Below, piece by piece: positions 1 through 64,000 of a stretch of DNA of 64,000 bases; position 1 is the stretch's first letter, and every line of letters begins with the position of its first letter. The stretch spans positions 40,090-104,089 of IMG/VR virus record IMGVR_UViG_3300043447_000395; one strand, written 5' to 3'. The notes under the pieces were generated by a model. The model ran no database searches. It saw only the letters and a list, made by a program, of their open reading frames with translations, and was not told the origin of the DNA. This DNA comes from a virus (lineage: Duplodnaviria; Caudoviricetes). Both the position numbers and the translations under genes were made by a program.

Positions 1-1276
1 TAATCACCCAAATAAGAAATTTTTCTTCTTTATAACACATACTCCTGGTCAATCTTTTATAAGAATTATGGAAGGTAATTCACCAATGCAACAAGAGGTG
101 ATTGATTGTTTAAAAAGAAATCCAAATTTCAATGTGATTTTTGGGAATGAACAAGAGTATGAGCATTATCATTCATTTAAGGCACTACATTATTGGTTAA
201 AAATGAATGGAATAAATGGGAATCAAATCTATATGGTTAACAACAATATTGATTTGAAGAGTTATAAAGAAAGATTGAATAGTGACATCAATGTATTCTC
301 TACATCAAAAGTGAGTACTCACATATACATTGCAATGACGTATATGATGCCTGATTTACATTTTAAAGAGGAGAAGAGTGGTAAGTTATTCTTATGTCAT
401 AATAGAAGAGTTCGACCACATAGATATGGATTGTTGGCTTTATTGAAAAAAGAAAATCTTTTGGATGACGTAGATTGGTCATTAGTTTGTGGCTATGAGG
501 CTGCCAATTTTGATTACGTGAGTTGGTATAGAGATATATTTGATATTTGGGATTTAAAAGAGTTACTCCCTGAGATTGATTATTTCCATAGTGTCGATAT
601 GAAGAAATGTATGTTCGAAGAAGAAAAAACTTGGTTTGATGATAGAGTCAATCCCGATGGAGTTTATTGGGGTGAGACTTACACTGCACCAACTTACGAA
701 GAGTCGTATTTTAACATTGTGACCGAATCGGAATATAGTTCTAACACAATACATATTTCCGAAAAATCATTCAAACCTTTTGTTACTTACCAATTCCCTT
801 TAATATTGGCATCTCCAAGACATATTCATGCAATTAGAAAAAGATATGGTTTTGATTTCTTTGATGATGTGATTGATCACAGTTATGATTTAGAACTTAA
901 CCATTCAGAAAGATTAATAAAATTTGTTAAGGAAATAAAAAGAATACAAGAGAATAAAGAATTTTTCATTGAGTTCTATAAGAACAACAAAGAGAGATTT
1001 GTAAAGAATCATGAATTATCAAAAAAATTAACTCATGATACTAGTGATAAAGATTTTCTTAAGAAATTATGCGGTCTTTATGAATATGAATTTGAGACTG
1101 GCGTTAGAAGGGTAAACGAAGACTTTGAAGATGATTTCTATGAAAAACAATTAGAAAGATACGAACAAAGTGGTGTTGAACCTAAAGATCCAATTGAAGT
1201 TGAAACACAAAAATTAATTGAGGGGGTATTAAATCAAGTGACTCCTCAACCTCCCGTAAAAAGAAATTTAATTTAA
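1..1276 (+). CDS. 5'-truncated glycosyltransferase-like protein (GT10/fucosyltransferase-like C-terminal motif)
   Basis: Frame is open from position 2 to the ATG at 68, so the gene starts before the window. Motif YEESYFNIVTES...ISEKSFKPF...FDFFDDVIDHSYD resembles the GT10 E-x(7-8)-(I/V)(S/T)EK region. Confidence 0.45.
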   Translation, partial: NHPNKKFFFFITHTPGQSFIRIMEGNSPMQQEVIDCLKRNPNFNVIFGNEQEYEHYHSFKALHYWLKMNGINGNQIYMVNNNIDLKSYKERLNSDINVFSTSKVSTHIYIAMTYMMPDLHFKEEKSGKLFLCHNRRVRPHRYGLLALLKKENLLDDVDWSLVCGYEAANFDYVSWYRDIFDIWDLKELLPEIDYFHSVDMKKCMFEEEKTWFDDRVNPDGVYWGETYTAPTYEESYFNIVTESEYSSNTIHISEKSFKPFVTYQFPLILASPRHIHAIRKRYGFDFFDDVIDHSYDLELNHSERLIKFVKEIKRIQENKEFFIEFYKNNKERFVKNHELSKKLTHDTSDKDFLKKLCGLYEYEFETGVRRVNEDFEDDFYEKQLERYEQSGVEPKDPIEVETQKLIEGVLNQVTPQPPVKRNLI

Positions 1277-2209
1277 ATGAAAAAAGTATTAATAACAGGT
1301 TGTAGTGGGTTAGTCGGTACCCACTTAATAAAAAAATGTATCGATTTAGGTTACGATGTTGTAGGAACCGATTTATATAGAAATGAATTCTTACCCATGG
1401 ATGGTTGGCGTTTCATCAAGAAAGATTTAACATCACCGAATGGTGTCGAGGAGTTATTTCTAAATAATACCTATGATGTGGTGTTTAATACTTTTGGTGT
1501 TAAAGGTTCACCTATGAGAGCTAAAACTAAACCTGTTGATTTTTTATACCCATCTTTTAAAATCAACACTGAAATAATCAATCAATGTGCTATGTCAAAT
1601 ATTTGGTTGGTTTTTGTTAGTTCGGTTGGTGTTTATGCACCTTCTGAAAAATTCATAGAAGATAGTGTTTGGGAAACATTACCTGGCCAAGCCGATTGGT
1701 TCCCTTCTTGGAGTAAAAGAATGGGTGAGTTATTACTTGAAGCTTATAGTGTTCAATATGGATATAAAAAATGGTCAATAGTACGTCCCGCAAACATATT
1801 TGGTGAGTACGATGATTTTAGTGGTAACGGAACTGTAATAGCATCTACAATTAAAAAAGTTGTTGACTCAAGTGGTCAAATCGAAGCGTGGGGAGACGGT
1901 TCTCCGATTAGAGACTTTGTTTACGCGGGTGATGTTGCAAATGGATTAATTAAGATGTATGAAAATAAAATAAACGATGTTGTAAATTTTGGTTCAGGTA
2001 TTGAAATTACAATTAAAGAAATCGTTAATAAAATAGTTGACATTAGTAATAAAGAAATCGAAGTGAAGTGGGATTCATCTAAACCGAACGGAGATTTAAA
2101 AAGATTAATGGATACAACAAAACAAATAAAATATGATATTTTACCTGAAATATCATTCGATAAAGCTTTAAAAAATGTATATGAATTCTACTCCAATACA
2201 ACCAAATGA
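1277..2209 (+). CDS. NAD-dependent epimerase/dehydratase (GDP-L-fucose synthase-like SDR, non-canonical active site)
   Basis: TGCSGLVG Rossmann motif, RPANIFG, WGDGSPIRDFVYAGD, WDSSKPNG. Confidence 0.85.
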   Translation: MKKVLITGCSGLVGTHLIKKCIDLGYDVVGTDLYRNEFLPMDGWRFIKKDLTSPNGVEELFLNNTYDVVFNTFGVKGSPMRAKTKPVDFLYPSFKINTEIINQCAMSNIWLVFVSSVGVYAPSEKFIEDSVWETLPGQADWFPSWSKRMGELLLEAYSVQYGYKKWSIVRPANIFGEYDDFSGNGTVIASTIKKVVDSSGQIEAWGDGSPIRDFVYAGDVANGLIKMYENKINDVVNFGSGIEITIKEIVNKIVDISNKEIEVKWDSSKPNGDLKRLMDTTKQIKYDILPEISFDKALKNVYEFYSNTTK

Positions 2210-2927
2210 TTATTTAGATGAAGGTGCCTATGTAGGTAACATAATGGATTTTATTAATGATGACGAATATAACGAAATGTTATCAGTGATTGAAAAGGTA
2301 AAAGAATATGCAACTATAAATCGTGAAACTGAATTGTATTGTCGATATATGATTAATGGTGATAATAGTAATTATGAACACAAAATACCATTAAGTGAAG
2401 TCGATTCAAGAGATTTATATATAAAAGAAAATAATTTTACAATTTTTCAAAAATGGTATGAGTTTTCAATTAAAACAGAACCGGAAAAACCAGACCTTTT
2501 CGAATTTTTCATAAAGTTCTGTAAAAGAATCTTAAATCATTTTTATCCCAACTATGAAATTAATTATAATGCGAGAACCGGTGGCTTCACTTTATATGAA
2601 GATGGTCATTTTATTATCGACCATAAAGATGGTAACAACGTTGGTCGTGTTTGTGTAATTATTCTTTATCTTTCCCCTGAATCCGAGTATAATAATGATG
2701 GAGGTGGAGAATTAGTTGTTAAAACTAATTCACATAAACTATACACAATTAAACCAATTTTAGGTACATTTAGTTTATTAGATTTTTCCGAAAATGACAT
2801 TCATCATCAGGTAAACATGGTTAAAAATGGTTTCAAAAGATACGCATTTATTAACTTTTTTAATCTTAAAGAAGGTCAAGAATTTATTGTTAGGGAAGAC
2901 AAAGCGGATCACACAAAATTAATCTAA
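2175..2927 (+). CDS. 2OG-Fe(II) oxygenase (prolyl-4-hydroxylase-like fold)
   Basis: H-x-D (DHKDG), ILYL, GGEL, distal His (HHQV) and Arg (KRYA). Confidence 0.8.
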   Translation: MYMNSTPIQPNDYLDEGAYVGNIMDFINDDEYNEMLSVIEKVKEYATINRETELYCRYMINGDNSNYEHKIPLSEVDSRDLYIKENNFTIFQKWYEFSIKTEPEKPDLFEFFIKFCKRILNHFYPNYEINYNARTGGFTLYEDGHFIIDHKDGNNVGRVCVIILYLSPESEYNNDGGGELVVKTNSHKLYTIKPILGTFSLLDFSENDIHHQVNMVKNGFKRYAFINFFNLKEGQEFIVREDKADHTKLI

Positions 2928-2959
2928 TATAATTTAAACTATAATTTTAAAAACAAAGA

Positions 2960-3934
2960 ATGAACAAAGATGTCAAGATTTTAATCACCGGAGGTTCGGG
3001 GTTAGTAGGTCAAAATTTAACCGAAAGATTAATTAACGAAGGTTATACTAATTTAAGAGTTAACTTACATAAAAGAGGTGTTAGAATTGAATATGACGGT
3101 GTTGAATATACACATCATGATTTACAAACATATCAAGGGTGTCGTGAAGCAACTGAAGGTGTAAATGTAGTATTTCATGCTGCTGCTTCAACATCAAATG
3201 CCGTAGATACTGTCGTTGATCCATTAGCACATGTAACACCTAATGTTGCAATGAATAACTTTTTAATTGATGCATCATGGAGAAGTGGTGTTGAACATTA
3301 CATATTTATATCGTCGAATACTGTGTATCCACCAAAAGGTGATGAACCTGTTGTTGAAAGTGATTTCTTATTTGATGAACCTTACCCCGTTTACTTCCCT
3401 GTTGGTTGGATGAAACGTTACGCTGAGGTTCAATGTGAACTCTACGCAAAATACTTACCTCGAACAATGAAGTGTACTGTTATTAGACCAGCAAATTTGT
3501 TTGGTCCACACGATAAATACGATTTCAACAAGTGTCACGTAACCCCTGCAACAATTCGTAAAGTTGCCGATAAGATGAATCCAATACCAGTATGGGGTGA
3601 TGGTACTGAATTAAGAGATTTATTATATGTTGGTGATTTTGTCGAAGCGTTACAAGTGGTAATGGAAAAAGAAACAGAAATGTTCCAAACATATAATATT
3701 GGTTCTAATGAAGTTCACTCAGTGCTAGAAGTTTTGGATTTAATGAAAACGATTGCTGAATACGATGCACCTACAGAATTTATCAGTGGTAAACCGTCAA
3801 TGATTCCAACACGTAAAATCGATTCTAATAAGATTAAAGAAAAATTAGGTTGGGAATCTACCACATCATTGGCAATTGGATTAAAGAAAGCCTACGATTG
3901 GTATAACGAAAACAAAAGTGAATTTAATAAATAA
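2960..3934 (+). CDS. NAD-dependent epimerase/reductase (GDP-L-fucose synthase-like SDR)
   Basis: TGGSGLVG, HAAA, RPANLFGPHDKYD..CHVTPATIRK, WGDGTELRDLLYVGD. Confidence 0.85.
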   Translation: MNKDVKILITGGSGLVGQNLTERLINEGYTNLRVNLHKRGVRIEYDGVEYTHHDLQTYQGCREATEGVNVVFHAAASTSNAVDTVVDPLAHVTPNVAMNNFLIDASWRSGVEHYIFISSNTVYPPKGDEPVVESDFLFDEPYPVYFPVGWMKRYAEVQCELYAKYLPRTMKCTVIRPANLFGPHDKYDFNKCHVTPATIRKVADKMNPIPVWGDGTELRDLLYVGDFVEALQVVMEKETEMFQTYNIGSNEVHSVLEVLDLMKTIAEYDAPTEFISGKPSMIPTRKIDSNKIKEKLGWESTTSLAIGLKKAYDWYNENKSEFNK

Positions 3935-5070
3935 TGTGGTTAGAATCACAGAAATATCATTTACATATTGAACTAACATCTAAGTGCAATTCGGCTTGTC
4001 CGAATTGTCCTAGATTTGTTATGGGTTCCACAAAGTTAAATCCAGCAGTTTCATTAGGTGAAATCAAATTAAAAGACATCAAGAAATGGTTTAGTGTTGA
4101 TTTCATTAAAAAAATTGGTAGTATAAACTTTTGTGGTAACTTAGGTGACCCTACGAATTGTACTGAGATGAATGAAATTGTTGAATACTTTTATAAGAAC
4201 AACAATCAAATCATGATTGAAATACATACCAATGGTGGAGCCAGAAATGTTGATTTTTGGAAAAAATTAGGTGAACTCTCTAAAATTGCTGGTGACAATA
4301 TTTTAGTCATTTTTAGTGTAGATGGATTAGAAGAAACTAACCACATTTACAGAAGAAATGTTAAGTGGGAAAAACTTGTAGAGAACATTACCACATATAC
4401 AAGTAACGGTGGCTATGCCATATGGGAATTCTTATTATTTGCACATAACGAACATGAAATCTATTTGGCCAAATATAAATCTAAAGAATATGGTTTTAGA
4501 CATATTAGATTTAAAAGAGCCGCAGGTTTTGAAGACTACTTAAATAGTAGAACAGTACCTATGGGTGTCTACGATAAAGAGGGTAATTTAGAATATGTTA
4601 TCGAACCATCTGTTGATTATCCTAATTCATCACTACCATATGTTGGTAATCAGTGTACTCCTCCAAGTAAAGTAAACTTAGACATTTATAATTATAATTT
4701 TAATCGTTTAGATTACGAAGAGTATTCGATTTTTAAAAATAATAAGATTACTTGTAAATCATTAAAACCTAATGGTGAGATTGAAGTATTTTTAAGTTAT
4801 AAAGGTGAGATAAGACCTTGTTGTTTTATTGGTGTTGATTTGGATAAACACTCTTTAGGTGGTTACAATACCCAATTAAAAGAAATATTTAATTATGACT
4901 GTAATTTAAACACCAATAGTTTAGATAATATTTTAGAATTTTTTGATAAAAAAATAAAAGATAAATGGAATGATACATTTGAAAATGGTAAATGTATAAA
5001 ATGTAGTATGACATGTGGTATATCCTCACAAATCGATCATTCGAGATTATATAATGATATTGAAATATAA
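3934..5070 (+). CDS. Radical SAM protein with C-terminal SPASM/twitch-like cysteines
   Basis: CNSACPNC (CxxxCxxC), GNLGDP, HTNG, FSVDG, C-terminal PCC...CIKCSMTC. Confidence 0.85.
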   Translation: MWLESQKYHLHIELTSKCNSACPNCPRFVMGSTKLNPAVSLGEIKLKDIKKWFSVDFIKKIGSINFCGNLGDPTNCTEMNEIVEYFYKNNNQIMIEIHTNGGARNVDFWKKLGELSKIAGDNILVIFSVDGLEETNHIYRRNVKWEKLVENITTYTSNGGYAIWEFLLFAHNEHEIYLAKYKSKEYGFRHIRFKRAAGFEDYLNSRTVPMGVYDKEGNLEYVIEPSVDYPNSSLPYVGNQCTPPSKVNLDIYNYNFNRLDYEEYSIFKNNKITCKSLKPNGEIEVFLSYKGEIRPCCFIGVDLDKHSLGGYNTQLKEIFNYDCNLNTNSLDNILEFFDKKIKDKWNDTFENGKCIKCSMTCGISSQIDHSRLYNDIEI

Positions 5071-5073
5071 ATT

Positions 5074-6066
5074 ATGAAAACAAAATCAGATAAAGTTTAC
5101 AAAGGAATGGTTTTCGCAGGCTGTTCTTTTACTTGGGGTCAAGGATTGTATTATTACTCTAATCTACCGACATTACAAGAACCCCCACCAGATGCTTATA
5201 ACTCACAATTGGTAACTCATTCACATAATGCATATAGAAAAACATTATATTTTCCGAGATTAGTTGCTAATCACTTTAACACTTTTGAAGTTTCGATGAT
5301 TCAAAATGGTGGTTCAGAACAAACATCATTAGATTATTTAAAATGTGTTCACGGAATTGCGGAACCTAACACTGGATTTTATACAATGAACCATTCATTT
5401 GATGAAATCGAATACATTGTATTTCAAACATCACAACCACAAAGAAATACCCATTACTATGTGTATCAATCACCATATGATGGTAATGAATATGAATTAT
5501 CAGAATTTAGAACATATTCACCTGATACACATGATAAGTTTTACAAATATCTTGCTCATCAGAAAAAAACATACTTTGATGAATGGTATAATGAACACAT
5601 GAAAACTTGGGTTCGTATATTAAAACATAATTTACAATTTTACGAATCTAAAGGTATTAAAACATTAATCGTGAATTGGGAGGCGGAATACTTACCTTTT
5701 ATTAATGAAGATGAATGGTTATCAAAAAGAAGTATTGGTCTCGAATTTGAAGGTAAAGAATACACTTGTATTAGACAATTAATGAATGAGAATAGATTCT
5801 TACACATTAATAGTGATGAGGAACATTTTGAGGATACTCCTAAAGATCATCACCCATCAAAACAATGTCACAGAATTATCGCAGATAATATCATTAAAAA
5901 AATTGAGTCTAAGGACATCGTTTACGGTGACATGTTAGGTAAAAACATCGAACATTTAGAATACGACACAATCGTCGACAACATTTATAGTGACCGTGTC
6001 ACATATAATCCTAAAACAAGAAAAATAGAAAAAAAAGAAGATAATGGTACAAACAAGCTCATATAA
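5074..6066 (+). CDS. SGNH/GDSL-like hydrolase or acyltransferase
   Basis: N-terminal GCSFTWG, GGS block, C-terminal DHHP. Confidence 0.6.
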   Translation: MKTKSDKVYKGMVFAGCSFTWGQGLYYYSNLPTLQEPPPDAYNSQLVTHSHNAYRKTLYFPRLVANHFNTFEVSMIQNGGSEQTSLDYLKCVHGIAEPNTGFYTMNHSFDEIEYIVFQTSQPQRNTHYYVYQSPYDGNEYELSEFRTYSPDTHDKFYKYLAHQKKTYFDEWYNEHMKTWVRILKHNLQFYESKGIKTLIVNWEAEYLPFINEDEWLSKRSIGLEFEGKEYTCIRQLMNENRFLHINSDEEHFEDTPKDHHPSKQCHRIIADNIIKKIESKDIVYGDMLGKNIEHLEYDTIVDNIYSDRVTYNPKTRKIEKKEDNGTNKLI

Positions 6067-6583
6067 AGACGCATTAACTAATTCAATGACATATCTTGGT
6101 CAACAACCAGATACGGTCTTTATCGGTCAACAAGTTCTTTGGCACGGTAATCCAATGAGTACTACTATTGGTGAAGTTCCAAAAGACAAATTAATTGAGG
6201 TTCCGGTAATGGAAGAATCACAAATGGGTATGTCATTAGGCATGGCGATGACTGGACAATTTGTTATCACATTTTACCCGAGATGGGATTTTTTAATCTG
6301 TGCAACAAATCAATTAGTTAATCATGTTGATAAAATTAATTTAATGAGTCAAGGTAAATGGAATCCTAATATGATTATTAGATTAGGTAAGGGTTCAGAT
6401 AAACCTTTAGACCCAGGTCATCAACATAGAGGTAATTACTTTGACGAGTTTAAGTCTATGTGTCCTAACATTAAATTCCACGATTTGAAAGACGATAAAG
6501 AAATCGAATCGATTTATAAAAATGTTTACTCTGAGGGTGGTATTCATGTAATTGTTGAATACCCTGAGTTATATTACGTATAA
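6044..6583 (+). CDS. ThDP-dependent dehydrogenase/transketolase E1 beta-like subunit (pyrimidine-binding domain only)
   Basis: PVMEESQMGMSLGMAMTG, DFLICATNQLVN, GHQH; 179 aa, no C-terminal domain. Confidence 0.8.
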   Translation: MVQTSSYKDALTNSMTYLGQQPDTVFIGQQVLWHGNPMSTTIGEVPKDKLIEVPVMEESQMGMSLGMAMTGQFVITFYPRWDFLICATNQLVNHVDKINLMSQGKWNPNMIIRLGKGSDKPLDPGHQHRGNYFDEFKSMCPNIKFHDLKDDKEIESIYKNVYSEGGIHVIVEYPELYYV

Positions 6584-6591
6584 AATAAGTT

Positions 6592-7479
6592 ATGGTAAAA
6601 CATTTAATTACAGGTGGTTGTAGTTTTAGTCATTCGGGTGCGGTGAGTGAAACATGGTTAGGTTCGTTAGTTGATTGGATGAAAGAAAAAAATCCTGAAT
6701 TGACTTTCGAACATACGGGTTATTCAAGTAATGGTCAAGATTTAATTCAGAAGAAGGTTATGTTATCATTATCTGAAGCACTTGATTCAGGTTTAAATCC
6801 TGATGAAATTTTAGTAGTTGTAATGTGGAGCGGGACCTTTCGTAAAGCTTGGTACATCGATAATCCATATGTGATTAAAGAAATGACAAACGAATGGTTA
6901 AAGTTTGTCGGTGGCATGTCAAGTCAATTTTTGGATTTAAAAAATAGTGTAGGTGATAATCCTAATTATTTCTACACCAAGAATGGTAGTAAATTTGAAT
7001 ACAACGCTAAGGGAGGTTGGTATTTTACTGTAAACGGTAGTGATTGTAAATTAGACTTTGTCCAAACACATTATCTTTTAGATGGTGATATGTATAATGG
7101 AATTGGTAAAATACATTCAAGTTTAGAGAACATCGTAATGCTTCAAAATTATTGTAAATTAAAAAATGTTAAGTTAATTAATCAGTTTTTTATGGACCAC
7201 GTTTTTGAAGACATCGAAAAGAATAAAGAACACCAATTGATAAACTACTTATACAATCAATTAGATTTTGATAATATGATTGTGGAAGGTATGTTTGAAT
7301 ATCTTCATACTCTATTAGGGATTGAAAGAAAGGATTCAATTAATGTTACTCATGAAGGTAGATTAGAAATTGATAAGGACACCAAATACTTTAATAAAGA
7401 TGGGTTTCATCCTAGTAGATACGGTGCAGACTTATGGTGTCAGAATAATTTATTCCCCTTTTTAAATAATAAAATATAA
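6592..7479 (+). CDS. SGNH-like protein
   Basis: GGCSFS, VMWSG, DGFHP. Confidence 0.6.
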   Translation: MVKHLITGGCSFSHSGAVSETWLGSLVDWMKEKNPELTFEHTGYSSNGQDLIQKKVMLSLSEALDSGLNPDEILVVVMWSGTFRKAWYIDNPYVIKEMTNEWLKFVGGMSSQFLDLKNSVGDNPNYFYTKNGSKFEYNAKGGWYFTVNGSDCKLDFVQTHYLLDGDMYNGIGKIHSSLENIVMLQNYCKLKNVKLINQFFMDHVFEDIEKNKEHQLINYLYNQLDFDNMIVEGMFEYLHTLLGIERKDSINVTHEGRLEIDKDTKYFNKDGFHPSRYGADLWCQNNLFPFLNNKI

Positions 7480-8282
7480 TGAATAAGAAAAGGTTTTTTT
7501 CTTTTGGTTGTAGTTTTACTAAAGATTGGGGATGTCCAACATGGTCCGATTTTATTGGTATTCAATTCGATGAATATTATAATTTAGCAATGCCGGGGTC
7601 GTCAAATACTTTAATAATGCAGAGGTTTATTGAAAGTGACCTTTTTTATAATTTCAATAAAGATACTGACGTCATAATGATTGCCATAAGTGGATTAGGC
7701 AGAGTGAGTTTTCCTGTGACAAAATATAATGATCACGTAAAAAAAGATATGGACCATTTTTATAGTAGAGGTGATATTGATTCGTGTACATCAAGTGACA
7801 GTGATACTCCCGAAATACTTGAAATTGTTGATTTTGTTAAAACTAAATTTCATAAAAAAAGATATAGTGTTTTTGATTCATTCATTGCCGTTAAAGTAAT
7901 GAAAGATTTGTTAACCTCAAAGGGTATTGAACATAAGATTATTGCAGCATTGGATTATAAAATATATATCGACAATGCTGAAGTATATGGTATTGATTAC
8001 CAATTAAAATCTTACTTAGTTAAACTACAAGATATGTTAGACATAAAGGAATCAATAAATGAATTTGATGATTTTTCAGAACATCATCCCATACCAAAAA
8101 CATATTACTCTTTTTTGGAGAAACATTTACCTGAATATATTGGTCAAAAATCTTTAGAATTATTGAATGCCGATTATGGGGATAATTTTAATAAGTGGAT
8201 AATAGGGAAATATCCTGATTATCAAATGTTAAATGAATTTGACGCCACCAATCACCCGACATTTTGTTTTGGGTATTTTTAA
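7479..8282 (+). CDS. SGNH-like protein
   Basis: FGCSFT, NLAMPGSSN, EHHP. Confidence 0.6.
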   Translation: MNKKRFFSFGCSFTKDWGCPTWSDFIGIQFDEYYNLAMPGSSNTLIMQRFIESDLFYNFNKDTDVIMIAISGLGRVSFPVTKYNDHVKKDMDHFYSRGDIDSCTSSDSDTPEILEIVDFVKTKFHKKRYSVFDSFIAVKVMKDLLTSKGIEHKIIAALDYKIYIDNAEVYGIDYQLKSYLVKLQDMLDIKESINEFDDFSEHHPIPKTYYSFLEKHLPEYIGQKSLELLNADYGDNFNKWIIGKYPDYQMLNEFDATNHPTFCFGYF

Positions 8283-9091
8283 AAGTTAGGTCTGTTTTTT
8301 TGTAAATTACTAACTATCAAACCAGTTAAATAATCGTCTTTAGTGTAATATCCGTCATGGTTTATATTTTCGGTATATCTTAATATTGTATCAAAAACTA
8401 CTGCCATATAATAATTACCATATCTACCATAGTGACGGTCTTCTATTTTCCCGTTCGTTTCTTGTTCAATGGTTAGAAGATTATGTTCAGGTATAATGTC
8501 CTTATAAAAGTCATTATCTATCTCCCAAACAAAATATTTTTCCTTTTCAAAAATAACATTGTGTTGAGCAATTGGTGCCCAAACAATTGGTTTATAGTTG
8601 TTATGTAATTGAATTAGATAATTCATAAAAGGGACAGTATTCCTTCTTAAATAACCGTGTGGGTTGTCAACACTCTCCATCCTATATAATGTTTGGTCAT
8701 ATAAGATTTTAGTTTTTATATTGGTATCGTAATCTGGTTGTGCACCGCCAGTAATAACCATATTATTACCTCTTTTCCCTATCCAATTATATCTATTTAA
8801 ACCTGTCCAATTTAAAATTATTCTGTCTCCTATATTGAAGTTTAAACCAATTTCAGCAAATTGATTAAATATTGAATAATTTGAACATCCCGTCTGCGCC
8901 AAATTATTAATCTCGTGACCCCATAACTTAAGATAATCACTCCAATGTAAAGGGTCGGTGATTTTATTTTCCCTTAATAATTTAATATACCTGTAAATCC
9001 CATCAGTTGATTCAATGCCATTATTTAATTTATTAATTGATTCTGTAAATATATTATCACTAAACGAATCACCTAATATATGTAGTCTCAT
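8279..9091 (-). CDS. SGNH-like protein (paralog of 9095-9892)
   Basis: LGDSFS, NLAQTGCSN, NWTG..R, DRHYG. Confidence 0.6.
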   Translation of the reverse strand: MRLHILGDSFSDNIFTESINKLNNGIESTDGIYRYIKLLRENKITDPLHWSDYLKLWGHEINNLAQTGCSNYSIFNQFAEIGLNFNIGDRIILNWTGLNRYNWIGKRGNNMVITGGAQPDYDTNIKTKILYDQTLYRMESVDNPHGYLRRNTVPFMNYLIQLHNNYKPIVWAPIAQHNVIFEKEKYFVWEIDNDFYKDIIPEHNLLTIEQETNGKIEDRHYGRYGNYYMAVVFDTILRYTENINHDGYYTKDDYLTGLIVSNLQKNRPNF

Positions 9092-9094
9092 AAA

Positions 9095-9892
9095 TTATAA
9101 TTCAATGATGTTATGAGGTGTTGTTTTTATTTTCTCTTCTATTTTTGAAATTAATTCCGAATCTTTTGTGTAGTATCCGTCATGTTCAATATCATCAGTG
9201 TGTTCTAAAATTGTATTAAAAATTAATGCGGTGTAGAAATTACCATACCTACCATAATGTTGATCATTTATTTTCCCACTTGTTTCTTCATTAATTTCCA
9301 ATCTACTATATTCCGGTATAATATTTTCAAAAATAGGATCCTTGACATTCCAAATAAATCTTTTTTGATTTTCTATAATTTTGGAAATGTTTTCAAAAGG
9401 GGACCAAATAATTGGTTTCTTGTTCGTGTAGTTTTCAACAAAAAAAGAAATGAAATCCAAAGTTCTATTTTTTAAAATTTGACTACGTTCCCTATTTAAT
9501 CCTTGTTCAACTAAAATTTCATCAATTGTGGTCAATTTAGAATTTGGAGGCATTCCTCCTGTAAATGTTCTTACAATATTCTTTTCACAATACCAATCAA
9601 ATCTAACAAATCCGGTCCAATTTATTATAATTCTATCAAACGGTTTTTTAATTTGTGTAAACTGATGAAAGATAGATTCATTCGAACATCCTCCCTGACC
9701 TAAATTAATAACTTCGTGTCCCCATAGTTTTAAATAATCTTCAAAATAAAGTGGGTCAGGTAAATTTTTACTCTTTATTAATTTGACATATTCATTAAGT
9801 TGTCCTTCACTATGTGTACCATTTTTAATTGCATTTATTTCATATTTAAATAAATTGTCAGTAAAAGAATCGCCTAAAACATATATTTTCAT
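9095..9892 (-). CDS. SGNH-like protein (paralog of 8279-9091)
   Basis: LGDSFT, NLGQGGCSN, NWTG..R, DQHYGRYGN. Confidence 0.6.
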   Translation of the reverse strand: MKIYVLGDSFTDNLFKYEINAIKNGTHSEGQLNEYVKLIKSKNLPDPLYFEDYLKLWGHEVINLGQGGCSNESIFHQFTQIKKPFDRIIINWTGFVRFDWYCEKNIVRTFTGGMPPNSKLTTIDEILVEQGLNRERSQILKNRTLDFISFFVENYTNKKPIIWSPFENISKIIENQKRFIWNVKDPIFENIIPEYSRLEINEETSGKINDQHYGRYGNFYTALIFNTILEHTDDIEHDGYYTKDSELISKIEEKIKTTPHNIIEL

Positions 9893-10317
9893 TAACCTAA
9901 ATTTTCTTCACTACCCCAACTTATGTTCCAGTCTTTGAATTCAGCGGCTAAACAGTCAATTTTATAATCTTTTCTACCGCCCATCACTTCTTGGATTTTA
10001 TTTTTAGCGGTGTTACGTATACCATTTAAACCGTGAGTTAACGCCAAAGCGTTTGGACCTTCTTTACCACTTCTGACGTTCGATTCGTTGTGCCAAATAT
10101 GTAGATTCATTTGTGCAAGTACTATGATTGCTCTGATTTGTTCTCCGGTGATTCTACCATCAGTTTGACTTAATAGTAATTCGACATCATGAACAATATC
10201 AGCTATTTCTTGAGCATATTCTTCTTTATGGTCAGTAATAAACACTTCTTTTAGTTGTGAGATAGATAATCTATCAATCAATTCCGCCAATGTCGGTAGA
10301 TATTTTCTTTGTTCCAT
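9892..10317 (-). CDS. Hypothetical helical protein (DUF4254/DUF6165-like)
   Basis: LAELIDRLSISQLK and N..IWH.E...R motifs resemble these families. Confidence 0.35.
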   Translation of the reverse strand: MEQRKYLPTLAELIDRLSISQLKEVFITDHKEEYAQEIADIVHDVELLLSQTDGRITGEQIRAIIVLAQMNLHIWHNESNVRSGKEGPNALALTHGLNGIRNTAKNKIQEVMGGRKDYKIDCLAAEFKDWNISWGSEENLG

Positions 10318-10325
10318 ATTAATAA

Positions 10326-11774
10326 TTAGTTATTATTATTTTCTTTATCCGATATATATTCACCCGCCTCATAGTTAGTTATACTACCATCGTAAATTCC
10401 TCTATCAGGTATGGTATTATCTATCTCAATAGCATCGAACCATTCTTTTAATTCAGGGAAAGTTTCGCCAAAGTTTTTATTTCTACGAATATCATATTGA
10501 GTGTAAAAACTTTTGAAATCGTGGAATTGTAAATCCTTTTCTAATTCTGTGGCGTTATGACCTCTATTTACTACCTCGATATAATCAATCAACCTTTCAA
10601 TTTGTGATTTTTCATTAATACTGAACAAATCACTATCCTTATTTTCGTTGTACCAATTTTGTAACTTATTACGTAGAGTTAATTTAATTTCATCAGGTAA
10701 CATTAATGGTGACATGAAAGACGGCCATCTTAAGATATTTAAATCCATATTAGGTCTATGTGCTCCATATTTCTTTTTTAATGTTTTCATATCCTCAAAG
10801 AATTCAACGATACTAAACAAACAAAGACTATTAATCGTCATCATAATGGTCAGCGCTCTGAAATTGGCGTTTTCTAAGAATGTAACTAAGTTAGCTCTCC
10901 ACGTTTTATATTTCAAACCATCTCTAATGTATTCTGCGTGGTCACCATATGATTCATTACTTGTATATAAATCGAATTCTTTGATTTTTAATTCGTGAGT
11001 CGCATCAATTAATTTATCTAATAATTTCTTACTTAAACCTAAATTAGAGTTAACTGCCAATCTTAAATTATTAGATGGATATTGTTTCATTGTTTCAATA
11101 AAACTCCAGAAATTATAACTTTGTGATGGTTCTCCACCTGTTACTCTAACCTCTTGTAATGTTTGTGATAATTCAGGCCACCACTCTAAGAATGCCTTTA
11201 CGTATGGATTGTTCTCACCATTCTTACCATATATTTCAGACCAAGAACCATCGCTTTGATATGCACCTGCACTACTTGTTTTAAACTTCTGATATGCTCC
11301 GTTAGTTTTAATATCTTTACCCCATGTTGTACTATAACCAGCATTACAATAACTACATCCAAAGTTACACGTTCTATCGAAACTCACCTCAACAGTTTTT
11401 AACAACACATCTTGATCCCACGGGATATTTTTCAATGCAGAAATCTCTTCTTCCGTGTAAATTAAACTTTTAAACACTCTATCTGCAATGTTATTTCTAC
11501 CGATGTCTTCCACTTTCCAACAGTACGAACACTCTGCGGGTCTAATACCCGTCAACATCATACGACGCATTTCCTTCTTATGTTTTGTATTGTGAAGTGC
11601 GGATGGGTTAGTTTTAATTTCTTCTAAATCGATTGGGTGAGGTAATGGTAAGTGACATGAATTTGTATAACCATGACCTAAATGTAAACTTGCGTTGTAC
11701 CATTTAGCAGCACAAAAACTGCAACTCACTGAGTTCAAATGTTTATCTCTCCAATCTGCTAATTCGTTTGACAT
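10326..11774 (-). CDS. Radical SAM protein with N-terminal twitch-like cysteine domain
   Basis: FCAAKW..SCH..ECSYCW, then CNFGCSYC, TGGEP. Confidence 0.88.
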   Translation of the reverse strand: MSNELADWRDKHLNSVSCSFCAAKWYNASLHLGHGYTNSCHLPLPHPIDLEEIKTNPSALHNTKHKKEMRRMMLTGIRPAECSYCWKVEDIGRNNIADRVFKSLIYTEEEISALKNIPWDQDVLLKTVEVSFDRTCNFGCSYCNAGYSTTWGKDIKTNGAYQKFKTSSAGAYQSDGSWSEIYGKNGENNPYVKAFLEWWPELSQTLQEVRVTGGEPSQSYNFWSFIETMKQYPSNNLRLAVNSNLGLSKKLLDKLIDATHELKIKEFDLYTSNESYGDHAEYIRDGLKYKTWRANLVTFLENANFRALTIMMTINSLCLFSIVEFFEDMKTLKKKYGAHRPNMDLNILRWPSFMSPLMLPDEIKLTLRNKLQNWYNENKDSDLFSINEKSQIERLIDYIEVVNRGHNATELEKDLQFHDFKSFYTQYDIRRNKNFGETFPELKEWFDAIEIDNTIPDRGIYDGSITNYEAGEYISDKENNNN

Positions 11775-11792
11775 ATTTCTAATTTTTATATT

Positions 11793-13139
11793 TTATATTA
11801 TTTTCGCTGGTCTTGCAAGTTTATTAAACTCATCACTTTTACTAATCTTATCTTCTTGAGTTTCGTAGATTTCGGCGTGATTACCGTTACCCGATTTATC
11901 GAAAACTTTAAAACTTGTTTTCTTTTTAAAATCGTACCACAAATAAAGATTCTCATCATCTTCAACACTACTATGGTAGACTTTCACATCCAATACATCA
12001 CCATAAAACCAACGATGATTATCATTGATACAATGTGGATTACCCGCACCAATAAAAATGTAACTATCAGAATAGTCGTATAGTTTGTATGTTATTTTCT
12101 TCTTCTTATATAATACGTTATTTACAAACATAGAGAAATTTTTACCTTTCTTTATGACTTTTACTGTTATTGGTGTTGTTAAATCATATTGGTCATGTAC
12201 AAAAATTTCATTTTGAAAAACTTCACCGTTATCATTTATCTCACGCCATGTCCATTTTAAAAAATCTTGTCCGTCATAATTGAATATAAAAATACCCATT
12301 GAACCTTCTCTTGAAATCACACATGAATCTAAACCTTCTGAACTATTAGGTGCCATCGTGAATGTAGTTTCAAAAATGAAATCTTTTTTTAATAGTTCAT
12401 AACTTTTGGTGTTAGTTTTACTATTAGTAAACCTATCAACTATGTATGCAACTTTTTCAGTGTTTGGTTCCGTCTTTCTTTTAACCTTAACTTCTTTTAC
12501 TACTACGGTAGGTTTGGTTTCGTTTTTAAAAATTTCAGCGTCGATTTTGTTACCTGATTTATCAAATATTTTAGTCGCACTACTGTTTTTAAAATCAAAC
12601 CACAAATACAATGTGTTAATGTTTTCATCACAACTATCGTATATTTTAATATCATGAATTTCACCATTAAACCAACCATAGTGCCCTTCTGGATTGTTAG
12701 GATTTGAAACACCGATAAACATAGACTTGTCAGAATAATCAAACAAATCAAATTTTATATGTTTAGTTTCATAGAATTCATTGTTCACATACAAATTGAA
12801 TGACTTATCTTTTTTAATGACTTTTACATTTGTAGATTCAAATAAATCATATTTTTTATGTACAAAAATTTCGTTATAGATGTGATTCTTTTCATTATCA
12901 ACTTCCCACCACACCCATTTGATGAAATTCTCATCATTAAAATTATAAAGGTATATACCCATATTATACCCTTCTCTTGATATAATACAACTTTCTCCTT
13001 CATTTGGTTTGTTTGCAACTAAATTAAATGTTGATTCAAATATAAAGTCGTCGGTAGTTATCAAGTCGTAACTATCGTTATTTGAATCGTTTTCCATTAC
13101 ACGATTTATTATGTATGCCTTTTTGTTTTTGAATATCAT
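11793..13139 (-). CDS. Tandem two-domain LamG/concanavalin-like protein
   Basis: Two ~200-aa repeats (SCIISREG, LYVNN, FIG..NP, WF.G.I.D.K.Y, FDKSGN). Likely start is ATG 13139, overlapping the upstream stop (ATGA). Confidence 0.65.
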   Translation of the reverse strand: MIFKNKKAYIINRVMENDSNNDSYDLITTDDFIFESTFNLVANKPNEGESCIISREGYNMGIYLYNFNDENFIKWVWWEVDNEKNHIYNEIFVHKKYDLFESTNVKVIKKDKSFNLYVNNEFYETKHIKFDLFDYSDKSMFIGVSNPNNPEGHYGWFNGEIHDIKIYDSCDENINTLYLWFDFKNSSATKIFDKSGNKIDAEIFKNETKPTVVVKEVKVKRKTEPNTEKVAYIVDRFTNSKTNTKSYELLKKDFIFETTFTMAPNSSEGLDSCVISREGSMGIFIFNYDGQDFLKWTWREINDNGEVFQNEIFVHDQYDLTTPITVKVIKKGKNFSMFVNNVLYKKKKITYKLYDYSDSYIFIGAGNPHCINDNHRWFYGDVLDVKVYHSSVEDDENLYLWYDFKKKTSFKVFDKSGNGNHAEIYETQEDKISKSDEFNKLARPAKII

Positions 13140-14527
13140 AGTTCTCCACATTTATGGTAAAATTCCTCCAATTCAGGAAAAGTTTTACAGAAGTTGGTAT
13201 TTCTTCTAATGTCATGTTCGGTAATAAACTTATAAAAATCTTTCCGATTTGTATTAATCATTTTATTACCTTCTGACGAAGTAAACCAATCTTTTATTCT
13301 TAAAATTTTATTTATTTCTATATCAGTAAATCCGTGACCATCCACAACACCAGTTCTTACTTGTTCATAAAAATCAACCAGTTTTGCTTGTTCATCAATC
13401 GCGGTGACCCAACTTTCATCTAATATTTTAACTGTTTGGTGTTCAGGAAATCTTAAGTATGAGGAATCTAATAATAATGATGACCCCCAATATCTCGATG
13501 GATTATGGTGTCTTCTCTTTAATTCTGCAACATCCTCAATTAGATATTTGTAATTCGGAACTGACAACGCATTGTACGTTGACATAATATCAATTGTAAG
13601 TGGTTTAAATTTATCCAATAAGAAATCTACCCTCTCTTTGAATAACTTATATTCAAAACCATTTCTGATGTATTCCGCTTGGGGTCCCCAAGTGTCACAA
13701 GAAGTGAAGATGATAAATTCATGAACTAATTCTTGGTCTAGTATTATTTCAATTTTCTTAACAAATTCATCAAATAACTTTTTTGGGATACCTAAATTAC
13801 TATTAATACATAAACTCAATTTTTTATTTGGGTTTGGTGTTTTAATAATGTAATCTAATATCTTAAACGTATCTTTATTTAATAACGGTTCTCCTCCTGT
13901 GATTCTAAACGTATGTAGGTCTTGATACATTTCAGGCCACCATTTCCAAAACGCGTCAACATATGGATTTTTTTCTGAAGCCAAATACGGCATCGTATCC
14001 TCCTTCTTAAACCATTCAACGTCGTTATAATTTGTGCTTGTTTTATAGGGTCCGTGAGTATTAATTTCTTCCATCCATTTAGACGAATACTGCGGACCAC
14101 AATACGAACACTTAAAATTACAAGTATTGGAAAAACTTACCTCAACGTATTTTGGATTGTAATTCTTTTTCCAACCAGATTTTAATATATCTTCAAAGTA
14201 AGGTGCTGACCATGGTTCTGCAGATTTTAAAGTTCTATCAGAAAATGCATATGATGCATTTTCAATATTCCAACAATAATCACACTCCTCAGGTCTTTTA
14301 TCCTCCAACATTTCTTTACGAATCTGTTTCTTAAAATTCGTATTATGTAATGCTGTTGGGTTGGTTAATATTTCATCTAACGGGATTTTATGTGGTTTAG
14401 GGTGGTGACAAGAATGGGTTGTTCCATTGTGTAAGTGCATGGTAACTTGAGTCCATTTTGCCAAACAGAACCCACATCCCACCATGTTTATCTTATCTCG
14501 TGTGTTATGAAATACGTCGTTTAACAT
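13136..14527 (-). CDS. Radical SAM protein with N-terminal twitch-like cysteine domain
   Basis: CGFCLAKW..SCHHP..ECDYCW, CNFKCSYC, ITGGEPLL. Confidence 0.88.
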   Translation of the reverse strand: MLNDVFHNTRDKINMVGCGFCLAKWTQVTMHLHNGTTHSCHHPKPHKIPLDEILTNPTALHNTNFKKQIRKEMLEDKRPEECDYCWNIENASYAFSDRTLKSAEPWSAPYFEDILKSGWKKNYNPKYVEVSFSNTCNFKCSYCGPQYSSKWMEEINTHGPYKTSTNYNDVEWFKKEDTMPYLASEKNPYVDAFWKWWPEMYQDLHTFRITGGEPLLNKDTFKILDYIIKTPNPNKKLSLCINSNLGIPKKLFDEFVKKIEIILDQELVHEFIIFTSCDTWGPQAEYIRNGFEYKLFKERVDFLLDKFKPLTIDIMSTYNALSVPNYKYLIEDVAELKRRHHNPSRYWGSSLLLDSSYLRFPEHQTVKILDESWVTAIDEQAKLVDFYEQVRTGVVDGHGFTDIEINKILRIKDWFTSSEGNKMINTNRKDFYKFITEHDIRRNTNFCKTFPELEEFYHKCGEL

Positions 14528-15120
14528 TCTAATATTTTATGGTGTAAGAAATTTAAATTTCCTGTTTTATCAATTGATTTATTAAAAATAATATCGTCAC
14601 AAGTGTGATGTGCTAATAATTTCGATTTCTCGTAAACTTTAAATTCATGTAAATAAAGTTCGGTACTGTTTGAGGTGTCGTCAACATGTGAATAACTATT
14701 TGCGCCAAAAACTATACATGGATTTGATTCAATGAATAGACCTAATTTTTCCAAACTTAAATCTAATTGTACTTCATCATTAATGTAGATTGTTAAAGAT
14801 TTTTTAGGAACATGAATCATCTTTAAATCAATTTCAACACCATCATGTATACTAAATGGAAATTGATAAAACTGTGACGATTCATCTTCATATCTTACCG
14901 TGAAGAACAACATATTTTTATGCACATCCAAACCACAATACTTTGGTAATATGGTAAATATGGTTGCGTTTTTATCTAAAGTATCTAATAACGTGAGTTT
15001 CATTTCTATTTTGAAATTGTACTCACCACTTAAAACCTTAGTTGCGGGATTTTCAGGAAAAGTATCACATAAAACCGATGGATAAAATATCCAAGGGCTA
15101 TATTTTTTTATATGTATCAT
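14521..15120 (-). CDS. LamG/concanavalin-like protein
   Basis: Beta-rich; IYIND, IVFGA, EFKVY, IDKTGN match the neighbouring LamG repeats. Confidence 0.5.
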   Translation of the reverse strand: MIHIKKYSPWIFYPSVLCDTFPENPATKVLSGEYNFKIEMKLTLLDTLDKNATIFTILPKYCGLDVHKNMLFFTVRYEDESSQFYQFPFSIHDGVEIDLKMIHVPKKSLTIYINDEVQLDLSLEKLGLFIESNPCIVFGANSYSHVDDTSNSTELYLHEFKVYEKSKLLAHHTCDDIIFNKSIDKTGNLNFLHHKILEC

Positions 15121-16492
15121 AAAATTTCTTTAATTCAGGAAACGTTTTAACAAAATTGGTGTCCCTTCTTTTATCTAACTCATCGACAAATTTCACAAAG
15201 TCTTTTCTATTTTTCTCAACATCAAAATCATCTTCGTGAATTGCATAATCGTACAATCTCTTTATTTTCTGAATTTCGGTGTTTGAGAATCCGTATGATC
15301 CTTGAACAAATTCGGTCATACCATAATATAACGCTTTTTTCGCAGATTCCAAAATCAACTCCTTATGTTTCTTATCTAAAATTTTAACCGATAGATGAGA
15401 AGGATATCTCAAATATGCGGTGTCTAGTTGAATCGCCGAAATCCAATATCTCTGACTATTCGCATATTTCTTTTTCGCTTTGAATACTCTTTCTATTAAG
15501 TCACTATATGTGAAAACTGAAAGTGCGTTATATGTTGACATGATGTTAATCGTAACTTTAGGTAATAACGTTAGAATTTTCTCTACGTTACTCCAAAATT
15601 TTTCATAATCCAAACCATTCCTTGTATACTCAGCTTGTTTACCTACCGCCTCAACCGATGTAAAGATAATTAATTCTCTAACTTTATTATTATCGGATAG
15701 GTCTTTAGCAATTTCAATAAACCTGTCAATAATTGAATCAGGTGACCCTAAATTTGTATTAATAGCTAATGATATGTTAGGGTTAATGTCAGAATGCTCT
15801 TGGATGTATTCTAAGACCTTAAATGTGTCCTTTGCTAATAACGGTTCTCCACCAGTAATTCGGAACGTGTGTAGGTCTTTAAAGAGGTCAGGCCACCATT
15901 CCCAAAACGCATCAACATATGGATTGTGTTCTGATTGTTTATACGGCATTTCATTCTTAGCTCTTAAATCGTCAACACTATTGTATCGATAACTTAAATC
16001 ATAGTGTCCGTGTTTCTCAACTTCCTCCACCCACTTTGAGGAGTACTGCGGTCCACAATATGCACATTTAAAATTACACGTATTTGAAAATGAAACCTCA
16101 ACATATCGTGGGTTGTAATCTTCTCTCCAATTAGATTTAGATATTGTGTCGAATTGGTTTAATGACCATGGTTCTGTTGATTTAAAAACCCTATCAGAAA
16201 AAGAATTCGAACTATCCTCAATATTCCAACAGTAATTACATTCAGAAGGTCTTTTACCTTCTAACATTTGTTTTCTTTTGTCTTTTTTGAATGTTGTATT
16301 GTGAAGTGCAGATGGGTTTCTCTTTAATTCGCTTAATGGAATTTTGTGTTGAACTGGATGGTGACACGAATGTGTTAAACCTGCACCCAAATGGATTGTT
16401 ACTTGAGTCCATTTTGCCAAACAGAATCCACATCCTACACTATCTAATTTATCTTTAGTTTTTTGAAACTCTTGTATGTTATTATCTGACAT
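15098..16492 (-). CDS. Radical SAM protein with N-terminal twitch-like cysteine domain
   Basis: CGFCLAKW..SCHHP..ECNYCW, CNFKCAYC, ITGGEPLL. Confidence 0.88.
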   Translation of the reverse strand: MSDNNIQEFQKTKDKLDSVGCGFCLAKWTQVTIHLGAGLTHSCHHPVQHKIPLSELKRNPSALHNTTFKKDKRKQMLEGKRPSECNYCWNIEDSSNSFSDRVFKSTEPWSLNQFDTISKSNWREDYNPRYVEVSFSNTCNFKCAYCGPQYSSKWVEEVEKHGHYDLSYRYNSVDDLRAKNEMPYKQSEHNPYVDAFWEWWPDLFKDLHTFRITGGEPLLAKDTFKVLEYIQEHSDINPNISLAINTNLGSPDSIIDRFIEIAKDLSDNNKVRELIIFTSVEAVGKQAEYTRNGLDYEKFWSNVEKILTLLPKVTINIMSTYNALSVFTYSDLIERVFKAKKKYANSQRYWISAIQLDTAYLRYPSHLSVKILDKKHKELILESAKKALYYGMTEFVQGSYGFSNTEIQKIKRLYDYAIHEDDFDVEKNRKDFVKFVDELDKRRDTNFVKTFPELKKFYDTYKKI

Positions 16493-16501
16493 GTCTTAAT
16501 T

Positions 16502-17908
16502 TTATAAAGTTACGTTAATCATAGTTACGTTACCTTCGTAAGATACACTATTTATTTCGTATTTTAAACTATTCATACCTTCATTTTTATAGTCAATTTT
16601 ACCTTGTTGCATCTTTGTGACAAACCTTTTCTCGTTCTTCGCAGTGGTTTCCCCTTTGACCCACTTACCATCCACAAAACCTTCATCTTTATGTTCCATA
16701 CAAAAGAATCTACCTTCTCTTCTTTGGGGTATTAGGTTTTGGGTTACGTCAAAACTTTCGTTTTCAATTTCCACATCATATCCCCAACCTGATGTTTCAT
16801 TAACGTTATTCATAAAACCGTTTGAAAAATCACAATCAAAAATTAAACCGTCGTTGGTGTTAAATGTGTCTTCGACTTTATCAATAAATTTGTTAAAGAT
16901 TTTAACATGACCAATTTTACCTTTGTAAAATGTAAATGTTTCATTACAGAAACCAATTATAAATGGTTCGGTATAATTATGTTTCATCAATTCTTCACCA
17001 ACAATAAAAGGTTTGTTCTCTTTACTACCACTTCTATTTGTAACTAATTCGTCATTTACATAGAAATACATTTCCTTCGTTTCATTGTTGAATGACATAG
17101 TAATCCAAGTCCATTCATTTTCAAACTTCTTAGCATAGTTGTAATGGTTGTTCTTTTTAATATCAAACATACTCATGTTAACTGAACGTGAGTTATTAAA
17201 CGATAATCCCCAAGTCCAACTACCCTTTTTCCTAATTAATGGGTATTCAACGAATTTTCTTTTCTCATCACCGACTAACCAAATAGGTACTTTACCTGGT
17301 TGTTGTTCCGCATTAAATAAGATTGATATGGTGTGATTGTTGCTTAAACATTCTGTCAATTCTTGATTTGTTGAGAATAGAGAAAACGATTTTTTACCGT
17401 CAAAAACCGCAACCGGTTTATTGTTATATGATTTAAAAATTGAGTTATTTGAATATCCCTCGAAATGGCACCTCCAAAACAAATCATCATCTTCCTGACC
17501 CCAATCCCAATATTCATTAGAGTATCCGTTTGTTCTTTCCATTTGTTCTTTGGTAAACAAAACAACACCTCCAAAGTATTGATCATAACCTAATGTATAT
17601 CCATATTTTGACAATTTGGTTGCAATATGTACAGGATGTTTATCAGGATAAGAATAGTCACACTCTTCAAATGGAACCATATCAACATCATGCCAAGCAA
17701 TGTAGTCACACCCGTCTTCAAATGCATGTTTTGCTGCAATATTTTTCATGGCACCTCTGTTGAATAGTTTATCATCAACTTGATGTGCAACATAAAATTG
17801 ATGTTCTATTCCTTGTTTATTTAAGTGTTCAGTTAGTGCAGGTACTAAAGCATCCAAATGATTCTTCCTGTTTCTATACGGTATACAAATACCTAATTTA
17901 TGACTCAT
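16502..17908 (-). CDS. GT7 beta-1,4-galactosyltransferase-like protein with inserted LamG domain
   Basis: IPYRNR, FNRG, HDVDM (DxD), YFGGV, NGYSN.YW.WGQEDDD, then ~240-aa LamG, then MEH...EGMNSLKY. Confidence 0.85.
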   Translation of the reverse strand: MSHKLGICIPYRNRKNHLDALVPALTEHLNKQGIEHQFYVAHQVDDKLFNRGAMKNIAAKHAFEDGCDYIAWHDVDMVPFEECDYSYPDKHPVHIATKLSKYGYTLGYDQYFGGVVLFTKEQMERTNGYSNEYWDWGQEDDDLFWRCHFEGYSNNSIFKSYNNKPVAVFDGKKSFSLFSTNQELTECLSNNHTISILFNAEQQPGKVPIWLVGDEKRKFVEYPLIRKKGSWTWGLSFNNSRSVNMSMFDIKKNNHYNYAKKFENEWTWITMSFNNETKEMYFYVNDELVTNRSGSKENKPFIVGEELMKHNYTEPFIIGFCNETFTFYKGKIGHVKIFNKFIDKVEDTFNTNDGLIFDCDFSNGFMNNVNETSGWGYDVEIENESFDVTQNLIPQRREGRFFCMEHKDEGFVDGKWVKGETTAKNEKRFVTKMQQGKIDYKNEGMNSLKYEINSVSYEGNVTMINVTL

Positions 17909-19350
17909 ATTCCAACATTTATATGTGTAAAATTTTTGTTTATTATATTGACACCGTATTCAATAAATTGTAATGTTGATAATCCATCATTATACAATAA
18001 ATCATCATTTAGTGAAACTTCATTAAGGAATCTTAATTGATTCCATCTCGTTGCTTGGTCTTTCCATTTATTTTCTACAAAACCATTTTCCATGTGAGGC
18101 ATTAAACTAAACAACGACTTTCTTCTATGTGGTATTTTTACATATAAAATATCATCCATTTTAAAATTAATCATCTCACAGTTCACAATTTCACCATCGT
18201 TATTGTTATTAGTTAAATCAACTAATTTATAATCTTTAATTTTAGATGCATCGTAATATAACTTCAATGAGGATGATGAATTATAATCACCATAATTTTT
18301 TGTTAATTGATTATCAAAATTATTAGAAATTTCAAATACCTCTTTTTCATTTAATGCGGAATTCCAATGTGCAAATAAATCAATATATCCTTTGAAATAT
18401 TTTTCGCCGTTTTCATCTACATATTTTAAAAACTTTCTATTTGGGTCACCTACACCTAAATAAAAGTGTTCTTCGTTTTTGTAGTTATATATGTTTTTAA
18501 AATCAACATCACCGATTTTTAAACCATCTTGGTAAACAGTAATTTTATGTGTGTCGTAATCTATCGTAACACACATATTTGTTTTATAATTAGGTTTGAT
18601 TTTTGAATTCACATATAAGACGTTGTTGTCTTTATCAAATGTACAAAAATTATATCTTGAGAATGAATTGTATGAAATTGCAAAATCATGCCCTGGTATC
18701 GAAAAAACATTATAATTGTCGGTAGAACTTAAATGATTACATATTAATTTCTCCGGATAAAATGAAATGAAGAATGTGTTATTTCCGTTTAAGTCGAAAT
18801 TGTTTTTTCCTTTAACATATGCATTAATTCCATTGAATTTTAACGATTTACTTTTTGGTCTTAAGTTTTTTAATTCCAAAGTGTCTAATTCTAATTCATG
18901 TTTTTTACATCTATAAAGTAAATCAGTATCCTCAAATCCCCATCCCCAATACTTGTTTGAATAACCGTCTATTTTTTTAAAGTCTTCGACCGTAAACATG
19001 GTAACTCCGCCGAAATATTCTTCAAAGGTTTCTTTAGGTTTTTCGTCTCTATCAAAATATTGAAAATCGGTGGCCATGTGTAATGGTTTATCTGAGTAAC
19101 TATAGTCAACCGATATTGGGACCATGTCAACATCATGAAAAACAACGTAATCACATTTCATTTTTTCTGCATAAGTAAATCCAATATTAAGAAGTGAACC
19201 TCTATTGAATTGTTTTGCGTCATCTTGGTCAATAACAAAAACATGATAAGGAATTCCCAAGTTTTCTAAATAAAATTTAAGATTTCTTGAGAATTCCCTA
19301 AGTTGATTTTTTCTATTTCGATAAGGTACTATTATACCTAATTTTTTCAT
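17905..19350 (-). CDS. GT7 beta-1,4-galactosyltransferase-like protein with inserted LamG domain
   Basis: VPYRNR, FNRGSLLN, FHDVDM, YFGGV, YWGWGFEDTD, LamG insert, LMPH...DGLSTLQF. Confidence 0.85.
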   Translation of the reverse strand: MKKLGIIVPYRNRKNQLREFSRNLKFYLENLGIPYHVFVIDQDDAKQFNRGSLLNIGFTYAEKMKCDYVVFHDVDMVPISVDYSYSDKPLHMATDFQYFDRDEKPKETFEEYFGGVTMFTVEDFKKIDGYSNKYWGWGFEDTDLLYRCKKHELELDTLELKNLRPKSKSLKFNGINAYVKGKNNFDLNGNNTFFISFYPEKLICNHLSSTDNYNVFSIPGHDFAISYNSFSRYNFCTFDKDNNVLYVNSKIKPNYKTNMCVTIDYDTHKITVYQDGLKIGDVDFKNIYNYKNEEHFYLGVGDPNRKFLKYVDENGEKYFKGYIDLFAHWNSALNEKEVFEISNNFDNQLTKNYGDYNSSSSLKLYYDASKIKDYKLVDLTNNNNDGEIVNCEMINFKMDDILYVKIPHRRKSLFSLMPHMENGFVENKWKDQATRWNQLRFLNEVSLNDDLLYNDGLSTLQFIEYGVNIINKNFTHINVGI

Positions 19351-19562
19351 TTATCTTCGGTTTTGTCTTTGTACACGTCATCAACAAGATACTTCTTGTA
19401 ATATTCATGTAGATAAAATTGTAATCTTTCGCTCCATTCATTTTTATCAATTTCTTCAAACCAAATGGTTAATGAATCAAGTGAATTACCAATTTTTTCG
19501 AGGGCTTTAATTTTTCTTAATTCTAAATCGAATTGTTGTTTTTCTTTTTCTTCCTTTGTCAT
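19347..19562 (-). CDS. Hypothetical protein
   Basis: 71-aa ORF coupled to both neighbours by 4-nt overlaps. Confidence 0.6.
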   Translation of the reverse strand: MTKEEKEKQQFDLELRKIKALEKIGNSLDSLTIWFEEIDKNEWSERLQFYLHEYYKKYLVDDVYKDKTEDK

Positions 19563-20410
19563 ATAGATTTTATTTTATTTATCAAATAATTCCATTGTCT
19601 ATATCCGTTATATTCGGGATATATTAATCCTTTTTCAAACATGAAATCGGGGTTGTCTAAGTTTATTTTGAATTTTGTTTTAAGTAATGATTTGAACATT
19701 CTTGAATATTCGTCTGAATATGAATAATCTTGTTTGACATTTGCAACTTCTCGTATTCTGTCAATTGCAGTTTTGTCCCATTTAAAATGGTGAACTTGTA
19801 CCGTTTTAGAAGGATGTATTAAAGGATGATTCCATCCTTGCCATCTCCATGTTGTTTGACCATTTATCTTCGCATAATGTTGTCCATTGGTGATTTCAAT
19901 ATAACCTTTAACAACACAAATTTTATTTGGACAAGCTTCACTCATTGGATACCTAAAAAATCCAGCATTTGGGTATTGTTCCCAAATCGATATGTCATTT
20001 TGTAATTCAACGAATTCACCGTTCTCACCAATCCTATCAATAAATCCTCCTCTTACAATATCCCAACCATTTATTTCACATTCTTTGATTAATGTTTTTA
20101 GATTATTTTCGGGATATAAATGAAATTCGTCAATGTCGGCAATAACCCACCAATCATTGGGATGTTTTGATTTAATAAAATTATATAGACCTGTAACCTT
20201 CTCCCAATCAAATACTCTACTTTTAATTGTGTGAGCAATTTTAACATTATTAAAATCCTTAATAATGTCTCTAACTTCATAATTAATCGTTGGATTGACA
20301 TCCGATTCATAAACAATGATGTTTATTTCATCGACATGACTTTTATAATGATTTATAAAATGAGTGAGTAAATTTGAACCGTGACCAATAACTGTTAATA
20401 GACGAATCAT
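19559..20410 (-). CDS. GT-A fold glycosyltransferase (GT2-like)
   Basis: HFINHY, WWVIADIDEF (DxD), VHHFKW. Confidence 0.7.
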   Translation of the reverse strand: MIRLLTVIGHGSNLLTHFINHYKSHVDEINIIVYESDVNPTINYEVRDIIKDFNNVKIAHTIKSRVFDWEKVTGLYNFIKSKHPNDWWVIADIDEFHLYPENNLKTLIKECEINGWDIVRGGFIDRIGENGEFVELQNDISIWEQYPNAGFFRYPMSEACPNKICVVKGYIEITNGQHYAKINGQTTWRWQGWNHPLIHPSKTVQVHHFKWDKTAIDRIREVANVKQDYSYSDEYSRMFKSLLKTKFKINLDNPDFMFEKGLIYPEYNGYRQWNYLINKIKSI

Positions 20411-20457
20411 ACATATAATATAATTAAATTTGTCTAAAAAATCAAATTCTTCTTATA

Positions 20458-21219
20458 TTATTTTTTTCTAATAATAGTAATTCCGGTTGATGATGGTTTG
20501 TTTTTAACTATACCGTGATTAAATAGATTAATCTTTTCCCAAACATTAGTGTCAATCTCTTGAACAAACTTTATTGGTCCTGTCCAATCGTCGTGATCGC
20601 CTCTATCCTTAACTTCTTGGGTTATAATGAAATTGTCAGCATAATTGGGGTCAGTGTCGTGTATTGAAACGATACCATTTGGTGATAATAGTTGTGTGTA
20701 CAATTCAAAATCTTCTTTAACACTTTCGTAACTATGTCCAGCATCAATATGTAGATAATCGATTTGTATTTCTTGTTTTACAAAGAAATTATAGAAAGCG
20801 TCTTCGGTTGTTGTGTTTAATATCCTCGGAGAGTAAACTCTTCTAAAAAATGATTCTTCGTTCATCCAATTAACCTGACCTCCAATTCCATTCGCAGCAT
20901 CGACTATGTATGTGGTACCAATATCACCCCAATTAATGTCACGAGTTCCCTCAAATATCTTTTGTGAATGTAAATCTAATCTTGCTTGTGTCATAATACG
21001 AGGTATAAATCCTCCACCACTACCTAAACATACACAAACCTTTGCTCTCATGTATTGAATAAGTGAATAAACAATTAAACCGTCACCTAAGTGTAGGTCA
21101 GTTGCACCGTGTGACCATCTATATGGTACGTTAACTAATTTTTCATCACCAACTTCATCAAATTCAACATTGTTGGTGATTTCACATCTTATAAATTCTT
21201 GATTAGTAATCATATTCAA
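20458..21219 (-). CDS. Class I SAM-dependent methyltransferase (Methyltransf_24-like)
   Basis: CLGSGGG, IDYLHIDAGHSYESVKEDF, GIVSIHDT. Confidence 0.8.
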   Translation of the reverse strand: MNMITNQEFIRCEITNNVEFDEVGDEKLVNVPYRWSHGATDLHLGDGLIVYSLIQYMRAKVCVCLGSGGGFIPRIMTQARLDLHSQKIFEGTRDINWGDIGTTYIVDAANGIGGQVNWMNEESFFRRVYSPRILNTTTEDAFYNFFVKQEIQIDYLHIDAGHSYESVKEDFELYTQLLSPNGIVSIHDTDPNYADNFIITQEVKDRGDHDDWTGPIKFVQEIDTNVWEKINLFNHGIVKNKPSSTGITIIRKK

Positions 21220-21911
21220 TTAGTGTTATCGATTTTATCTTTAATTAACGTATATAACTCATTGTCTCTCTGTATTTGTACACCACATATTCTTGCGGAT
21301 ATTTGAATTGATATTCCTTCGCCCGAACCGACAACAGTTTTTCTCCCACTAATCACATCACACGACTCCTTAATGACTTGTAACTTCTCGTACATTTGAT
21401 AGAAATTATCTTTTAACCCTTCTTTATTAAAAACTAAGAAGTACTCGTAAATCGTCTCTAAATCACCATATTGTGGGTATATTTTTTGTAAATATGTTTT
21501 ATAATTCAACCAATCAACATCATCAGGATTCATTTGAATATCTTTCACATACTCTTTTCTAATTTTATGCCCTAATAAGGTTTCAACATACGAAATTCCT
21601 TTTTGGTAAGGGTAATTATTTAATTGATTAACAAATGAATAATCAGATATTAAAGTATCCGCATCGATTATGATTGAGATATTGTGTTGTTTTAATATTT
21701 CCTTAACCAATATTATTTTATCATGATATGATTTAAGACGTCTATTGTAATCTATCAGTCTAATGTTAGTATTCGATGTGAATTGATTTGGTTCGTCAGT
21801 TAACACATAACACTTGATTCCCATATCATTTAAATGTGTTAATTTGTTTTTAGTTTTAGTAAAATAAGACTCATCCCCAAAACACATTATACCTATGGCA
21901 ATATTACTCAT
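21216..21911 (-). CDS. Hypothetical protein, possible GT-A glycosyltransferase
   Basis: VLTD, YHDK, IIIDADT (DxD), GEG. Confidence 0.45.
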   Translation of the reverse strand: MSNIAIGIMCFGDESYFTKTKNKLTHLNDMGIKCYVLTDEPNQFTSNTNIRLIDYNRRLKSYHDKIILVKEILKQHNISIIIDADTLISDYSFVNQLNNYPYQKGISYVETLLGHKIRKEYVKDIQMNPDDVDWLNYKTYLQKIYPQYGDLETIYEYFLVFNKEGLKDNFYQMYEKLQVIKESCDVISGRKTVVGSGEGISIQISARICGVQIQRDNELYTLIKDKIDNTN

Positions 21912-21947
21912 AGGTATAATATAGATAAAAATTAAGAAAAAAACAAA

Positions 21948-24482
21948 TTAAAATCCTTTAATCACAACGACTTTACCTGTTTGATTTGATGAGAAATAAA
22001 CATTGATATTGTTCGAATTGACAGAATTAATTCTTGAAGGTATCACAACATCTCTATTATTATCCCAAACTGTGACAACAGTAAAATCGGAATTTAAGTT
22101 GTGTGGAATGGACCACGTTGCTGAGTTAGTAAAACTCCCTGTATATCTTAAATCATATATGTTACTAACTGGAATTGAACCACTTATAATGTGTCCACCT
22201 GGTGCGATATTAATATTACCTGTTTGTGGTGATGAGAAGTACACCTCCATATTATTAGTGTCAACCGCCTTTATACCACTCGGAATAACTATTCTATCGG
22301 TGTTGTCATAAACATTAACTAACGGATATTTTGTCCCTAAATTGTGTGTTATTGACCAAGTTGCCATGTTAGTAACCGCATATGTTACTCCACCGGCACC
22401 ATCTCTACCTGATGTTCCTGAACTACCTGATGTACCACTTGAACCAGATGTTCCTGAAGTACCTGTACTACCCGAAGTTCCAGATGAACCACTTGAACCT
22501 GAACTTCCACTCGTTCCACTACTTCCTGAACTACCTGATGTACCACTTGAACCAGATGTTCCACTGGTTCCTGATGAACCACGAGTACCTGAACTTCCAC
22601 TTGTACCACTACTTCCTGACGTTCCACTTGACCCCGAACTACCACTAGTACCTGATGTTCCACTTGTCCCGCTTGAACCTGAACTACCGCTTGTTCCTGA
22701 AGTTCCGCTACTACCAGAACTACCTGATGTGCCAGCAGTCCCTGACGAACCTGAGCTACCACTAGTTCCTGAAGTACCACTTGAACCTGAACTACCACTT
22801 GTACCTGAGGTTCCACTAGAACCCGATGAACCACTTGAACCTGAAGTGCCTGAAGTTCCTGATGAACCACTAGAACCTGAGGTTCCACTAGTACCTGAAC
22901 TACCACTCGTACCACTTGTTCCAGCTGTTCCTGAAGAACCACTAGAACCCGATGTACCAGAAGTTCCTGAAGAACCAGCAGCCTTTACCCACGCAGTTCC
23001 TGTATATCTATAAATGTTAGTGTCTGTCGTATCGTAATAAATTGCTCCCGTTGCATTCATTGCCGGAGTACCTGTTGAAACAGGAATCGATAATGAACCC
23101 GTAATTCTCACAGAACCCGTGAAATTATGTTGGTCACCTGCATCGTTACCAAAGGCAGATGATCCACTTTGGAAACTTGTTGTCATAAATGTAACCGAGT
23201 TGGATACGATATATTGGTTTGCAGTTAGATTACCTCTAACTTGTAAATTACCACTGATAATACCACTACCTGTCACATTTAAATTACTTCCATCAAACGA
23301 CATGTTTGATTCAACAGTTGCATTTGGTGCAGACCCATTAAGAGTTATAATACCATTATCAAATGTACCTGTTAATGTTACTGTTCCGCTTGAACCTGAA
23401 CTACCTGATGTACCTGCAGTTCCTGAAGTACCGGCAGTTCCTGAAGAGCCCGAACTACCACTTGTTCCACTTGTTCCTGACGAACCTGAACTACCTGATG
23501 TTCCACTCGTGCCTGCACTTCCTGAGGAGCCAGAACTTCCCGACGTACCACTTGTACCTGACGAACCTGAAGTACCTGATGTTCCACTCGTGCCTGAAGA
23601 ACCACTTGATCCTGATGTTCCTGATGATCCGCTCAATCCTGAAGAACCTGATGTACCAGCACTTCCCGAGGAACCGGAACTTCCTGATGTACCACTTGTA
23701 CCTGAGGAACCAGAACTTCCGCTAGTCCCTGAAGTACCCGATGAACCACTTGTACCTGAAGTACCGGATGTTCCCGAAGATCCTGAACTACCACTTGTTC
23801 CTGAAGACCCACTTGAGCCTGATGTTCCGCTCGTACCTGATGTACCCGAACTTCCGCTCGAACCTGAAGTTCCACTCGTTCCACTACTACCTGATGAACC
23901 CGAACTACCACTTGTACCAGCACTTCCTGATGAACCAGAACTACCACTTGTACCAGCACTTCCTGATGAACCGCTAGTACCTGAACTACCACTAGAACCT
24001 GATGAACCAGACGTTCCTGAAGAGCCCGAACTACCACTTGTACCTGATGAACCACGAGTACCTGAACTACCACTTGTACCAGCACTTCCTGATGAACCCG
24101 AGGTTCCGCTAGTACCTGATGTACCCGCAGCCTTTACCCACGCAGTTCCTGTATATCTATAAATGTTTGTATCTGTTGTATCGTAATAAATTGAACCCGT
24201 TGCCTTTAAAATCGGGGAACCGTTTGATGTGGGAATTGTAAGTGCTCCCGTTATAAAAACTGAACCAGTAAACAAATGTGTATCGTCAATTGTATCACCA
24301 AAAACTGTATTACCTGAAGAAAATGATTGAGTAAAATGAGTTACCGATGATGATATTATTAACTGTTGTGCGGTGATGTTACCACCAACAACTAAATCTT
24401 GTGATAAAGATAATGATCCTGTTATTGATGCACCTCCGTCATTAACTAACAGTCCGTTTTTTACTATAAATTGATTCGCCAT
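21948..24482 (-). CDS. Collagen-like (Gly-Ser/Thr-Ser) fibre protein
   Basis: Two long G-x-y tracts, duplicated FG...H.FTGS modules, C-terminal W.I.HNL repeats. Likely start is ATG 24482 (MANQFIVKNGL), matching the paralog's MANELVVKNGL. Confidence 0.75.
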   Translation of the reverse strand: MANQFIVKNGLLVNDGGASITGSLSLSQDLVVGGNITAQQLIISSSVTHFTQSFSSGNTVFGDTIDDTHLFTGSVFITGALTIPTSNGSPILKATGSIYYDTTDTNIYRYTGTAWVKAAGTSGTSGTSGSSGSAGTSGSSGTRGSSGTSGSSGSSGTSGSSGSSGSSGTSGSSGSAGTSGSSGSSGSAGTSGSSGSSGSSGTSGTSGSSGSSGTSGTSGTSGSSGSSGTSGSSGSSGTSGTSGTSGSSGTSGTSGSSGSSGTSGTSGSSGSSGSAGTSGSSGLSGSSGTSGSSGSSGTSGTSGTSGSSGTSGTSGSSGSSGSAGTSGTSGSSGSSGTSGTSGSSGSSGTAGTSGTAGTSGSSGSSGTVTLTGTFDNGIITLNGSAPNATVESNMSFDGSNLNVTGSGIISGNLQVRGNLTANQYIVSNSVTFMTTSFQSGSSAFGNDAGDQHNFTGSVRITGSLSIPVSTGTPAMNATGAIYYDTTDTNIYRYTGTAWVKAAGSSGTSGTSGSSGSSGTAGTSGTSGSSGTSGTSGSSGSSGTSGTSGSSGSSGSSGTSGTSGSSGSSGTSGTSGSSGSSGTAGTSGSSGSSGTSGTSGSSGSSGTSGTSGTSGSSGSSGTSGSSGTSGSSGTRGSSGTSGTSGSSGTSGSSGSSGTSGSSGSSGSSGTSGSTGTSGTSGSSGTSGSSGTSGRDGAGGVTYAVTNMATWSITHNLGTKYPLVNVYDNTDRIVIPSGIKAVDTNNMEVYFSSPQTGNINIAPGGHIISGSIPVSNIYDLRYTGSFTNSATWSIPHNLNSDFTVVTVWDNNRDVVIPSRINSVNSNNINVYFSSNQTGKVVVIKGF

Positions 24483-24488
24483 ATGTTT

Positions 24489-24510
24489 ACTGTTTTCACT
24501 GTCCAACAGT
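24489..24510 (-). promoter_or_regulatory. 5'-leader hairpin ACTGTT-GGACAGTGAA-AACAGT
   Basis: 6-bp perfect stem with 10-nt loop, between the TATTTATA box and ATG 24482. Confidence 0.4.
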
Positions 24511-24514
24511 CTTA

Positions 24515-24522
24515 TATAAATA
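24515..24522 (-). promoter_or_regulatory. Putative late promoter TATTTATA
   Basis: Same octamer recurs upstream of structural genes. Confidence 0.55.
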
Positions 24523-24546
24523 CTTTATTATTTCGTTTAAGTAAAT

Positions 24547-24579
24547 AAAAAAAGGAGACTTTTTATGGTCTCCTTTTTT
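24547..24579. terminator. Intrinsic terminator (bidirectional shape)
   Basis: AAAAAAAGGAGAC-loop-GTCTCCTTTTTT directly after the 24599 gene stop. Confidence 0.8.
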
Positions 24580-24598
24580 AACATGTATCATTATTTTT

Positions 24599-27500
24599 TT
24601 ATAATAATGTTGTAGATGTTTTAAATACCCATCCACCGTTTGATGTGAAGTTCAAATCAACAGTTCCACTACCTAATGTTACAGTGAAATATGCTCCATC
24701 TGTACTTCCAATATCAACCGTTGAAGTTTCATTGTATACTACACTTGAACCATTCCATACTGATGAAATTTGTCCTGAACGTGCATTTGAACCTTTAGAA
24801 ATTGTGTAGTTGTAGAATGCTGCGGTGAATGAACCTGTCTCATCTGATGATACTACATTTGTACCATTAGTCGATGTAGTTGATTTATTAACAAAAGTTG
24901 TTAAAGTTTCTCCTGACACTGTTAATGAACCATTAACTTGAGCATTTGAATCAATTGTTACTAATGTTCCATCATCACTGATATTTGTGTCACCAATTTC
25001 GGTTGCCGATGTGAATTTAACAAGTGCATTTATAGTACCTGAAACCGAAACCGATGTACCTGAAGTACCACTAGTTCCTGATGTTCCTGAAGTACCTGAT
25101 GTACCAGATGTTCCTGATGAACCACTTGTTCCACTTGTACCTGAAGTTCCTGAACTACCAGAAGTTCCTGAAGTACCACTTGTACCAGATGTCCCACTTG
25201 AACCGTCAGAACCGCTAGAACCTGAAGTTCCACTAGTTCCCGCAGTTCCACTTGTTCCACTAGAACCTGAAGTTCCTGAAGTTCCTGAAGTACCGGATGT
25301 TCCTGAAGTACCGCTAGACCCATCAGAACCAGATGTTCCACTTGTACCCGATGTACCGCTAGAACCTGAAGTACCACTTGTACCAGATGTTCCACTTGTA
25401 CCCGATGTACCGCTAGAACCTGAAGTACCACTTGTACCAGATGTTCCTGATGAACCATTACCACCGACAGTTGCAATTACTGTACCTGATGTTTCTTGAC
25501 TAAAATATACTTCTAAATTATTACTGTCTATTACGTGAATACCTGTTGGGATTACAACATTATCAAATGAGTCGAATACGTTAATAGCAGGATATTTGTA
25601 TCCTAAATTATGAACGAATGACCAAGTTGTAGATGGTGAAGATATTACATGTGTTTTAGTTTGACCTGAAACAATTACTGCGTTTTCAGCAAACGCCGCA
25701 GTTACAGCATATGATGAAGTACCTGCAAATTGTGACGATACTGAACTTGTGTAAGTATTGAAATCAGTAATATCTAATTTTCCTGTACCAACCGCAAAAC
25801 CATTTAATGATAATGAACCTGTTATGTTAACAGAACCTGTAAATTGGTGAGTATCATCTAATGTATCACCAAATTTAGTTGAACCTGATTCATAAAGTAC
25901 CGATGAAGTTACTAATTGGGTGTGTATTTCTTTAGCGGTTAATGTACCTGTAATTACAACATCACTATTAACATTAACAACAGTTCCGTCATCAGTAATA
26001 CTTGAATCTACTAATGTTGGGTCACCAACACCAGTTTGGAATTTACCAATTGTGTTATTTGTACCTGTTACTGTTACTGATGTTCCCGAAGTACCCGACG
26101 TTCCACTTGTACCAGAAGTACCTGAGGTACCGCTTGTACCGCTAGAACCTGATGTTCCACTTGTTCCAGAAGAACCACTTGTACCCGAAGTACCACTAGT
26201 TCCTGACGAACCATCACTACCTGATGAACCTGAGGTTCCACTTGTACCAGAAGTACCCGCAGTTCCTGATGTTCCACTTGTACCACTTGTTCCCGATGAA
26301 CCATCACTACCTGAACTTCCCGAAGTACCTGATGTACCACTAGTACCTGAAGTACCGCTAGAACCTGACGTTCCTGAAGTACCACTAGAACCATCAGAAC
26401 CCGATGTACCAGATGTTCCCGAACTTCCTGAAGTACCTGATGTACCACTAGAACCTGAAGTACCGGATGTTCCTGATGTACCACTAGTACCACTTGTTCC
26501 TGAACTACCAGATGTACCACTTGTACCTGAACTACCATCAGAACCACTAGAACCTGATGTACCTGAAGTGCCAGATGTTCCACTTGTACCGCTAGTTCCT
26601 GATGTTCCTGAAGAACCTGAAGTTCCACTAGTACCCGATGTAGCTGCGGTATATGATGTACCGTTTATGTATAAATCACCTGAACTAATATATAAAGAAC
26701 CTGTTACGTTTGTATCTGCTACAATTGAAACTACACTTCCGTCATCTGAAATATTTGAATCTCCGATATGGTCATCACCAACGGCAACCATGATTTTACC
26801 TGGTGTGATATGAACTTCGTCACCTAATGAACCTGAGTTTTTAGGACCTGAAATTAAGATTGCAGACATTCCGGCCTCCGGTCCAACATTAGGATGTTGG
26901 TAAATCCAGTTATTGTTTTGAGAATCCCAAAGTAACGAACCACTTATTCCTGCCGCAGAACCACTATCTTGAACTGATACTCCACCAAATCTAACACCAG
27001 GAGTTGCAGTGTTTAATGTAATTGTATTATCACCAATATCAAGTGCACTACCTGTAACATTTACTAATGAAGATGAACCTTGTACTACTAAGTCACCACT
27101 AACATACATTGAACCTGTAACTCTAACAAATGAACCTGATAAATCAATATGGTTATCTGTTATTGTTAAATTTGCAGATGCAGTTGCCGCGTTTGACGAA
27201 CCATCAGATAATATTACATAACCAGCTCCTGGATTTGATAAATTAATTACTCCTGAAGAACCTGATGTTCCTGAAGTACCAGATGTTCCACTAGTACCTG
27301 AAGTTCCTGATGAACCATCACTACCTGAAGAGCCGCTAGTTCCTGATGTTCCTGAACTACCTGAAGAACCGCTAGTTCCTGAAGTTCCTGAAGTACCAGA
27401 TGTTCCTGATGAACCATCACTACCTGATGAACCAGAGGTTCCACTTGTTCCACTAGTACCTGAAGTTCCTGATGAACCATCAGAACCGCTAGTCCCTGAA

Positions 27501-29617
27501 GAACCCGATGTTCCACTAGTACCTGATGTTCCCGAAGAACCTGATGTTCCACTTGTTCCACTTGAACCGGATGTTCCACTTGTTCCTGATGAACCGTCAC
27601 TACCTGAAGAACCAGATGTTCCACTTGTTCCTGAAGTTCCTGAAGTACCAGATGAACCATCAGAACCACTAGAACCTGAAGTACCTGAACTACCAGATGT
27701 TCCTGAAGTACCGCTAGAACCTGACGTTCCTGAAGTACCGCTAGACCCATCAGAACCACTAGAACCTGATGTGCCAGAAGTTCCCGATGTTCCACTTGTA
27801 CCTGAAGTTCCACTTGAACCGTCAGAACCACTAGTTCCTGATGTTCCTGAACTACCAGATGTACCACTTGTACCAGAAGTACCTGAGGTACCACTTGTTC
27901 CTGATGTACCACTAGTTCCTGATGAACCATCACTACCACTAGAACCTGACGTTCCACTCGTTCCACTTGTTCCCGATGTACCACTTGTTCCAGATGTACC
28001 GCTAGAACCTGATGTTCCTGATGAACCACTTGTTCCGCTTGTACCACTAGTACCTGACGTAGCCGCCGTATATGATGTACCGTTTATGTATAAATCACCA
28101 CCTGTTACGTATAATGAACCCGTTGTTGCTAATGAACCTGATATGAATACACTACCTGTAAAATTATGATTATCATCTTGTGTATCACCAAATTTAGTAG
28201 AACCTGATGTGTATAAAATTGATGAACTTACATATGTGATATTTAATTCTTTAGCGGTTAAAATTCCATCAACAATTACGTCACCGTTTACCGATAATTT
28301 ACCATCGTATATTGAAGCACTAACAGAACCACTTACTATTTTATTTAATTCTAATCCTGTTACTCCTGAAGCTGGAATGTTATACAAACCTGCACCGTCT
28401 CCAATGAATGAACCACTAACAGTTCCATCATTGATTATTAAATCACCTGTAATTGTTGTATCACTATTAATAGAAACTAATGAACCATCATCTGAAATAT
28501 TTGAGTCTATTAATGTTGGGTCACCGACACCTGTTTCAAATTTACCTATTGTATTGTTTGTACCTGTTACTGTTACCGAAGTACCTGAAGAACCACTTGT
28601 TCCTGATGTACCTGAAGTTCCACTAGTACCGCTTGTACCAGATGTTCCTGAAGTACCGCTAGACCCATCAGAACCACTAGAACCTGATGTACCACTTGTA
28701 CCTGAAGTTCCTGAAGTACCGGATGTTCCAGAAGAGCCATCGCTACCTGAAGAACCTGATGTACCGCTAGTTCCACTAGTACCGCTTGTGCCAGATGTTC
28801 CTGAGGTACCACTAGACCCGTCAGAACCGCTAGAACCAGAAGTTCCGCTAGTTCCTGATGTACCACTAGTTCCTGATGAACCATCACTACCTGAAGAACC
28901 TGATGTGCCGCTAGTTCCTGAAGTACCCGAAGATCCATCACTACCTGAAGAACCCGATGTTCCACTAGAACCTGAAGTGCCAGATGTTCCTGACGTTCCA
29001 CTAGTGCCACTTGTTCCTGAACTACCAGATGTACCGCTAGTTCCAGAAGAACCATCACTACCTGAAGAACCTGATGTACCACTAGAACCTGAAGTACCAC
29101 TTGTACCTGATGAACCATCGGAACCACTAGAACCTGAAGTACCAGATGTTCCTGATGTACCTGAAGATCCGTCAGAACCGCTAGAACCTGAAGTACCTGA
29201 TGTTCCACTTGTACCACTAGTTCCTGATGAACCATCAGAACCACTAGAACCTGAAGTACCAGATGTTCCTGATGTACCTGAAGTACCAGCTGCGGCTAAC
29301 CATATATTACCATTGTAACGATATATATTAGTATCACTCGTGTTATAGTAGATACTACCGATAACAGGATTTAATGGTTCTGATGTTGGAATCTGTAATG
29401 CACCTGTTATATAAACAGATCCCGTAAATTTATGATAATCATCAAGAGAGTTACCAAAATCGTGAGATCCCGATGCATAAGATTCGGTTACATGTAAAAC
29501 CGAAGAACTTACAATGATTTCCTGTGCCGTTAATGTACCTTGTACGGTTAAATTATCTATAACCGTCGCGGAACCTGAGACAATCAGACCATTTTTTACT
29601 ACTAATTCGTTAGCCAT
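24599..29617 (-). CDS. Large collagen-like (Gly-Ser/Thr-Ser/Asp) fibre protein, 1672 aa
   Basis: Four long G-x-y tracts separated by repeated beta modules (SGSTKFGD..DD.H.FTGS; GTNNTIGKF.TGVGDPTL), plus an HNL module and a C-terminal domain shared with 29707-31383. Confidence 0.75.
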   Translation of the reverse strand: MANELVVKNGLIVSGSATVIDNLTVQGTLTAQEIIVSSSVLHVTESYASGSHDFGNSLDDYHKFTGSVYITGALQIPTSEPLNPVIGSIYYNTSDTNIYRYNGNIWLAAAGTSGTSGTSGTSGSSGSDGSSGTSGTSGTSGTSGSSGSDGSSGTSGTSGTSGSSGSDGSSGTSGTSGSSGTSGSSGSDGSSGTSGTSGSSGTSGTSGTSGTSGTSGSSGTSGSSGSDGSSGTSGTSGTSGSSGSDGSSGTSGTSGTSGTSGSSGSDGSSGTSGTSGTSGTSGTSGTSGSSGSDGSSGTSGTSGTSGTSGTSGSSGSDGSSGTSGTSGTSGTSGTSGTSGTSGSSGTSVTVTGTNNTIGKFETGVGDPTLIDSNISDDGSLVSINSDTTITGDLIINDGTVSGSFIGDGAGLYNIPASGVTGLELNKIVSGSVSASIYDGKLSVNGDVIVDGILTAKELNITYVSSSILYTSGSTKFGDTQDDNHNFTGSVFISGSLATTGSLYVTGGDLYINGTSYTAATSGTSGTSGTSGSSGTSGSSGTSGTSGTSGTSGTSGTSGSSGSDGSSGTSGTSGTSGTSGTSGTSGTSGSSGTSGTSGSDGSSGTSGTSGTSGTSGTSGSSGSDGSSGTSGTSGSSGTSGTSGSSGTSGSSGSDGSSGTSGTSGTSGTSGSSGSDGSSGTSGTSGSSGTSGTSGSSGTSGTSGTSGSSGTSGSDGSSGTSGTSGTSGTSGSSGSDGSSGTSGTSGTSGTSGSSGSSGTSGTSGSSGSDGSSGTSGTSGTSGTSGTSGSSGVINLSNPGAGYVILSDGSSNAATASANLTITDNHIDLSGSFVRVTGSMYVSGDLVVQGSSSLVNVTGSALDIGDNTITLNTATPGVRFGGVSVQDSGSAAGISGSLLWDSQNNNWIYQHPNVGPEAGMSAILISGPKNSGSLGDEVHITPGKIMVAVGDDHIGDSNISDDGSVVSIVADTNVTGSLYISSGDLYINGTSYTAATSGTSGTSGSSGTSGTSGTSGTSGTSGTSGSSGSDGSSGTSGTSGSSGTSGTSGTSGTSGTSGSSGTSGTSGSSGTSGTSGSDGSSGTSGTSGSSGTSGTSGTSGTSGSSGSDGSSGTSGTSGTSGTAGTSGTSGTSGSSGSDGSSGTSGTSGTSGSSGTSGTSGSSGTSGTSGTSGTSGTSGTSGTSVTVTGTNNTIGKFQTGVGDPTLVDSSITDDGTVVNVNSDVVITGTLTAKEIHTQLVTSSVLYESGSTKFGDTLDDTHQFTGSVNITGSLSLNGFAVGTGKLDITDFNTYTSSVSSQFAGTSSYAVTAAFAENAVIVSGQTKTHVISSPSTTWSFVHNLGYKYPAINVFDSFDNVVIPTGIHVIDSNNLEVYFSQETSGTVIATVGGNGSSGTSGTSGTSGSSGTSGTSGTSGTSGTSGSSGTSGTSGTSGSDGSSGTSGTSGTSGTSGTSGSSGTSGTAGTSGTSGSSGSDGSSGTSGTSGTSGTSGSSGTSGTSGTSGSSGTSGTSGTSGTSGTSGTSGTSVSVSGTINALVKFTSATEIGDTNISDDGTLVTIDSNAQVNGSLTVSGETLTTFVNKSTTSTNGTNVVSSDETGSFTAAFYNYTISKGSNARSGQISSVWNGSSVVYNETSTVDIGSTDGAYFTVTLGSGTVDLNFTSNGGWVFKTSTTLL
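25329..25436. repeat. Exact 54-bp tandem duplication in a collagen-like tract
   Basis: ccagatgttccacttgtacccgatgtaccgctagaacctgaagtaccacttgta x2. Confidence 0.85.
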
Positions 29618-29651
29618 TTTTTATATTTAATTTTTTTTAAGTTAGTCACAC

Positions 29652-29659
29652 TATAAATA
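29652..29659 (-). promoter_or_regulatory. Putative late promoter TATTTATA
   Basis: Recurrent octamer, ~35 nt upstream of ATG 29617. Confidence 0.55.
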
Positions 29660-29706
29660 TTTTATAACTTTAGATTAACCACTTATTTTTTATATTTATT
29701 TTTTAA

Positions 29707-31383
29707 TTATACAATAGAACCTAAAGTTTTATAGTTTAAATGAATTGTCCACGTACCTGAAGTAACGTTTGCACTTAAAACTCCGTTATTTGATAATGAA
29801 AATGTAACATCAGAAGTGTTTCCCAAATCTGTTGTGTTAAATTCATTATATGAACTATCAACCCCATTCCATACAGCAGAAATGTTACCAGCTCTCACGT
29901 TAAGACCACTTATCACTTGGTAATCAAAAGTTGCCGAATTATAATCACCTAAATCTATTAATGTTGAATTTGAACTAATTGTTTTTGAAGTGATTCCTTG
30001 TAAAGATTGAACATTTGAACCTGTATTAACTAATGTTAAATGGTCTTCTAATGTTAATAAACCTGTAATTGTTGTATTTGTATTTCCTGTTGATGTGTCG
30101 GTATTAAAAACTTGAGTACCGATTACAACTTGATTATATTCATTGACACTTACAACTTTAACTCCTCCAACATAGATTGAACCTGTTGAAATATAAACGT
30201 CTCTCCATTGATAATCGAGAGAACCTAAATCATACGTATTGGTTATTGCAGGAATAATATCTGAACCGACATTAGTATAATTTACTGAACCGCTAACGAA
30301 GTGTCCACCTTTCGATACATTTGCATAACCAGCAACTGGTTGTTGGAACACAACATTTATTGCATTTGTATCCACCATACTAATCGCTTCAGGTATTACA
30401 ACATTACCTGTGTCATCCCAAATTGTTACTTGAGGATAACTTGTTTCTAAATTGTGTACGACAGACCAAGTTTCAGCTGCACTATAATATTGAACTAGAC
30501 CACCTGTACCGTCTGTACCTGAAGTTCCACTTGTCCCGCTGGAACCCGACGTTCCACTTGAACCATCGCTACCTGAGGAACCCGATGTACCCGAAGTTCC
30601 GCTAGTACCTGATGTACCATCACTACCACTTGTACCACTAGTACCTGATGTACCACTTGAACCGTTACCTCCGACAGTTGCACTAACAACACCCGTTTCG
30701 TTCCAATTAAATGAAACAACTAAATTGTTCTCATCAATTACTTGAACATCTCTTGGTATTATCACATAACCATCACTGTTATAAACAGTAATTGCAGGAT
30801 ATCGTGAATTTAAATTGTGTTGAAAATTCCACGTATTTGATGGTGTTGTAACTTCTAACTTCTTTGTTGCACCATCTACAACTATTGGGTCAAATGTAAC
30901 CCATGATACATTTGTACCGTCTGATGATAATAATTGATTTGAAGTTCCGTAAGAACCTAATGAATCAATTAATCCTCCGTGTAATGTAATATCACTATCA
31001 ACATATACTGAACCTGTAATCGATACATTTGTATTAACTTGAAATCCATCAGCTGAAATTGACGCTGTAAATGGACCGTCACTAATTTGGTTAAGTTGTA
31101 AACCTGTTACACCACTTGCCGGAACATTATATAATCCCGCACCATCACCAATAAATGAACCTGTAAAAAATGAAGCACTTACATCTCCACTAATATAAAT
31201 TGAACCTGTGTTACTTGTATTTGTAACAATTAATTCTTGAACTGAGGGTCCTCCTGAACCAGATACGGCCATAAAGACCTTACCATCTGTTGTATTTAAC
31301 GCTAATTCACCAAGTTGTAGGTTGGAGTTAGTCGGTTTTTGTCCCGATACACTACTCCTACGCAGTTTTACTATTTGTGCCAT
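29707..31383 (-). CDS. Tail fibre-like protein with a short collagen-like tract
   Basis: N-terminal KLRRS...LGELALNTTDGK (fibre N-terminal domain), HNL modules, YDLGS...WRDVY. Confidence 0.7.
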   Translation of the reverse strand: MAQIVKLRRSSVSGQKPTNSNLQLGELALNTTDGKVFMAVSGSGGPSVQELIVTNTSNTGSIYISGDVSASFFTGSFIGDGAGLYNVPASGVTGLQLNQISDGPFTASISADGFQVNTNVSITGSVYVDSDITLHGGLIDSLGSYGTSNQLLSSDGTNVSWVTFDPIVVDGATKKLEVTTPSNTWNFQHNLNSRYPAITVYNSDGYVIIPRDVQVIDENNLVVSFNWNETGVVSATVGGNGSSGTSGTSGTSGSDGTSGTSGTSGTSGSSGSDGSSGTSGSSGTSGTSGTDGTGGLVQYYSAAETWSVVHNLETSYPQVTIWDDTGNVVIPEAISMVDTNAINVVFQQPVAGYANVSKGGHFVSGSVNYTNVGSDIIPAITNTYDLGSLDYQWRDVYISTGSIYVGGVKVVSVNEYNQVVIGTQVFNTDTSTGNTNTTITGLLTLEDHLTLVNTGSNVQSLQGITSKTISSNSTLIDLGDYNSATFDYQVISGLNVRAGNISAVWNGVDSSYNEFNTTDLGNTSDVTFSLSNNGVLSANVTSGTWTIHLNYKTLGSIV

Positions 31384-31443
31384 ATATATGGGGTCCCTCT
31401 ATTTCAGTGTGATATGTATCACGAATTAATAACCTATATAGGT
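31380..31443 (-). promoter_or_regulatory. Three palindromic TA(T/C)ATA-cored elements in the 5' leader
   Basis: ACC-TATATA-GGT (31432-31443), GTGA-TACATA-TCAC (31409-31422), CCA-TATATA-TGG (31380-31391, includes the ATG). Confidence 0.55.
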
Positions 31444-31448
31444 CATTC

Positions 31449-31456
31449 TATAAATA
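31449..31456 (-). promoter_or_regulatory. Putative late promoter TATTTATA
   Basis: Recurrent octamer upstream of the 31383 gene. Confidence 0.55.
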
Positions 31457-31472
31457 CTTGTGAATATTGATT

Positions 31473-32144
31473 TTATTTTAAATCAAATAAAATAATTTCA
31501 GTTTCTGAAGTTGGGGAAATTGTGATTGTTTGTTCGTTAGTATAACTAAGACCATCACCCTCAATTAGAGGTATTTGATTGGTATTAGATGTACCTGAAA
31601 CAACGTATAGATAGTAATTTCTATTTGGATTTAATTCAAATGTAAAATCCTCTGTGAATATTCCGGCAAGTAATCTTGCGTCTTGTTTGATTGGTAATTT
31701 CTCTGTGATGTTACAGAATTTATTTAATTTATTTTCTCTTGTGAATTGATACCAATCATGTCTTGGTTCTGTGTTTAATTCGTTTGGTCTAACCCACAAT
31801 TGTAAATAACGATTTGGTTTGTCAGATGCATTCCCTTCCGTATGTTTAATACCACTACCGGCACTCATTCTTTGTACTGCACCCGCCGGAACATCAACAA
31901 CATTACCATGACTATCGGTGTGACGACATAATCCTTCAACCACATAACCAAAGATTTCCATGTTCTTATGTAAGTGTTCAGGAACATGACCACCTGGTTG
32001 TGTTCTATCGTCATTGATGGTTTCTAACTCACTGAAATTGGTATAAGTCTTATCAAGATAAGGGGGAAAGTAGAATGTACGAAAAGAGGTAATCCAATCA
32101 GCTGTCGGATTACCTCTTGTATGTGCTTGTCTATGAAATATCAT
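31473..32144 (-). CDS. Pirin family protein (YhhW-like)
   Basis: EHLHKNMEI, QRMSAGSGIKHTE (His-His-His-Glu metal ligands), LQLW. Confidence 0.9.
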   Translation of the reverse strand: MIFHRQAHTRGNPTADWITSFRTFYFPPYLDKTYTNFSELETINDDRTQPGGHVPEHLHKNMEIFGYVVEGLCRHTDSHGNVVDVPAGAVQRMSAGSGIKHTEGNASDKPNRYLQLWVRPNELNTEPRHDWYQFTRENKLNKFCNITEKLPIKQDARLLAGIFTEDFTFELNPNRNYYLYVVSGTSNTNQIPLIEGDGLSYTNEQTITISPTSETEIILFDLK

Positions 32145-32153
32145 AAAATTATA

Positions 32154-32636
32154 TTAACACCAACCACCTTTATCAATAACAGGAGTTAATAGTGTGAAAG
32201 TTGCTGGAAAATTAAATGTTCCTGTTAACGATGTACTAGCACCACCATTACTTATTAGATAATCAGTATTAGATGGGTCAACAGTTGATATATTTATTTG
32301 GTGATTATCTTGACGATACGCCACTTTAACATAACCATTTGATACTGTACTACCTGAACTCCAAGTTACGCTAAATATATAACCATGATAGTCCATTGAA
32401 AATCCTGCAGCAGTAAATGTTGCTTCTATTGATGCAAAATCACTTAAATACGCATACACACCACAACCTAAATCAGTTGATTGATTAACTGTAAATCCAC
32501 TGAAACCATTCCATTCACCTTGTGGATTATTACAAACTGGTCCACTATATTCAGCACCATTAAACATCGCAGGTGTTATTGTAAATGACGGAACATTTGT
32601 TTGTGTAAAAAATCCGTTTTGAAATAATATTCCCAT
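32154..32636 (-). CDS. Hypothetical (probable virion) protein
   Basis: Ser/Thr/Gly-rich. N-terminus MGILFQNGF resembles MSITFSNGF of the upstream gene. Confidence 0.55.
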   Translation of the reverse strand: MGILFQNGFFTQTNVPSFTITPAMFNGAEYSGPVCNNPQGEWNGFSGFTVNQSTDLGCGVYAYLSDFASIEATFTAAGFSMDYHGYIFSVTWSSGSTVSNGYVKVAYRQDNHQINISTVDPSNTDYLISNGGASTSLTGTFNFPATFTLLTPVIDKGGWC

Positions 32637-32654
32637 TTTATATTTTTTTTCTTT

Positions 32655-35600
32655 TTAACTAATTGTTATTGTTATTGTGTCACTATATGTGAATGGACTT
32701 GCAACGGTAACTGTTTGTAATGCGGTTGGGATAAGAAGGAAACCTTGAGGGTCCAAGAAAAACGCACCGCTACCACCTACGTAAGTTGCTGTATTACCAT
32801 TTTGAGTAACGTTTATTGTACCACCATTCGTTTGTAAATTTGTAAATTGTGTTGTATAGTCTGTACCTGCATTATTCTTTTTATTGAACATAACATATTG
32901 AGCAACACCATTATTTGGGTTATATGTTGATATTGGTGGTCCACCAACATTAGTATAGAATAATGCCTGACCATCCGATGATGCTGGCATTGTTACATTA
33001 CTACCCGATGCCACATAGAAATTCCATCCAGCACTTACCGCACCTGTTGAAGGTGTTGGTGTTGGTGTTGGTGCTATACCTCCTACCACAACATCAATTG
33101 AACCTCCTGACCATGTGTAAGTATATGTTCCCTCAGTTAATCCTAATGCCGATAATGATGTATTATTAAATGTTTGAGTACTTGAAATATTAGCACCTGA
33201 TGTATATCCTGATGGTACAATCAATAAATATGGTGGTGTCATATCAATCATCACACCAAACGCTTGACCAGTACCTGAACTATTTCCTAATCCAGAACCA
33301 CTTCCAAAATTACTTGGTACAGATGTGAATCCACTATATGAACTACCTGATGAACCACTAGCACCACAAACAAATGTTGCGTTGCTAATACCTAAACCTC
33401 CATTTCCAAATGGTCCAACACTAGCAGATACTAAAGTTAAACCACTAAGGTCAACTGTTCCTGATGCAGACATAACAACATTCGAACCTGAATTACTAAT
33501 TGTAACAACCATTGGTGCCGAAGTTGATAGTGTACTACTTGGTGTAGGAGTTGGGGTTGGTGTTCCAGTGTTGGTTGGTGTTACTGTATTTGTTGGGGTT
33601 ACTGTAGGGGTTACCGTATTTGTTGGTGTTACTGTAGGTGTAGGGGTTGCAGTTGGACTTACTGGTGCGTTTGTTATAGCCTCAATAAATGCAGTATCTC
33701 CTGTAACAGTTACACCTATATTATTTGCACCTTGTACTAATGGTGCAACTCCAGTACCAACGAAACTAAAGAAGTCACCATCAACACATATAATATTATA
33801 TTCTCGTCCTTTAACTACATTAACAGTTGTTGATGTGGTATATAGAGTACCATTAAAGGTAATACCTGATATTTCTGGTATAACACTAATTTCCAACGGA
33901 ACAATGTATTGTGTCGATGGTGTTACTGTAGGTGTTGGGGTTGTTGTTGGTGTATTTGTTGGAGTTGATGTAGGTGTTGATGTTGGTGTTGGGTTTACAC
34001 AACTAGGTACATCAAAAATCATATTGTTTATAATTTCTACAACTGTAAAACCATCATTACTATCATTAAGAACATAATATCCATCAGTTAGTGATACGGT
34101 TGTATTTGAGTTGTTGCTAGAATAAACCGTGTCAAGCACAGTTGGCGTTTGGTTATTTACATAAACAAAAGGTCCCATAGTAATACTACAACTATAGCTA
34201 GATAAACACTCAACAGCTTGACATGCTAATGATAAATCATAACCAAATGTACCTGTTACAGTTGTTTCGTGGGCAATTTGAAATTGATATGGATGAAGTA
34301 CTGATGTTGCTGACGGTGTAGGTGTCGGTGTTTCAGTATTTGTTGGTGTAGGTGTCGGTGTTTCAGTATTTGTTGGTGTAGGGGTTGGGGTAGGAGTTGA
34401 ACCTGCAAATCCATAACCTTCTTTAGAACTGTTAAAATCAGTTAAAATATCATCAGTTGACCTACAGTTATCATAAACTTTAAGTGAACCAAGAACTAAC
34501 CCTACGTTACTGTTAGTATAGAAATCTTTTGAAATATTCACCGTACCATTAGGGATACTAAGATTGTTGTTAGCTCCTGAGTTACTTGCTCCAACTATCT
34601 CACCATTAACCATATAAGTTAATGATGTTCCTCCTTGCGCAACAACAAGATGATACCAAGTATCATTTTGGAATTGAGAATTTAAATAAACGGTTTGATC
34701 CGAAACGTTATATTTAACAAAATTTAATGCGGTTCCGCTATTATCAATTCTAAATGCCCATCCACCATTATTATTACCACCAGCAGCCAATAATGACATA
34801 TTACTAGGTATTGATGGTATTTTAACCCACATTTCAATTGTGAACGAGTTTACAATTTGATTGTATTGGGTTGTTGATATTGCCGAAGCATAACTACCAC
34901 CACCTGTGAATGTATAACCTGTTACACCATTAGTCCAAGGATTTGAACCTGTGTAAGTGAAGTCATTATTGAATGGTGATAAATCTATTAAGTTGTTACT
35001 TGCATTAATACCTGTAGTATAATCTAACCAAGTAATTAATCCATTAGGACCATCTGTACCGTTAGGTGAAAATTGTGTCAATGGAACCGAACTTGGTGTA
35101 GGGGTTGGTGTAGGGGTTGGTGTTGGTGTTACTCCACCAGGTGCCGCAACGTTACTATTTGATGTTGCAGGTGTAGTTGTAGTCCAAGGACTTGATAAAT
35201 TACATCCCTCCCAACTTGAAATAATAACTATTTGATCATCAAATTCATTATTATAAATTATCGTAACATCTCCAGTAACTTGATCATTTGAGTTATTAAC
35301 CGCATACCATATTTCAGCTTGTTGACCACAGTTACTATTAGGGTCTAAATATTTTTTTCTTAATGTCCATGTTAATCCTAAACCATTAATACTTGTGATA
35401 CTACGTGGGACACCTGTGTTTCCACCACTCTCCACTCCCGAAGCAATTACAATTACCGTGTTCGCAGCAGCAGTGAAGTTAAATTGTGAATTGTATGTTG
35501 TTGACGCTTCGAAACTATCGTAGTTTTGTAATGTGGGTGACGAAGTATCTCCAACCAATGCATCACCAATTACTGTGATTCCTCTGGAATCATCATCAAA

Positions 35601-35903
35601 AGCATCAAAAGAAGCGTCCCCCTCAACTGCTAAATTAGTTTGTGGTGTTGTAAATTGTTTGTATGAAAGATATCCATATTGCCAATATTGAGCACCTCCA
35701 TTTTGACGATTGGTTACAGGGGTCCAGTCAACAGCATAACCTGGTGAATCGTCAAAACTAAAAGGTATAGCAGCAAAAACAATACCTGTGGTATTGCTTT
35801 CGGCAACTGACATATTTAATTTCCAAGTTCCTACACCATATGGGTTTGTTCCACCTCCACCTGAGGTACCCATACCAAAACCATTACTAAAAGTTATCGA
35901 CAT
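32655..35903 (-). CDS. Multidomain adhesin-like virion protein with LamG domain and Pro-Thr linkers
   Basis: FTIEMWVK...WYHLVV...YMVNG LamG core, several (TP)n linkers; 30-bp tandem duplication at 34321-34380. Confidence 0.7.
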   Translation of the reverse strand: MSITFSNGFGMGTSGGGGTNPYGVGTWKLNMSVAESNTTGIVFAAIPFSFDDSPGYAVDWTPVTNRQNGGAQYWQYGYLSYKQFTTPQTNLAVEGDASFDAFDDDSRGITVIGDALVGDTSSPTLQNYDSFEASTTYNSQFNFTAAANTVIVIASGVESGGNTGVPRSITSINGLGLTWTLRKKYLDPNSNCGQQAEIWYAVNNSNDQVTGDVTIIYNNEFDDQIVIISSWEGCNLSSPWTTTTPATSNSNVAAPGGVTPTPTPTPTPTPSSVPLTQFSPNGTDGPNGLITWLDYTTGINASNNLIDLSPFNNDFTYTGSNPWTNGVTGYTFTGGGSYASAISTTQYNQIVNSFTIEMWVKIPSIPSNMSLLAAGGNNNGGWAFRIDNSGTALNFVKYNVSDQTVYLNSQFQNDTWYHLVVAQGGTSLTYMVNGEIVGASNSGANNNLSIPNGTVNISKDFYTNSNVGLVLGSLKVYDNCRSTDDILTDFNSSKEGYGFAGSTPTPTPTPTNTETPTPTPTNTETPTPTPSATSVLHPYQFQIAHETTVTGTFGYDLSLACQAVECLSSYSCSITMGPFVYVNNQTPTVLDTVYSSNNSNTTVSLTDGYYVLNDSNDGFTVVEIINNMIFDVPSCVNPTPTSTPTSTPTNTPTTTPTPTVTPSTQYIVPLEISVIPEISGITFNGTLYTTSTTVNVVKGREYNIICVDGDFFSFVGTGVAPLVQGANNIGVTVTGDTAFIEAITNAPVSPTATPTPTVTPTNTVTPTVTPTNTVTPTNTGTPTPTPTPSSTLSTSAPMVVTISNSGSNVVMSASGTVDLSGLTLVSASVGPFGNGGLGISNATFVCGASGSSGSSYSGFTSVPSNFGSGSGLGNSSGTGQAFGVMIDMTPPYLLIVPSGYTSGANISSTQTFNNTSLSALGLTEGTYTYTWSGGSIDVVVGGIAPTPTPTPSTGAVSAGWNFYVASGSNVTMPASSDGQALFYTNVGGPPISTYNPNNGVAQYVMFNKKNNAGTDYTTQFTNLQTNGGTINVTQNGNTATYVGGSGAFFLDPQGFLLIPTALQTVTVASPFTYSDTITITIS

Positions 35904-35915
35904 TTTATATTTTTT

Positions 35916-35941
35916 AAAAAGGGGAGACTTGCCCCCCCCTT
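35916..35941 (-). terminator. Intrinsic terminator
   Basis: Minus strand GGGGGG-CAAGT-CTCCCC (one G-U pair) followed by TTTTT, after the 35952 gene stop. Confidence 0.7.
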
Positions 35942-35951
35942 AATTTATTTT

Positions 35952-38900
35952 TTAATATGTTCCTCCGTCAATTAGACTTGAGAACTCTAACAGTCCTGTT
36001 AGTTCATTGTATCCTAACAATCTATCAGTTACGTTTCCTGTATCTGTTGTACCAACAAATCCTAACACATTTGAATCGTTTCTAAATACGATGTATGATG
36101 AGTATTCACCATTATCTGTTGAACCAACTCCTTCAATTGTGAAGTTTCCGTTAATTAACATGTTACCATTATCAGAATCTACGGTAAATTTATTAGTATT
36201 TAAAGCCAATGTTGTATCTAAATACGTTAATAAACTATCAGAGATATGGTCATCACCAGTTGCAATTGGGAAGTGACCTACCGATAATGTAGTCTCATCA
36301 CCTAAAGAACCTGTGTTTAATGGGCCTGAAATCAAACGAGCTGAAGCCACAGAACCTAAATGATCAGGATGTGAGTAAATCCAAACGTTGTTTGTTGAAT
36401 CCCAAAGTAATGAACCTGTAACACCCGCATTTGAACCTGAATCATAAACCGCTAAACCTGCAAATCTTTCGAAAGGTGCGTATGTGTTTAAGTTGATAAT
36501 GTTTGTTCCGATGTCAACTTGAGAAGCTGAGATGTGAACAACACTACCTGAACCTAAGATTGATAAGTTTCCTGACACATATAAATCATTATGAATGTGT
36601 GTAGGTCCGTAAGTATCGAATGAACCAGAGATTGAAATACTACCAGTAATTCCAACCTGAACATTTTCAAAACTTAAATTACCTAAATTATCTAAACTAA
36701 CTTTATGAGTTAATTCAGAAGATACGTCGTAGGTTTCTAAACTAATACCTGATTGTTGTACTTTTAATCTGTTAGTACCGTTTTCACTATTGTCAGCGTA
36801 AATCTCAACATAATCAGAATTATCACTATGAATATAAACGTTACCATCAGCACCTAAATCTAAATTTCCACCATCAAAACCATATATGTAGTTTGTATAT
36901 AATGTATTACCATCATTAAAATACATGCTATTTGATGTGTAAACACTACTACCAAATCTAATACTACCACAATCATTGAATATAACTAATTGATCATCAT
37001 TTGTATCATAATAGATGTCACCACATTGACCGTTGAAATAAACGTGACCCTCATTCATTTCAATATGAGAACCGTTGTCTAATGTTAAGTTACTGTTGTT
37101 CGCAACTAAAGATGAGTTAAATAAACCTGAACCGTCCGATACTATTAATGAACCTGTGATTGTCGCTCCACTTGATAAGTTCGCAAAACTACCAGTAAAT
37201 CCACCTGGTATTGTTAAATTACCATCAACGTCAAATGACATTGTTTTTGATGAACCGTTATAATCTGTTACTAACTCAATAGGATCAGTCGAACTGTAGT
37301 TTCTTAATGCGAACGTATCATTAGCATATAATCTAAGATCATCACCAGCAGTTATAGTTACATCGTTGTCAGCTTCAAAAGTCATATCGCTACTTGAGCT
37401 CATGTAGATGTCATTACCATCATGTGTATATAACTCGAATGAACCCGATGTGTTTATATTTACATCATTGTTTGTGTTCATTGTAAATCCATTAGATTCA
37501 CTATATGTAAATCCTGAATAATCAACCAATGAACCTGAAGCTCCTACTGTTACAACTCTTCCTTCTGTTAAACCATCGAACGCAATTGAGTTCAATGAAA
37601 TATTTGTAAAGTGTGCATTTTCAGCCCAAACATTATTCCATGTTTGACCTGAACTACCTAAATCAAATGATGAACCTGTTTGAGGTAAGATAGAAGAACT
37701 AACTTCACCATTGAAGTTAATTGTGTCTCCTGTGTAATCACCTAAGTTGATACTACCACTGAATACAATGTCACCTGTTACTCTTAATGAACCTGTCACA
37801 TTAACAGTTCCACCTTCAGCCCATAATGAAATGTCACCAGCAGATGCTAATTCAACATATGGAGCACCGTCGGCACCATTACCGTTTAATGCCAAATAAT
37901 TCCATTGTTCTGTAGTTCCTCTTAAGTAATCCGTTTGAACATCACCACCATCTTGAACAATTAAGTTTGAACCACTTGTCAATAACATGTTACTGTTCTG
38001 AGCAACTAAACCACTGTCAAATGTTGCTGAACCATTGGATACTACTAAAGCACCTGTTACTGAAGTATTACCATTTATATTTAATGATGAACTTACAAAT
38101 ACTCCGTTTACACCAACAAGTGAAACAGTTTGTAAAGAATCGTCAATTTTTAAGTAATTGGTGTCATCACCAAAGAAACTATATCCACCACTTGCTTTAA
38201 TGTGTGTATCACCTAAACCAGTGTTATATATTTCAAAATATCTAACATCTCCTTGGTCAGGTTGTAAATAAAGTGAACCAGTACCTTCGATTTTTGTTGC
38301 AAATAATGAACCTGTTAATTCAACATCACCATTAATATATAATTTGTTTCCGGCACCATTTAATGCGTAAACATCACCAGTAGTCGCATCGGTGTTTAAG
38401 TTTACTACTCCACCATCATATGATGCAACATTTGTATTTCCACCACCTTCAGCCCATAACCAAAGGTTTCCGCCACCATCCGCAGTAACATCCAAACTAT
38501 TTTGGTCTGAATATATTCCAACGTATCCATCACTATTAGCAGTAAGGTAACTACCATTACCACCAGACATTTGAACACCGTTTGTTGAATCTTGAAGGTA
38601 TAATTTACCGTCGTTGTAGATTTCAGACCCTGTGTTGTCACCAACATATATTGTTCCCGTTACATAAAGATTGTCTGTTGTTGAAATTTTTGTATTAACT
38701 TGTAATCCAAAATCAGGTGAAATAGATGCAGTTGCACTACCACTAACAATTCTTGATAAATCAAGGTTTGTTACTCCTGACGCTGGAATGTTTGTCAAAC
38801 CACTCGCATCTCCAACAAACGAACCTGTAAAAAACGACGCAGTTACGTTAGTTGATTGTAAGTCATTAATTGTTACACCTGAGATAGTATTACCTTCGAT

Positions 38901-39218
38901 GTTACCCGTTAAATCAATCTGACTATTTCCAACGTTACTGTTGTTCAATATGTAGAGGGATTTGTTAGAACTAGCATAGAATGGAGTACCATCTAAAGTT
39001 GTGCCGTAAGTTGATGCTACTAAGTTAGGAGCCTCACTACCAGCATAAAGTTTTGAAGCTGGTGAGTATAATCCTGAACCTTCATCTGTACCAATAAAAA
39101 CGAAAGGACCATTTAAATTACCGACTGAACCAGTCGCCATGATCAATTCACCTTTACGTGATGTTGAGTTTTTTACGGAATCTATCGAACCTCTTCTGTG
39201 TTTGATAATTTGTGCCAT
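35952..39218 (-). CDS. Long tail fibre-like protein
   Basis: N-terminal MAQIIKHRRGS..GEL, beta-repeat body, modules shared with other fibres (GSF.GD.SGL.NIPASGV; GSLLWDS.NN.WIY), C-terminal IDGGTY. Confidence 0.7.
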   Translation of the reverse strand: MAQIIKHRRGSIDSVKNSTSRKGELIMATGSVGNLNGPFVFIGTDEGSGLYSPASKLYAGSEAPNLVASTYGTTLDGTPFYASSNKSLYILNNSNVGNSQIDLTGNIEGNTISGVTINDLQSTNVTASFFTGSFVGDASGLTNIPASGVTNLDLSRIVSGSATASISPDFGLQVNTKISTTDNLYVTGTIYVGDNTGSEIYNDGKLYLQDSTNGVQMSGGNGSYLTANSDGYVGIYSDQNSLDVTADGGGNLWLWAEGGGNTNVASYDGGVVNLNTDATTGDVYALNGAGNKLYINGDVELTGSLFATKIEGTGSLYLQPDQGDVRYFEIYNTGLGDTHIKASGGYSFFGDDTNYLKIDDSLQTVSLVGVNGVFVSSSLNINGNTSVTGALVVSNGSATFDSGLVAQNSNMLLTSGSNLIVQDGGDVQTDYLRGTTEQWNYLALNGNGADGAPYVELASAGDISLWAEGGTVNVTGSLRVTGDIVFSGSINLGDYTGDTINFNGEVSSSILPQTGSSFDLGSSGQTWNNVWAENAHFTNISLNSIAFDGLTEGRVVTVGASGSLVDYSGFTYSESNGFTMNTNNDVNINTSGSFELYTHDGNDIYMSSSSDMTFEADNDVTITAGDDLRLYANDTFALRNYSSTDPIELVTDYNGSSKTMSFDVDGNLTIPGGFTGSFANLSSGATITGSLIVSDGSGLFNSSLVANNSNLTLDNGSHIEMNEGHVYFNGQCGDIYYDTNDDQLVIFNDCGSIRFGSSVYTSNSMYFNDGNTLYTNYIYGFDGGNLDLGADGNVYIHSDNSDYVEIYADNSENGTNRLKVQQSGISLETYDVSSELTHKVSLDNLGNLSFENVQVGITGSISISGSFDTYGPTHIHNDLYVSGNLSILGSGSVVHISASQVDIGTNIINLNTYAPFERFAGLAVYDSGSNAGVTGSLLWDSTNNVWIYSHPDHLGSVASARLISGPLNTGSLGDETTLSVGHFPIATGDDHISDSLLTYLDTTLALNTNKFTVDSDNGNMLINGNFTIEGVGSTDNGEYSSYIVFRNDSNVLGFVGTTDTGNVTDRLLGYNELTGLLEFSSLIDGGTY

Positions 39219-39240
39219 ATTTCTTTTTGTTTGTGTTTGT

Positions 39241-39248
39241 TATAAATA
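39241..39248 (-). promoter_or_regulatory. Putative late promoter TATTTATA
   Basis: Recurrent octamer, 22 nt upstream of ATG 39218. Confidence 0.55.
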
Positions 39249-39290
39249 TCTTGACTTTTTTCTATCTCAATATCTTATCATTTATTTTTT

Positions 39291-41114
39291 TTAAAAAAAT
39301 CCGTCTCCACAGTCAATTATCGTAAATGTCGACATATTACTTCTATCACCTAACGTACCTAAATTTTGTATGGTCATTGATGCCGACTTGATTTGTTGTC
39401 CAATCTGATTTTTTAATATACTCATTGCTCCTGATATGATTAATGAATCTGCATCAATATCATTCATTTGAACCAATGTTGTAGTACCTTCAACTCTTAG
39501 GTCACCTTTGATGACCATAGAACCGGTTGTATATATTGAACCTGTGAAATTGTGTGTGTCGTCTTGTGTATCACCGAATGATGTTGAACCACTCGCATAT
39601 TGAGTGGTCATATTTGTCACCGATGATGAAATGATTAACTGTTTTGCGGTAATAGTACCATCAACAGTTAAATTGTTTGAGATGAAAGCCGAACCTGTAA
39701 CATTTAAATTACTACCATCGAAAGACATGTTGCTTTCAACTGTGGCATATGGTTTAACACCATTTAATGTTATAATACCATTATCTGTATCACCTGAAAG
39801 TGTTAGAGAACCTGGTATACCGATTGGTGTAATTGTAAATAAATCACCATCATTTGGGTCTATTCCGTTTGATGTTAATTGTACTACTGTAAATTTCTCA
39901 AATCCGAATTCGTACGGAGTTACTTGAGTAATTTGTAAAAACTTGTATGTTGTTGCGTCGTTAAGATTAACAACTTTTAAAACTGTACCTACTTGGATTG
40001 AATCTAAATAAGCCCCAATTGATGCTCCGTTCAAATCCTCAGGTCTATCGTTAATTACTATTTCGGTTGGCGAACTACCCCATGAACCTGCGTTCATTGC
40101 AAAGTAGTTATTACCCGGATTTACCGATGTATCTGTTGTTGCCTTAAATTTCCATTTTGCAAAGTGACCTTCTTGTCCTGATGTACCTGATGTACCACTG
40201 GTACCCGCAGTTCCTGATGAACCACTTGTTCCACTTGAACCGTCACTACCTGATGTACCATCGATACCTGATGTACCTGATGTACCACTAGAACCGTCAC
40301 TACCTGAAGTACCGCTAGAACCTGACGTTCCACTTTCACCTGATGTTCCTGAAGTTCCATCACTACCTGATGTACCACTTGTACCGCTAGTACCACTAGA
40401 ACCATCACTACCTGACGTTCCACTTTCACCTGAAGAACCACTCGTACCACTAGTACCTGTACTTCCCGATGAACCACTTGTTCCTGATGAACCATCACTA
40501 CCTGATGTACCACTAGAACCTGACGTACCTGATAATCCTGAAGACCCACTTGTTCCTGATGAACCGCTCGTACCTGATGAACCATCACCACCAGCAGCAC
40601 CACCTAAGTTAACTTCCCAAAAGGAACGACTATTAGAACCTACTACATTTGTTACATAAACACTAAGTGCACCTGTTAGATCATCATATGTTATTACATC
40701 ACCATCAATATAATTTGTTCTATTGAACGCAATTAATATTTTATGAGCAACAATGTATGATAAACCAATACCAACGTTTAATGATATCGTTTGTCCACTT
40801 GTTAATGTTGATAAATTAAATGTGTCGGATGATTCAGTTTTAAATCTGTCTCCACTATTTCCACTCGAACCAGACGTTCCACTTGAACCTGACGCACCTG
40901 AAGTACCGCTAGTTCCTGAAGATCCTGCGGGTCCCATTCCACCACCCCCTGTACCACCAGTGGCAATCAAATCGGATAAACTTGTACCTGATAGGTACAA
41001 ATTGTTCGCGTAGACCGCTTCAAGTGGGGTTTCTGGTGAACCTAAATTGATAATTGAGCCCGAAGGAACGTTTTCGGTATCAACTTGGGTCCAATTAATT
41101 TTTTGTAAAGCCAT
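39291..41114 (-). CDS. Collagen-like fibre protein
   Basis: G-x-y tracts; modules DNGIITLNG...ATVESNMSFDGSNLNVTGS and SGSTSFGD.QDD.H.FTGS shared with the other fibres. Confidence 0.7.
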   Translation of the reverse strand: MALQKINWTQVDTENVPSGSIINLGSPETPLEAVYANNLYLSGTSLSDLIATGGTGGGGMGPAGSSGTSGTSGASGSSGTSGSSGNSGDRFKTESSDTFNLSTLTSGQTISLNVGIGLSYIVAHKILIAFNRTNYIDGDVITYDDLTGALSVYVTNVVGSNSRSFWEVNLGGAAGGDGSSGTSGSSGTSGSSGLSGTSGSSGTSGSDGSSGTSGSSGSTGTSGTSGSSGESGTSGSDGSSGTSGTSGTSGSDGTSGTSGESGTSGSSGTSGSDGSSGTSGTSGIDGTSGSDGSSGTSGSSGTAGTSGTSGTSGQEGHFAKWKFKATTDTSVNPGNNYFAMNAGSWGSSPTEIVINDRPEDLNGASIGAYLDSIQVGTVLKVVNLNDATTYKFLQITQVTPYEFGFEKFTVVQLTSNGIDPNDGDLFTITPIGIPGSLTLSGDTDNGIITLNGVKPYATVESNMSFDGSNLNVTGSAFISNNLTVDGTITAKQLIISSSVTNMTTQYASGSTSFGDTQDDTHNFTGSIYTTGSMVIKGDLRVEGTTTLVQMNDIDADSLIISGAMSILKNQIGQQIKSASMTIQNLGTLGDRSNMSTFTIIDCGDGFF

Positions 41115-41141
41115 GTAAAAGTAAAGTCTTTTACATAAATA
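41113..41141 (-). promoter_or_regulatory. TATTTATG box overlapping a 9-bp hairpin that covers the start codon
   Basis: Minus strand TATTT-ATGTAAAAG-ACTTTA-CTTTTACAT-G. Confidence 0.5.
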
Positions 41142-41164
41142 CTTTTATTTCGATATATTACATT

Positions 41165-41193
41165 AAAAAAGGGATTTTTTTTTAAATCCCTTT
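41165..41193 (-). terminator. Intrinsic terminator
   Basis: GGGATTT-loop-AAATCCC with a T6 tail on the minus strand, after the glutaredoxin stop. Confidence 0.75.
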
Positions 41194-41196
41194 CAA

Positions 41197-41466
41197 TTAA
41201 ATGTACATTTTGATTTTTTCGATTAAATCATCTCTGTCTTTGTAGTCTCTTTCAGGTACAAAGATTGGTCCCTCGTCTCCTCCGGCAATACTGATATACA
41301 CACTTGGGAGTGAATTATAACCTGTTTGTTTAACCACTGAATTCCAAATTTTTTTATTAGACTCAACTTCAATTTCAGTAAAAGTTATGTTTAAATTTTT
41401 TAATTCTTTTTTTAAATCAACACAATGACTGCAACCATTTAATGTGAACACAATAATCTCGTTCAT
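41197..41466 (-). CDS. Glutaredoxin-like protein
   Basis: CSHC motif, SLP cis-Pro loop, 89 aa. Confidence 0.8.
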   Translation of the reverse strand: MNEIIVFTLNGCSHCVDLKKELKNLNITFTEIEVESNKKIWNSVVKQTGYNSLPSVYISIAGGDEGPIFVPERDYKDRDDLIEKIKMYI

Positions 41467-41467
41467 A

Positions 41468-41773
41468 TTATAATTTATTTAGAACTTCTTTATAATGATT
41501 ATCGGATTGTACTCCTTGTGTTCTATCAACTAATTTATCACCATTAAAAATCATAACGGTTGGAACTGAACGAATTCCCATATCTAAAGATGTGTCCATA
41601 TTCTCATCAACATCAATTTTGATAAATTTAACGTCAGGATATTCCTTCTCAATTTGTTCCAATCTTGGGATTAGGGTCTTACAAGGTCCACACCATTTAG
41701 CCCAAAAATCAACTACCAATTTATTTCCTTGTGATTGTAATTCTTTAAATCTTTCTGTTGTTACGTTTTCCAT
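41468..41773 (-). CDS. trxA: Thioredoxin
   Basis: DFWAKWCGPCK, IRSVPT. Confidence 0.92.
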   Translation of the reverse strand: MENVTTERFKELQSQGNKLVVDFWAKWCGPCKTLIPRLEQIEKEYPDVKFIKIDVDENMDTSLDMGIRSVPTVMIFNGDKLVDRTQGVQSDNHYKEVLNKL

Positions 41774-41776
41774 TTT

Positions 41777-42847
41777 TTAAAATCCTATTTTACTTCCGTT
41801 ATTTGTTGACTTGATTAAATCGACGTCTATATTATATATATCTGCTAAACACATTGATTCCTCCACAATTTGATTTTTACCCAAATGTTTCAACAATTTA
41901 TTGGTCTCGTTAACTGATAATTTCTCAAACTTATGTTCCGCGATTAACCGACCTTTTCTAAGGAGTGCTTTATCTATTTTTTCTCTCTTCATGTTGAAGG
42001 TTGCAACTATTTGAATACTTAAACAATCGCCCAAAATTCCATCAGTTAGATTGAGGATATTTGAAACACCCGCCGGTGACCCATTACCTTCTCTATCGGA
42101 AATTACACGTTCAGCATCTTCAATAATTAAAATACTATTTTTGTGATCCATCAAGAATGGTATGATAGATGGTTCTGACAACATTTCCGCCATTGACGGT
42201 GGGATGAATAGAATATCTTTGTCTTTAACTAACGATGTTAGATGTTTAATATATGAAGTTTTACCAGTACCAGGGTCACCGTGAAGTAAGATGATTCCTT
42301 TACCATTATTTTCATTTAATTTTTTAACAATGGTTTCATGCACTTTAGCGAACTCAGAACCGTAATTCAATTCTAAATCCATTGGGGGAGCGATTAAATC
42401 GTATTCTTCAGTGTCTAAATGACCCATGTCAGATTTAACCAAATTAATGTTTGATTTCTTTTTCTTTCTCTCGTAAGTTTTTAATTTTTCAAAATCAAGT
42501 TGTTCGGTAATGTCACCATTTTTAATATCATATGCAAAATCGATTTGAACCAAGTTGTCTTTGGTTTTATCAATATTACCGAATACTCTAACTAATATTT
42601 TTTTATCGACATTCTCATAAAGTGATTGTGACGACAAATCAAACCTTCTGTTTGATGAAAAAATATTAATCACTTCCACAAACCCAATTGATTTGAAATA
42701 ATCAATCACGGAGAAATCGTAATAAATCACATTAATGTGCTTGGAAGGTAATTGGTCGAATTTAATTACATAATATTGTTCGGTTGGTATCTCGGTACCA
42801 TAGACAGTATCATAAATTGGATAATATTCCGGTATGTTTTTGCTCAT
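41777..42847 (-). CDS. AAA+ ATPase
   Basis: GDPGTGKT Walker A, IIEDAE Walker B, ILNLTDG, ALLRKGRL. Confidence 0.88.
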   Translation of the reverse strand: MSKNIPEYYPIYDTVYGTEIPTEQYYVIKFDQLPSKHINVIYYDFSVIDYFKSIGFVEVINIFSSNRRFDLSSQSLYENVDKKILVRVFGNIDKTKDNLVQIDFAYDIKNGDITEQLDFEKLKTYERKKKKSNINLVKSDMGHLDTEEYDLIAPPMDLELNYGSEFAKVHETIVKKLNENNGKGIILLHGDPGTGKTSYIKHLTSLVKDKDILFIPPSMAEMLSEPSIIPFLMDHKNSILIIEDAERVISDREGNGSPAGVSNILNLTDGILGDCLSIQIVATFNMKREKIDKALLRKGRLIAEHKFEKLSVNETNKLLKHLGKNQIVEESMCLADIYNIDVDLIKSTNNGSKIGF

Positions 42848-42851
42848 AAAA

Positions 42852-42859
42852 CAAAAATA
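42852..42859 (-). promoter_or_regulatory. Bacteroidota-type -7 box TAnnTTTG (TATTTTTG)
   Basis: Matches the Bacteroidota sigma consensus; 4 nt upstream of ATG 42847. Confidence 0.4.
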
Positions 42860-42883
42860 GGTTAAATAATTAACTTAATAAAC

Positions 42884-43204
42884 TTAGTTTAGACAAATTT
42901 TACCAAAACCTCTGTAGTCTACGAAAATATTTTTTTCGGGGTCTGGCGTTTCTTCTTCCAATTCAGTAATTGACTTATCAACAATAGAAATTGCTTTCAT
43001 TGTTTTTCGTAATAAGTCAAATTGGTCTTTGTTTAACATTGGTTCACCAAGTTGATTGAAATTCTTTTGTGCGATTTCAGTTAGATGGTCAAAAAACTTT
43101 TCTTCATCTACACCATGAAGAAAATATATTCTCGCCTCATCATTTTTCTTGAGGTAATTCTTGACAGTTTGTAAATAGGTTAATACTTCAGGCGATAAAT
43201 CCAT
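42884..43204 (-). CDS. Hypothetical protein
   Basis: 106-aa ORF in operon. Confidence 0.65.
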   Translation of the reverse strand: MDLSPEVLTYLQTVKNYLKKNDEARIYFLHGVDEEKFFDHLTEIAQKNFNQLGEPMLNKDQFDLLRKTMKAISIVDKSITELEEETPDPEKNIFVDYRGFGKICLN

Positions 43205-43729
43205 CTATATTTTTTCAATTTGATTTAAAGTTAATGAAACTGCGGTGTTTCGACCAAATATTTTAATTTCAATATCAACTTTATCTCCTTTAATATCAGA
43301 TATAACTCCATCAAAACTTGCAAACGGACCCTCAATTACTTTAATCACTTCACCTTTGATATATTTTAATCTTTTTGACTCAACGTGATTTTCTAACGTA
43401 TCATCTTTTAAAATTCTTTTGATATCTGATTCTCTAAGAAGAACCGGTGTTCTATCTCCGCCCATACCCATAATGTTTGGTAAACCCGTTAAACTTTTTA
43501 ACTCCTCTTCGTTCAATCTTTTACCACATTCAAAATATAGATATCCACTATATAGAACTTTATCTCTTAAAACTTTTTTATTCTTAACAGAAACAAACTC
43601 TTTCTCCAATGGACAAATAAATCTATTAATGTTTTTAATTTTTCCAAGTGAAATCTCTTTGTTGAATTGTTCGGTTAATGATCTCTCCTTTCCTGGTAAT
43701 ACCTTTACCACATACCAATTTGTTTCCAT
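43205..43729 (-). CDS. nusG: Transcription termination/antitermination factor NusG
   Basis: WYVVKV.PGKE NGN domain; KOW VKVIEGPFASFDG...IFGRNT. Confidence 0.9.
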   Translation of the reverse strand: METNWYVVKVLPGKERSLTEQFNKEISLGKIKNINRFICPLEKEFVSVKNKKVLRDKVLYSGYLYFECGKRLNEEELKSLTGLPNIMGMGGDRTPVLLRESDIKRILKDDTLENHVESKRLKYIKGEVIKVIEGPFASFDGVISDIKGDKVDIEIKIFGRNTAVSLTLNQIEKI

Positions 43730-43747
43730 AGAATTTTAAAATAAATA

Positions 43748-44590
43748 TTAATAATTCATTATGAGAAGTTCAATCCCCTCATTCTGAGTACCGTCTTTTT
43801 TGGCTGCGGCCGCCTTTTTATAAGCTTTTTCTTTCCAAACATAAGTTTCTCTCGGAAACCATTCTGATAGTTGTGGAAAATCATAATATGACAAACCAAA
43901 TTTCCCTTGCATATTTTGTAAACAAGTTGCCAATCTTTGGTGTGTTTCTATTGTAAAGATGTGATTTGAATAGTAGTTCTCCGTTTTATAATACGGTGGA
44001 TCCATATAGAAATATGTAGTTGGTGAATCGTATTTTTCAACAACCTCTTGGAAATCCATATTTTCAACAAAAGTAATTTTGTCTAAATGTTCTCTGTATT
44101 TTGGATGTTTTAATTTATCCATAAAGATTAACACTTTACATCTGTACTTACCTTTGTAATCCATGTATGAAGCAGTTTCAGGTTTTGATCCTGAGAATAC
44201 TTGTGTTAATACGTAAACATACTTACAAGCAATTTCTAAACTATTCTCATCTGTGATAACTAAATTGTCATTGAATACTTCAGTTTGATATTCGTTAAAC
44301 ATCACCGCAAATTCGGGTGGTGTGTCAACTACACCCAATTGTTGACATGGGTAGTGTGACAATGCTTCATGTAAAACGTCATACTGTTTAGCCCACTTCA
44401 TTAAGTTGGCGTTTAAACCATTATAGTCATTATAGACCACCGTCTTAAGATTAGGGTATTTCTCTAGGTCCATATTAAAAAAGACCCAAAACATACCTGA
44501 GAATCCCTCCACATAGGTTTCAATGTCATTAGGGATTTGAGGTGCAATCCACTTACCAATTCTAGCTTTACCGCCGATGTAACTTATCAT
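43748..44590 (-). CDS. dam: DNA adenine methyltransferase (D12/Dam class)
   Basis: YIGGK, VYND, FYMDPPY. Confidence 0.8.
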   Translation of the reverse strand: MISYIGGKARIGKWIAPQIPNDIETYVEGFSGMFWVFFNMDLEKYPNLKTVVYNDYNGLNANLMKWAKQYDVLHEALSHYPCQQLGVVDTPPEFAVMFNEYQTEVFNDNLVITDENSLEIACKYVYVLTQVFSGSKPETASYMDYKGKYRCKVLIFMDKLKHPKYREHLDKITFVENMDFQEVVEKYDSPTTYFYMDPPYYKTENYYSNHIFTIETHQRLATCLQNMQGKFGLSYYDFPQLSEWFPRETYVWKEKAYKKAAAAKKDGTQNEGIELLIMNY

Positions 44591-44667
44591 TTCAATTTAA
44601 ATTATGTACATTAAAAAATATAGAGAATAAAATTGAAAAAAAGAAATTAATAGTATATATTTTATAT

Positions 44668-44820
44668 ATGAGTTGTACAAGTTGTAAAGAAAAAAAGGAC
44701 ATTAGGGAAGAACTTATGAAGACAACCAAAATTGTCAGTAAAAGTGTCATTTGGTTTATAGTGATATGGACAATACTTGGTATTTACGGTTTGGTTACCT
44801 TAATTTCTAAGATTTTATGA
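44668..44820 (+). CDS. Small membrane protein with N-terminal CxxC (missed by ORF track)
   Basis: MSCTSCKEKK...VIWFIVIWTILGIYGLVTLISKIL, 50 aa; ATGA overlap with 44817. Confidence 0.6.
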   Translation: MSCTSCKEKKDIREELMKTTKIVSKSVIWFIVIWTILGIYGLVTLISKIL

Positions 44821-45455
44821 AAAACGGGAAATATTTTATAGTACTGTTCTGTAATAAAAAAAGAATCAAAGTCCTTTATAAATGCATGAAGAGGACAACT
44901 ATTACCGAATATTGGCACGAGTTCAAAACTGAAAAACAACCGCCATTTCTAAAAGTCCAAGGTGGTAAACGAAAACAAGAACAAGTGTTTGAACTTGCAT
45001 TGATATTTCCCAACAACAGATGGGCCACAAAAACTTGGGTTAAGGATAGTTTAGGTAGAAACCAAGAGGCTAAAATTGAAGACGACAAATTTCGTATAAA
45101 AGAAATTATACCTTATTGGAAAGAGGAATTAATTTACGATTTCCAAATCAAAAAAAGAATACGTTTCCATGAGATGATGGAAAAGATACTACCTATTAAA
45201 GAAATTGCACAGGTTTTTATTTTGAATAATAAATTATTCGTACAAGTTGAAAATGATGTGAAATTGTATGGTAATAAAAATCGAGAGGATGCCAATCGAT
45301 TATTTGAAATTGTCAGAGAAGAACTGACCAAAAAGAAAAGAGGTAATTTTATTTTTGTTAAGGATGTAACAACACATCAAAGAAAACTATTGTATGATTT
45401 TTTGGTAAGTAAGGGGTTTAATAGACGAGAACTCTTTAGACATTACTCTTACTAA
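44817..45455 (+). CDS. Hypothetical basic protein
   Basis: 212-aa Lys/Arg-rich ORF. Confidence 0.65.
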   Translation: MKNGKYFIVLFCNKKRIKVLYKCMKRTTITEYWHEFKTEKQPPFLKVQGGKRKQEQVFELALIFPNNRWATKTWVKDSLGRNQEAKIEDDKFRIKEIIPYWKEELIYDFQIKKRIRFHEMMEKILPIKEIAQVFILNNKLFVQVENDVKLYGNKNREDANRLFEIVREELTKKKRGNFIFVKDVTTHQRKLLYDFLVSKGFNRRELFRHYSY

Positions 45456-45675
45456 AAACAAAATCCACCATACCTATTGTAATTGTGAACTTATCTTTAG
45501 GTCTTTCCATTTTACTTCCGTATTTTTTTTGAATTGTTAAATAAACGTTTTCGAATTCTTGGTTATTCAATTCAACGATAACCGTCGATGATAATGAGTT
45601 CACATTTGCGTTTTCAAGCAAGTCTGAGATAATTGCCAATTGATTTAAAATCTCACCTTTTTTTTCCATAACCAA
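45436..45675 (-). CDS. Hypothetical protein
   Basis: 79-aa ORF in operon. Confidence 0.55.
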   Translation of the reverse strand: MVMEKKGEILNQLAIISDLLENANVNSLSSTVIVELNNQEFENVYLTIQKKYGSKMERPKDKFTITIGMVDFVFSKSNV

Positions 45676-45847
45676 ATATCCTACTTATTTTATCGAACAC
45701 AGTAACCTTATTTTCTTTGAATAAATCTTCTTTATTTATTCTTTTTATTTCGTTTATCATCTGATTCTTGTGGTTCTGTATCTCCATCTTGTCCTTCTCC
45801 ATCTCCTTGTTCAATATCTCCAAGGCTTGGTGTATCCTCTTGTCCAT
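45653..45847 (-). CDS. Hypothetical coiled-coil protein
   Basis: 64-aa ORF overlapping the 3' end of the upstream gene. Confidence 0.5.
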   Translation of the reverse strand: MDKRIHQALEILNKEMEKDKMEIQNHKNQMINEIKRINKEDLFKENKVTVFDKISRIFGYGKKR

Positions 45848-46208
45848 AGTTATCCGTTAAATTAATTTCTTTTAGTCTATCTAAAGATTCTTTCTTAAAC
45901 AACTCTTGTAATTGTTTAACTTTCTCGTTGAACAATTTTTGTTTCTCTTCTTCTTCGATATTATATTTAAATACCTCATTTGCGCAAGCGAATACAACAT
46001 CGTATCCTTCTTGTGTTGCATTTGCAATTAAGGAAACTAAATTAAACTTATCGTTTTTATCTTGTACTTTAAGTGTTATGGTACGATATGGTTTTACAAT
46101 CTCATCGTATCTCCACGTCAATGGTAATTTAATATCTAAACTAACATTATTTTGTACCTCTCTTAAAGAGTGGAAATGGGGTCTTAACGATTTTATATTT
46201 TCAAACAC
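45732..46208 (-). CDS. Hypothetical protein
   Basis: 158-aa ORF, GTG start. Confidence 0.6.
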   Translation of the reverse strand: MFENIKSLRPHFHSLREVQNNVSLDIKLPLTWRYDEIVKPYRTITLKVQDKNDKFNLVSLIANATQEGYDVVFACANEVFKYNIEEEEKQKLFNEKVKQLQELFKKESLDRLKEINLTDNYGQEDTPSLGDIEQGDGEGQDGDTEPQESDDKRNKKNK

Positions 46209-46212
46209 AGTA

Positions 46213-46392
46213 TTAAATTAAAAAGTAGGTTATTATATATGAAAGTGAAAAATAAACAAATACCTTTTCGATAGATGTTACCTCCATAGGTTCAGGATTT
46301 TCTTGTGTGAACTTGATTCCAAATTCAACAATAAATCTAAGTGTGTAAATTATACTCAATACGAAAAGAAAGAGTTTTATTTCGTTAATCAT
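46213..46392 (-). CDS. Small two-TM membrane protein (missed by ORF track)
   Basis: MINEIKLFLFVLSIIYTLRF...VFVYFSLSYIITYFLI, 59 aa. Confidence 0.55.
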   Translation of the reverse strand: MINEIKLFLFVLSIIYTLRFIVEFGIKFTQENPEPMEVTSIEKVFVYFSLSYIITYFLI

Positions 46393-46564
46393 GTTTTTTC
46401 ATTTCTTCTAAAATATCCTTACGGTATACTGCAATAAGGAGTTTAATTTCTTGTGCGTATTTACGAGCTCGTATTGAAGCACTTCGATTTCCCTTATCGT
46501 AGACCTTTTGAGTATCGACCGACATCTTCTCAACAAGATCTTTAATCTTCTTTAGGGTTTCCAT
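46385..46564 (-). CDS. Histone H1-like (Hc1 family) nucleoid protein (missed by ORF track)
   Basis: METLKKIKDLVEKMSVDTQKVYDKGNRSASIRARKYAQEIKLLIAVYRKDILEEMKKHD; KGN.SA..RARK signature. Confidence 0.7.
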   Translation of the reverse strand: METLKKIKDLVEKMSVDTQKVYDKGNRSASIRARKYAQEIKLLIAVYRKDILEEMKKHD

Positions 46565-46602
46565 AATATTCTTGTTTTTAATACGAATATACGGAAAAAA
46601 AT

Positions 46603-47058
46603 CTAGTTTTTCAAGTTTTGATTCAATAATCGATAGATTTCCGTTAAAATATCCAGTTCAGACCTGGTTTTACGGTGTTTGAAGTCGAATACTCTATAGA
46701 AGTACTCATTGATTCTTATAGAGTTACCATCAATTTTAGTGAAGTAATATGCTTCAAGGAAGAAATTCCAAAAATATTCCATGTGTGGTCCTGTTTCCTT
46801 GAAAAATATCTTTTCCTTATTAAAATTTTCAATTGTTTTATTCCAGCACCAAATAAAATGATTGTGTTGTTCAGATTCAGTCTTTATAACATCTTCACCT
46901 AAGTATGTACTATCTATTAGTTCATATAGTGATATAAGAAAATCGTAGAATAAATTGGTTTTATCGTGCGATATATTATACGCACGATACCAAATATCTA
47001 ACTGATGTTTATAATTTTCAGATGAGATAAACTCCAAATAACTTTCTTTGTTTTCCAT
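46603..47058 (-). CDS. Hypothetical protein
   Basis: 151-aa aromatic-rich ORF. Confidence 0.65.
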   Translation of the reverse strand: MENKESYLEFISSENYKHQLDIWYRAYNISHDKTNLFYDFLISLYELIDSTYLGEDVIKTESEQHNHFIWCWNKTIENFNKEKIFFKETGPHMEYFWNFFLEAYYFTKIDGNSIRINEYFYRVFDFKHRKTRSELDILTEIYRLLNQNLKN

Positions 47059-47105
47059 AGCCTAATATGTTATAATATAAGGATAAATGAAAATAAAAAG
47101 AAGAA

Positions 47106-48965
47106 TTATTGAGTTTTTTTATTGTATGAAGAAAGAGTTTTCATTTTGTTAATTTCTTCTAAAAGAACATTGTTAAATGAAACTTTTGATTCGTTTGTTG
47201 GAACCGCCTCTTTCTTATAAAGAACTCTTTCGTCTTTATCTTTTTTTCTATCCTTCATTTGTTTTTCAATCTTCTTACCTGTTTCAGGTGTTGGGATTGA
47301 ATTACCGTCTTTATCTTTAGAAACCTCACCAAGTTCTGAACCGTTTGTTGGTTTCACATCTGTTTTATCTGTTGTTGGAGCATTACCCATAAGTCTATCT
47401 CCTTCGATTGCCATCTTCAATCTTGATTTGAATTTCTCATCTGGTTCATTATCGTAATCCAAATTTTGTAATCCCGCAAAATTCTTAGCAACTTCTTCGT
47501 CTTGTTCTTTTGAATTCTTTCTAGCAACTTTCTCACCTTTACCAATTGCATGTGGGAATTCAGGTTTATCATTACCTTCAACATCGATGTGATTTTTATT
47601 CACATCTTTCATCATTGCATCGATACCTTCTTTATTTTGTTTACCACTTTCTTTGTGTGCCTTTTTATATGTTTCTAAACCTGGAATTGATTCATTTACC
47701 ATCTTAGCAATCATCTCAGTTAATTCAGATTCGGTAACTCTAATTGTTCTTTTCTTTTTAGTTTCAGACACCATACCACCTGAACATTCATTACACATAC
47801 CTTCTTCATTTAACATACCACCACACTCAGAACACATTTCTTTACCTTCTTCAATTTCATATTCTTCTTCGTCTTCGTCATCTTCAAAACCTTCCTCATC
47901 GCCACTTGCAGATTGGAACACATCAAACAAGTCGTATCCGTATGTTTCTTTAAGTTCATCGATTAATTCTTCTTCGTCATCTTCACTGATATCACCATTC
48001 TCAATTGCATCTTGTACAATGTAACTAATTACGTTGTCAGCATATTCAAACTCATCTGAGAACGTAGATGGTTCATGTTCCATCATTGCTGACCTACTAT
48101 ATTTTTTCCATATTGAGTAAACGTCGTTTTCACCACTTTCACTTTCTTCTTCATCAATCTCACCTTCTTTTTTCTTTTTCAATAACATTCTAAAATCGTT
48201 TGCAGTTATCTTACCGTCTTTGTCAACATCGATTTTATCTTGATTACCATGTAATTCTTCTTCCATATTGGCAGAACATTCTTGACATTCCTCTTCTTCG
48301 TTCTTTTGACCCTTTAAGATTTTAAAATCTTGAGCATCAATCTTACCGTTATGATTTTTATCAAGTTTGGATTGGTTTCCAACTAATTTTTCGTTCATGT
48401 CAATATTTTTCATGTCTTCTGTTTCTTTTTTCTTTTTTAATAAGTGAGGTGCACATTCTTTTGCTAATTGTACAAGTATATGTTTTACTGTATCTCCACC
48501 TCTATCATAATCCCACTCGTAATCCGATGAATCAAGTTTAAACATCATTTCATAATGTTCTTGTTCGTCAATTTTACCTATTTCTAACCACTTGTCTAAT
48601 TTATTTTTAATTTCTTCAATTATATCATCATGATGTTCGTGAGCATCTTCTCTATCAAACCATTCATTCATTTGAGTATCGTCAGTTTCTTCTAATTGGT
48701 CATTCATTTCGTCAAGTTTGTCTAACATATCGTCTTGTGATTCGTAAACACCTTTTTCAATGATTAATTCACCTTTATGTTTTGCTTTATAATGAGGTAA
48801 GTTTTCTTCAGCTTCAGCTTCAGTATCAAACGTAGCTAAAGGAATACCCTCACATTTGATGTGGTATACCTCTTTCTTGTTCTCTTTAGATTCTTTTAAT
48901 ATTGTACGTCTAACTTCTTCAGCCACTACGTTATCAATAATCTTGTTGATTTCACTTATCTTCAT
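47106..48965 (-). CDS. Large acidic protein with two EF-hand-like loops and CxxC motifs (possible prohead core/internal head protein)
   Basis: LDKNHNGKIDAQDF, IDVDKDGKITANDF, CSECGG..CNEC, many (I/L/M)-x-E sites. Confidence 0.5.
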   Translation of the reverse strand: MKISEINKIIDNVVAEEVRRTILKESKENKKEVYHIKCEGIPLATFDTEAEAEENLPHYKAKHKGELIIEKGVYESQDDMLDKLDEMNDQLEETDDTQMNEWFDREDAHEHHDDIIEEIKNKLDKWLEIGKIDEQEHYEMMFKLDSSDYEWDYDRGGDTVKHILVQLAKECAPHLLKKKKETEDMKNIDMNEKLVGNQSKLDKNHNGKIDAQDFKILKGQKNEEEECQECSANMEEELHGNQDKIDVDKDGKITANDFRMLLKKKKEGEIDEEESESGENDVYSIWKKYSRSAMMEHEPSTFSDEFEYADNVISYIVQDAIENGDISEDDEEELIDELKETYGYDLFDVFQSASGDEEGFEDDEDEEEYEIEEGKEMCSECGGMLNEEGMCNECSGGMVSETKKKRTIRVTESELTEMIAKMVNESIPGLETYKKAHKESGKQNKEGIDAMMKDVNKNHIDVEGNDKPEFPHAIGKGEKVARKNSKEQDEEVAKNFAGLQNLDYDNEPDEKFKSRLKMAIEGDRLMGNAPTTDKTDVKPTNGSELGEVSKDKDGNSIPTPETGKKIEKQMKDRKKDKDERVLYKKEAVPTNESKVSFNNVLLEEINKMKTLSSYNKKTQ

Positions 48966-48967
48966 AA

Positions 48968-49972
48968 TTAAATAAATATCTTGTTAATCTCATTTAATAC
49001 TATATTTTCCATCTCACTATATGGAATTCCGTATTTTTCTGAGGTTTCTTTGATTGCATTCATCAAATCTTTATCCTCATGTATGAATTCCAACGCTCCA
49101 ATACCTTGGTTACAGTATGGGAATTTTTTACATTTGTCTTTTACCTTAACATAAACAGCTTTAGGGCCACCAAATCTTGGCCATTTCTTATCCTTAACCG
49201 CCCTGTTTTTATAAATTGTATCTGTACCTCCTATCTTCAATGGACTTTTTCTTCCTTTTGGTGTTTTACCAAATGCAGGAACGTCAAACTCACCGGTACT
49301 TAGTATTTCTTCTTGTAATTTCTTTTTTGATACACTAAATAATGGGGCTTCAAATGATCCTGAAGAACCAGAATCCATTTCTTTAGTTTCAACCTTTTTT
49401 AATTTGATGTAGTATTTTGGGTCTTCCCATAAATGGTCTAACGCAATCTCTTTAGCGGTTTTCTTATCATCGGTATGTTCTTCCTCCTCAACTTCAATTC
49501 CAATATCTAATTGTACTTTAAGTAAGTCGACGTCTATTTTATGTTTTTTAGCAACATCTTGAATTGTTTTACCGTCAGATAAACCACCTTTTAATTTTTC
49601 AGACTCGTCAATATTATCTTTTTTAGTTAAATCGACTACCCATATTTTAGGGTCAACTCCGTTTTTAATTAAACCTGATAATCTTGTATTTCCACCCAAT
49701 AAATCGTAATCATTCTCACTAAATTTAACAGCAATAGGTATTTCTACCACCCCTCTTTCAAACGCCTTCTCAAATCTCTTCTTCTTGCCGTCATCTAAAC
49801 TATCGTAATCTAAATCGGTATTACCTAACACTTCTTTAATCTTACTGTATGGGGTTATCGTATAGTTATTTGAAGCAGTATCTAACCAACCATCCTTACC
49901 CATCTTCTCGAATTCACGATAACGAAGGGCTTCCATCCACTCTTCTTTAAAATTTGGTTTCGTATACTTCAT
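48968..49972 (-). CDS. Mosaic hypothetical protein (ParB-like N-terminal part, DUF5661-like middle)
   Basis: PIAV...LLGGNTRL; GIEVE..EHT....A.EIALDHL.EDP.YY.KL. Confidence 0.5.
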   Translation of the reverse strand: MKYTKPNFKEEWMEALRYREFEKMGKDGWLDTASNNYTITPYSKIKEVLGNTDLDYDSLDDGKKKRFEKAFERGVVEIPIAVKFSENDYDLLGGNTRLSGLIKNGVDPKIWVVDLTKKDNIDESEKLKGGLSDGKTIQDVAKKHKIDVDLLKVQLDIGIEVEEEEHTDDKKTAKEIALDHLWEDPKYYIKLKKVETKEMDSGSSGSFEAPLFSVSKKKLQEEILSTGEFDVPAFGKTPKGRKSPLKIGGTDTIYKNRAVKDKKWPRFGGPKAVYVKVKDKCKKFPYCNQGIGALEFIHEDKDLMNAIKETSEKYGIPYSEMENIVLNEINKIFI

Positions 49973-50217
49973 TATCTTACGCTTTTAAGTGCACTCTCCC
50001 AAAATCCCTTTCTTTGCCATAGGGTTTTGAATAGTTCAACAACAACCTTAGTCGATAAATCAACAATTTTATCATCAATTTTCTTAGTTCCTAATTCATC
50101 TTGAATCATTTTAACAACCATTCTGGTTGCTTGAGTGGAACTCATAAAATCACGAATTTCTTTCTTCGCTATGTTTTCAATATCCTTCTTATCTTGAGAT
50201 GTAAGTGATGATGCCAT
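49972..50217 (-). CDS. Hypothetical protein
   Basis: 81-aa ORF in operon. Confidence 0.6.
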   Translation of the reverse strand: MASSLTSQDKKDIENIAKKEIRDFMSSTQATRMVVKMIQDELGTKKIDDKIVDLSTKVVVELFKTLWQRKGFWESALKSVR

Positions 50218-50219
50218 TG

Positions 50220-50747
50220 TTAGTTATGATTTCTTTGTGTAATTAACGGTTCTAATTCCGTCTTATATGTTTCTTCAAACTTAGATAGTTTAGTTAACGT
50301 ATTTGCGATGTTTTGTTCAAGTTTTAACATGTCAGCGTTGATATAAACACCCGCTTCTTCGCCTGCAATGAAAACAAAATTCACACCTTCGTCTGTTAAT
50401 TTACCATCTAATCTAATCTGATTTTGATTAATAGTAAAGCCAGGTTCAAAATCAACAATTTGGGATACTTGTTGTCTAAAAGAATCAATCAATTTAGAAA
50501 TCATTTCTTTTTGGTCATCTTTTAATTCCATATCTCTCTCATCTGTTGATAAAAGTTTAACGTCAACGTTGTTAATAACCATTACGTCATCTTTTACGTT
50601 ACCTTCAGGTTGATTCATGTCCAAACCTGTTTGGTCCATTTCTTCCTCATTAATTGATTTCTTGTGTGATACTGATTCAGTTAAGGTTCTTATGGTTCTT
50701 AACATGTTTTTAGTCACATCATATTGATTTTTCATTTTCATTTGCAT
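50220..50747 (-). CDS. Hypothetical protein
   Basis: 175-aa ORF; TATTTATA at 50790-50797 upstream. Confidence 0.6.
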   Translation of the reverse strand: MQMKMKNQYDVTKNMLRTIRTLTESVSHKKSINEEEMDQTGLDMNQPEGNVKDDVMVINNVDVKLLSTDERDMELKDDQKEMISKLIDSFRQQVSQIVDFEPGFTINQNQIRLDGKLTDEGVNFVFIAGEEAGVYINADMLKLEQNIANTLTKLSKFEETYKTELEPLITQRNHN

Positions 50748-51342
50748 TGTTAAAGAAAACCCTAAAATTAAAAGAAGGGTTTATATCTGTATAAATATTT
50801 GAAAAGTTGGATTTACATACAATTCCCTTGAAATTAGTTATATTTTCCATATAACCTTGTGACGGGACTGTCTGTTTGTATATATCATGGGTTGAACATA
50901 TGTGTGAACATAGTTCAGATAATGAATTTAATTGAGTTTCATTGTACTTGTCCCAAAAATGATAGTTTCTCCAAGTTCTGATATAAGGTTCAGCACGATA
51001 TGGGTCTCCAATCCAATTATTAAGGACACCAGTGATGGTATTCTTGTTTAACCAACCCAAGTTCTCAATTGCAACTTTAACCATTTTACGGTCAAGTTTG
51101 GGGTTATAAAACGTATCGGAACTATAGTTCGAATCAAACAATTGGTAAACCATACCAAGTTTGGATACCACGAAATGTGGGATATCAGAATAAGTACCAT
51201 TTTTACGATATTTGATTTTGTTGACAAAATCATCAACTCTTCTTTGAGTATCGTATAATAGTATTTGTGTTTTTTTGGTTTTTCTCTTGTGGATGTTTAA
51301 TGTACCCTTATCGATTGTTTCTATATCGTGTATTACCAACAT
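50719..51342 (-). CDS. N-acetylmuramoyl-L-alanine amidase-like protein, apparently lacking Zn ligands
   Basis: PHFVVSKLG.VYQLF, VAIENLG, Y.ETQLNSL.EL, DINP follow the Amidase_2 layout. Confidence 0.6.
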   Translation of the reverse strand: MLVIHDIETIDKGTLNIHKRKTKKTQILLYDTQRRVDDFVNKIKYRKNGTYSDIPHFVVSKLGMVYQLFDSNYSSDTFYNPKLDRKMVKVAIENLGWLNKNTITGVLNNWIGDPYRAEPYIRTWRNYHFWDKYNETQLNSLSELCSHICSTHDIYKQTVPSQGYMENITNFKGIVCKSNFSNIYTDINPSFNFRVFFNNANENEKSI

Positions 51343-51580
51343 TTTTAACTAAAAATTTAGGTGCGATAGGTTCGGGTAGTGTTGGTATTATTTCCTCTTC
51401 TGAGGTCGGTATTATTATTTTATCGTTCTCTAAATCATAAATCACTTGGTTTGGATTTACATCATCTTTTTCCCAATATAAATCTTCTTCTTTAGATTCT
51501 ACTGATTTTGACGTTAGATCCTCCGTAGGGTTTGTTATTGACAAATTGGAGTCCTCCTCTGACTCTGTTGTTATTGTCAA
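51308..51580 (-). CDS. Acidic ORF, probably a frameshift extension of 51577-53109
   Basis: TTG start only; lies in the -1 frame just after an A10 run. Confidence 0.45.
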   Translation of the reverse strand: MTITTESEEDSNLSITNPTEDLTSKSVESKEEDLYWEKDDVNPNQVIYDLENDKIIIPTSEEEIIPTLPEPIAPKFLVKNVGNTRYRNNR

Positions 51581-53109
51581 GAATTTTTTTTTTCATCTTC
51601 ATTTTCTGAAGATGTATCCTCTACGTTTGGTTGTTCGTTCAAAAATTCATCAGGAAGTTGTCCTTCTTCAAAAGTTAATACTGGTTCGTTGTCGATTGCT
51701 TCATCAACCGGTATATTGAATTGTTCGTCTTCTTGAAAAAGGTCTGAGGGAATTGGTTCTATAGTGGAAAAATTTTGTTCTATTTCCTCTTCAGTCGGTT
51801 CTTCTTGAAAAACATCAATTAACTCCTCTTCAGTGAAGAAAGGTTCTTCATCTTCTAAACCATCCATTAATGTTACATCCCAATCACTAAAATCTTCATC
51901 AACATATTCCGCCTCGTAAACTTTTAACTTTTCGTCCATGTCTTTAAGTCTTTGTGACATGTCGTCGTCATTTTCTTTCTCACCAACTACCAATGGTTTA
52001 AAATTTCTTTCTTTAAAAACGATTTGAGTTTCTTCTCTTGTTACTGGTGTTTCGTTAACTATTTCTTCTTTTACAAGTGGATTATCGAACGGTTCTTCAT
52101 ATAGACCTAACTCTTGGTCTAGTTGCATCATTTCAGATAATAATTCTCCTCGTCTTTTATATTCATCGGAAAAATCGACATTAACATCTTTATATCTCTC
52201 TTTTACCTCTTCACTATATCTTTCAGCTGCTTCTTTTAATTTTTCATTAGGAAAAGGTGGATTTAATAATACTTCTTCAAGTTTCTTTAAATCATCTTCA
52301 CTTAAATGTAATCTTGATGACTCATCGACAAAATCTTTTAAGTCTTCAGGTTTTGATTCTTCCTCTTCTTTCTTCCGACCATTCATAGTAAGTTGATTGA
52401 AGGATATAATCAAAGCAACTGCTAATGGGTCAAATACTATAACAATTAATATGATAAAAAATTTAACAACCGAATTCAATTCAACACCAAACGCTTCGGC
52501 AACAAATCTAAAACCACCAACTTCTTTTTCTATTGAGATGTTATCGGTTTTAATTTTATTTATTGAGTCATTCTCGGAGGCATTTTCTTTTTGGAGTATT
52601 GCAATTCTATCGTTTAACTTAGATATTTGTTTATCTCTGTTATCTACGGAACGTAGTAAACGTGAATTGACTTTACCGTTGTCTAATATCTTACCTTGGT
52701 TAGTATTTGATTCGGTAATTTGAGTTGATAGTTGTTTGATTTGATCTTCATTCTGTTTAATTTTAGTAGAGTGTACCAAAATTTCTCTATCAACTTGTTG
52801 TAATTGTAAGTTCTGTTGTTGGAAGGCGTTTGATAAATAACCAAAAATACCTGCTGATGTGATTAACATTAAAATGGCAACCGCAGATGTTAAATACCAT
52901 TTGTTAAGTCCACCAATTTCAGACCATTTTTGTTTTAAATAAGTTGCAGTTACAAGTTTAGCAAATTCCAATGAAGCTGCCATTACCATTACAGCAATCG
53001 CAGCACCACTAAATAAAACACCTAAACCTGTTACTGAAAAATAAGCAGCACTACCTGCAATTAATATTGCGGATATGGCCACAAGATATTTTAACCAATT
53101 ATCATTCAT
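51577..53109 (-). CDS. Multi-pass membrane protein with coiled coil and acidic tail
   Basis: 3 N-terminal TMs, coiled coil, IVFDPLAVAL TM, Glu/Asp-rich C-terminus; TATTTATA at 53117-53124. Confidence 0.75.
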   Translation of the reverse strand: MNDNWLKYLVAISAILIAGSAAYFSVTGLGVLFSGAAIAVMVMAASLEFAKLVTATYLKQKWSEIGGLNKWYLTSAVAILMLITSAGIFGYLSNAFQQQNLQLQQVDREILVHSTKIKQNEDQIKQLSTQITESNTNQGKILDNGKVNSRLLRSVDNRDKQISKLNDRIAILQKENASENDSINKIKTDNISIEKEVGGFRFVAEAFGVELNSVVKFFIILIVIVFDPLAVALIISFNQLTMNGRKKEEEESKPEDLKDFVDESSRLHLSEDDLKKLEEVLLNPPFPNEKLKEAAERYSEEVKERYKDVNVDFSDEYKRRGELLSEMMQLDQELGLYEEPFDNPLVKEEIVNETPVTREETQIVFKERNFKPLVVGEKENDDDMSQRLKDMDEKLKVYEAEYVDEDFSDWDVTLMDGLEDEEPFFTEEELIDVFQEEPTEEEIEQNFSTIEPIPSDLFQEDEQFNIPVDEAIDNEPVLTFEEGQLPDEFLNEQPNVEDTSSENEDEKKNS

Positions 53110-53115
53110 AAGTTA

Positions 53116-53931
53116 TTATAAATAGTTTAATAGGTCAAAACTCTCGTTTCTGAGTTTTTTTATTGCCTTATCACGTAGTTGTCTGATACGTTCTTTTGTA
53201 CATCCGAATTCTTCTCCAAGGTCTTCTAAGTTAGATTCTGTACCGGTTAAACCAAAATATCTTTCGATAATTGTTTTTTCTCTATCGTCTAAAACACCTA
53301 ACATCATGTTCACCTTTTTCTTAATTTCTTCAGGTGAATTTAAAATTGCGTCAGGTCTTTCTGCGTCTTTATTTGGAATCACATCAATCAATTGGTCTCC
53401 CTCTTCATTAATCTCACGGTATAAACCAATACAATATGGTAATGTGGTTCCTATTGGTGTGCTACTATTCTCATCTTCGATGTAGAATTTATCTTCAACA
53501 CTAACTTCTTGCTTTTTTTGTTTTTGTGCATCTTGAACAAGATTAGATGGAATTCTAATTGTTCTTGCGTTTTCATTTAAAGATGCTATGATTGATTGTC
53601 TAACCCACCACACAGCGTATGAAATAAATTTCAATCCACTTGTTGGGTCAAATCTTTCTGATGCTTTTATTAAACCTAAATTTCCTTCAGAAATTAAATC
53701 TAATAAATCTAATCCTTGATTTTGATATGATTTGGCAACTGATATAACGAATCTTAAATTACCGACAACTAACTCATTGAAGAGTTCGTGTTTTTCAGAT
53801 TTTGTGATATCTTTTTTTTGTAATTGAAGAAAAATTTCTTCTTGTCTTTCGTGAGAGATTACTGGTATTTTACGAAGATCCTTGATGTAGTGTTGGATTT
53901 CGTCACCATTAATTAGAATAGATTTTTTCAT
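53116..53931 (-). CDS. RNA polymerase sigma-70 factor (RpoD/SigA-like, Bacteroidota type)
   Basis: NLRFVISVAK.YQNQG, DLISEGNLGLIKA.ERFD, KFISYAVWWVRQSI, TKERIRQ. Confidence 0.92.
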   Translation of the reverse strand: MKKSILINGDEIQHYIKDLRKIPVISHERQEEIFLQLQKKDITKSEKHELFNELVVGNLRFVISVAKSYQNQGLDLLDLISEGNLGLIKASERFDPTSGLKFISYAVWWVRQSIIASLNENARTIRIPSNLVQDAQKQKKQEVSVEDKFYIEDENSSTPIGTTLPYCIGLYREINEEGDQLIDVIPNKDAERPDAILNSPEEIKKKVNMMLGVLDDREKTIIERYFGLTGTESNLEDLGEEFGCTKERIRQLRDKAIKKLRNESFDLLNYL

Positions 53932-53979
53932 CTTAGTAAGTTTAACTAGTTTAGGTAGTACTAAAATAGATAAAAAATC

Positions 53980-54438
53980 TCAATTTTCAAAATTGTCGAG
54001 GAAGTTTTTTTCTTCTGACGTTAAACTCTCCACACCCATCTGTTTAATTTTATCTAACAGTTGGTCCAAATCCATTATTTCATTTGATTTAGATGGTTTA
54101 TCGTACTCAACCTTTACTATTTGATTTTCAGTTGAAGGTTTAAAAATGAAGTTTTTCACTTCCATAGGAAGGTGTGCAGTAACTAAACTGTGTCTATCAA
54201 ACATAAAATAAAATTTAATATTATCATCTATCAAGACTGTAAACATTTCCTTTGAAAGTGTTGTATAATCTAAGTCAGATTCAAATATTACTATTATGTT
54301 TTGAGTGTTTTCAATTACGTAACGAACGGTAGTTATAAATGGTAGGTCTCCAATAACATCGGTGCAGAAATATTCTACATCTTCATGGTCCTCAAACATA
54401 CCAAAAATAAATAATATGAATGTTTTTGATTTATCCAT
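53980..54438 (-). CDS. Hypothetical protein
   Basis: C-terminal LDQLLDKI...G.ESLT.EEK.FL (DUF6576-like tail). Confidence 0.6.
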   Translation of the reverse strand: MDKSKTFILFIFGMFEDHEDVEYFCTDVIGDLPFITTVRYVIENTQNIIVIFESDLDYTTLSKEMFTVLIDDNIKFYFMFDRHSLVTAHLPMEVKNFIFKPSTENQIVKVEYDKPSKSNEIMDLDQLLDKIKQMGVESLTSEEKNFLDNFEN

Positions 54439-54448
54439 TATGATAAAT

Positions 54449-55093
54449 TTATCTAAATTTAAGTTTCCAATATACTCCTCCTGCTAAAAACGGTTGTAAT
54501 GAACCGTTAGTTCCTTGGTCGTCAACTCTATTTGTGACACCAACACCTATTTTATATAAATGTCTATCATCTTTATTTTTAAATAACATACTCAATCCCA
54601 TGATATTCACAACGTTAGGTTTATCAAATTTCGCATCGACACCAAAATATATCTCGGTTTTTCTAGGTATTTGTGTATAAACAGTGTCTTTAACTATCAT
54701 TCGTTTTACGTCTGCAATAAATTTACGATTAACTATTGTATTATTCGCAATAGTATCAGTAATTGTCACAGTTCCTTGATTATTTGGTAACTTTAATACG
54801 TCCTTATATTGTACTTTGGTGAAATGTGTTTTAATGATTTCAGCAGTATCAACGGGTTGTACAACTGGTACTTCTATTCTTTTTTCTACGGGTACTTCGA
54901 CAGGAACCTCAACTTCTACTTCTACCTCGACTAAACTATCCACAGGGATAGTATCATGTACCGCATATGGGATTGAATCTACTTTTAAAAGGGTTCTATG
55001 TGGCATAAATCCTTTTGGGTTCACAAATTCAATAATTGCAATTCCAAGTAATAATAAAATTATAATGTGTCTAACATCTAAAATTTTCTTCAT
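54449..55093 (-). CDS. Membrane-anchored protein with beta-strand C-terminus (possible lysis/outer-membrane protein)
   Basis: N-terminal TM, VEV repeats, C-terminal amphipathic beta strands ending GGVYWKLKFR. Confidence 0.55.
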   Translation of the reverse strand: MKKILDVRHIIILLLLGIAIIEFVNPKGFMPHRTLLKVDSIPYAVHDTIPVDSLVEVEVEVEVPVEVPVEKRIEVPVVQPVDTAEIIKTHFTKVQYKDVLKLPNNQGTVTITDTIANNTIVNRKFIADVKRMIVKDTVYTQIPRKTEIYFGVDAKFDKPNVVNIMGLSMLFKNKDDRHLYKIGVGVTNRVDDQGTNGSLQPFLAGGVYWKLKFR

Positions 55094-55515
55094 TATTTAA
55101 GAATGTATAATGTCGATGTTATTACTGCAACTCCAATTCCAAGAATTGAACCTGCTTTATAAAACTTAGTCTTAAATTGTTGTACTTTAAGTTCTCTTTG
55201 TAAGTCCTTAGCCATATTATCGTAAAGACTGATTTGTTCATCTTTCTTTACGATAATCGTATTAAGATTTACTATCTTTTGTTCTTTAAGTGAATCCTTT
55301 TGAATATACATACCAATTTGACCTTTCTGTAAGTCAATTACTTTATTGGCTTCAACCAATTCGGCTTTAGCTCCGTCTCCTTGAAGTAAGTCCTTAATGA
55401 CTAACTTTGCTGTCGGTACTTTTAAGGGTACTATCGAGTCCGTTTTCGTAACGGTCTGAGAAAAACTTGATAAGGTCGTGAATAGTATAATCGTTAACAG
55501 CAGTAACTTTTTCAT
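55093..55515 (-). CDS. Exported coiled-coil protein with C-terminal TM (spanin-like partner)
   Basis: Signal peptide MKKLLLL...SFSQ, coiled coil, hydrophobic C-terminus. Confidence 0.55.
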   Translation of the reverse strand: MKKLLLLTIILFTTLSSFSQTVTKTDSIVPLKVPTAKLVIKDLLQGDGAKAELVEANKVIDLQKGQIGMYIQKDSLKEQKIVNLNTIIVKKDEQISLYDNMAKDLQRELKVQQFKTKFYKAGSILGIGVAVITSTLYILK

Positions 55516-55777
55516 GTGTTTGATTTTTAATGATAGTTATGTTTTTATTTACGTTGGTGATATCTCCCTCAACTTTGTTGATTTCGTTATCTACGTTTGC
55601 AATATGGTCATCTAAAATTTTGTTCTCGTTTTGGACAGAATCTATTTCATTCTGTAATGAGTCAATCTTACGATAGTAACCTGCAACGTCTGTTTTAATT
55701 GAATTAGCTTGGAATAAGCTGTAAAGAGCAATTGCACCAACAATCAAAACAAGAATTAAGGTTTTATTTATCTTCAT
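55394..55777 (-). CDS. N-terminally anchored coiled-coil protein (i-spanin-like)
   Basis: N-terminal TM then heptad repeats; overlaps the next gene by 122 nt. Confidence 0.55.
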   Translation of the reverse strand: MKINKTLILVLIVGAIALYSLFQANSIKTDVAGYYRKIDSLQNEIDSVQNENKILDDHIANVDNEINKVEGDITNVNKNITIIKNQTHEKVTAVNDYTIHDLIKFFSDRYENGLDSTLKSTDSKVSH

Positions 55778-55790
55778 ATCTACTTTTTAT

Positions 55791-55798
55791 TATAAATA
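55791..55798 (-). promoter_or_regulatory. Putative late promoter TATTTATA
   Basis: Recurrent octamer, immediately after the clpP terminator. Confidence 0.5.
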
Positions 55799-55803
55799 TA
55801 AAG

Positions 55804-55824
55804 AAGGGGACTTTTAGTCCCCTT
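55804..55824 (-). terminator. Intrinsic terminator after clpP
   Basis: AAGGGGAC-TTTTA-GTCCCCTT inverted repeat. Confidence 0.7.
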
Positions 55825-55830
55825 TTACCT

Positions 55831-56505
55831 TTATTTCTTCTTTTTAACTATCTCATCAATAATTCCGTAGGATAGAGCCTCTTCAGCCCCTAACCATAAA
55901 TCTCGGGATGCGTCATTCTTAACGGTTTCCGCAGATTTACCACAATAACCACCTAATAATTCAAATAAAGTGTCGTTAATCTTTTCCCACTCAGCAAATG
56001 TGATACGAGCGTCTTGGATATTACCACCCGCACCTCCTGATGATTGGTGTAACATTGTACGTGAGAATCGTAATGATCCACGTTTACCCTTAGTACCCGC
56101 ACCTAATAGAACTGAACCCATGGATGCTGCCATTCCCGTGTTGATTGTACGGATGTCGGAACTAATGTATTCCATTACATCTACCATTGATAAACCTGAT
56201 TTAACAGACCCACCAGGACTGTCGATATGCATTGTAATATCATTATGGTCTAAGCTGTCCAAGAACATTAATTGAGCTTGTACGATAGTTGACATATGGT
56301 CGTTTACCTCACCCGCAACCCATATGATACGTTCCATCATCAAACGAGAGAATACGTCCATAATAGTCACATTCATACTTCTTTCCTCAAGAATGTACGG
56401 TGTTAAACTATTCTCAACTCTTTTATTGTAGTTGTGTAAGTTTAGGGAACTAATACCGTGGTCTTTAGCGTATAGACCGAAATCTTTGAATTCGTTTGGA
56501 GTCAT
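55831..56505 (-). CDS. clpP: ATP-dependent Clp protease proteolytic subunit
   Basis: LTPYILEER..MDVFSRLMM.RII, SPGGSV, AASMG (Ser), MLHQ (His), RDLW (Asp). Confidence 0.95.
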   Translation of the reverse strand: MTPNEFKDFGLYAKDHGISSLNLHNYNKRVENSLTPYILEERSMNVTIMDVFSRLMMERIIWVAGEVNDHMSTIVQAQLMFLDSLDHNDITMHIDSPGGSVKSGLSMVDVMEYISSDIRTINTGMAASMGSVLLGAGTKGKRGSLRFSRTMLHQSSGGAGGNIQDARITFAEWEKINDTLFELLGGYCGKSAETVKNDASRDLWLGAEEALSYGIIDEIVKKKK

Positions 56506-56526
56506 ATAAGTTTATTTTGTATGGTA

Positions 56527-56534
56527 CAAATATA
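56527..56534 (-). promoter_or_regulatory. Bacteroidota-type -7 box TATATTTG for clpP
   Basis: Exact TAnnTTTG, 21 nt upstream of the ATG. Confidence 0.5.
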
Positions 56535-56557
56535 CGAAATATATTCCAAATAAAAAA

Positions 56558-56586
56558 TTGACAGTGTTATTTATTTTTTCTATACT
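56558..56586 (+). promoter_or_regulatory. Canonical sigma-70 promoter TTGACA-17-TATACT
   Basis: -35 at 56558-56563, -10 at 56581-56586; predicted +1 near ATG 56593. Confidence 0.65.
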
Positions 56587-56592
56587 TTGATT

Positions 56593-57375
56593 ATGAAGAT
56601 AACTGTAATTGGTGAATTATGTGAGGACATTTTTGTGTATGGTGAAACAAAAAGATTGAGTCCTGAAGCACCTGTACCTGTTTTTAACCCATTTTATGTG
56701 GATAAAAACCCAGGAATGGCCGGAAATGTTGTGGAAAACCTAAAACCTGAGGACTTAGATGTTGAAATCAATTTTATACATCAATCACAAAAAATATCAA
56801 AAACAAGATATGTTGACTATAAGTCTAATCACATGTTTATTAGGGTTGATGAAGGTGAAAACAATGTTGAACCATTGAAATTGACCGACGAGATTATTGA
56901 CCAAATCAAAGAATCTGACGCTGTTATTATCAGTGACTACAATAAGGGATTCCTAAATGAGAGTATTTTATATGAAATCACATACCATTCTCGATTTACC
57001 ATTATGGATACTAAAAGGTGGATATCTGAAAAATTAGTACCCAACTTTAATTTCATAAAATTGAATGAAGTCGAATATACTAATTTTGATAGTTATGTCA
57101 AAATATTACATTCTAACAAATTAATTGTAACTTTGGGTTCAAAGGGTGCAATGTATATGAACGAACTATTCCCATCTACCGACCCTAAAGAAACAATTGA
57201 TGTGAGTGGTGCTGGTGATACATTTACCGCGTCTTTCACATTAAAGTATTTGGAAACTAAAAATATAAAAGAATCAATTGTTCACGCCAATGAGATGGCT
57301 GCAATTGTAGTATCAAAAAGAGGAGTATCAACCCCATGGAAAAAGCAATTATCACTGGATCAAAAGGATTCATAG
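56593..57375 (+). CDS. D-glycero-beta-D-manno-heptose-7-phosphate kinase (HldE/RfaE domain I, PfkB family)
   Basis: RLSPEAPVPV, ISDYNKG, DVSGAGDT; kinase domain only. Confidence 0.85.
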   Translation: MKITVIGELCEDIFVYGETKRLSPEAPVPVFNPFYVDKNPGMAGNVVENLKPEDLDVEINFIHQSQKISKTRYVDYKSNHMFIRVDEGENNVEPLKLTDEIIDQIKESDAVIISDYNKGFLNESILYEITYHSRFTIMDTKRWISEKLVPNFNFIKLNEVEYTNFDSYVKILHSNKLIVTLGSKGAMYMNELFPSTDPKETIDVSGAGDTFTASFTLKYLETKNIKESIVHANEMAAIVVSKRGVSTPWKKQLSLDQKDS

Positions 57376-58151
57376 GTCGAAATTTATTAAACGAAATAAA
57401 AGATAAGTTTGAAATTTTAGAAATCAATGAAGATTTTTTTGACAAACCTAATTGGTATGATGAGATTTTCTTTGCATTGAATAATTTTGAACCTGACGTT
57501 ATATTCCACGTTGGTGCATGTTCCGATACATTAGAGACCGATGTGAATTACATGATGACAAGAAATTATGAATTTACTCGTTGTCTATCTGATTGGGCAA
57601 AAGAGTTTAAAGTAAAATTAATATATTCTTCTTCAGCCGCGAATTACGGTACTAACAATGTTTACCCATCTAATTTATATGGTTGGAGTAAGTATGTTGC
57701 TGAACAATATGTAATTAGTAATGGTGGAATTGCTTTACGTTACTTTAATGTGTACGGTCCGTTAGAAAGTCATAAAGGTAAAATGGCATCAGTGGCACTT
57801 CAAATGATACAGAAACAAAAAGAAGGACAAGAGATTAAATTATTCCCGTTAAAACCTAAACGTGATTTTGTTTACGTTAATGATGTGGTTAGTGCAAATT
57901 TATATGCTGTAGAAAAATACGAAGAAAATGCTGGTGATTACTATGAAGTAGGTAGTGGTAAAGCCAGAACTTTTGAAGATGTATTAGATATTATAGGGAT
58001 TGAATATTCTTACTATGATGAAACTGACATCCCAAATGGTTATCAGTTTCATACTGAAAGTAAGCCATACAAATGGTTATTCGGATGGGAATCTAAATGG
58101 AGTTTAGAGGATGGTTTAAATGACTACCTTAATTTCCTAAACAACCTATGA
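57336..58151 (+). CDS. hldD: ADP-L-glycero-D-manno-heptose 6-epimerase
   Basis: TGSKGFIG, GACSDT, YSSSAA.YG, NLYGWSK, RYFNVYGP.E.HKG.MAS. Confidence 0.85.
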   Translation: MEKAIITGSKGFIGRNLLNEIKDKFEILEINEDFFDKPNWYDEIFFALNNFEPDVIFHVGACSDTLETDVNYMMTRNYEFTRCLSDWAKEFKVKLIYSSSAANYGTNNVYPSNLYGWSKYVAEQYVISNGGIALRYFNVYGPLESHKGKMASVALQMIQKQKEGQEIKLFPLKPKRDFVYVNDVVSANLYAVEKYEENAGDYYEVGSGKARTFEDVLDIIGIEYSYYDETDIPNGYQFHTESKPYKWLFGWESKWSLEDGLNDYLNFLNNL

Positions 58152-60482
58152 TATTTTAGTCGTTATGAAATCGATTGATGAAATATTATCATCTTTCTTA
58201 ATCATAATTAAATTATCCGACCAGTTACGAATTAAAGAGTTGTGTGAGATTACGAATATATGTTCAAAGTAATCTTTTATTTTCTTAAAGAACTCTCCAA
58301 CCATTTCTAAATTCTCGTCTGCTATTTTACCGAACACCTCATCCATCACTACGATGTTTGGTTTTGGTAAAGATGAAATTTTAGTTAATACACTACGAAG
58401 TGCCAATGATGAAATTGTTCTCTCATAACCTGAACCAGAGTTCAATGGTTTCACTACACGAGTTTCTGTATCAATCATAATGAATTCAACTTCATTCTTA
58501 TCGTTTACGTTTAACTCTAATATGAAGTGACAACTATCCACAAGTAAACGATACAACTCTTGATTAATCAATGGAATCATATTCTTCATGATTACTTTAG
58601 AAATACCATTCTTACCATAGATGGTTAAATAAATCTTAAACACTGCAAGTAATTCTTCTTCAGATTTAATCTTAGCAATCAAATCATTATTTATACCAAT
58701 CTTCTCTTGCATATTGGTAATGTTATTTCTATGTTTTTCGATTGATGTATTAGTTACTCTAATGTTCGCATTAGCAGTTTCAATTTGAGTTCTAAGTCTA
58801 ATCAACAACGCATCGATTCTTTGATTCTCTTCTAACTTCTTTTTATTTGATTCGTAGTTATCAAGTTTCATTTGTTTAGTATCAATCTCAAGTTGTTTTT
58901 GTTCAACCTCCAATTCATATCTCTCTTTACGAAGTTTGTTTCTTTCGTATGTTTCAAACTCTGTCTTTAGTTTCTCAAACGATTCCGATTGTTCCTTTAG
59001 TTTATCAAACTCAATTTGATTTAACTCTAATTCTTTAACGATGTCTTCAATCTCTTTTTTAATCTTTTCGATTTCATCCGTGTGATCAACCTCATCCAAT
59101 GCACGATTACAAGTTGGACAAACTGTCCCCTCCTCAAATTTCTTAATTAACTTTTCTTTCTCGCCTTTCTCATATTTCCCCGCGACGTCAATCCCTTGTA
59201 ACTCCGCCATTTGGCCTCTGAGTTCTTTGTGTTGTTCTTCAAGATAATATTCTGAAGGTTCCACAACAGTAACATTATTAGCGTTAGACTGGCTAGCATT
59301 TCTTTGAGTTGTTAAATCGTTTATTTCTCTTTGTAATAAAGTTGGATTTGTGTTAACCAAATCTTTATCGACATCATTGTTTTTAGAAGTTAAGGAATTA
59401 TCTCTTTCTTCTTCTAACTTTCCTAATTCCTTTTCAAAATCACTTAGGTCATTAGTTAGTTCTATAATTTTTGATTCAGAATCTGCAATACTATCTGTGT
59501 ATGTTGTATTATCAGTTTGTAATTGAACGATGTTGTAGGTATTTGAAATTAATTTCTTACTCCAATCGTTATATATTTCCTTAGCCTTCTCTTCTTTTAA
59601 TTTAAGACTCTCCAATCCCATAAACTTGGTGAGGATTTGTCCTCGAGCGGTTGGTTTAGATTCGATTAATTCTTCTAAATTATAACCCGTCGTTAAGATT
59701 GTTGACAAGAAATCTTCTTCAGTACCAATAGCAGATGAGATGAACGCTTCAGTTTCACGTCTTTGTTCACCTGACAAATTTTCAACAGTACCATCTTCTT
59801 TTCTTTTATAGAATTCCAATTTGTTGGTTACTGTATAATCACCTGATTTACTTTTCTTTCTTAATGTCTTTCTTTCAATTACGTAATCATCACCATCGAT
59901 TGTGATTTCACCACGAACACTTACCTCATCTTTATCACTAAATCTATTGAAGATTTCTGCGTTGGTTTTAGTTTTGGTTGTTGTATTGAAAAATAAGAAC
60001 ATCAATAAATCTACGGTTGATGTTGATTTACCTCCAAAGTTTTTTGGTGTTGATTCAATTACAGTAATGCCGTCAAGACCTGTAAAATCAATAACATTAT
60101 TATCACCAAATGAAAGAAAGTTGGAGAATTCAACCTTCTTAATATACCACTTATTGTATCTAACTTTATTTTCATTTAATTTATTTATTTCGACATTTAC
60201 CTTATCATCAAGTCTATTAATTAATTCCCATTTGATGTCGATACTATTATCGGTAATAAAATCACGCATCAATTTCTTTTGATATTGATGGTCAAGTATG
60301 TTGTCTGTCACTTCTAAAGATTCTAAACGAGTGTTGTTTACATTCGTTAAGGTTTTAGTAATGACCTGAACACTTTTAGAATTATATTTTTCTTGGAAAT
60401 AGGATTTCACCCTCTTGATTTTTTCAGGGGTGAAATTTTCAGGGACATCTTCCCAAGTTATTTTTATAAAAGGATTACTCAT
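58146..60482 (-). CDS. sbcC: Rad50/SbcC (gp46-like) SMC-family ATPase
   Basis: NFLSFG, NFGGKST Walker A, CPTC zinc hook, GSGYE signature, VVMDEVFG, ISH. Likely start is ATG 60482. Confidence 0.88.
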   Translation of the reverse strand: MSNPFIKITWEDVPENFTPEKIKRVKSYFQEKYNSKSVQVITKTLTNVNNTRLESLEVTDNILDHQYQKKLMRDFITDNSIDIKWELINRLDDKVNVEINKLNENKVRYNKWYIKKVEFSNFLSFGDNNVIDFTGLDGITVIESTPKNFGGKSTSTVDLLMFLFFNTTTKTKTNAEIFNRFSDKDEVSVRGEITIDGDDYVIERKTLRKKSKSGDYTVTNKLEFYKRKEDGTVENLSGEQRRETEAFISSAIGTEEDFLSTILTTGYNLEELIESKPTARGQILTKFMGLESLKLKEEKAKEIYNDWSKKLISNTYNIVQLQTDNTTYTDSIADSESKIIELTNDLSDFEKELGKLEEERDNSLTSKNNDVDKDLVNTNPTLLQREINDLTTQRNASQSNANNVTVVEPSEYYLEEQHKELRGQMAELQGIDVAGKYEKGEKEKLIKKFEEGTVCPTCNRALDEVDHTDEIEKIKKEIEDIVKELELNQIEFDKLKEQSESFEKLKTEFETYERNKLRKERYELEVEQKQLEIDTKQMKLDNYESNKKKLEENQRIDALLIRLRTQIETANANIRVTNTSIEKHRNNITNMQEKIGINNDLIAKIKSEEELLAVFKIYLTIYGKNGISKVIMKNMIPLINQELYRLLVDSCHFILELNVNDKNEVEFIMIDTETRVVKPLNSGSGYERTISSLALRSVLTKISSLPKPNIVVMDEVFGKIADENLEMVGEFFKKIKDYFEHIFVISHNSLIRNWSDNLIMIKKDDNISSIDFITTKIS

Positions 60483-61392
60483 TGTTCTTGCTTTGTTCGA
60501 AAACGTTTTTACCGTTTTCATTTATATCGATTAAAGTATAATTTCTGTTTAATTTTTCACACGCTCTACCTAATACTCCTGACCCCGCGAAAAAATCAAT
60601 ACAATTGTCATTTTCTTTTGTGTACAAATGTAACAATCTTTCAATCAACTTGATTGGTTTTTGAGTTGCATAATCTAATTTCTCACCAACTTGTGTGCTC
60701 GATATATCAGTCCACACATCTTTTAATGGAATACCATCTAATTCAGAATAATATCTTTTGATTCTTGGAATTCCCTTTTGATTATACTCCAATCGATTGT
60801 CGTCATGTAACATTTGCATTCTCTCTTTAGAACACCACCACTGTCTATGATTACCGTTCCAATCGTATCTTAAATTCTCTCTAACAATCACATCAGGTTG
60901 TGAATTTACTGCTGCTGATGTTGTATATGGACCTCTACCCGTTCCATCGTCTTTATAATTCTTGTTAGGGTCTAAAACATGTGGTTCATACATTGGTTTA
61001 AAGTATGCTTTAGATTTCTTTTTAGAATAAACCAACAAAACGTCGTGTGACCTCATTAGTTTACTCTTAACTTTCTTCATACCATTTGTACACCAAATGA
61101 TTTCATTTTGAAAATTCTTGATTCCAAATATTTCATCTAACATCACTTTACAATAATGTGAAGCAATTGGGTCTATGTGTAAAACCAAGTTACCATTATC
61201 GTTTAATTTTTGATGTATTAATTCTACTCTAGGTTTTAAAAATTCAATAAAAGACTTAGTGTCTTCAAATCTATCATCGAAGTCACCAAAATCTCTTCCT
61301 GTGTTATATGGTGGATCAATATAACAGAAATCGAAATTGGTTTCCAATGTTTGTAAAACCTCTAAATTGTTTCCAACTATATATTCGTTCAT
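60475..61392 (-). CDS. Site-specific N6A/N4C DNA methyltransferase (beta class)
   Basis: YIDPPY, NEIIW, TQKP..L.ER, DFFAGSG. Confidence 0.9.
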   Translation of the reverse strand: MNEYIVGNNLEVLQTLETNFDFCYIDPPYNTGRDFGDFDDRFEDTKSFIEFLKPRVELIHQKLNDNGNLVLHIDPIASHYCKVMLDEIFGIKNFQNEIIWCTNGMKKVKSKLMRSHDVLLVYSKKKSKAYFKPMYEPHVLDPNKNYKDDGTGRGPYTTSAAVNSQPDVIVRENLRYDWNGNHRQWWCSKERMQMLHDDNRLEYNQKGIPRIKRYYSELDGIPLKDVWTDISSTQVGEKLDYATQKPIKLIERLLHLYTKENDNCIDFFAGSGVLGRACEKLNRNYTLIDINENGKNVFEQSKNNE

Positions 61393-62321
61393 TATTTTGT
61401 ATCCGTATTTAACATTTTTTCTTTATAAATCGTCTCAATTACTTCCCTCACTTTACCTCGATATTTGTTTTGTAATTCCATACTAACGCTACTCACTAAA
61501 TAACCCGGTTTCTCAGAGTCTTCTAACGCCTTTTCAGGTATTGCAATGTATTCCCAATTTTCATGGGTTTCATAATCATCATGAGGTATTGTAAACAAAT
61601 AAAAATCTGATTCACCTAAAGAATATCTCACATGTCCATTGACATATGCGTCTTTATTTTTTTCACTTGACCTTCTAGTTTGTTCTAAATGTAATTGTGA
61701 ACCTCTAAATTTACTTTGTGCGGTTATCGTCACATTCTTATCAACACTAATCAAATCCCAACTCATTCCATTTTTATCTACAATGTTTTTCACATTCATG
61801 TATTCTTCTCTTCTCATGAATTGAATTGGTGAAATCTTGTTCAACACATCTCTTTGTATGTATTCATTAACATCTGCCAATGATTTACCTAAGTCTCTTT
61901 TGTTTTTTTCTTTTACCAAACTTCTATATGACATCAAATGGTAATATTGTAATGTTCCCTCTTCGATAAACACACCTTTCTTTCCTCCGATTGATACATT
62001 TATACTTGGTAATTCTTCGTCATTTAAATTAACATCATACAATACACTTTCTTTGATATCGTATTTTTCATATGTCTTCTTTAAATTATCAATTATAGTT
62101 TTCCACTCATCAGCAAACTCATCACTAACTTGTAAGTTATATGGAACATTGTTTCCGTATTTACCTTTTAAAGTTATTAAAATCGTTTTCGATTTGTTGG
62201 TTTGATTTACTACGTTAAGAAAAAGGTCCGGTTGTTTTTGATGGAACTCTTTAAAGATTAACGTATAAAGTTCTTCGGGAGTTGTAAACTTGAAGAATTT
62301 ATTACCTATGGTAATATTCAT
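61392..62321 (-). CDS. Putative restriction endonuclease (PD-(D/E)xK-like)
   Basis: Coupled to the MTase (TAATG overlap); WDL...AQSKFR resembles a D-x(n)-QxK catalytic motif. Confidence 0.45.
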   Translation of the reverse strand: MNITIGNKFFKFTTPEELYTLIFKEFHQKQPDLFLNVVNQTNKSKTILITLKGKYGNNVPYNLQVSDEFADEWKTIIDNLKKTYEKYDIKESVLYDVNLNDEELPSINVSIGGKKGVFIEEGTLQYYHLMSYRSLVKEKNKRDLGKSLADVNEYIQRDVLNKISPIQFMRREEYMNVKNIVDKNGMSWDLISVDKNVTITAQSKFRGSQLHLEQTRRSSEKNKDAYVNGHVRYSLGESDFYLFTIPHDDYETHENWEYIAIPEKALEDSEKPGYLVSSVSMELQNKYRGKVREVIETIYKEKMLNTDTK

Positions 62322-62327
62322 TACGTT

Positions 62328-62636
62328 CTATTTAATTCTACTCTCCTCGAAAAATTCGATGACAGCATTTATGGCCCACACTGATCCCGCAGTAAACATT
62401 CCGTCAAAAAATAGGTAAGCCAACCAATTCGACTGTAAATAATGATTACTTAATCCACCCAAAACCAATGACATAAAAAATCCAACCCATGTACTTGTAC
62501 AAAGAGTACAACTAATTAATGTTCCAAACCAGTTAGAATGCGCAGTAATCCATGCTCTTTGATTCTCAAAAATTTTACCCCATACTAATATGGATGTCAT
62601 CCCATATGCTGCAAGTGCCCAAAATATTAATAACAT
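62328..62636 (-). CDS. Small membrane protein (DUF1360-like)
   Basis: LISCTLCTSTWVG motif between TM segments. Confidence 0.6.
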   Translation of the reverse strand: MLLIFWALAAYGMTSILVWGKIFENQRAWITAHSNWFGTLISCTLCTSTWVGFFMSLVLGGLSNHYLQSNWLAYLFFDGMFTAGSVWAINAVIEFFEESRIK

Positions 62637-62699
62637 ATCTTATTGTTTTATATAAATTATAAGTAAAATAAGTGATAAAAAAAAGTGAACGGAGGTATA

Positions 62700-63467
62700 T
62701 TATTCGTCATACAAACTATTCATATTACTGTTTTTCATTAACTTACCTTTATTCATGTTAGTTAATGCACCAGTAATTTTATCTAAATCATCTTTTAATT
62801 TTTGATTTTCCTCTTTTAATTTTTCAAGTTCAAGATTATTAAACACTTCTTTAGTTACTTCAACAATCTTCTCAACCTGCACCTCTTTAATCACCTCTTT
62901 AATGACTTCCACAGGTACATGAACCTCTTTAACAACTTCTTTGATTACTTCTACTGGAACTTCCTTGATGACCTCTTTAATAACTTCTATTGGGACTTCT
63001 TTGATGATTTCCTTTGTGATAGTTTTTGTTTTTGTTTTACCTTCTTTAAAAACTTCAACAGGGACTTCTTTTATTATTTCAATGGGGACCTCTTTGATGA
63101 TTTCCTTAATAACTTCTATTTCAACTTCTTTAATGACTTCTTTGATTACTTCGACAGGCACTTCCTTAATAACCTCTTTAATAACTTCTACCGGCACCTC
63201 TTTAACAACTTCTTTGATGACTTGAACTTCGTAAGGTACTTTTATTTCTTTCTCAACAATTACCTCAACAGGTACTTCTTTGATGACTTCAACAATTTTT
63301 TCTTTAACCCTTACATTTCCGACAGGGGTTTCACCAAATTTTAATAATGTGAAACCCCTAGTGAAAGTATCGTTGGCTAATTTGTCAATATCTTTAATTT
63401 CATTTAACTCACAGTAAAGAATAAATTCCTTATCCAAGGTTAACGTGTACTTCTTCTCCATTTTCAA
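62700..63467 (-). CDS. Protein with long VIKE/VPVE tetrapeptide repeats and C-terminal coiled coil
   Basis: About 150 aa of (V/I)(I/P)(K/V)E repeats. Confidence 0.75.
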   Translation of the reverse strand: MKMEKKYTLTLDKEFILYCELNEIKDIDKLANDTFTRGFTLLKFGETPVGNVRVKEKIVEVIKEVPVEVIVEKEIKVPYEVQVIKEVVKEVPVEVIKEVIKEVPVEVIKEVIKEVEIEVIKEIIKEVPIEIIKEVPVEVFKEGKTKTKTITKEIIKEVPIEVIKEVIKEVPVEVIKEVVKEVHVPVEVIKEVIKEVQVEKIVEVTKEVFNNLELEKLKEENQKLKDDLDKITGALTNMNKGKLMKNSNMNSLYDE

Positions 63468-64000
63468 TGTCTTTTATGTCTGATATAGTAAAGTGAAGAA
63501 ATGGTTGTTCATTCGGTAAATCATGGAATGTATATTCATCTGTCTCCACATTATATATACCATAACCATGATGTTTCACAGTCTCACCAAAATTTTGTTG
63601 TATTAAACTACCAACCATAACTGCCTTACCTCCATTTGGTAATGTGAATTGTTGTCTCTTATGGATGTCACCGCATAACAATAAATCTAAATCGTTGAAG
63701 TTTAATCTATCGTACGCATCTTCGAACTCATAACCTAAGTCCGTTGATAGTCCCATGATTGGTCCGTGGAATAATCCAACAGTTAATAAACCTTCTTGTT
63801 TTGTAAATTCAGGTCTAACATTGTGTTGATATAATGAATAAACCACCCATTGAATATTACCATCACTATCAACATAATCACCACTATCTTTTAGATATGT
63901 GATGTTTGGGTTGTCTAATAATTCAACGACTGGCGTAATACTATCCATACGTTGTGTGTTATTCTCTAAGAAGTCATGATTACCCGGTATGATTACTACT
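63430..64000 (-). CDS. sbcD: Mre11/SbcD (gp47-like) metallophosphoesterase, 5'-truncated
   Basis: Frame is open to the window end (VVIIPGNHD); FHG, GDIHKRQ, GSLIQQNFGE. Confidence 0.82.
   Translation of the reverse strand, partial: VVIIPGNHDFLENNTQRMDSITPVVELLDNPNITYLKDSGDYVDSDGNIQWVVYSLYQHNVRPEFTKQEGLLTVGLFHGPIMGLSTDLGYEFEDAYDRLNFNDLDLLLCGDIHKRQQFTLPNGGKAVMVGSLIQQNFGETVKHHGYGIYNVETDEYTFHDLPNEQPFLHFTISDIKDIENGEEVHVNLG

Follow-up and report, generated by a model that had tools for sequence, protein, structure and literature searches.

The window analysed here is the whole 64,000-nucleotide stretch taken from an IMG/VR contig (IMGVR_UViG_3300043447_000395, positions 40,090 to 104,089). The source is a large uncultured T4-like aquatic jumbo myophage, of whose genome the contig represents about one third (completeness 31%). 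Window positions 1-21911 hold 22-23 sugar-related genes that directly adjoin four Ser/Thr (S/T) collagen-like fibre genes. The features are the following:

22.7-24.9 kb upstream of the window: TibC/Aah-type protein O-heptosyltransferase-like gene, 711 aa (TIGR04414)
1-1276, plus strand: 3' part of a tandem GT-B glycosyltransferase gene (full gene 896 aa, starting 1415 nt before the window)
1277-2209 and 2960-3934, plus: NDP-sugar SDRs (Pfam Epimerase, E 1e-38 and 1e-42)
2175-2927, plus: 2OG-Fe(II) oxygenase between the two SDRs (2OG-FeII_Oxy_3, E 3e-9)
3934-5070, plus: radical SAM enzyme, divergent N-twitch relative (Pfam Radical_SAM, E 4e-6)
5074-6066 and 6592-7479, plus: SGNH/DUF6071-like proteins (GCSF block I motif)
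6044-6583, plus: ThDP-dependent E1 beta-like subunit (Transket_pyr, E 2e-7)
7479-8282, plus; 8279-9091 and 9095-9892, minus: SGNH/DUF6071-like proteins (GDSF and a later D-x-H)
9892-10317, minus: highly conserved 141-aa protein after the radical SAM array
10326-11774, 13136-14527 and 15098-16492, minus: N-twitch radical SAM paralogs (NF033640)
11793-13151, minus: double-LamG protein (Laminin_G_3, E 3e-10)
14521-15120, minus: small LamG-like protein
16502-17908 and 17905-19350, minus: tandem GT7 (beta-1,4-galactosyltransferase-type) enzymes with LamG (Glyco_transf_7N/7C, E 1e-17 to 1e-20)
19559-20410, minus: GT2_4-type GT-A protein (Pfam)
20458-21219, minus: Methyltransf_24 methyltransferase (Pfam)
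21216-21911, minus: 231-aa protein
21948-24506, minus: S/T collagen-like fibre, 852 aa, 149 triplets (Pfam Collagen, E 1e-61)
24599-29617, minus: S/T collagen-like fibre, 1672 aa, 277 triplets (Pfam Collagen, E 7e-109)
29707-31383, minus: S/T collagen-like fibre, 558 aa, 20 triplets (Pfam Collagen, E 9e-7)
31473-32144, minus: pirin-like cupin (Pfam Pirin)
32154-32636, minus: 160-aa protein in the fibre cluster
32655-35903, minus: 1082-aa LamG protein with six Pro/Thr-rich (mucin-like) linkers (Laminin_G_3)
35952-39218, minus: 1088-aa non-collagen fibre protein sharing domains with the collagen fibres
39291-41114, minus: S/T collagen-like fibre, 607 aa, 60 triplets (Pfam Collagen, E 2e-21)
56587-57375, plus: PfkB/HldE-kinase-domain-like sugar kinase (rfaE_dom_I, E 2e-23, below cut-off; PfkB, E 1e-18)
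57336-58151, plus: ADP-glyceromanno-heptose 6-epimerase-like SDR (TIGR02197, 197 bits, cut-off 274.6)

The initial annotation described a 22-kb island adjoining the fibres. Pfam matches bear out its gene content (SDRs, 2OG oxygenase, ThDP beta subunit, glycosyltransferases, methyltransferase, radical SAM enzymes and LamG proteins), including all four radical SAM genes, and a GCSF or GDSF block I motif is present in each of the five proposed SGNH-like proteins. The adjacency also stands, but the island extends beyond the window edge, reaching at least 34 kb further upstream and giving a sugar region of 56 kb. This upstream part encodes a ThDP E1-alpha, RmlC, an SDR, two 2OG oxygenases, SGNH proteins, a carbamoyltransferase, GT4/GT2 genes and the operon of the TibC-like enzyme. 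Neither the island nor the 56-kb region as a whole encodes a multi-pass membrane protein, and flippase, polymerase and initiating polyprenyl-phosphate transferase are therefore missing from it. ATP-grasp-Hint-peptide genes are also present upstream, and a K-x-x-L-I C-terminal tail is common to several island proteins and upstream tagged enzymes.

The first gene is truncated by the window edge. Its full ORF (genome positions 38675-41365) encodes a tandem duplication of a GT-B-fold module of about 400 aa, the halves being 43% identical, with a YENSYFNIVTET..FISEK motif and a KRNLI C-terminal tail. Relatives were found in 22 of 41 loci related to the module described below. The best 50 VIA matches of an AF2 model of the first half (pLDDT 80.8) were all GT-B glycosyltransferases (Z 12.6-8.4), with FUT9/FUT13 at Z 11.1 and the T4 alpha- and beta-glucosyltransferases among the top five (Z 12.1 and 11.7). 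GtfA, SdgB and Gtf3, enzymes related to those that glycosylate serine-rich repeat adhesins, are also among the structural neighbours. The modules are possibly GT10/fucosyltransferase-like.

The T4 enzymes among these matches are consistent with a role in DNA hypermodification, in which the tandem GT-B protein and the nucleotide-sugar enzymes would add sugars to hydroxymethylated bases, a modification known from T4 and other phages. The phage is T4-like and encodes a ThyA-family enzyme (phrog_160) and several DNA methyltransferases, and viral glycosyltransferases make diverse DNA glycans according to the account of Pyle 2024 in PMC12619734. However, the structural match is generic to the GT-B fold, and fucosyltransferases are equal in score and higher in sequence identity. 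Furthermore, the gene lies among sugar-tailoring and fibre genes, outside the replication module, and GT7, LamG, SGNH and carbamoyltransferase proteins are not known to take part in DNA modification. We consider this explanation very improbable.

The two SDRs most resemble models of GDP-fucose synthase and dTDP-glucose dehydratase, and both, like the 2OG oxygenase, score under the NCBIfam equivalog cut-offs. An E1_dh alpha partner of the E1 beta-like subunit lies just upstream of the window (L003:8055-8690). The five SGNH proteins, whose two paralog groups align with each other (hhalign E 6.5e-5) and include DUF6071 matches, are putative esterases or acyltransferases. Together with its upstream part, the island would make unusual nucleotide sugars, including those of the 6-deoxyhexose type, and tailor them by ThDP-dependent C-branching, methylation, carbamoylation, acylation or deacylation, and radical SAM chemistry.

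The three radical SAM paralogs are 36-56% identical, and the one at 15098-16492 scores 346.9 bits against NF033640 (cut-off 170); the divergent enzyme at 3934-5070 reaches 51 bits, under the cut-off. In the array at 9892-16492, these genes are interleaved with stand-alone LamG proteins. This arrangement and a weak similarity of the radical SAM enzymes to peptide-maturase families would fit an array that acts on a peptide or protein, for instance by cross-linking or epimerisation, rather than on sugars, possibly with a tie to the ATP-grasp-Hint-peptide genes and to the shared C-terminal tags. Yet NF033640 is uncharacterised, the array contains no small precursor-like peptide, and the radical SAM genes adjoin GT7, GT2 and methyltransferase genes in 38/41 loci. 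We give such a peptide role hardly any credence.

Both GT7 enzymes carry a LamG/pentraxin-like lectin domain inside the catalytic domain and retain the DVD and WGWG(F/Q)ED motifs. Their PDB sequence match is B4GalT7 (E 4.5e-29). The AF2 model (pLDDT 90) matches 3lw6 with Z 25.8 and an rmsd of 2.1 A over 205 aa, spanning model residues 1-481, and its insert at 166-405 matches LamG-type and carbohydrate-binding domains (Z about 21). Comparison of the model with 3lw6 also ruled out that LamG is simply appended to GT7. The closest structural relative is animal B4GalT7, which counts in favour of fibre glycosylation. Animal beta-1,4-galactosyltransferases 7 and 1 (GT7; PDB 3LW6) share the fold, 30% identity and the DVD and WGWGxED motifs with the phage enzymes, but lack the insert of about 240 aa and the tandem paralogy, and the phage enzymes have no membrane anchor. 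B4GalT7 acts on Ser-Gly-rich proteoglycan core proteins, where it extends a Ser-linked xylose. In the phage, the soluble tandem GT-B, GT2_4 and two GT7 enzymes would extend and tailor a glycan, and the inserted lectin domain would hold the repetitive glycosylated acceptor.

A candidate acceptor is encoded next door. The four fibres in the window contain 149 + 277 + 20 + 60 = 506 uninterrupted Gly-X-Y triplets. Nearly all X and Y residues are Ser or Thr, as proposed earlier (930/1012, 92%, with one Pro), and this richness is far beyond chance. The fibre genes at 21948-31383 match PHROG tail-fibre and virion structural families, and each of these three is preceded by an RTATTTATA motif. The glycosyltransferase module starts 36 nt downstream of the first fibre gene and is co-directional with it, with no terminator-like hairpin in the 36 nt between them. 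This position and the lack of multi-pass membrane proteins in the island count in favour of the fibres as acceptor.

The module of methyltransferase, GT2, two GT7(LamG) and twitch radical SAM is conserved in 41 phage contigs (GT2_4 in 40/41, Methyltransf_24 in 39/41, radical SAM in 38/41 and the 231-aa protein in 8/41). In most relatives, too, the module follows fibre genes in the same orientation. Its co-occurrence with S/T collagen, which the initial annotation put forward as a test and which would be expected if it were the fibre glycosylation system, fails: strict S/T collagen was found in 5/36 module-bearing records and a TibC-like gene in 8/36, with neither in the two complete T4-like genomes that carry the module. 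Conversely, GT7 was found in 2/43 and the N-twitch radical SAM family in 0/43 S/T-collagen records. Presence of the module tracks neither S/T collagen nor TibC.

This independence is consistent with the main rival explanation, also the alternative given in the initial annotation, namely that during infection the island sugars are placed on LPS, capsule or S-layer glycans of the host, blocking superinfection or keeping progeny from sticking to debris. The fibre adjacency would then merely reflect a common hypervariable host-recognition region of T4-like aquatic phages, and all five module relatives examined for gp23 carry it, marking them as T4-like. RmlC, SDRs, heptose enzymes and a NodU-like carbamoyltransferase are the kinds of enzyme that surface-polysaccharide loci typically encode, and soluble glycosyltransferases can use lipid-linked acceptors at the inner membrane face. 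The hypervariable region of pelagimyophages and cyanomyophages, also T4-like, aquatic and of low GC, combines fibres, collagen repeats, glycosyltransferases and radical SAM cassettes. Its glycosyltransferases, of which GT8 is the commonest family, are ascribed to modification of the host O-chain (PMC7029224), a reading that counts against fibre glycosylation here, although that paper does not mention GT7-LamG, TibC-like enzymes or S/T-only collagen. Against host-surface remodelling stand the missing flippase, polymerase, initiating transferase and multi-pass membrane protein, the position of the module behind fibre genes here and in most relatives, and the presence, in the same genome, of a true member of a protein O-glycosyltransferase family that is linked to fibre genes. 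We regard host-surface remodelling as a serious contender, though rather unlikely.

That family member is the 711-aa TibC-like protein (TIGR04414, 275 bits against a cut-off of 200; PDB 4RB4, E 1e-57), whose gene ends 60 nt before a fifth S/T-collagen fibre gene, outside the window. It belongs with TibC-TibA and Aah-AIDA-I of E. coli (bacterial autotransporter heptosyltransferases, BAHT; PDB 4RAP/4RB4). By the list of functional residues in PMC4358343, it retains the catalytic Asp and three of four residues that bind the sugar (equivalents of Asp110, Thr226, Lys230 and Trp305), as well as all four Cys of the iron finger. The fourth sugar-binding residue, Arg286, is Leu, and the donor may therefore not be heptose. 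Like TibC, the enzyme is predicted to be soluble and cytoplasmic, and its gene lies beside that of a long, Ser-rich repetitive protein that is potentially hyper-glycosylated. Unlike TibC, it has an extra N-terminal part of about 340 aa, and its operon also encodes a GT4-FkbM fusion and two methyltransferases. The kinase-like and epimerase-like genes at 56587-58151 are possible sources of its donor; GmhA and an adenylyltransferase domain were not found on the 31%-complete contig.

Among 79 IMG/VR loci chosen by the TibC-like enzyme alone, an S/T-collagen ORF lies within 10 kb in 50 and within 3 kb in 45. In about 40 of the 79 it starts 49-87 nt downstream on the same strand. De-replication at 80% identity left S/T-collagen ORFs in 27/42 TibC-like clusters. 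Control loci picked by GT7 had them in 7/41 (Fisher p = 1e-6). From the other side, records picked by S/T collagen contained a TibC-like gene in 19/43 cases (6/9 complete genomes), within 10 kb of the collagen gene in 13-14 of 18. In Microcystis phage Mel-JY01, the fibre-like protein beside a TibC-like fusion has no collagen tract. We found no published description of this pairing of enzyme and fibre.

The glycans might also be destined for virion proteins other than the fibres, leaving the G-S/T-S tracts as unmodified hydrated spacers. Candidates are the 1082-aa LamG protein at 32655-35903 with its six mucin-like linkers, capsid decoration proteins and tail proteins. Some module loci, including two complete genomes, adjoin non-collagen S74-chaperone fibres (22-39% Ser/Thr), and the account of Freeman 2023 in PMC12619734 places mycobacteriophage glycans at the C-termini of capsid and tail-tube subunits. 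However, no relatives of the Pro/Thr-linker protein were found in the 41 module loci, and the tight cassette of a TibC-like gene followed by an S/T-collagen gene speaks for collagen-bearing fibres being among the targets. We find it distinctly unlikely that the fibres are spared.

The proposed self-glycosylation has several known counterparts. Giant viruses such as Mimivirus use glycosyltransferases and sugar pathways of their own to glycosylate surface proteins of the virion (fibrils). Serine-rich repeat adhesins of Gram-positive cocci are modified at hundreds of Ser/Thr by GtfA/B and follow-on soluble glycosyltransferases, in stepwise cytoplasmic reactions encoded beside the substrate gene, followed by accessory Sec export. 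Their repeats differ in being non-collagen, and their enzymes have no sequence kinship with the phage GT7 or TibC-like proteins. BclA of Bacillus anthracis has repeats that are largely Gly-Pro-Thr with Thr in the Y position, whereas the phage tracts are Pro-free with Ser in Y; BclA is also bacterial and uses other glycosyltransferases. The known BAHT substrates are, to our knowledge, beta-helical autotransporters and not collagen-like tracts such as the presumed phage acceptor, which counts against the proposal. In its favour, BclA forms a hair-like trimeric exosporium protein whose collagen-like region is densely O-glycosylated with tailored deoxy-sugars (anthrose and rhamnose genes; PMC10050317), and glycosylated Thr renders (Gly-Pro-Thr)10 triple-helical (PMC11923368). 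Mycobacteriophages likewise glycosylate virion surface proteins, their capsid and tail-tube proteins (Freeman 2023, as summarised in PMC12619734). Both they and giant viruses use other enzyme families and acceptors, with no S/T collagen, TibC-like or GT7-LamG component.

Our best overall explanation, to which we assign about an even chance, is self-glycosylation: inside the host cytoplasm, the phage would add sugars to the fibres that it encodes. Ser residues in the proline-free (G-S/T-S)n tracts would receive heptose, or else a related ADP-sugar, from the TibC/Aah-family enzyme, with the kinase-like and epimerase-like genes helping to supply the donor, and the resulting glycans may affect helix stability or adsorption. 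TibC-type heptosyl transfer is the best-supported step, and addition of the island glycan to the same acceptor is more tentative. The Arg286 replacement, the missing GmhA and adenylyltransferase, the Mel-JY01 fibre and the independence of the GT7/radical SAM module count against the whole. The initial idea of self-glycosylated S/T fibres thus gains from the TibC-like linkage and heptose-like genes, but the GT7-LamG/radical SAM island loses its place as the system itself. From these genomic patterns, fibre O-glycosylation is plausible because of the linkage between TibC-like and S/T-collagen genes, with the TibC-like enzyme as the best initiating candidate, and the GT7/radical SAM island may elaborate a virion glycan.

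The window forms the final 64 kb of a single virus contig of 104,089 nt, which has no terminal repeat and an estimated completeness of 31% (CheckV). Its sugar-related genes, 22-23 of them and tightly packed, lie in two converging sets, and a fibre cluster directly adjoins the minus-strand set:

Window 1-21911, plus strand: 3' part of the gene for an 896-aa protein, two NDP-sugar SDRs, a 2OG oxygenase, a radical SAM, a ThDP E1-beta-like subunit and three SGNH-like proteins
Window 1-21911, minus strand, converging on the plus-strand genes: two SGNH-like proteins, a small conserved protein, three paralogous radical SAMs alternating with LamG proteins, two GT7, a GT2_4, a methyltransferase and a 231-aa unknown
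Window 21948-41114, same direction as the minus-strand genes: fibre cluster

Upstream of the window, this island goes on with ThDP E1-alpha, RmlC, an SDR, two 2OG oxygenases, SGNH proteins and a NodU-like carbamoyltransferase. Further upstream follow a block of small tailoring enzymes, then an operon containing a GT4-FkbM fusion, two methyltransferases, a 711-aa protein and a fifth Ser/Thr (S/T)-collagen fibre gene with an S74 chaperone, and finally GT2 and GT4 genes.

The initial annotation had pointed to Gly-X-Y fibres dominated by Ser and Thr beside the sugar island. The four collagen-like genes of the cluster contain 506 uninterrupted Gly-X-Y triplets in tracts of up to 90, and Ser and Thr make up 930 of the 1012 X/Y residues, with mostly Asp or Ala in the remainder. 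The tracts match the Pfam collagen family (PF01391, E down to 7e-109), and proteins of the cluster fall in tail-fibre and virion-structural PHROG families. Triplet composition and family membership therefore bear out the observation, which is far from chance. The residues that stabilise collagen, Pro/Hyp and charged pairs, are absent apart from one Pro, and charge is near zero except for Asp at some Y positions. The five SGNH-like proteins of that annotation were likewise upheld, by GCSF/GDSF and D-x-H motifs, DUF6071 matches and profile comparison.

Several other features of the contig deserve mention. A unit of about 60 aa (...ISSSV...FGDT.DD.H.FTGS...) is conserved ahead of the collagen tracts (window 21948-29617 and 39291-41114) and recurs, with no collagen tract, in a fibre-like 'structural protein' (3065-4591) of the cultured Microcystis phage Mel-JY01, beside a fusion of FkbM with a part resembling the O-heptosyltransferase TibC (PP395634, 3065-8430). 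The 1082-aa LamG protein of the fibre cluster (window 32655-35903) has six long Pro/Thr linkers (TPTPTP...), and these mucin-like stretches are plausible candidates for O-glycosylation sites; its Pfam match to Toxin_R_bind_N was rejected as meaning anything beyond a shared ConA-like jelly-roll fold. In four related loci, a 141-aa protein (window 9892-10317) keeps 73-79% identity, against only about 50-60% for its neighbours, which is unusually strong conservation for a protein of undefined role. The right-hand part of the window (41777-63467) encodes an AAA ATPase, a NusG-like antiterminator, two DNA methyltransferases, a sigma-70-type sigma factor, ClpP, an amidase and SbcC, and a 619-aa protein (47106-48965) with an EF-hand/dockerin-like calcium motif. 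The latter had no tblastn match in GenBank phages, nor did 19 kb of the window by Megablast, and tRNA and Rfam scans of the window gave no matches. Finally, unrelated enzymes share a short C-terminal tail, a basic residue followed by S/T/N/K and two hydrophobic residues, which could be a docking or sorting signal common to the tailoring enzymes:

Window 1-1276, 2175-2927, 5074-6066 and 11793-13151: genes with the shared tail
Genome (whole-contig numbering) 21369-28286: nine ORFs with the shared tail
Tails in these genes include KRNLI, HTKLI, TNKLI, PAKII, KKSLI and KKTLL

Two short motifs recur ahead of genes. RTATTTATA, a candidate phage promoter, precedes each fibre gene and three further operons by 20-70 nt, with a variant at the 607-aa gene. 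We rejected the T4 late promoter TATAAATA as the driver of the fibre genes because the motif on the coding strand is its reverse complement. Four genes, the first ones of the glycosyltransferase module among them, have the second motif, TATATTATA, only 3-8 nt ahead of the ATG, too close for a normal promoter with a leader.

RTATTTATA, window 24523, 29660, 31457 and 39249, minus strand: fibre genes
RTATTTATA, genome 5541, 12513 and 29948: other operons, including the upstream GT4 operon and an ATP-grasp gene
TATATTATA, window 21923, 20422, 47079 (-) and genome 30995: ahead of the ATG

A strong 12-bp hairpin with A and T runs on its two sides (window 24548-24579) separates the 1672-aa from the 852-aa fibre gene and looks like a bidirectional terminator. 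No terminator-like hairpin was seen between the 852-aa fibre gene and the glycosyltransferase module 36 nt downstream. Overall, the sigma-70 promoter and terminator scan performed no better than shuffled sequences.

We assessed the link between the glycosyltransferase module and S/T collagen by examining the module's relatives. GT7 enzymes with an inserted LamG domain (GT7-LamG) occur on 41 IMG/VR contigs and had no tblastn match in GenBank phages. The gene order Methyltransf_24, GT2_4, GT7-LamG, GT7-LamG, radical SAM is kept in 38-41 of the 41 loci, often followed by an SDR, RmlC, ThDP-alpha, a GT-B protein and two more SDRs. The module commonly has fibre genes upstream; these are S/T collagen-like in only 7 of the 41 loci. 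The strict (G-S/T-S/T)x6 pattern was found in 5 of 36 whole module-bearing records and in neither of two complete genomes (288 kb and 170 kb). All five module-bearing relatives checked encode a T4-type major capsid protein. Conversely, a seven-triplet S/T pattern matched at least 120 IMG/VR stretches, and among the 43 records examined a GT7-LamG relative was present in two (none of nine complete genomes) and an N-twitch radical SAM above the family cut-off in none. Whether S/T collagen goes together with GT7-LamG and twitch radical SAM genes had been put forward as a check on glycosylation of the fibres by the island; their co-occurrence is low both ways, so this partnership is not general in either direction. 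A TibC-like domain was found in 8 of the 36 module-bearing records and in neither complete genome; the module and TibC are mutually independent. Since the module is independent of both, the S/T tracts cannot be its obligate acceptor.

The only bacterial-genome match for GT7-LamG is VHCC01000006.1, a contig of 23 kb that was assigned to a freshwater Pelagibacterales MAG and also carries an N-twitch radical SAM gene. This is probably a phage fragment placed in the wrong bin, and a bacterial ancestry for GT7-LamG was not accepted on this sole match. The contig gives a weak hint of an LD12/SAR11-like host.

Unlike the module, the TibC-like enzyme does co-occur with S/T collagen. Its domain is present in 19 of the 43 S/T-collagen records, including six of the nine complete genomes, and in 13-14 of 18 cases the gene lies within 10 kb of an S/T-collagen gene. 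Starting from the enzyme, we took the best 79 of 380 IMG/VR TibC-like stretches: 50 of these 79 have an S/T-collagen ORF in the locus, 45 of them within 3 kb, and in about 40 a same-strand S/T-collagen ORF starts 49-87 nt downstream of the TibC-like gene. In the contig studied here, this spacing is 60 nt. Several of the 'negatives' are truncated loci or have collagen slightly below the 70% S/T threshold. After de-replication at 80% identity, 27 of 42 TibC-like clusters retain S/T collagen. The difference from control loci picked by GT7 has a Fisher p of 1e-6, a value that still includes shared ancestry among contigs; the co-occurrence samples comprise 36-79 records, many of them fragmentary.

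The TibC-like enzyme is the 711-aa protein (genome 15231-17366). It scores 275.2 bits against TIGR04414 (BAHT, the TibC/Aah O-heptosyltransferases) over residues 365-707, where the curated NCBIfam equivalog cut-off is 200. Its C-terminal 345 residues match TibC (PDB 4RB4, the D110A mutant; E 1.1e-57). In this alignment, the key residues of TibC (PMC4358343) are largely kept: the catalytic base Asp110 (the LGD Asp), all four iron-finger cysteines (Cys339/342/358/370; CHGC...WC...EC) and, among the ADP-heptose-binding positions, Thr226, Lys230 and Trp305, while Arg286 is replaced by Leu. The donor could be heptose or another sugar. A PfkB kinase (window 56587-57375) has the heptose-7-phosphate kinase domain of HldE as its best curated match, and for the product of window 57336-58151 the nearest match is ADP-heptose 6-epimerase, at 197 bits, under the cut-off. 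Searches of this 31% complete contig found neither GmhA nor the adenylyltransferase domain of HldE. Whereas the acceptor of BAHT enzymes is a self-associating autotransporter adhesin, no autotransporter is present here, and the gene adjoining the TibC-like gene encodes the collagen-like fibre with the S74 chaperone domain. This difference concerns the substrate and not the enzyme family.

The GT7 enzymes match Pfam 7N and 7C above the cut-offs. In a model built from 23 homologues (pLDDT 90), the catalytic domain superposes on Drosophila B4GalT7 (3lw6; Z 25.8, rmsd 2.1 Å, 30% identity) only when residues 1-165 and 405-481 are combined. For residues 166-405 the model shows a jelly roll of LamG/pentraxin-like type with matches to carbohydrate-binding modules, after which the GT7 fold resumes. 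Both paralogs carry DVD and WGWGFED/WDWGQED (WGWGxED). The phage enzymes share fold, DxD and WGWGxED with CAZy GT7 but not the contiguous catalytic domain, into which LamG is inserted. The 896-aa protein consists of two copies of a GT-B glycosyltransferase module; Foldseek matches to its model have weak E-values only, and every one is GT-B. Its ENS...TE...EK motif weakly suggests a GT10-like enzyme, in keeping with the neighbouring fucose-synthase-like SDRs. The radical SAM at 15098-16492 scores 346.9 bits against NF033640 (N-twitch; cut-off 170) and has a CNFKCAYC core (CxxxCxxC) and an N-terminal Cys cluster (CGFC...C...CNYC). Searches of PDB sequences with the radical SAMs and the 896-aa protein returned nothing useful.

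The initial annotation had offered remodelling of host surface polysaccharide as an alternative. When hydropathy was scanned across the contig's 111 ORFs, the sole multi-pass membrane protein lay at window 51577-53109, away from the sugar region, whose proteins have doubtful hydrophobic stretches at most; flippase, polymerase and polyprenyl-phosphate transferase are thus absent from it. This region does not qualify as a Wzx/Wzy- or ABC-dependent surface-polysaccharide locus. The host's own polysaccharide machinery could be used instead, and the pelagimyophage literature assumes action on host envelope glycans (PMC7029224), on which the GT7/rSAM module may act. The module's acceptors may also be fibres in general, because those of module-bearing relatives are 22-39% Ser/Thr, or other proteins of the virion, the Pro/Thr-linker LamG protein for example.

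TibC and Aah are cytoplasmic enzymes that place heptose on many Ser of a repetitive adhesin. By analogy with TibC-TibA, the best-supported mechanism is O-glycosylation in the cytoplasm, in which the TibC-like enzyme would modify Ser of the collagen-like tracts and the phage would top up the ADP-heptose supply. From its position, the missing membrane machinery, the glycoprotein-type GT7 relatives and the lectin insert, we infer that the large island may elaborate the same glycan. In mucin-type GalNAc transferases, the lectin domain works on densely repeated sites, and the LamG insert of GT7 may act likewise. The proposal that the phage glycosylates its S/T fibres therefore survives in part: the TibC-like gene is genomically linked to fibre genes, whereas half of the proposed system, GT7/rSAM, is not tied to the fibres by the evidence.

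A joint reading, which we consider unlikely as a whole, is that the proline-free Ser/Thr collagen fibres of T4-like aquatic jumbo phages carry a complex, tailored heteroglycan that the phages themselves build. It would be started on Ser by the TibC-like enzyme, extended by the lectin-bearing GT7 enzymes and the tandem GT-B enzyme, and diversified by radical SAM, ThDP, methyl, carbamoyl and acyl chemistry. The glycan, rather than hydroxyproline or salt bridges, would permit triple-helix folding and would also set host range. Thr-rich collagen stabilised by glycans has precedents: (Gly-Pro-Thr)10 folds only if galactosylated, and viral collagens are enriched in Thr triplets (PMC11923368); BclA's collagen-like part is densely glycosylated (PMC10050317).

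Virus-encoded protein glycosylation is a known kind of system, and we found no paper linking TibC/BAHT or GT7 (Glyco_transf_7C) with phages. What this locus contributes is a single phage genome that unites at least five S/T-collagen fibres with the TibC operon and the GT7/rSAM module, together with the clear negative result on the GT7/rSAM-collagen partnership. The GT7 with its nested lectin domain and the N-twitch radical SAM family, both unstudied, form part of a conserved five-gene module, which was found in no GenBank phage. Phage virion glycosylation has so far been documented for mycobacteriophages; if true, the aquatic T4-like phages would add a second case, different in mechanism and apparently widespread, given 380 TibC-like and at least 120 S/T-collagen stretches in IMG/VR. 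It could explain how proline-free, uncharged Gly-Ser/Thr-Ser tracts fold, and would change the reading of the large 'LPS-like' islands in marine and freshwater myophages, which are now called host-surface modifiers.

Follow-up and report, generated by a model that had tools for sequence, protein, structure and literature searches.

The fibrils of chloroviruses and mimiviruses carry virus-encoded glycosylation, and O-glycans on Gly-X-Thr repeats occur in the BclA-type collagen-like exosporium glycoproteins of Bacillus and in the cuticle collagen of Riftia. Among phages, the capsid and tail-tube glycans of mycobacteriophages are an example of virion glycosylation encoded by the virus (Freeman et al., 2023, as cited in PMC12619734). 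In the phage described here, as in these virus-encoded systems, genes for sugar nucleotides, transferases and tailoring enzymes belong to the virus itself and adjoin structural genes; here, though, the glycan is a predicted one. To our knowledge, none of the mycobacteriophage, chlorovirus or mimivirus systems has been described with radical SAM (rSAM) enzymes, GT7 enzymes or LamG adaptors.

The window, the whole 64-kb stretch of DNA that was analyzed, is part of a 104-kb tailed jumbo-phage fragment from an uncultured giant phage. Positions 10326-19350 carry on the minus strand, in order of transcription, GT7-LamG, GT7-LamG, rSAM, LamG, rSAM, LamG-LamG and rSAM. This order and the overlapping or near-abutting junctions, both claimed in an earlier note, were confirmed from the gene coordinates, as was the strand: GT7a and GT7b overlap by 4 nt, rSAM1 and the 199-aa LamG by 23 nt, this LamG and rSAM2 by 7 nt, and rSAM2 and LamG-LamG by 16 nt, while gaps of 9 and 18 nt separate GT7b from rSAM1 and LamG-LamG from rSAM3. 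The bounds given there were right for the core but not as limits, as the unit continues past both ends, and a 71-aa gene present in the ORF listing had been overlooked. The full unit, in order of transcription, reads as follows.

21216-21911, minus strand: p231, 231 aa, first gene of the block, overlapping the methyltransferase start by 4 nt
20458-21219, minus strand: SAM-dependent methyltransferase (Methyltransf_24, Pfam PF13578, 43.6 bits)
19559-20410, minus strand: GT2-like glycosyltransferase, 283 aa (weak Pfam Glyco_tranf_2_4 match, 23.8 bits, below cut-off)
19347-19562, minus strand: p71, conserved protein of 71 aa, translationally coupled to both neighbors (overlaps: ATGA with the GT2 stop, 4 nt with the GT7a start)
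17905-19350, minus strand: GT7a, beta-1,4-galactosyltransferase-type GT-A enzyme (Pfam 7N 73.7 bits, 7C 70.7 bits, Laminin_G_3 33 bits)
16502-17908, minus strand: GT7b, 30% identical to its paralog GT7a and likewise of GT7N, GT7C and Laminin_G_3 build in Pfam
15098-16492, minus strand: rSAM1, N_Twi_rSAM of the type following the GT7 pair (NF033640, 346.9 bits)
14521-15120, minus strand: free LamG-like protein, 199 aa (profile comparison)
13136-14527, minus strand: rSAM2, N_Twi_rSAM (NF033640, 322 bits; 55% identity to rSAM1)
11793-13151, minus strand: LamG-LamG protein, 452 aa (Pfam Laminin_G_3, 40.7 bits, two stretches)
10326-11774, minus strand: rSAM3, N_Twi_rSAM (NF033640, 290 bits)
9892-10317, minus strand: p141, 141 aa, next in the unit after rSAM3
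8279-9892, minus strand: two more co-directional, abutting genes of 265 and 270 aa

From p231 through p141 and the two genes beyond it, the block forms one translationally coupled minus-strand unit. Searches of Pfam and PHROG gave no match for p231, p71 or p141, and Pfam gave none for the 265- and 270-aa proteins. Homologs of p231 lie immediately 5' of the methyltransferase gene in five other viral loci, and those of p141 occur in six other loci (five viral, one MAG contig). p71 aligns to a family of 27 small proteins, mostly of 70-85 aa and positioned between GT2 and GT7, which is spread over 25 loci (24 viral loci and one MAG contig). The 265-aa gene (9095-9892) is a weak member (profile E 5e-07) of a paralog family, c15, that is scattered across the whole island and whose profile also matches five other genes on the contig.

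Neighborhoods of the rSAM family were surveyed in 79 related viral loci and 80 GTDB loci. The core order recurred in 48 of the 79 viral loci; as the identical order is found in dozens of independent viral contigs, the arrangement is not due to chance. GT7 was present in 62 of the viral loci, a GT2-like enzyme in 55 and a methyltransferase in 51, the latter two holding a fixed position (MT-GT2-GT7-GT7-R). Most cassette loci kept the tandem GT7 pair, and 17 viral loci had two rSAM genes flanking the 199-aa LamG gene (R-p199-R). Free or fused LamG was found in 53 of 79 viral loci, never without GT7. The link of rSAM to LamG and GT7 on which the earlier note relied nevertheless holds for only part of the family: neither partner accompanied the rSAM in 75/80 GTDB loci, in 17/79 viral loci or in Ralstonia phage RsoM2USA. 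In Bdellovibrionota the family sits, without LamG, in polysaccharide ABC-exporter loci with ABC-2 exporter pairs, GT4 and GT2. Since the rSAM family occurs without LamG, LamG is an accessory of one phage cassette and not a requirement of the family.

The closest known counterparts of the two GT7 enzymes are the animal beta-1,4-galactosyltransferases 1 and 7 (CAZy GT7; PDB 4LW3, 4IRQ, 1TVY), with which they share the Pfam 7N and 7C domains. With the AF2 model of GT7a (pLDDT 94.4), Foldseek returned B4GalT7 and B4GalT1 as best matches, with 31-35% identity over about 158 columns and E values down to 2e-14. The HDVDM, YFGGV and WGxEDxDL motifs and the C-terminal histidine are intact in GT7a, and likewise in GT7b, corresponding to DVD, YFGGV, WGxEDDD and the histidine of the animal enzymes; judged by sequence, both paralogs thus retain every catalytic motif of animal beta4-galactosyltransferases. 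Unlike these, the phage GT7s are virus-encoded and soluble, without a membrane anchor (none was found in GT7a), and a LamG of about 250 residues is nested in their catalytic fold. The LamG domain reported earlier for both GT7s is therefore present, but inside the catalytic domain and not appended to it. In GT7a this jelly-roll lies at about residues 156-410, and its Foldseek matches were LamG, pentraxin and carbohydrate-binding folds.

All three rSAMs are members of NCBIfam NF033640 (N_Twi_rSAM), scoring 290-347 bits over the full model length against a curated cut-off of 170 bits. The architecture, which the earlier note could not assign, is thus already catalogued as a family, and the statement stands for the pathway only. 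The phage proteins do not differ from NF033640, which is a catalogue entry only; our literature search found no paper on it or its function. The extra N-terminal cysteine cluster said to be common to the three paralogs is real. C24, C43, C85 and C88 (FCLAKW, SCH, ECxYCW) precede C139, C143 and C146 of the CxxxCxxC motif, and N-terminal and core cysteines alike stayed invariant when the homolog of the Ralstonia phage was aligned with the three paralogs. Across 72 diverse family members all of them were invariant except C85, which was at least 90% conserved.

SPASM and twitch domains are described as C-terminal extensions, and the four-cysteine Aux cluster of BtrN has been proposed as an electron acceptor (PMC9012708). 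BtrN, anSME, SkfB and AprD4 share with the phage enzymes an rSAM core plus one extra cysteine site, but in the phage rSAMs the barrel is preceded, not followed, by the additional domain, so the cysteine positions bear out the order claimed earlier, opposite to that of SPASM enzymes. In the AF2 model of rSAM1 (pLDDT 95.7), C24 and C43 enclose a beta-hairpin and a CxxC follows at a distance, an arrangement similar to the twitch pattern. The N-terminal domain gave no significant match, by sequence or by profile, to a SPASM/twitch-type domain or to any PDB chain, and zinc is a possible alternative to an Fe-S cluster at its four cysteines. Structural neighbors of the model were SkfB (Z 15.0), BlsE (13.5) and PFL-AE (13.1), and near Z 12 viperin, MoaA, DesII (12.1) and anSME. 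C-terminal twitch/SPASM enzymes, several of which act on sugars or aminocyclitols (PMC9012708), are among the best matches, at 10-19% identity; the neighbors listed, all at 10-17% identity, are generic rSAM cores only and do not fix the chemistry.

Phylogeny placed rSAM1 and rSAM2 in one clade (support 0.99, 71 sequences), which takes in 55 of the 56 viral rSAMs encoded after GT7. rSAM3 fell into a separate clade of 36 (support 1.0), in which 27 members follow a free LamG gene; it belongs to a separate, older subfamily. A fourth radical SAM enzyme of the window is of the ordinary type.

3934-5070, plus strand: radical SAM enzyme in a divergent sugar-nucleotide block (Pfam Radical_SAM)

It reached only 45.6 bits to NF033640, its conserved cysteines are C-terminal, and the representative of its neighbor family, c33, matches Pfam SPASM weakly.

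The association of LamG with rSAM, also proposed in the earlier note, is real. In viral loci the commonest gene 3' of an rSAM was LamG-like (57 cases, compared with 29 in which it was another rSAM), and in seven loci (L128, L129, L131, L132, L134, L136, L139) LamG was fused to the rSAM N-terminus in a single ORF, which ties the two together. LamG modules thus occur in three settings: inside both GT7s and as free proteins next to the rSAMs in this phage, and joined to the rSAM in others. The further reading of the earlier note, in which LamG is a sugar-binding adaptor that hands a glycan to the rSAMs, is not supported by these results. The 199-aa protein, without a Pfam match, was recognized as LamG-like through hhalign comparisons, which gave 98.6% with the free-LamG cluster c6 and 98.1% with the LamG-LamG protein. 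Two profiles matched the LamG-LamG protein, c6 with E 1e-64 and that of the GT7-LamG family with E = 4e-29; free and GT7-nested LamG are thus specifically related.

Epimerases, a 2OG oxygenase, a carbamoyltransferase and further GTs are neighbors of the operon in the island, as are fiber-like proteins.

21948-31383, minus strand: three fiber-like proteins of 852, 1672 and 558 aa (Pfam Collagen; PHROG tail-fiber and virion-structural families)
39291-41114, minus strand: fourth (Gly-Ser/Thr-Ser)n fiber-like protein, 607 aa (Pfam, repeat count, PHROG)

The first three genes lie on the same strand, 36 nt upstream of the operon. Their "collagen" regions consist of (Gly-Ser/Thr-Ser)n, with 149, 277 and 20 triplets, in which X is Ser or Thr in about 90-99% and Y is Ser in about 70-90%. 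Like BclA-type and Riftia collagens, these are fibers with hydroxyl-rich Gly-X-Y repeats that adjoin dedicated sugar genes; they differ in being Gly-(Ser/Thr)-Ser, almost without proline, and in that their glycosylation is only predicted. We infer that the three proteins are candidate acceptors. Outside this phage the link to fibers is weak: the same repeat type occurred in one of four other large cassette contigs, where the repeat gene adjoins the cassette, and of 79 other viral loci, one had a collagen-like ORF at most 8 kb from the rSAM.

On balance, we favor the reading that the locus is the core of a phage-encoded operon for building and editing a glycan, with the phage's own fibers as the probable target. 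Inside the infected cell, the GT2-like and GT7 enzymes would build a short glycan upon a soluble acceptor, and the methyltransferase and the rSAMs would then tailor this glycan. Each rSAM would convert SAM to the 5'-deoxyadenosyl radical and abstract hydrogen from a sugar carbon, and the N-terminal four-cysteine site, which presumably carries a fully ligated [4Fe-4S] cluster like that of BtrN, would take or return an electron. The outcome may be oxidation to a keto-sugar, epimerization or a related rearrangement, and the paralogs would differ in the position or residue they act on. The LamG modules, which are related to one another, would direct all enzymes of the operon to one common macromolecular target, in this phage most likely its (Gly-Ser/Thr-Ser)n tail-fiber-like proteins, encoded directly upstream.

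The rSAMs might instead make unusual NDP-sugar donors before transfer, as DesII and BlsE act on small sugars, with an unrelated role for LamG. Both enzymes are among the best structural matches, and phage loci often have neighboring genes for NDP-sugar epimerase/dehydratase, RmlC-like and TPP-dependent enzymes. We regard this as unlikely, however, as the rSAM genes follow the transferases and lie outside the divergent sugar-nucleotide block, and a lectin fold that is rSAM-fused in seven loci and inserted into the transferases is more in keeping with a macromolecular target. Such a target could be the protein itself, the rSAMs acting on Ser/Thr side chains or the C-alpha of the repeat fibers (oxidation, epimerization or cross-linking) and LamG docking the protein as an RRE does for RiPP maturases. 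Although the adjoining fibers are about two-thirds Ser/Thr in their repeats and the peptide-modifying SkfB, CteB, SuiB and anSME are among the top structural matches, that similarity is confined to the common rSAM core, repeat fibers are not generally adjacent, and in phages it is glycosyltransferases that are conserved as partners, in Bdellovibrionota polysaccharide exporters with GT4/GT2, which makes direct protein modification improbable.

A reading in which the operon remodels not the virion but the LPS or a surface polysaccharide of the infected host, so as to take the host over or exclude superinfection, seems slightly less probable again. Serotype-changing phage GTs are known (reviewed in PMC12619734), and the rSAM family does occur in bacterial polysaccharide-export loci. 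Yet the 46-kb island, from about 15 kb to 62 kb of the contig, is embedded between tail-fiber-type genes and has no predicted transmembrane segment in any gene, which argues against lipid-linked polysaccharide assembly; nor does it hold a flippase, polymerase or polyprenyl-phosphate transferase. Neither integrase nor lysogeny genes were among the scanned proteins, which come from a contig of only about 31% of the genome. Phage GTs often glycosylate DNA, according to work cited in PMC12619734, and the contig encodes an enzyme of the thymidylate synthase family, but hypermodification of phage DNA with a glycan is very improbable: the neighborhood of the cassette lacks a hydroxymethyl-pyrimidine kinase, DNA-GT families and any other DNA-modification genes, and the deoxy-sugar and branched-sugar genes, the LamG lectin folds and the fiber context fit it poorly.

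We therefore return to glycan building and editing by the phage: the operon most likely builds and edits a sugar coat, which is possibly carried by the neighboring Ser/Thr-rich tail fibers.

The gene order proposed in the earlier note (GT7-LamG, GT7-LamG, rSAM, LamG, rSAM, LamG-LamG, rSAM, minus strand) was reproduced by gene coordinates and Pfam searches, and the genes are overlapping or near-abutting as described there: four junctions overlap (by 4, 23, 7, and 16 nt) and two are gaps (9 and 18 nt). The operon exceeds the bounds given in that note, as extra coupled genes were found upstream of GT7a and three co-directional genes downstream of rSAM3.

Genes of the operon, listed from upstream to downstream
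Upstream of the methyltransferase gene, minus strand: gene for a 231-aa protein, the farthest upstream gene of the unit
20458-21219, minus strand: methyltransferase (Methyltransf_24)
19559-20410, minus strand: GT2-like gene, upstream of GT7a
19347-19562, minus strand: p71, 71 aa, overlapping the GT2-like gene and GT7a
17905-19350, minus strand: GT7a (Glyco_transf_7N, Glyco_transf_7C, Laminin_G_3)
16502-17908, minus strand: GT7b (Glyco_transf_7N, Glyco_transf_7C, Laminin_G_3)
15098-16492, minus strand: rSAM1 (Radical_SAM)
14521-15120, minus strand: p199, 199 aa, no Pfam match, LamG-like by hhalign
13136-14527, minus strand: rSAM2 (Radical_SAM)
11793-13151, minus strand: LamG-LamG (two Laminin_G_3 stretches)
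10326-11774, minus strand: rSAM3 (Radical_SAM)

The gene for p71 had been missed earlier. Homologs of this probably helical protein occupy the same slot between GT2 and GT7 in 25 other loci (24 viral, 1 MAG contig) and have the motif LE.RKVKALEKIA...WFEE.DK.EW in common. No family match was obtained for p71, PHROGs holding no family for the small proteins, and Pfam searches with about 30 representatives of neighbour families mostly gave no match.

The earlier note could not assign the architecture to a characterised pathway. The radical SAM enzymes as such can be assigned, all three falling into the curated family NF033640 (N_Twi_rSAM, twitch domain-containing radical SAM protein): they scored 346.9, 322.0, and 290.2 bits against a curated cut-off of 170 bits and aligned from model position 2 or 4 to 398 of 398, in agreement with a check of the whole contig. 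A catalogue entry for the cluster-first layout thus exists already. The extra N-terminal cysteine cluster itself was found as described (C24, C43, C85, and C88 ahead of the CxxxCxxC cysteines C139, C143, and C146). These seven cysteines are invariant in all three paralogs and in the homolog from a Ralstonia phage; among 72 diverse members all were invariant except C85, which was at least 90% conserved. SPASM and twitch auxiliary domains are described as C-terminal extensions of the radical SAM core (PMC9012708). Unlike in SPASM enzymes, the auxiliary cysteines here precede the core, lying at residues 24-88 while the core starts at about residue 130.

From the CxxxCxxC motif, a GGEP motif at residues 214-217 and a high-confidence barrel model, the rSAM proteins are predicted to bind a [4Fe-4S] cluster and to cleave SAM to 5'-deoxyadenosine. 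In the AF2 model of rSAM1 (pLDDT 95.7), a beta-hairpin lies between C24 and C43, helices surround C85/C88, and a partial TIM barrel follows; the modelled succession of Cys, beta-hairpin, Cys ... CxxC is at most compatible with a twitch domain. When the N-terminal profile was aligned with the SPASM-type rSAM family of the loci, hhalign returned a probability of 0.3%, with the best local alignment on the hairpin-plus-Cys region, and a phmmer search of the N-terminal domain against the PDB gave chance matches only, none below E = 1. Structure searches with rSAM1 (Foldseek, VIA-align) retrieved generic rSAM cores only, at 10-17% identity (SkfB, Z 15.0; BlsE, 13.5; PFL-AE, 13.1; SuiB, viperin, MoaA, DesII, and anSME, about 12), and no characterised enzyme is close enough for a reaction to be transferred. 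A literature search on the family name and on the N-terminal twitch found no paper on NF033640. Some rSAMs of other loci carry an N-terminal extension of 290-360 residues (L146:141-2441, L147:150-2450, and L153:6933-9419), consisting of charged helical repeats with recurring ..CEKH/SSPY..E.. units; no relatives of these extensions were present in our data outside those three loci.

With the rSAM alignment as query, more than 577 viral contigs and 144 matches in GTDB genomes were retrieved, and in the protein database the family makes up at least 5,946 clusters at 90% identity. Among the best 79 viral loci of the more than 577 contigs, GT7 homologs were present in 62, GT2 in 55, and the methyltransferase in 51; the order methyltransferase-GT2-GT7-GT7-rSAM was kept in 48 of the 79 and the small protein was found in 24, with one to seven rSAM copies per locus. 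A tree of 288 family members grouped 55 of the 56 viral rSAMs following a GT7 gene with rSAM1 and rSAM2 of the window in one clade (support 0.99) and placed rSAM3 in a separate clade of 36 (support 1.0), 27 of which follow a LamG gene. As the two supported clades are tied to gene position, the array consists of old, position-specific paralogs and not of recent copies. Searches of the literature for the N-terminal twitch and for radical SAM enzymes with glycosylation in jumbo phages found no description of the cassette.

The LamG modules were examined at the level of profiles and models. Laminin_G_3 (PF13385; cut-off 27.6 bits) scored 33.0 bits in GT7a and 40.7 bits in LamG-LamG, and in GT7b it remained below the cut-off (25.2 bits). 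While Pfam gave no match for p199, a profile built from it and 17 homologs was aligned by hhalign with the free-LamG family (98.6%) and with LamG-LamG (98.1%), so that calling this protein LamG was right. The modelled insert of GT7a matched LamG, pentraxin, and carbohydrate-binding structures in Foldseek. The GT7 family profile hit LamG-LamG with E = 4e-29 and the free-LamG profile hit GT7b with 1e-7; by these cross-matches the transferases and the rSAM partners use one related module.

Free or fused LamG occurred in 53 of the 79 viral loci, always together with GT7. Directly downstream of an rSAM in the viral loci, a LamG-like gene stood 57 times, a further rSAM 29 times, and a gene of an unknown family 11 times. 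Seven loci encode LamG and rSAM in a single ORF, with LamG N-terminal to the rSAM: a LamG-rSAM protein of about 698 aa in L128, L129, L131, L132, L134, and L136, and a LamG-LamG-rSAM protein of 931 aa in L139. Since the fusions place LamG before the rSAM, p199 may by analogy pair with rSAM2 and LamG-LamG with rSAM3. LamG domains had been proposed as sugar-binding or docking adaptors that present a glycan to the radical SAM enzymes. The coupling in this proposal is borne out by the seven fusions, the counts of downstream neighbours, and the relatedness of the profiles, and these sequence comparisons support a functional link between LamG and rSAM; the adaptor role and the glycan substrate we infer.

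The earlier note had named as contrary evidence that homologous rSAMs might generally occur without LamG or GT7 neighbours. This is the case in most GTDB loci, but not in the viral loci, where GT7 (62 of 79) and LamG (53 of 79) are frequent. The 80 GTDB loci are mostly from Bdellovibrionota, on whose chromosomes up to eight N_Twi_rSAM paralogs form an array; other Bdellovibrionota loci have the rSAM beside ABC-2 exporter pairs, GT4, GT2, and further rSAMs, without LamG (L051, L052, L020, L061, and other GTDB loci). A 320-aa protein (neighbour family c9) was found near the rSAM in 25 loci. GT7 was present in five GTDB loci, all short MAG contigs with the phage-type cassette, which may be binned phage DNA. 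Among cultured phages, a full-length homolog was present in Ralstonia phage RsoM2USA alone (gp349, 41% identity). Its cassette (L008; 217327-221946 of MG752970.1) comprises two genes of neighbour family c16, one gene, a gene of family c8, the rSAM, and another c8 gene; it differs from the GT7/LamG cassette and recurs elsewhere, on several viral contigs and on two contigs from a Neomarinimicrobiota MAG. What these contexts share is glycan genes, LamG and GT7 being accessory to a single phage cassette.

The GT7 proteins are true beta4GalT relatives. GT7a scored 73.7 bits with Glyco_transf_7N and 70.7 bits with Glyco_transf_7C, and GT7b 63.4 and 68.9 bits (cut-offs 27 and 23, respectively). The top Foldseek matches of GT7a were Drosophila and human B4GalT7 (E = 2e-14) and bovine and human B4GalT1 (1e-12), at 31-35% identity, and the HDVDM, YFGGV, and WGxEDxDL motifs as well as the C-terminal His are present in GT7a and GT7b alike. 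While animal beta4GalTs are membrane-anchored (type II) and have a continuous catalytic domain, the phage proteins differ on both counts: GT7a begins at profile position 47 of 7N, a hydropathy scan found no hydrophobic segment or membrane anchor, and LamG is inserted into the catalytic fold at about residues 156-410, after which the chain re-enters the GT-A domain for its final 70 or so residues. For GT7a no match was found in cultured phages by tblastn, and PHROGs held no family matching GT7-LamG.

The window comprises bases 40090-104089 of a 104,089-bp IMG/VR record that is about 31% complete by CheckV. Low GC, collagen repeats, and GT7 had prompted the idea of a giant-virus origin, which was ruled out. 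The contig encodes proteins matching PHROGs for T4-type baseplate wedge, tail-fibre, thymidylate synthase, phage sigma factor, SbcC-like nuclease, and DNA methyltransferase, and its genes are densely packed with frequent overlaps; these features identify the source as a tailed phage. GC is about 30% and climbs to about 44% across the repeat fibre genes, owing to the Gly-(Ser/Thr)-Ser repeats.

The operon is part of a stretch of sugar genes about 46 kb long, containing epimerases/dehydratases, a 2OG oxygenase, a SPASM-type rSAM, a transketolase-like protein, a carbamoyltransferase, and several GTs, and flanked on both sides by genes with tail-fibre-type PHROG matches. A divergent sugar block holds a prolyl-hydroxylase-type 2OG-Fe(II) oxygenase (2175-2927, plus strand) and a split transketolase/E1-like TPP enzyme (5074-6583, plus strand). 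In other phages TPP-enzyme, RmlC-like, and epimerase genes recurrently adjoin the cassette, a possible sign of a branched or deoxy sugar. Two further protein families were observed in the island. Six paralogs of about 240-295 aa (family c15) are dispersed through it (window 6592-9892; contig 24565-34990). The phage-only family c2, with 61 members in 49 of the loci analysed, has an 896-aa member at contig 38651-41365 (plus strand), partly inside the window as 2-1276; in some relatives a c2 member lies between two rSAMs, the slot taken by LamG-LamG in the window. For c2 the ESM Atlas gave the sole lead, a weak resemblance to GT10 fucosyltransferases (score 0.79).

Lipid-linked polysaccharide clusters of the O-antigen or capsule type are recognized by an initiating polyprenyl-phosphate transferase together with a flippase, ABC exporter, or polymerase, which are membrane proteins. 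While ABC-2 exporter genes were present in 18 of the 80 GTDB loci, the hydropathy scan found no transmembrane protein in the sugar-gene run of the phage, and these hallmarks are missing from the island. This favours a soluble acceptor over a lipid carrier as the probable site of glycan assembly. Candidates lie close by: fibre-like proteins of 852, 1672, and 558 aa are encoded directly upstream of the operon, 36 nt away and on the same strand (21948-31383, minus strand), and a fourth of 607 aa farther on (39291-41114, minus strand). In PHROGs these proteins match tail-fibre and virion-structural families. Their "collagen" regions consist of (Gly-Ser/Thr-Ser)n repeats with almost no proline and up to 277 triplets in one protein, X being Ser/Thr in about 90-99% and Y being Ser in about 70-90% of the triplets. 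They are attractive as O-glycosylation scaffolds, and these Ser/Thr-rich fibres of the phage itself are the foremost candidate acceptor. Outside this phage the link is weak, as a Gly-X-Y ORF within 8 kb of an rSAM was found in only 1 of the 79 other viral loci, and of 4 large cassette contigs 1 contained a strict (Gly-Ser/Thr-Ser)6 DNA pattern, there adjoining the cassette in the same orientation; the fibre-acceptor idea thus stays a hypothesis.

The best reading is a phage operon for glycan building and radical editing, whose enzymes share a lectin-fold targeting module. A bolder version, which we consider rather improbable, would have proteoglycan-like fibres: the repeat fibres would be O-glycosylated in the cytoplasm by the soluble beta4GalT7/T1 relatives and the sugars then edited in place by a lectin-guided, oxygen-independent rSAM series, with LamG as the shared targeting module, by analogy with RRE domains for RiPP maturases. 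If true, this would be post-glycosylation editing of a protein-bound glycan, which is not described for any virus or cell.

Sugar-tailoring radical SAM enzymes are known from antibiotic pathways, and viruses are known to glycosylate their own particles. In virus-encoded virion glycosylation the glycan is on a virion protein; here such a connection is suggested by gene context, the operon lying between tail-fibre-type genes. Virus-encoded glycosylation, sugar-tailoring radical SAM enzymes, and NF033640 as a catalogue entry were thus already known; new is the joint cassette of an animal-type GT7, a cluster-first radical SAM family, and a common lectin-fold module, undescribed in the literature searched. 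The LamG fusions offer a concrete rule, open to test, for how these rSAMs may find their substrate, and RsoM2USA a cultured entry point to the family. Given its abundance in aquatic metagenomes, solving the NF033640 reaction would annotate thousands of genes, and it may reveal new oxygen-independent carbohydrate chemistry. If the virion fibre is the target, the cassette would be relevant to host recognition and defence evasion by large marine phages.
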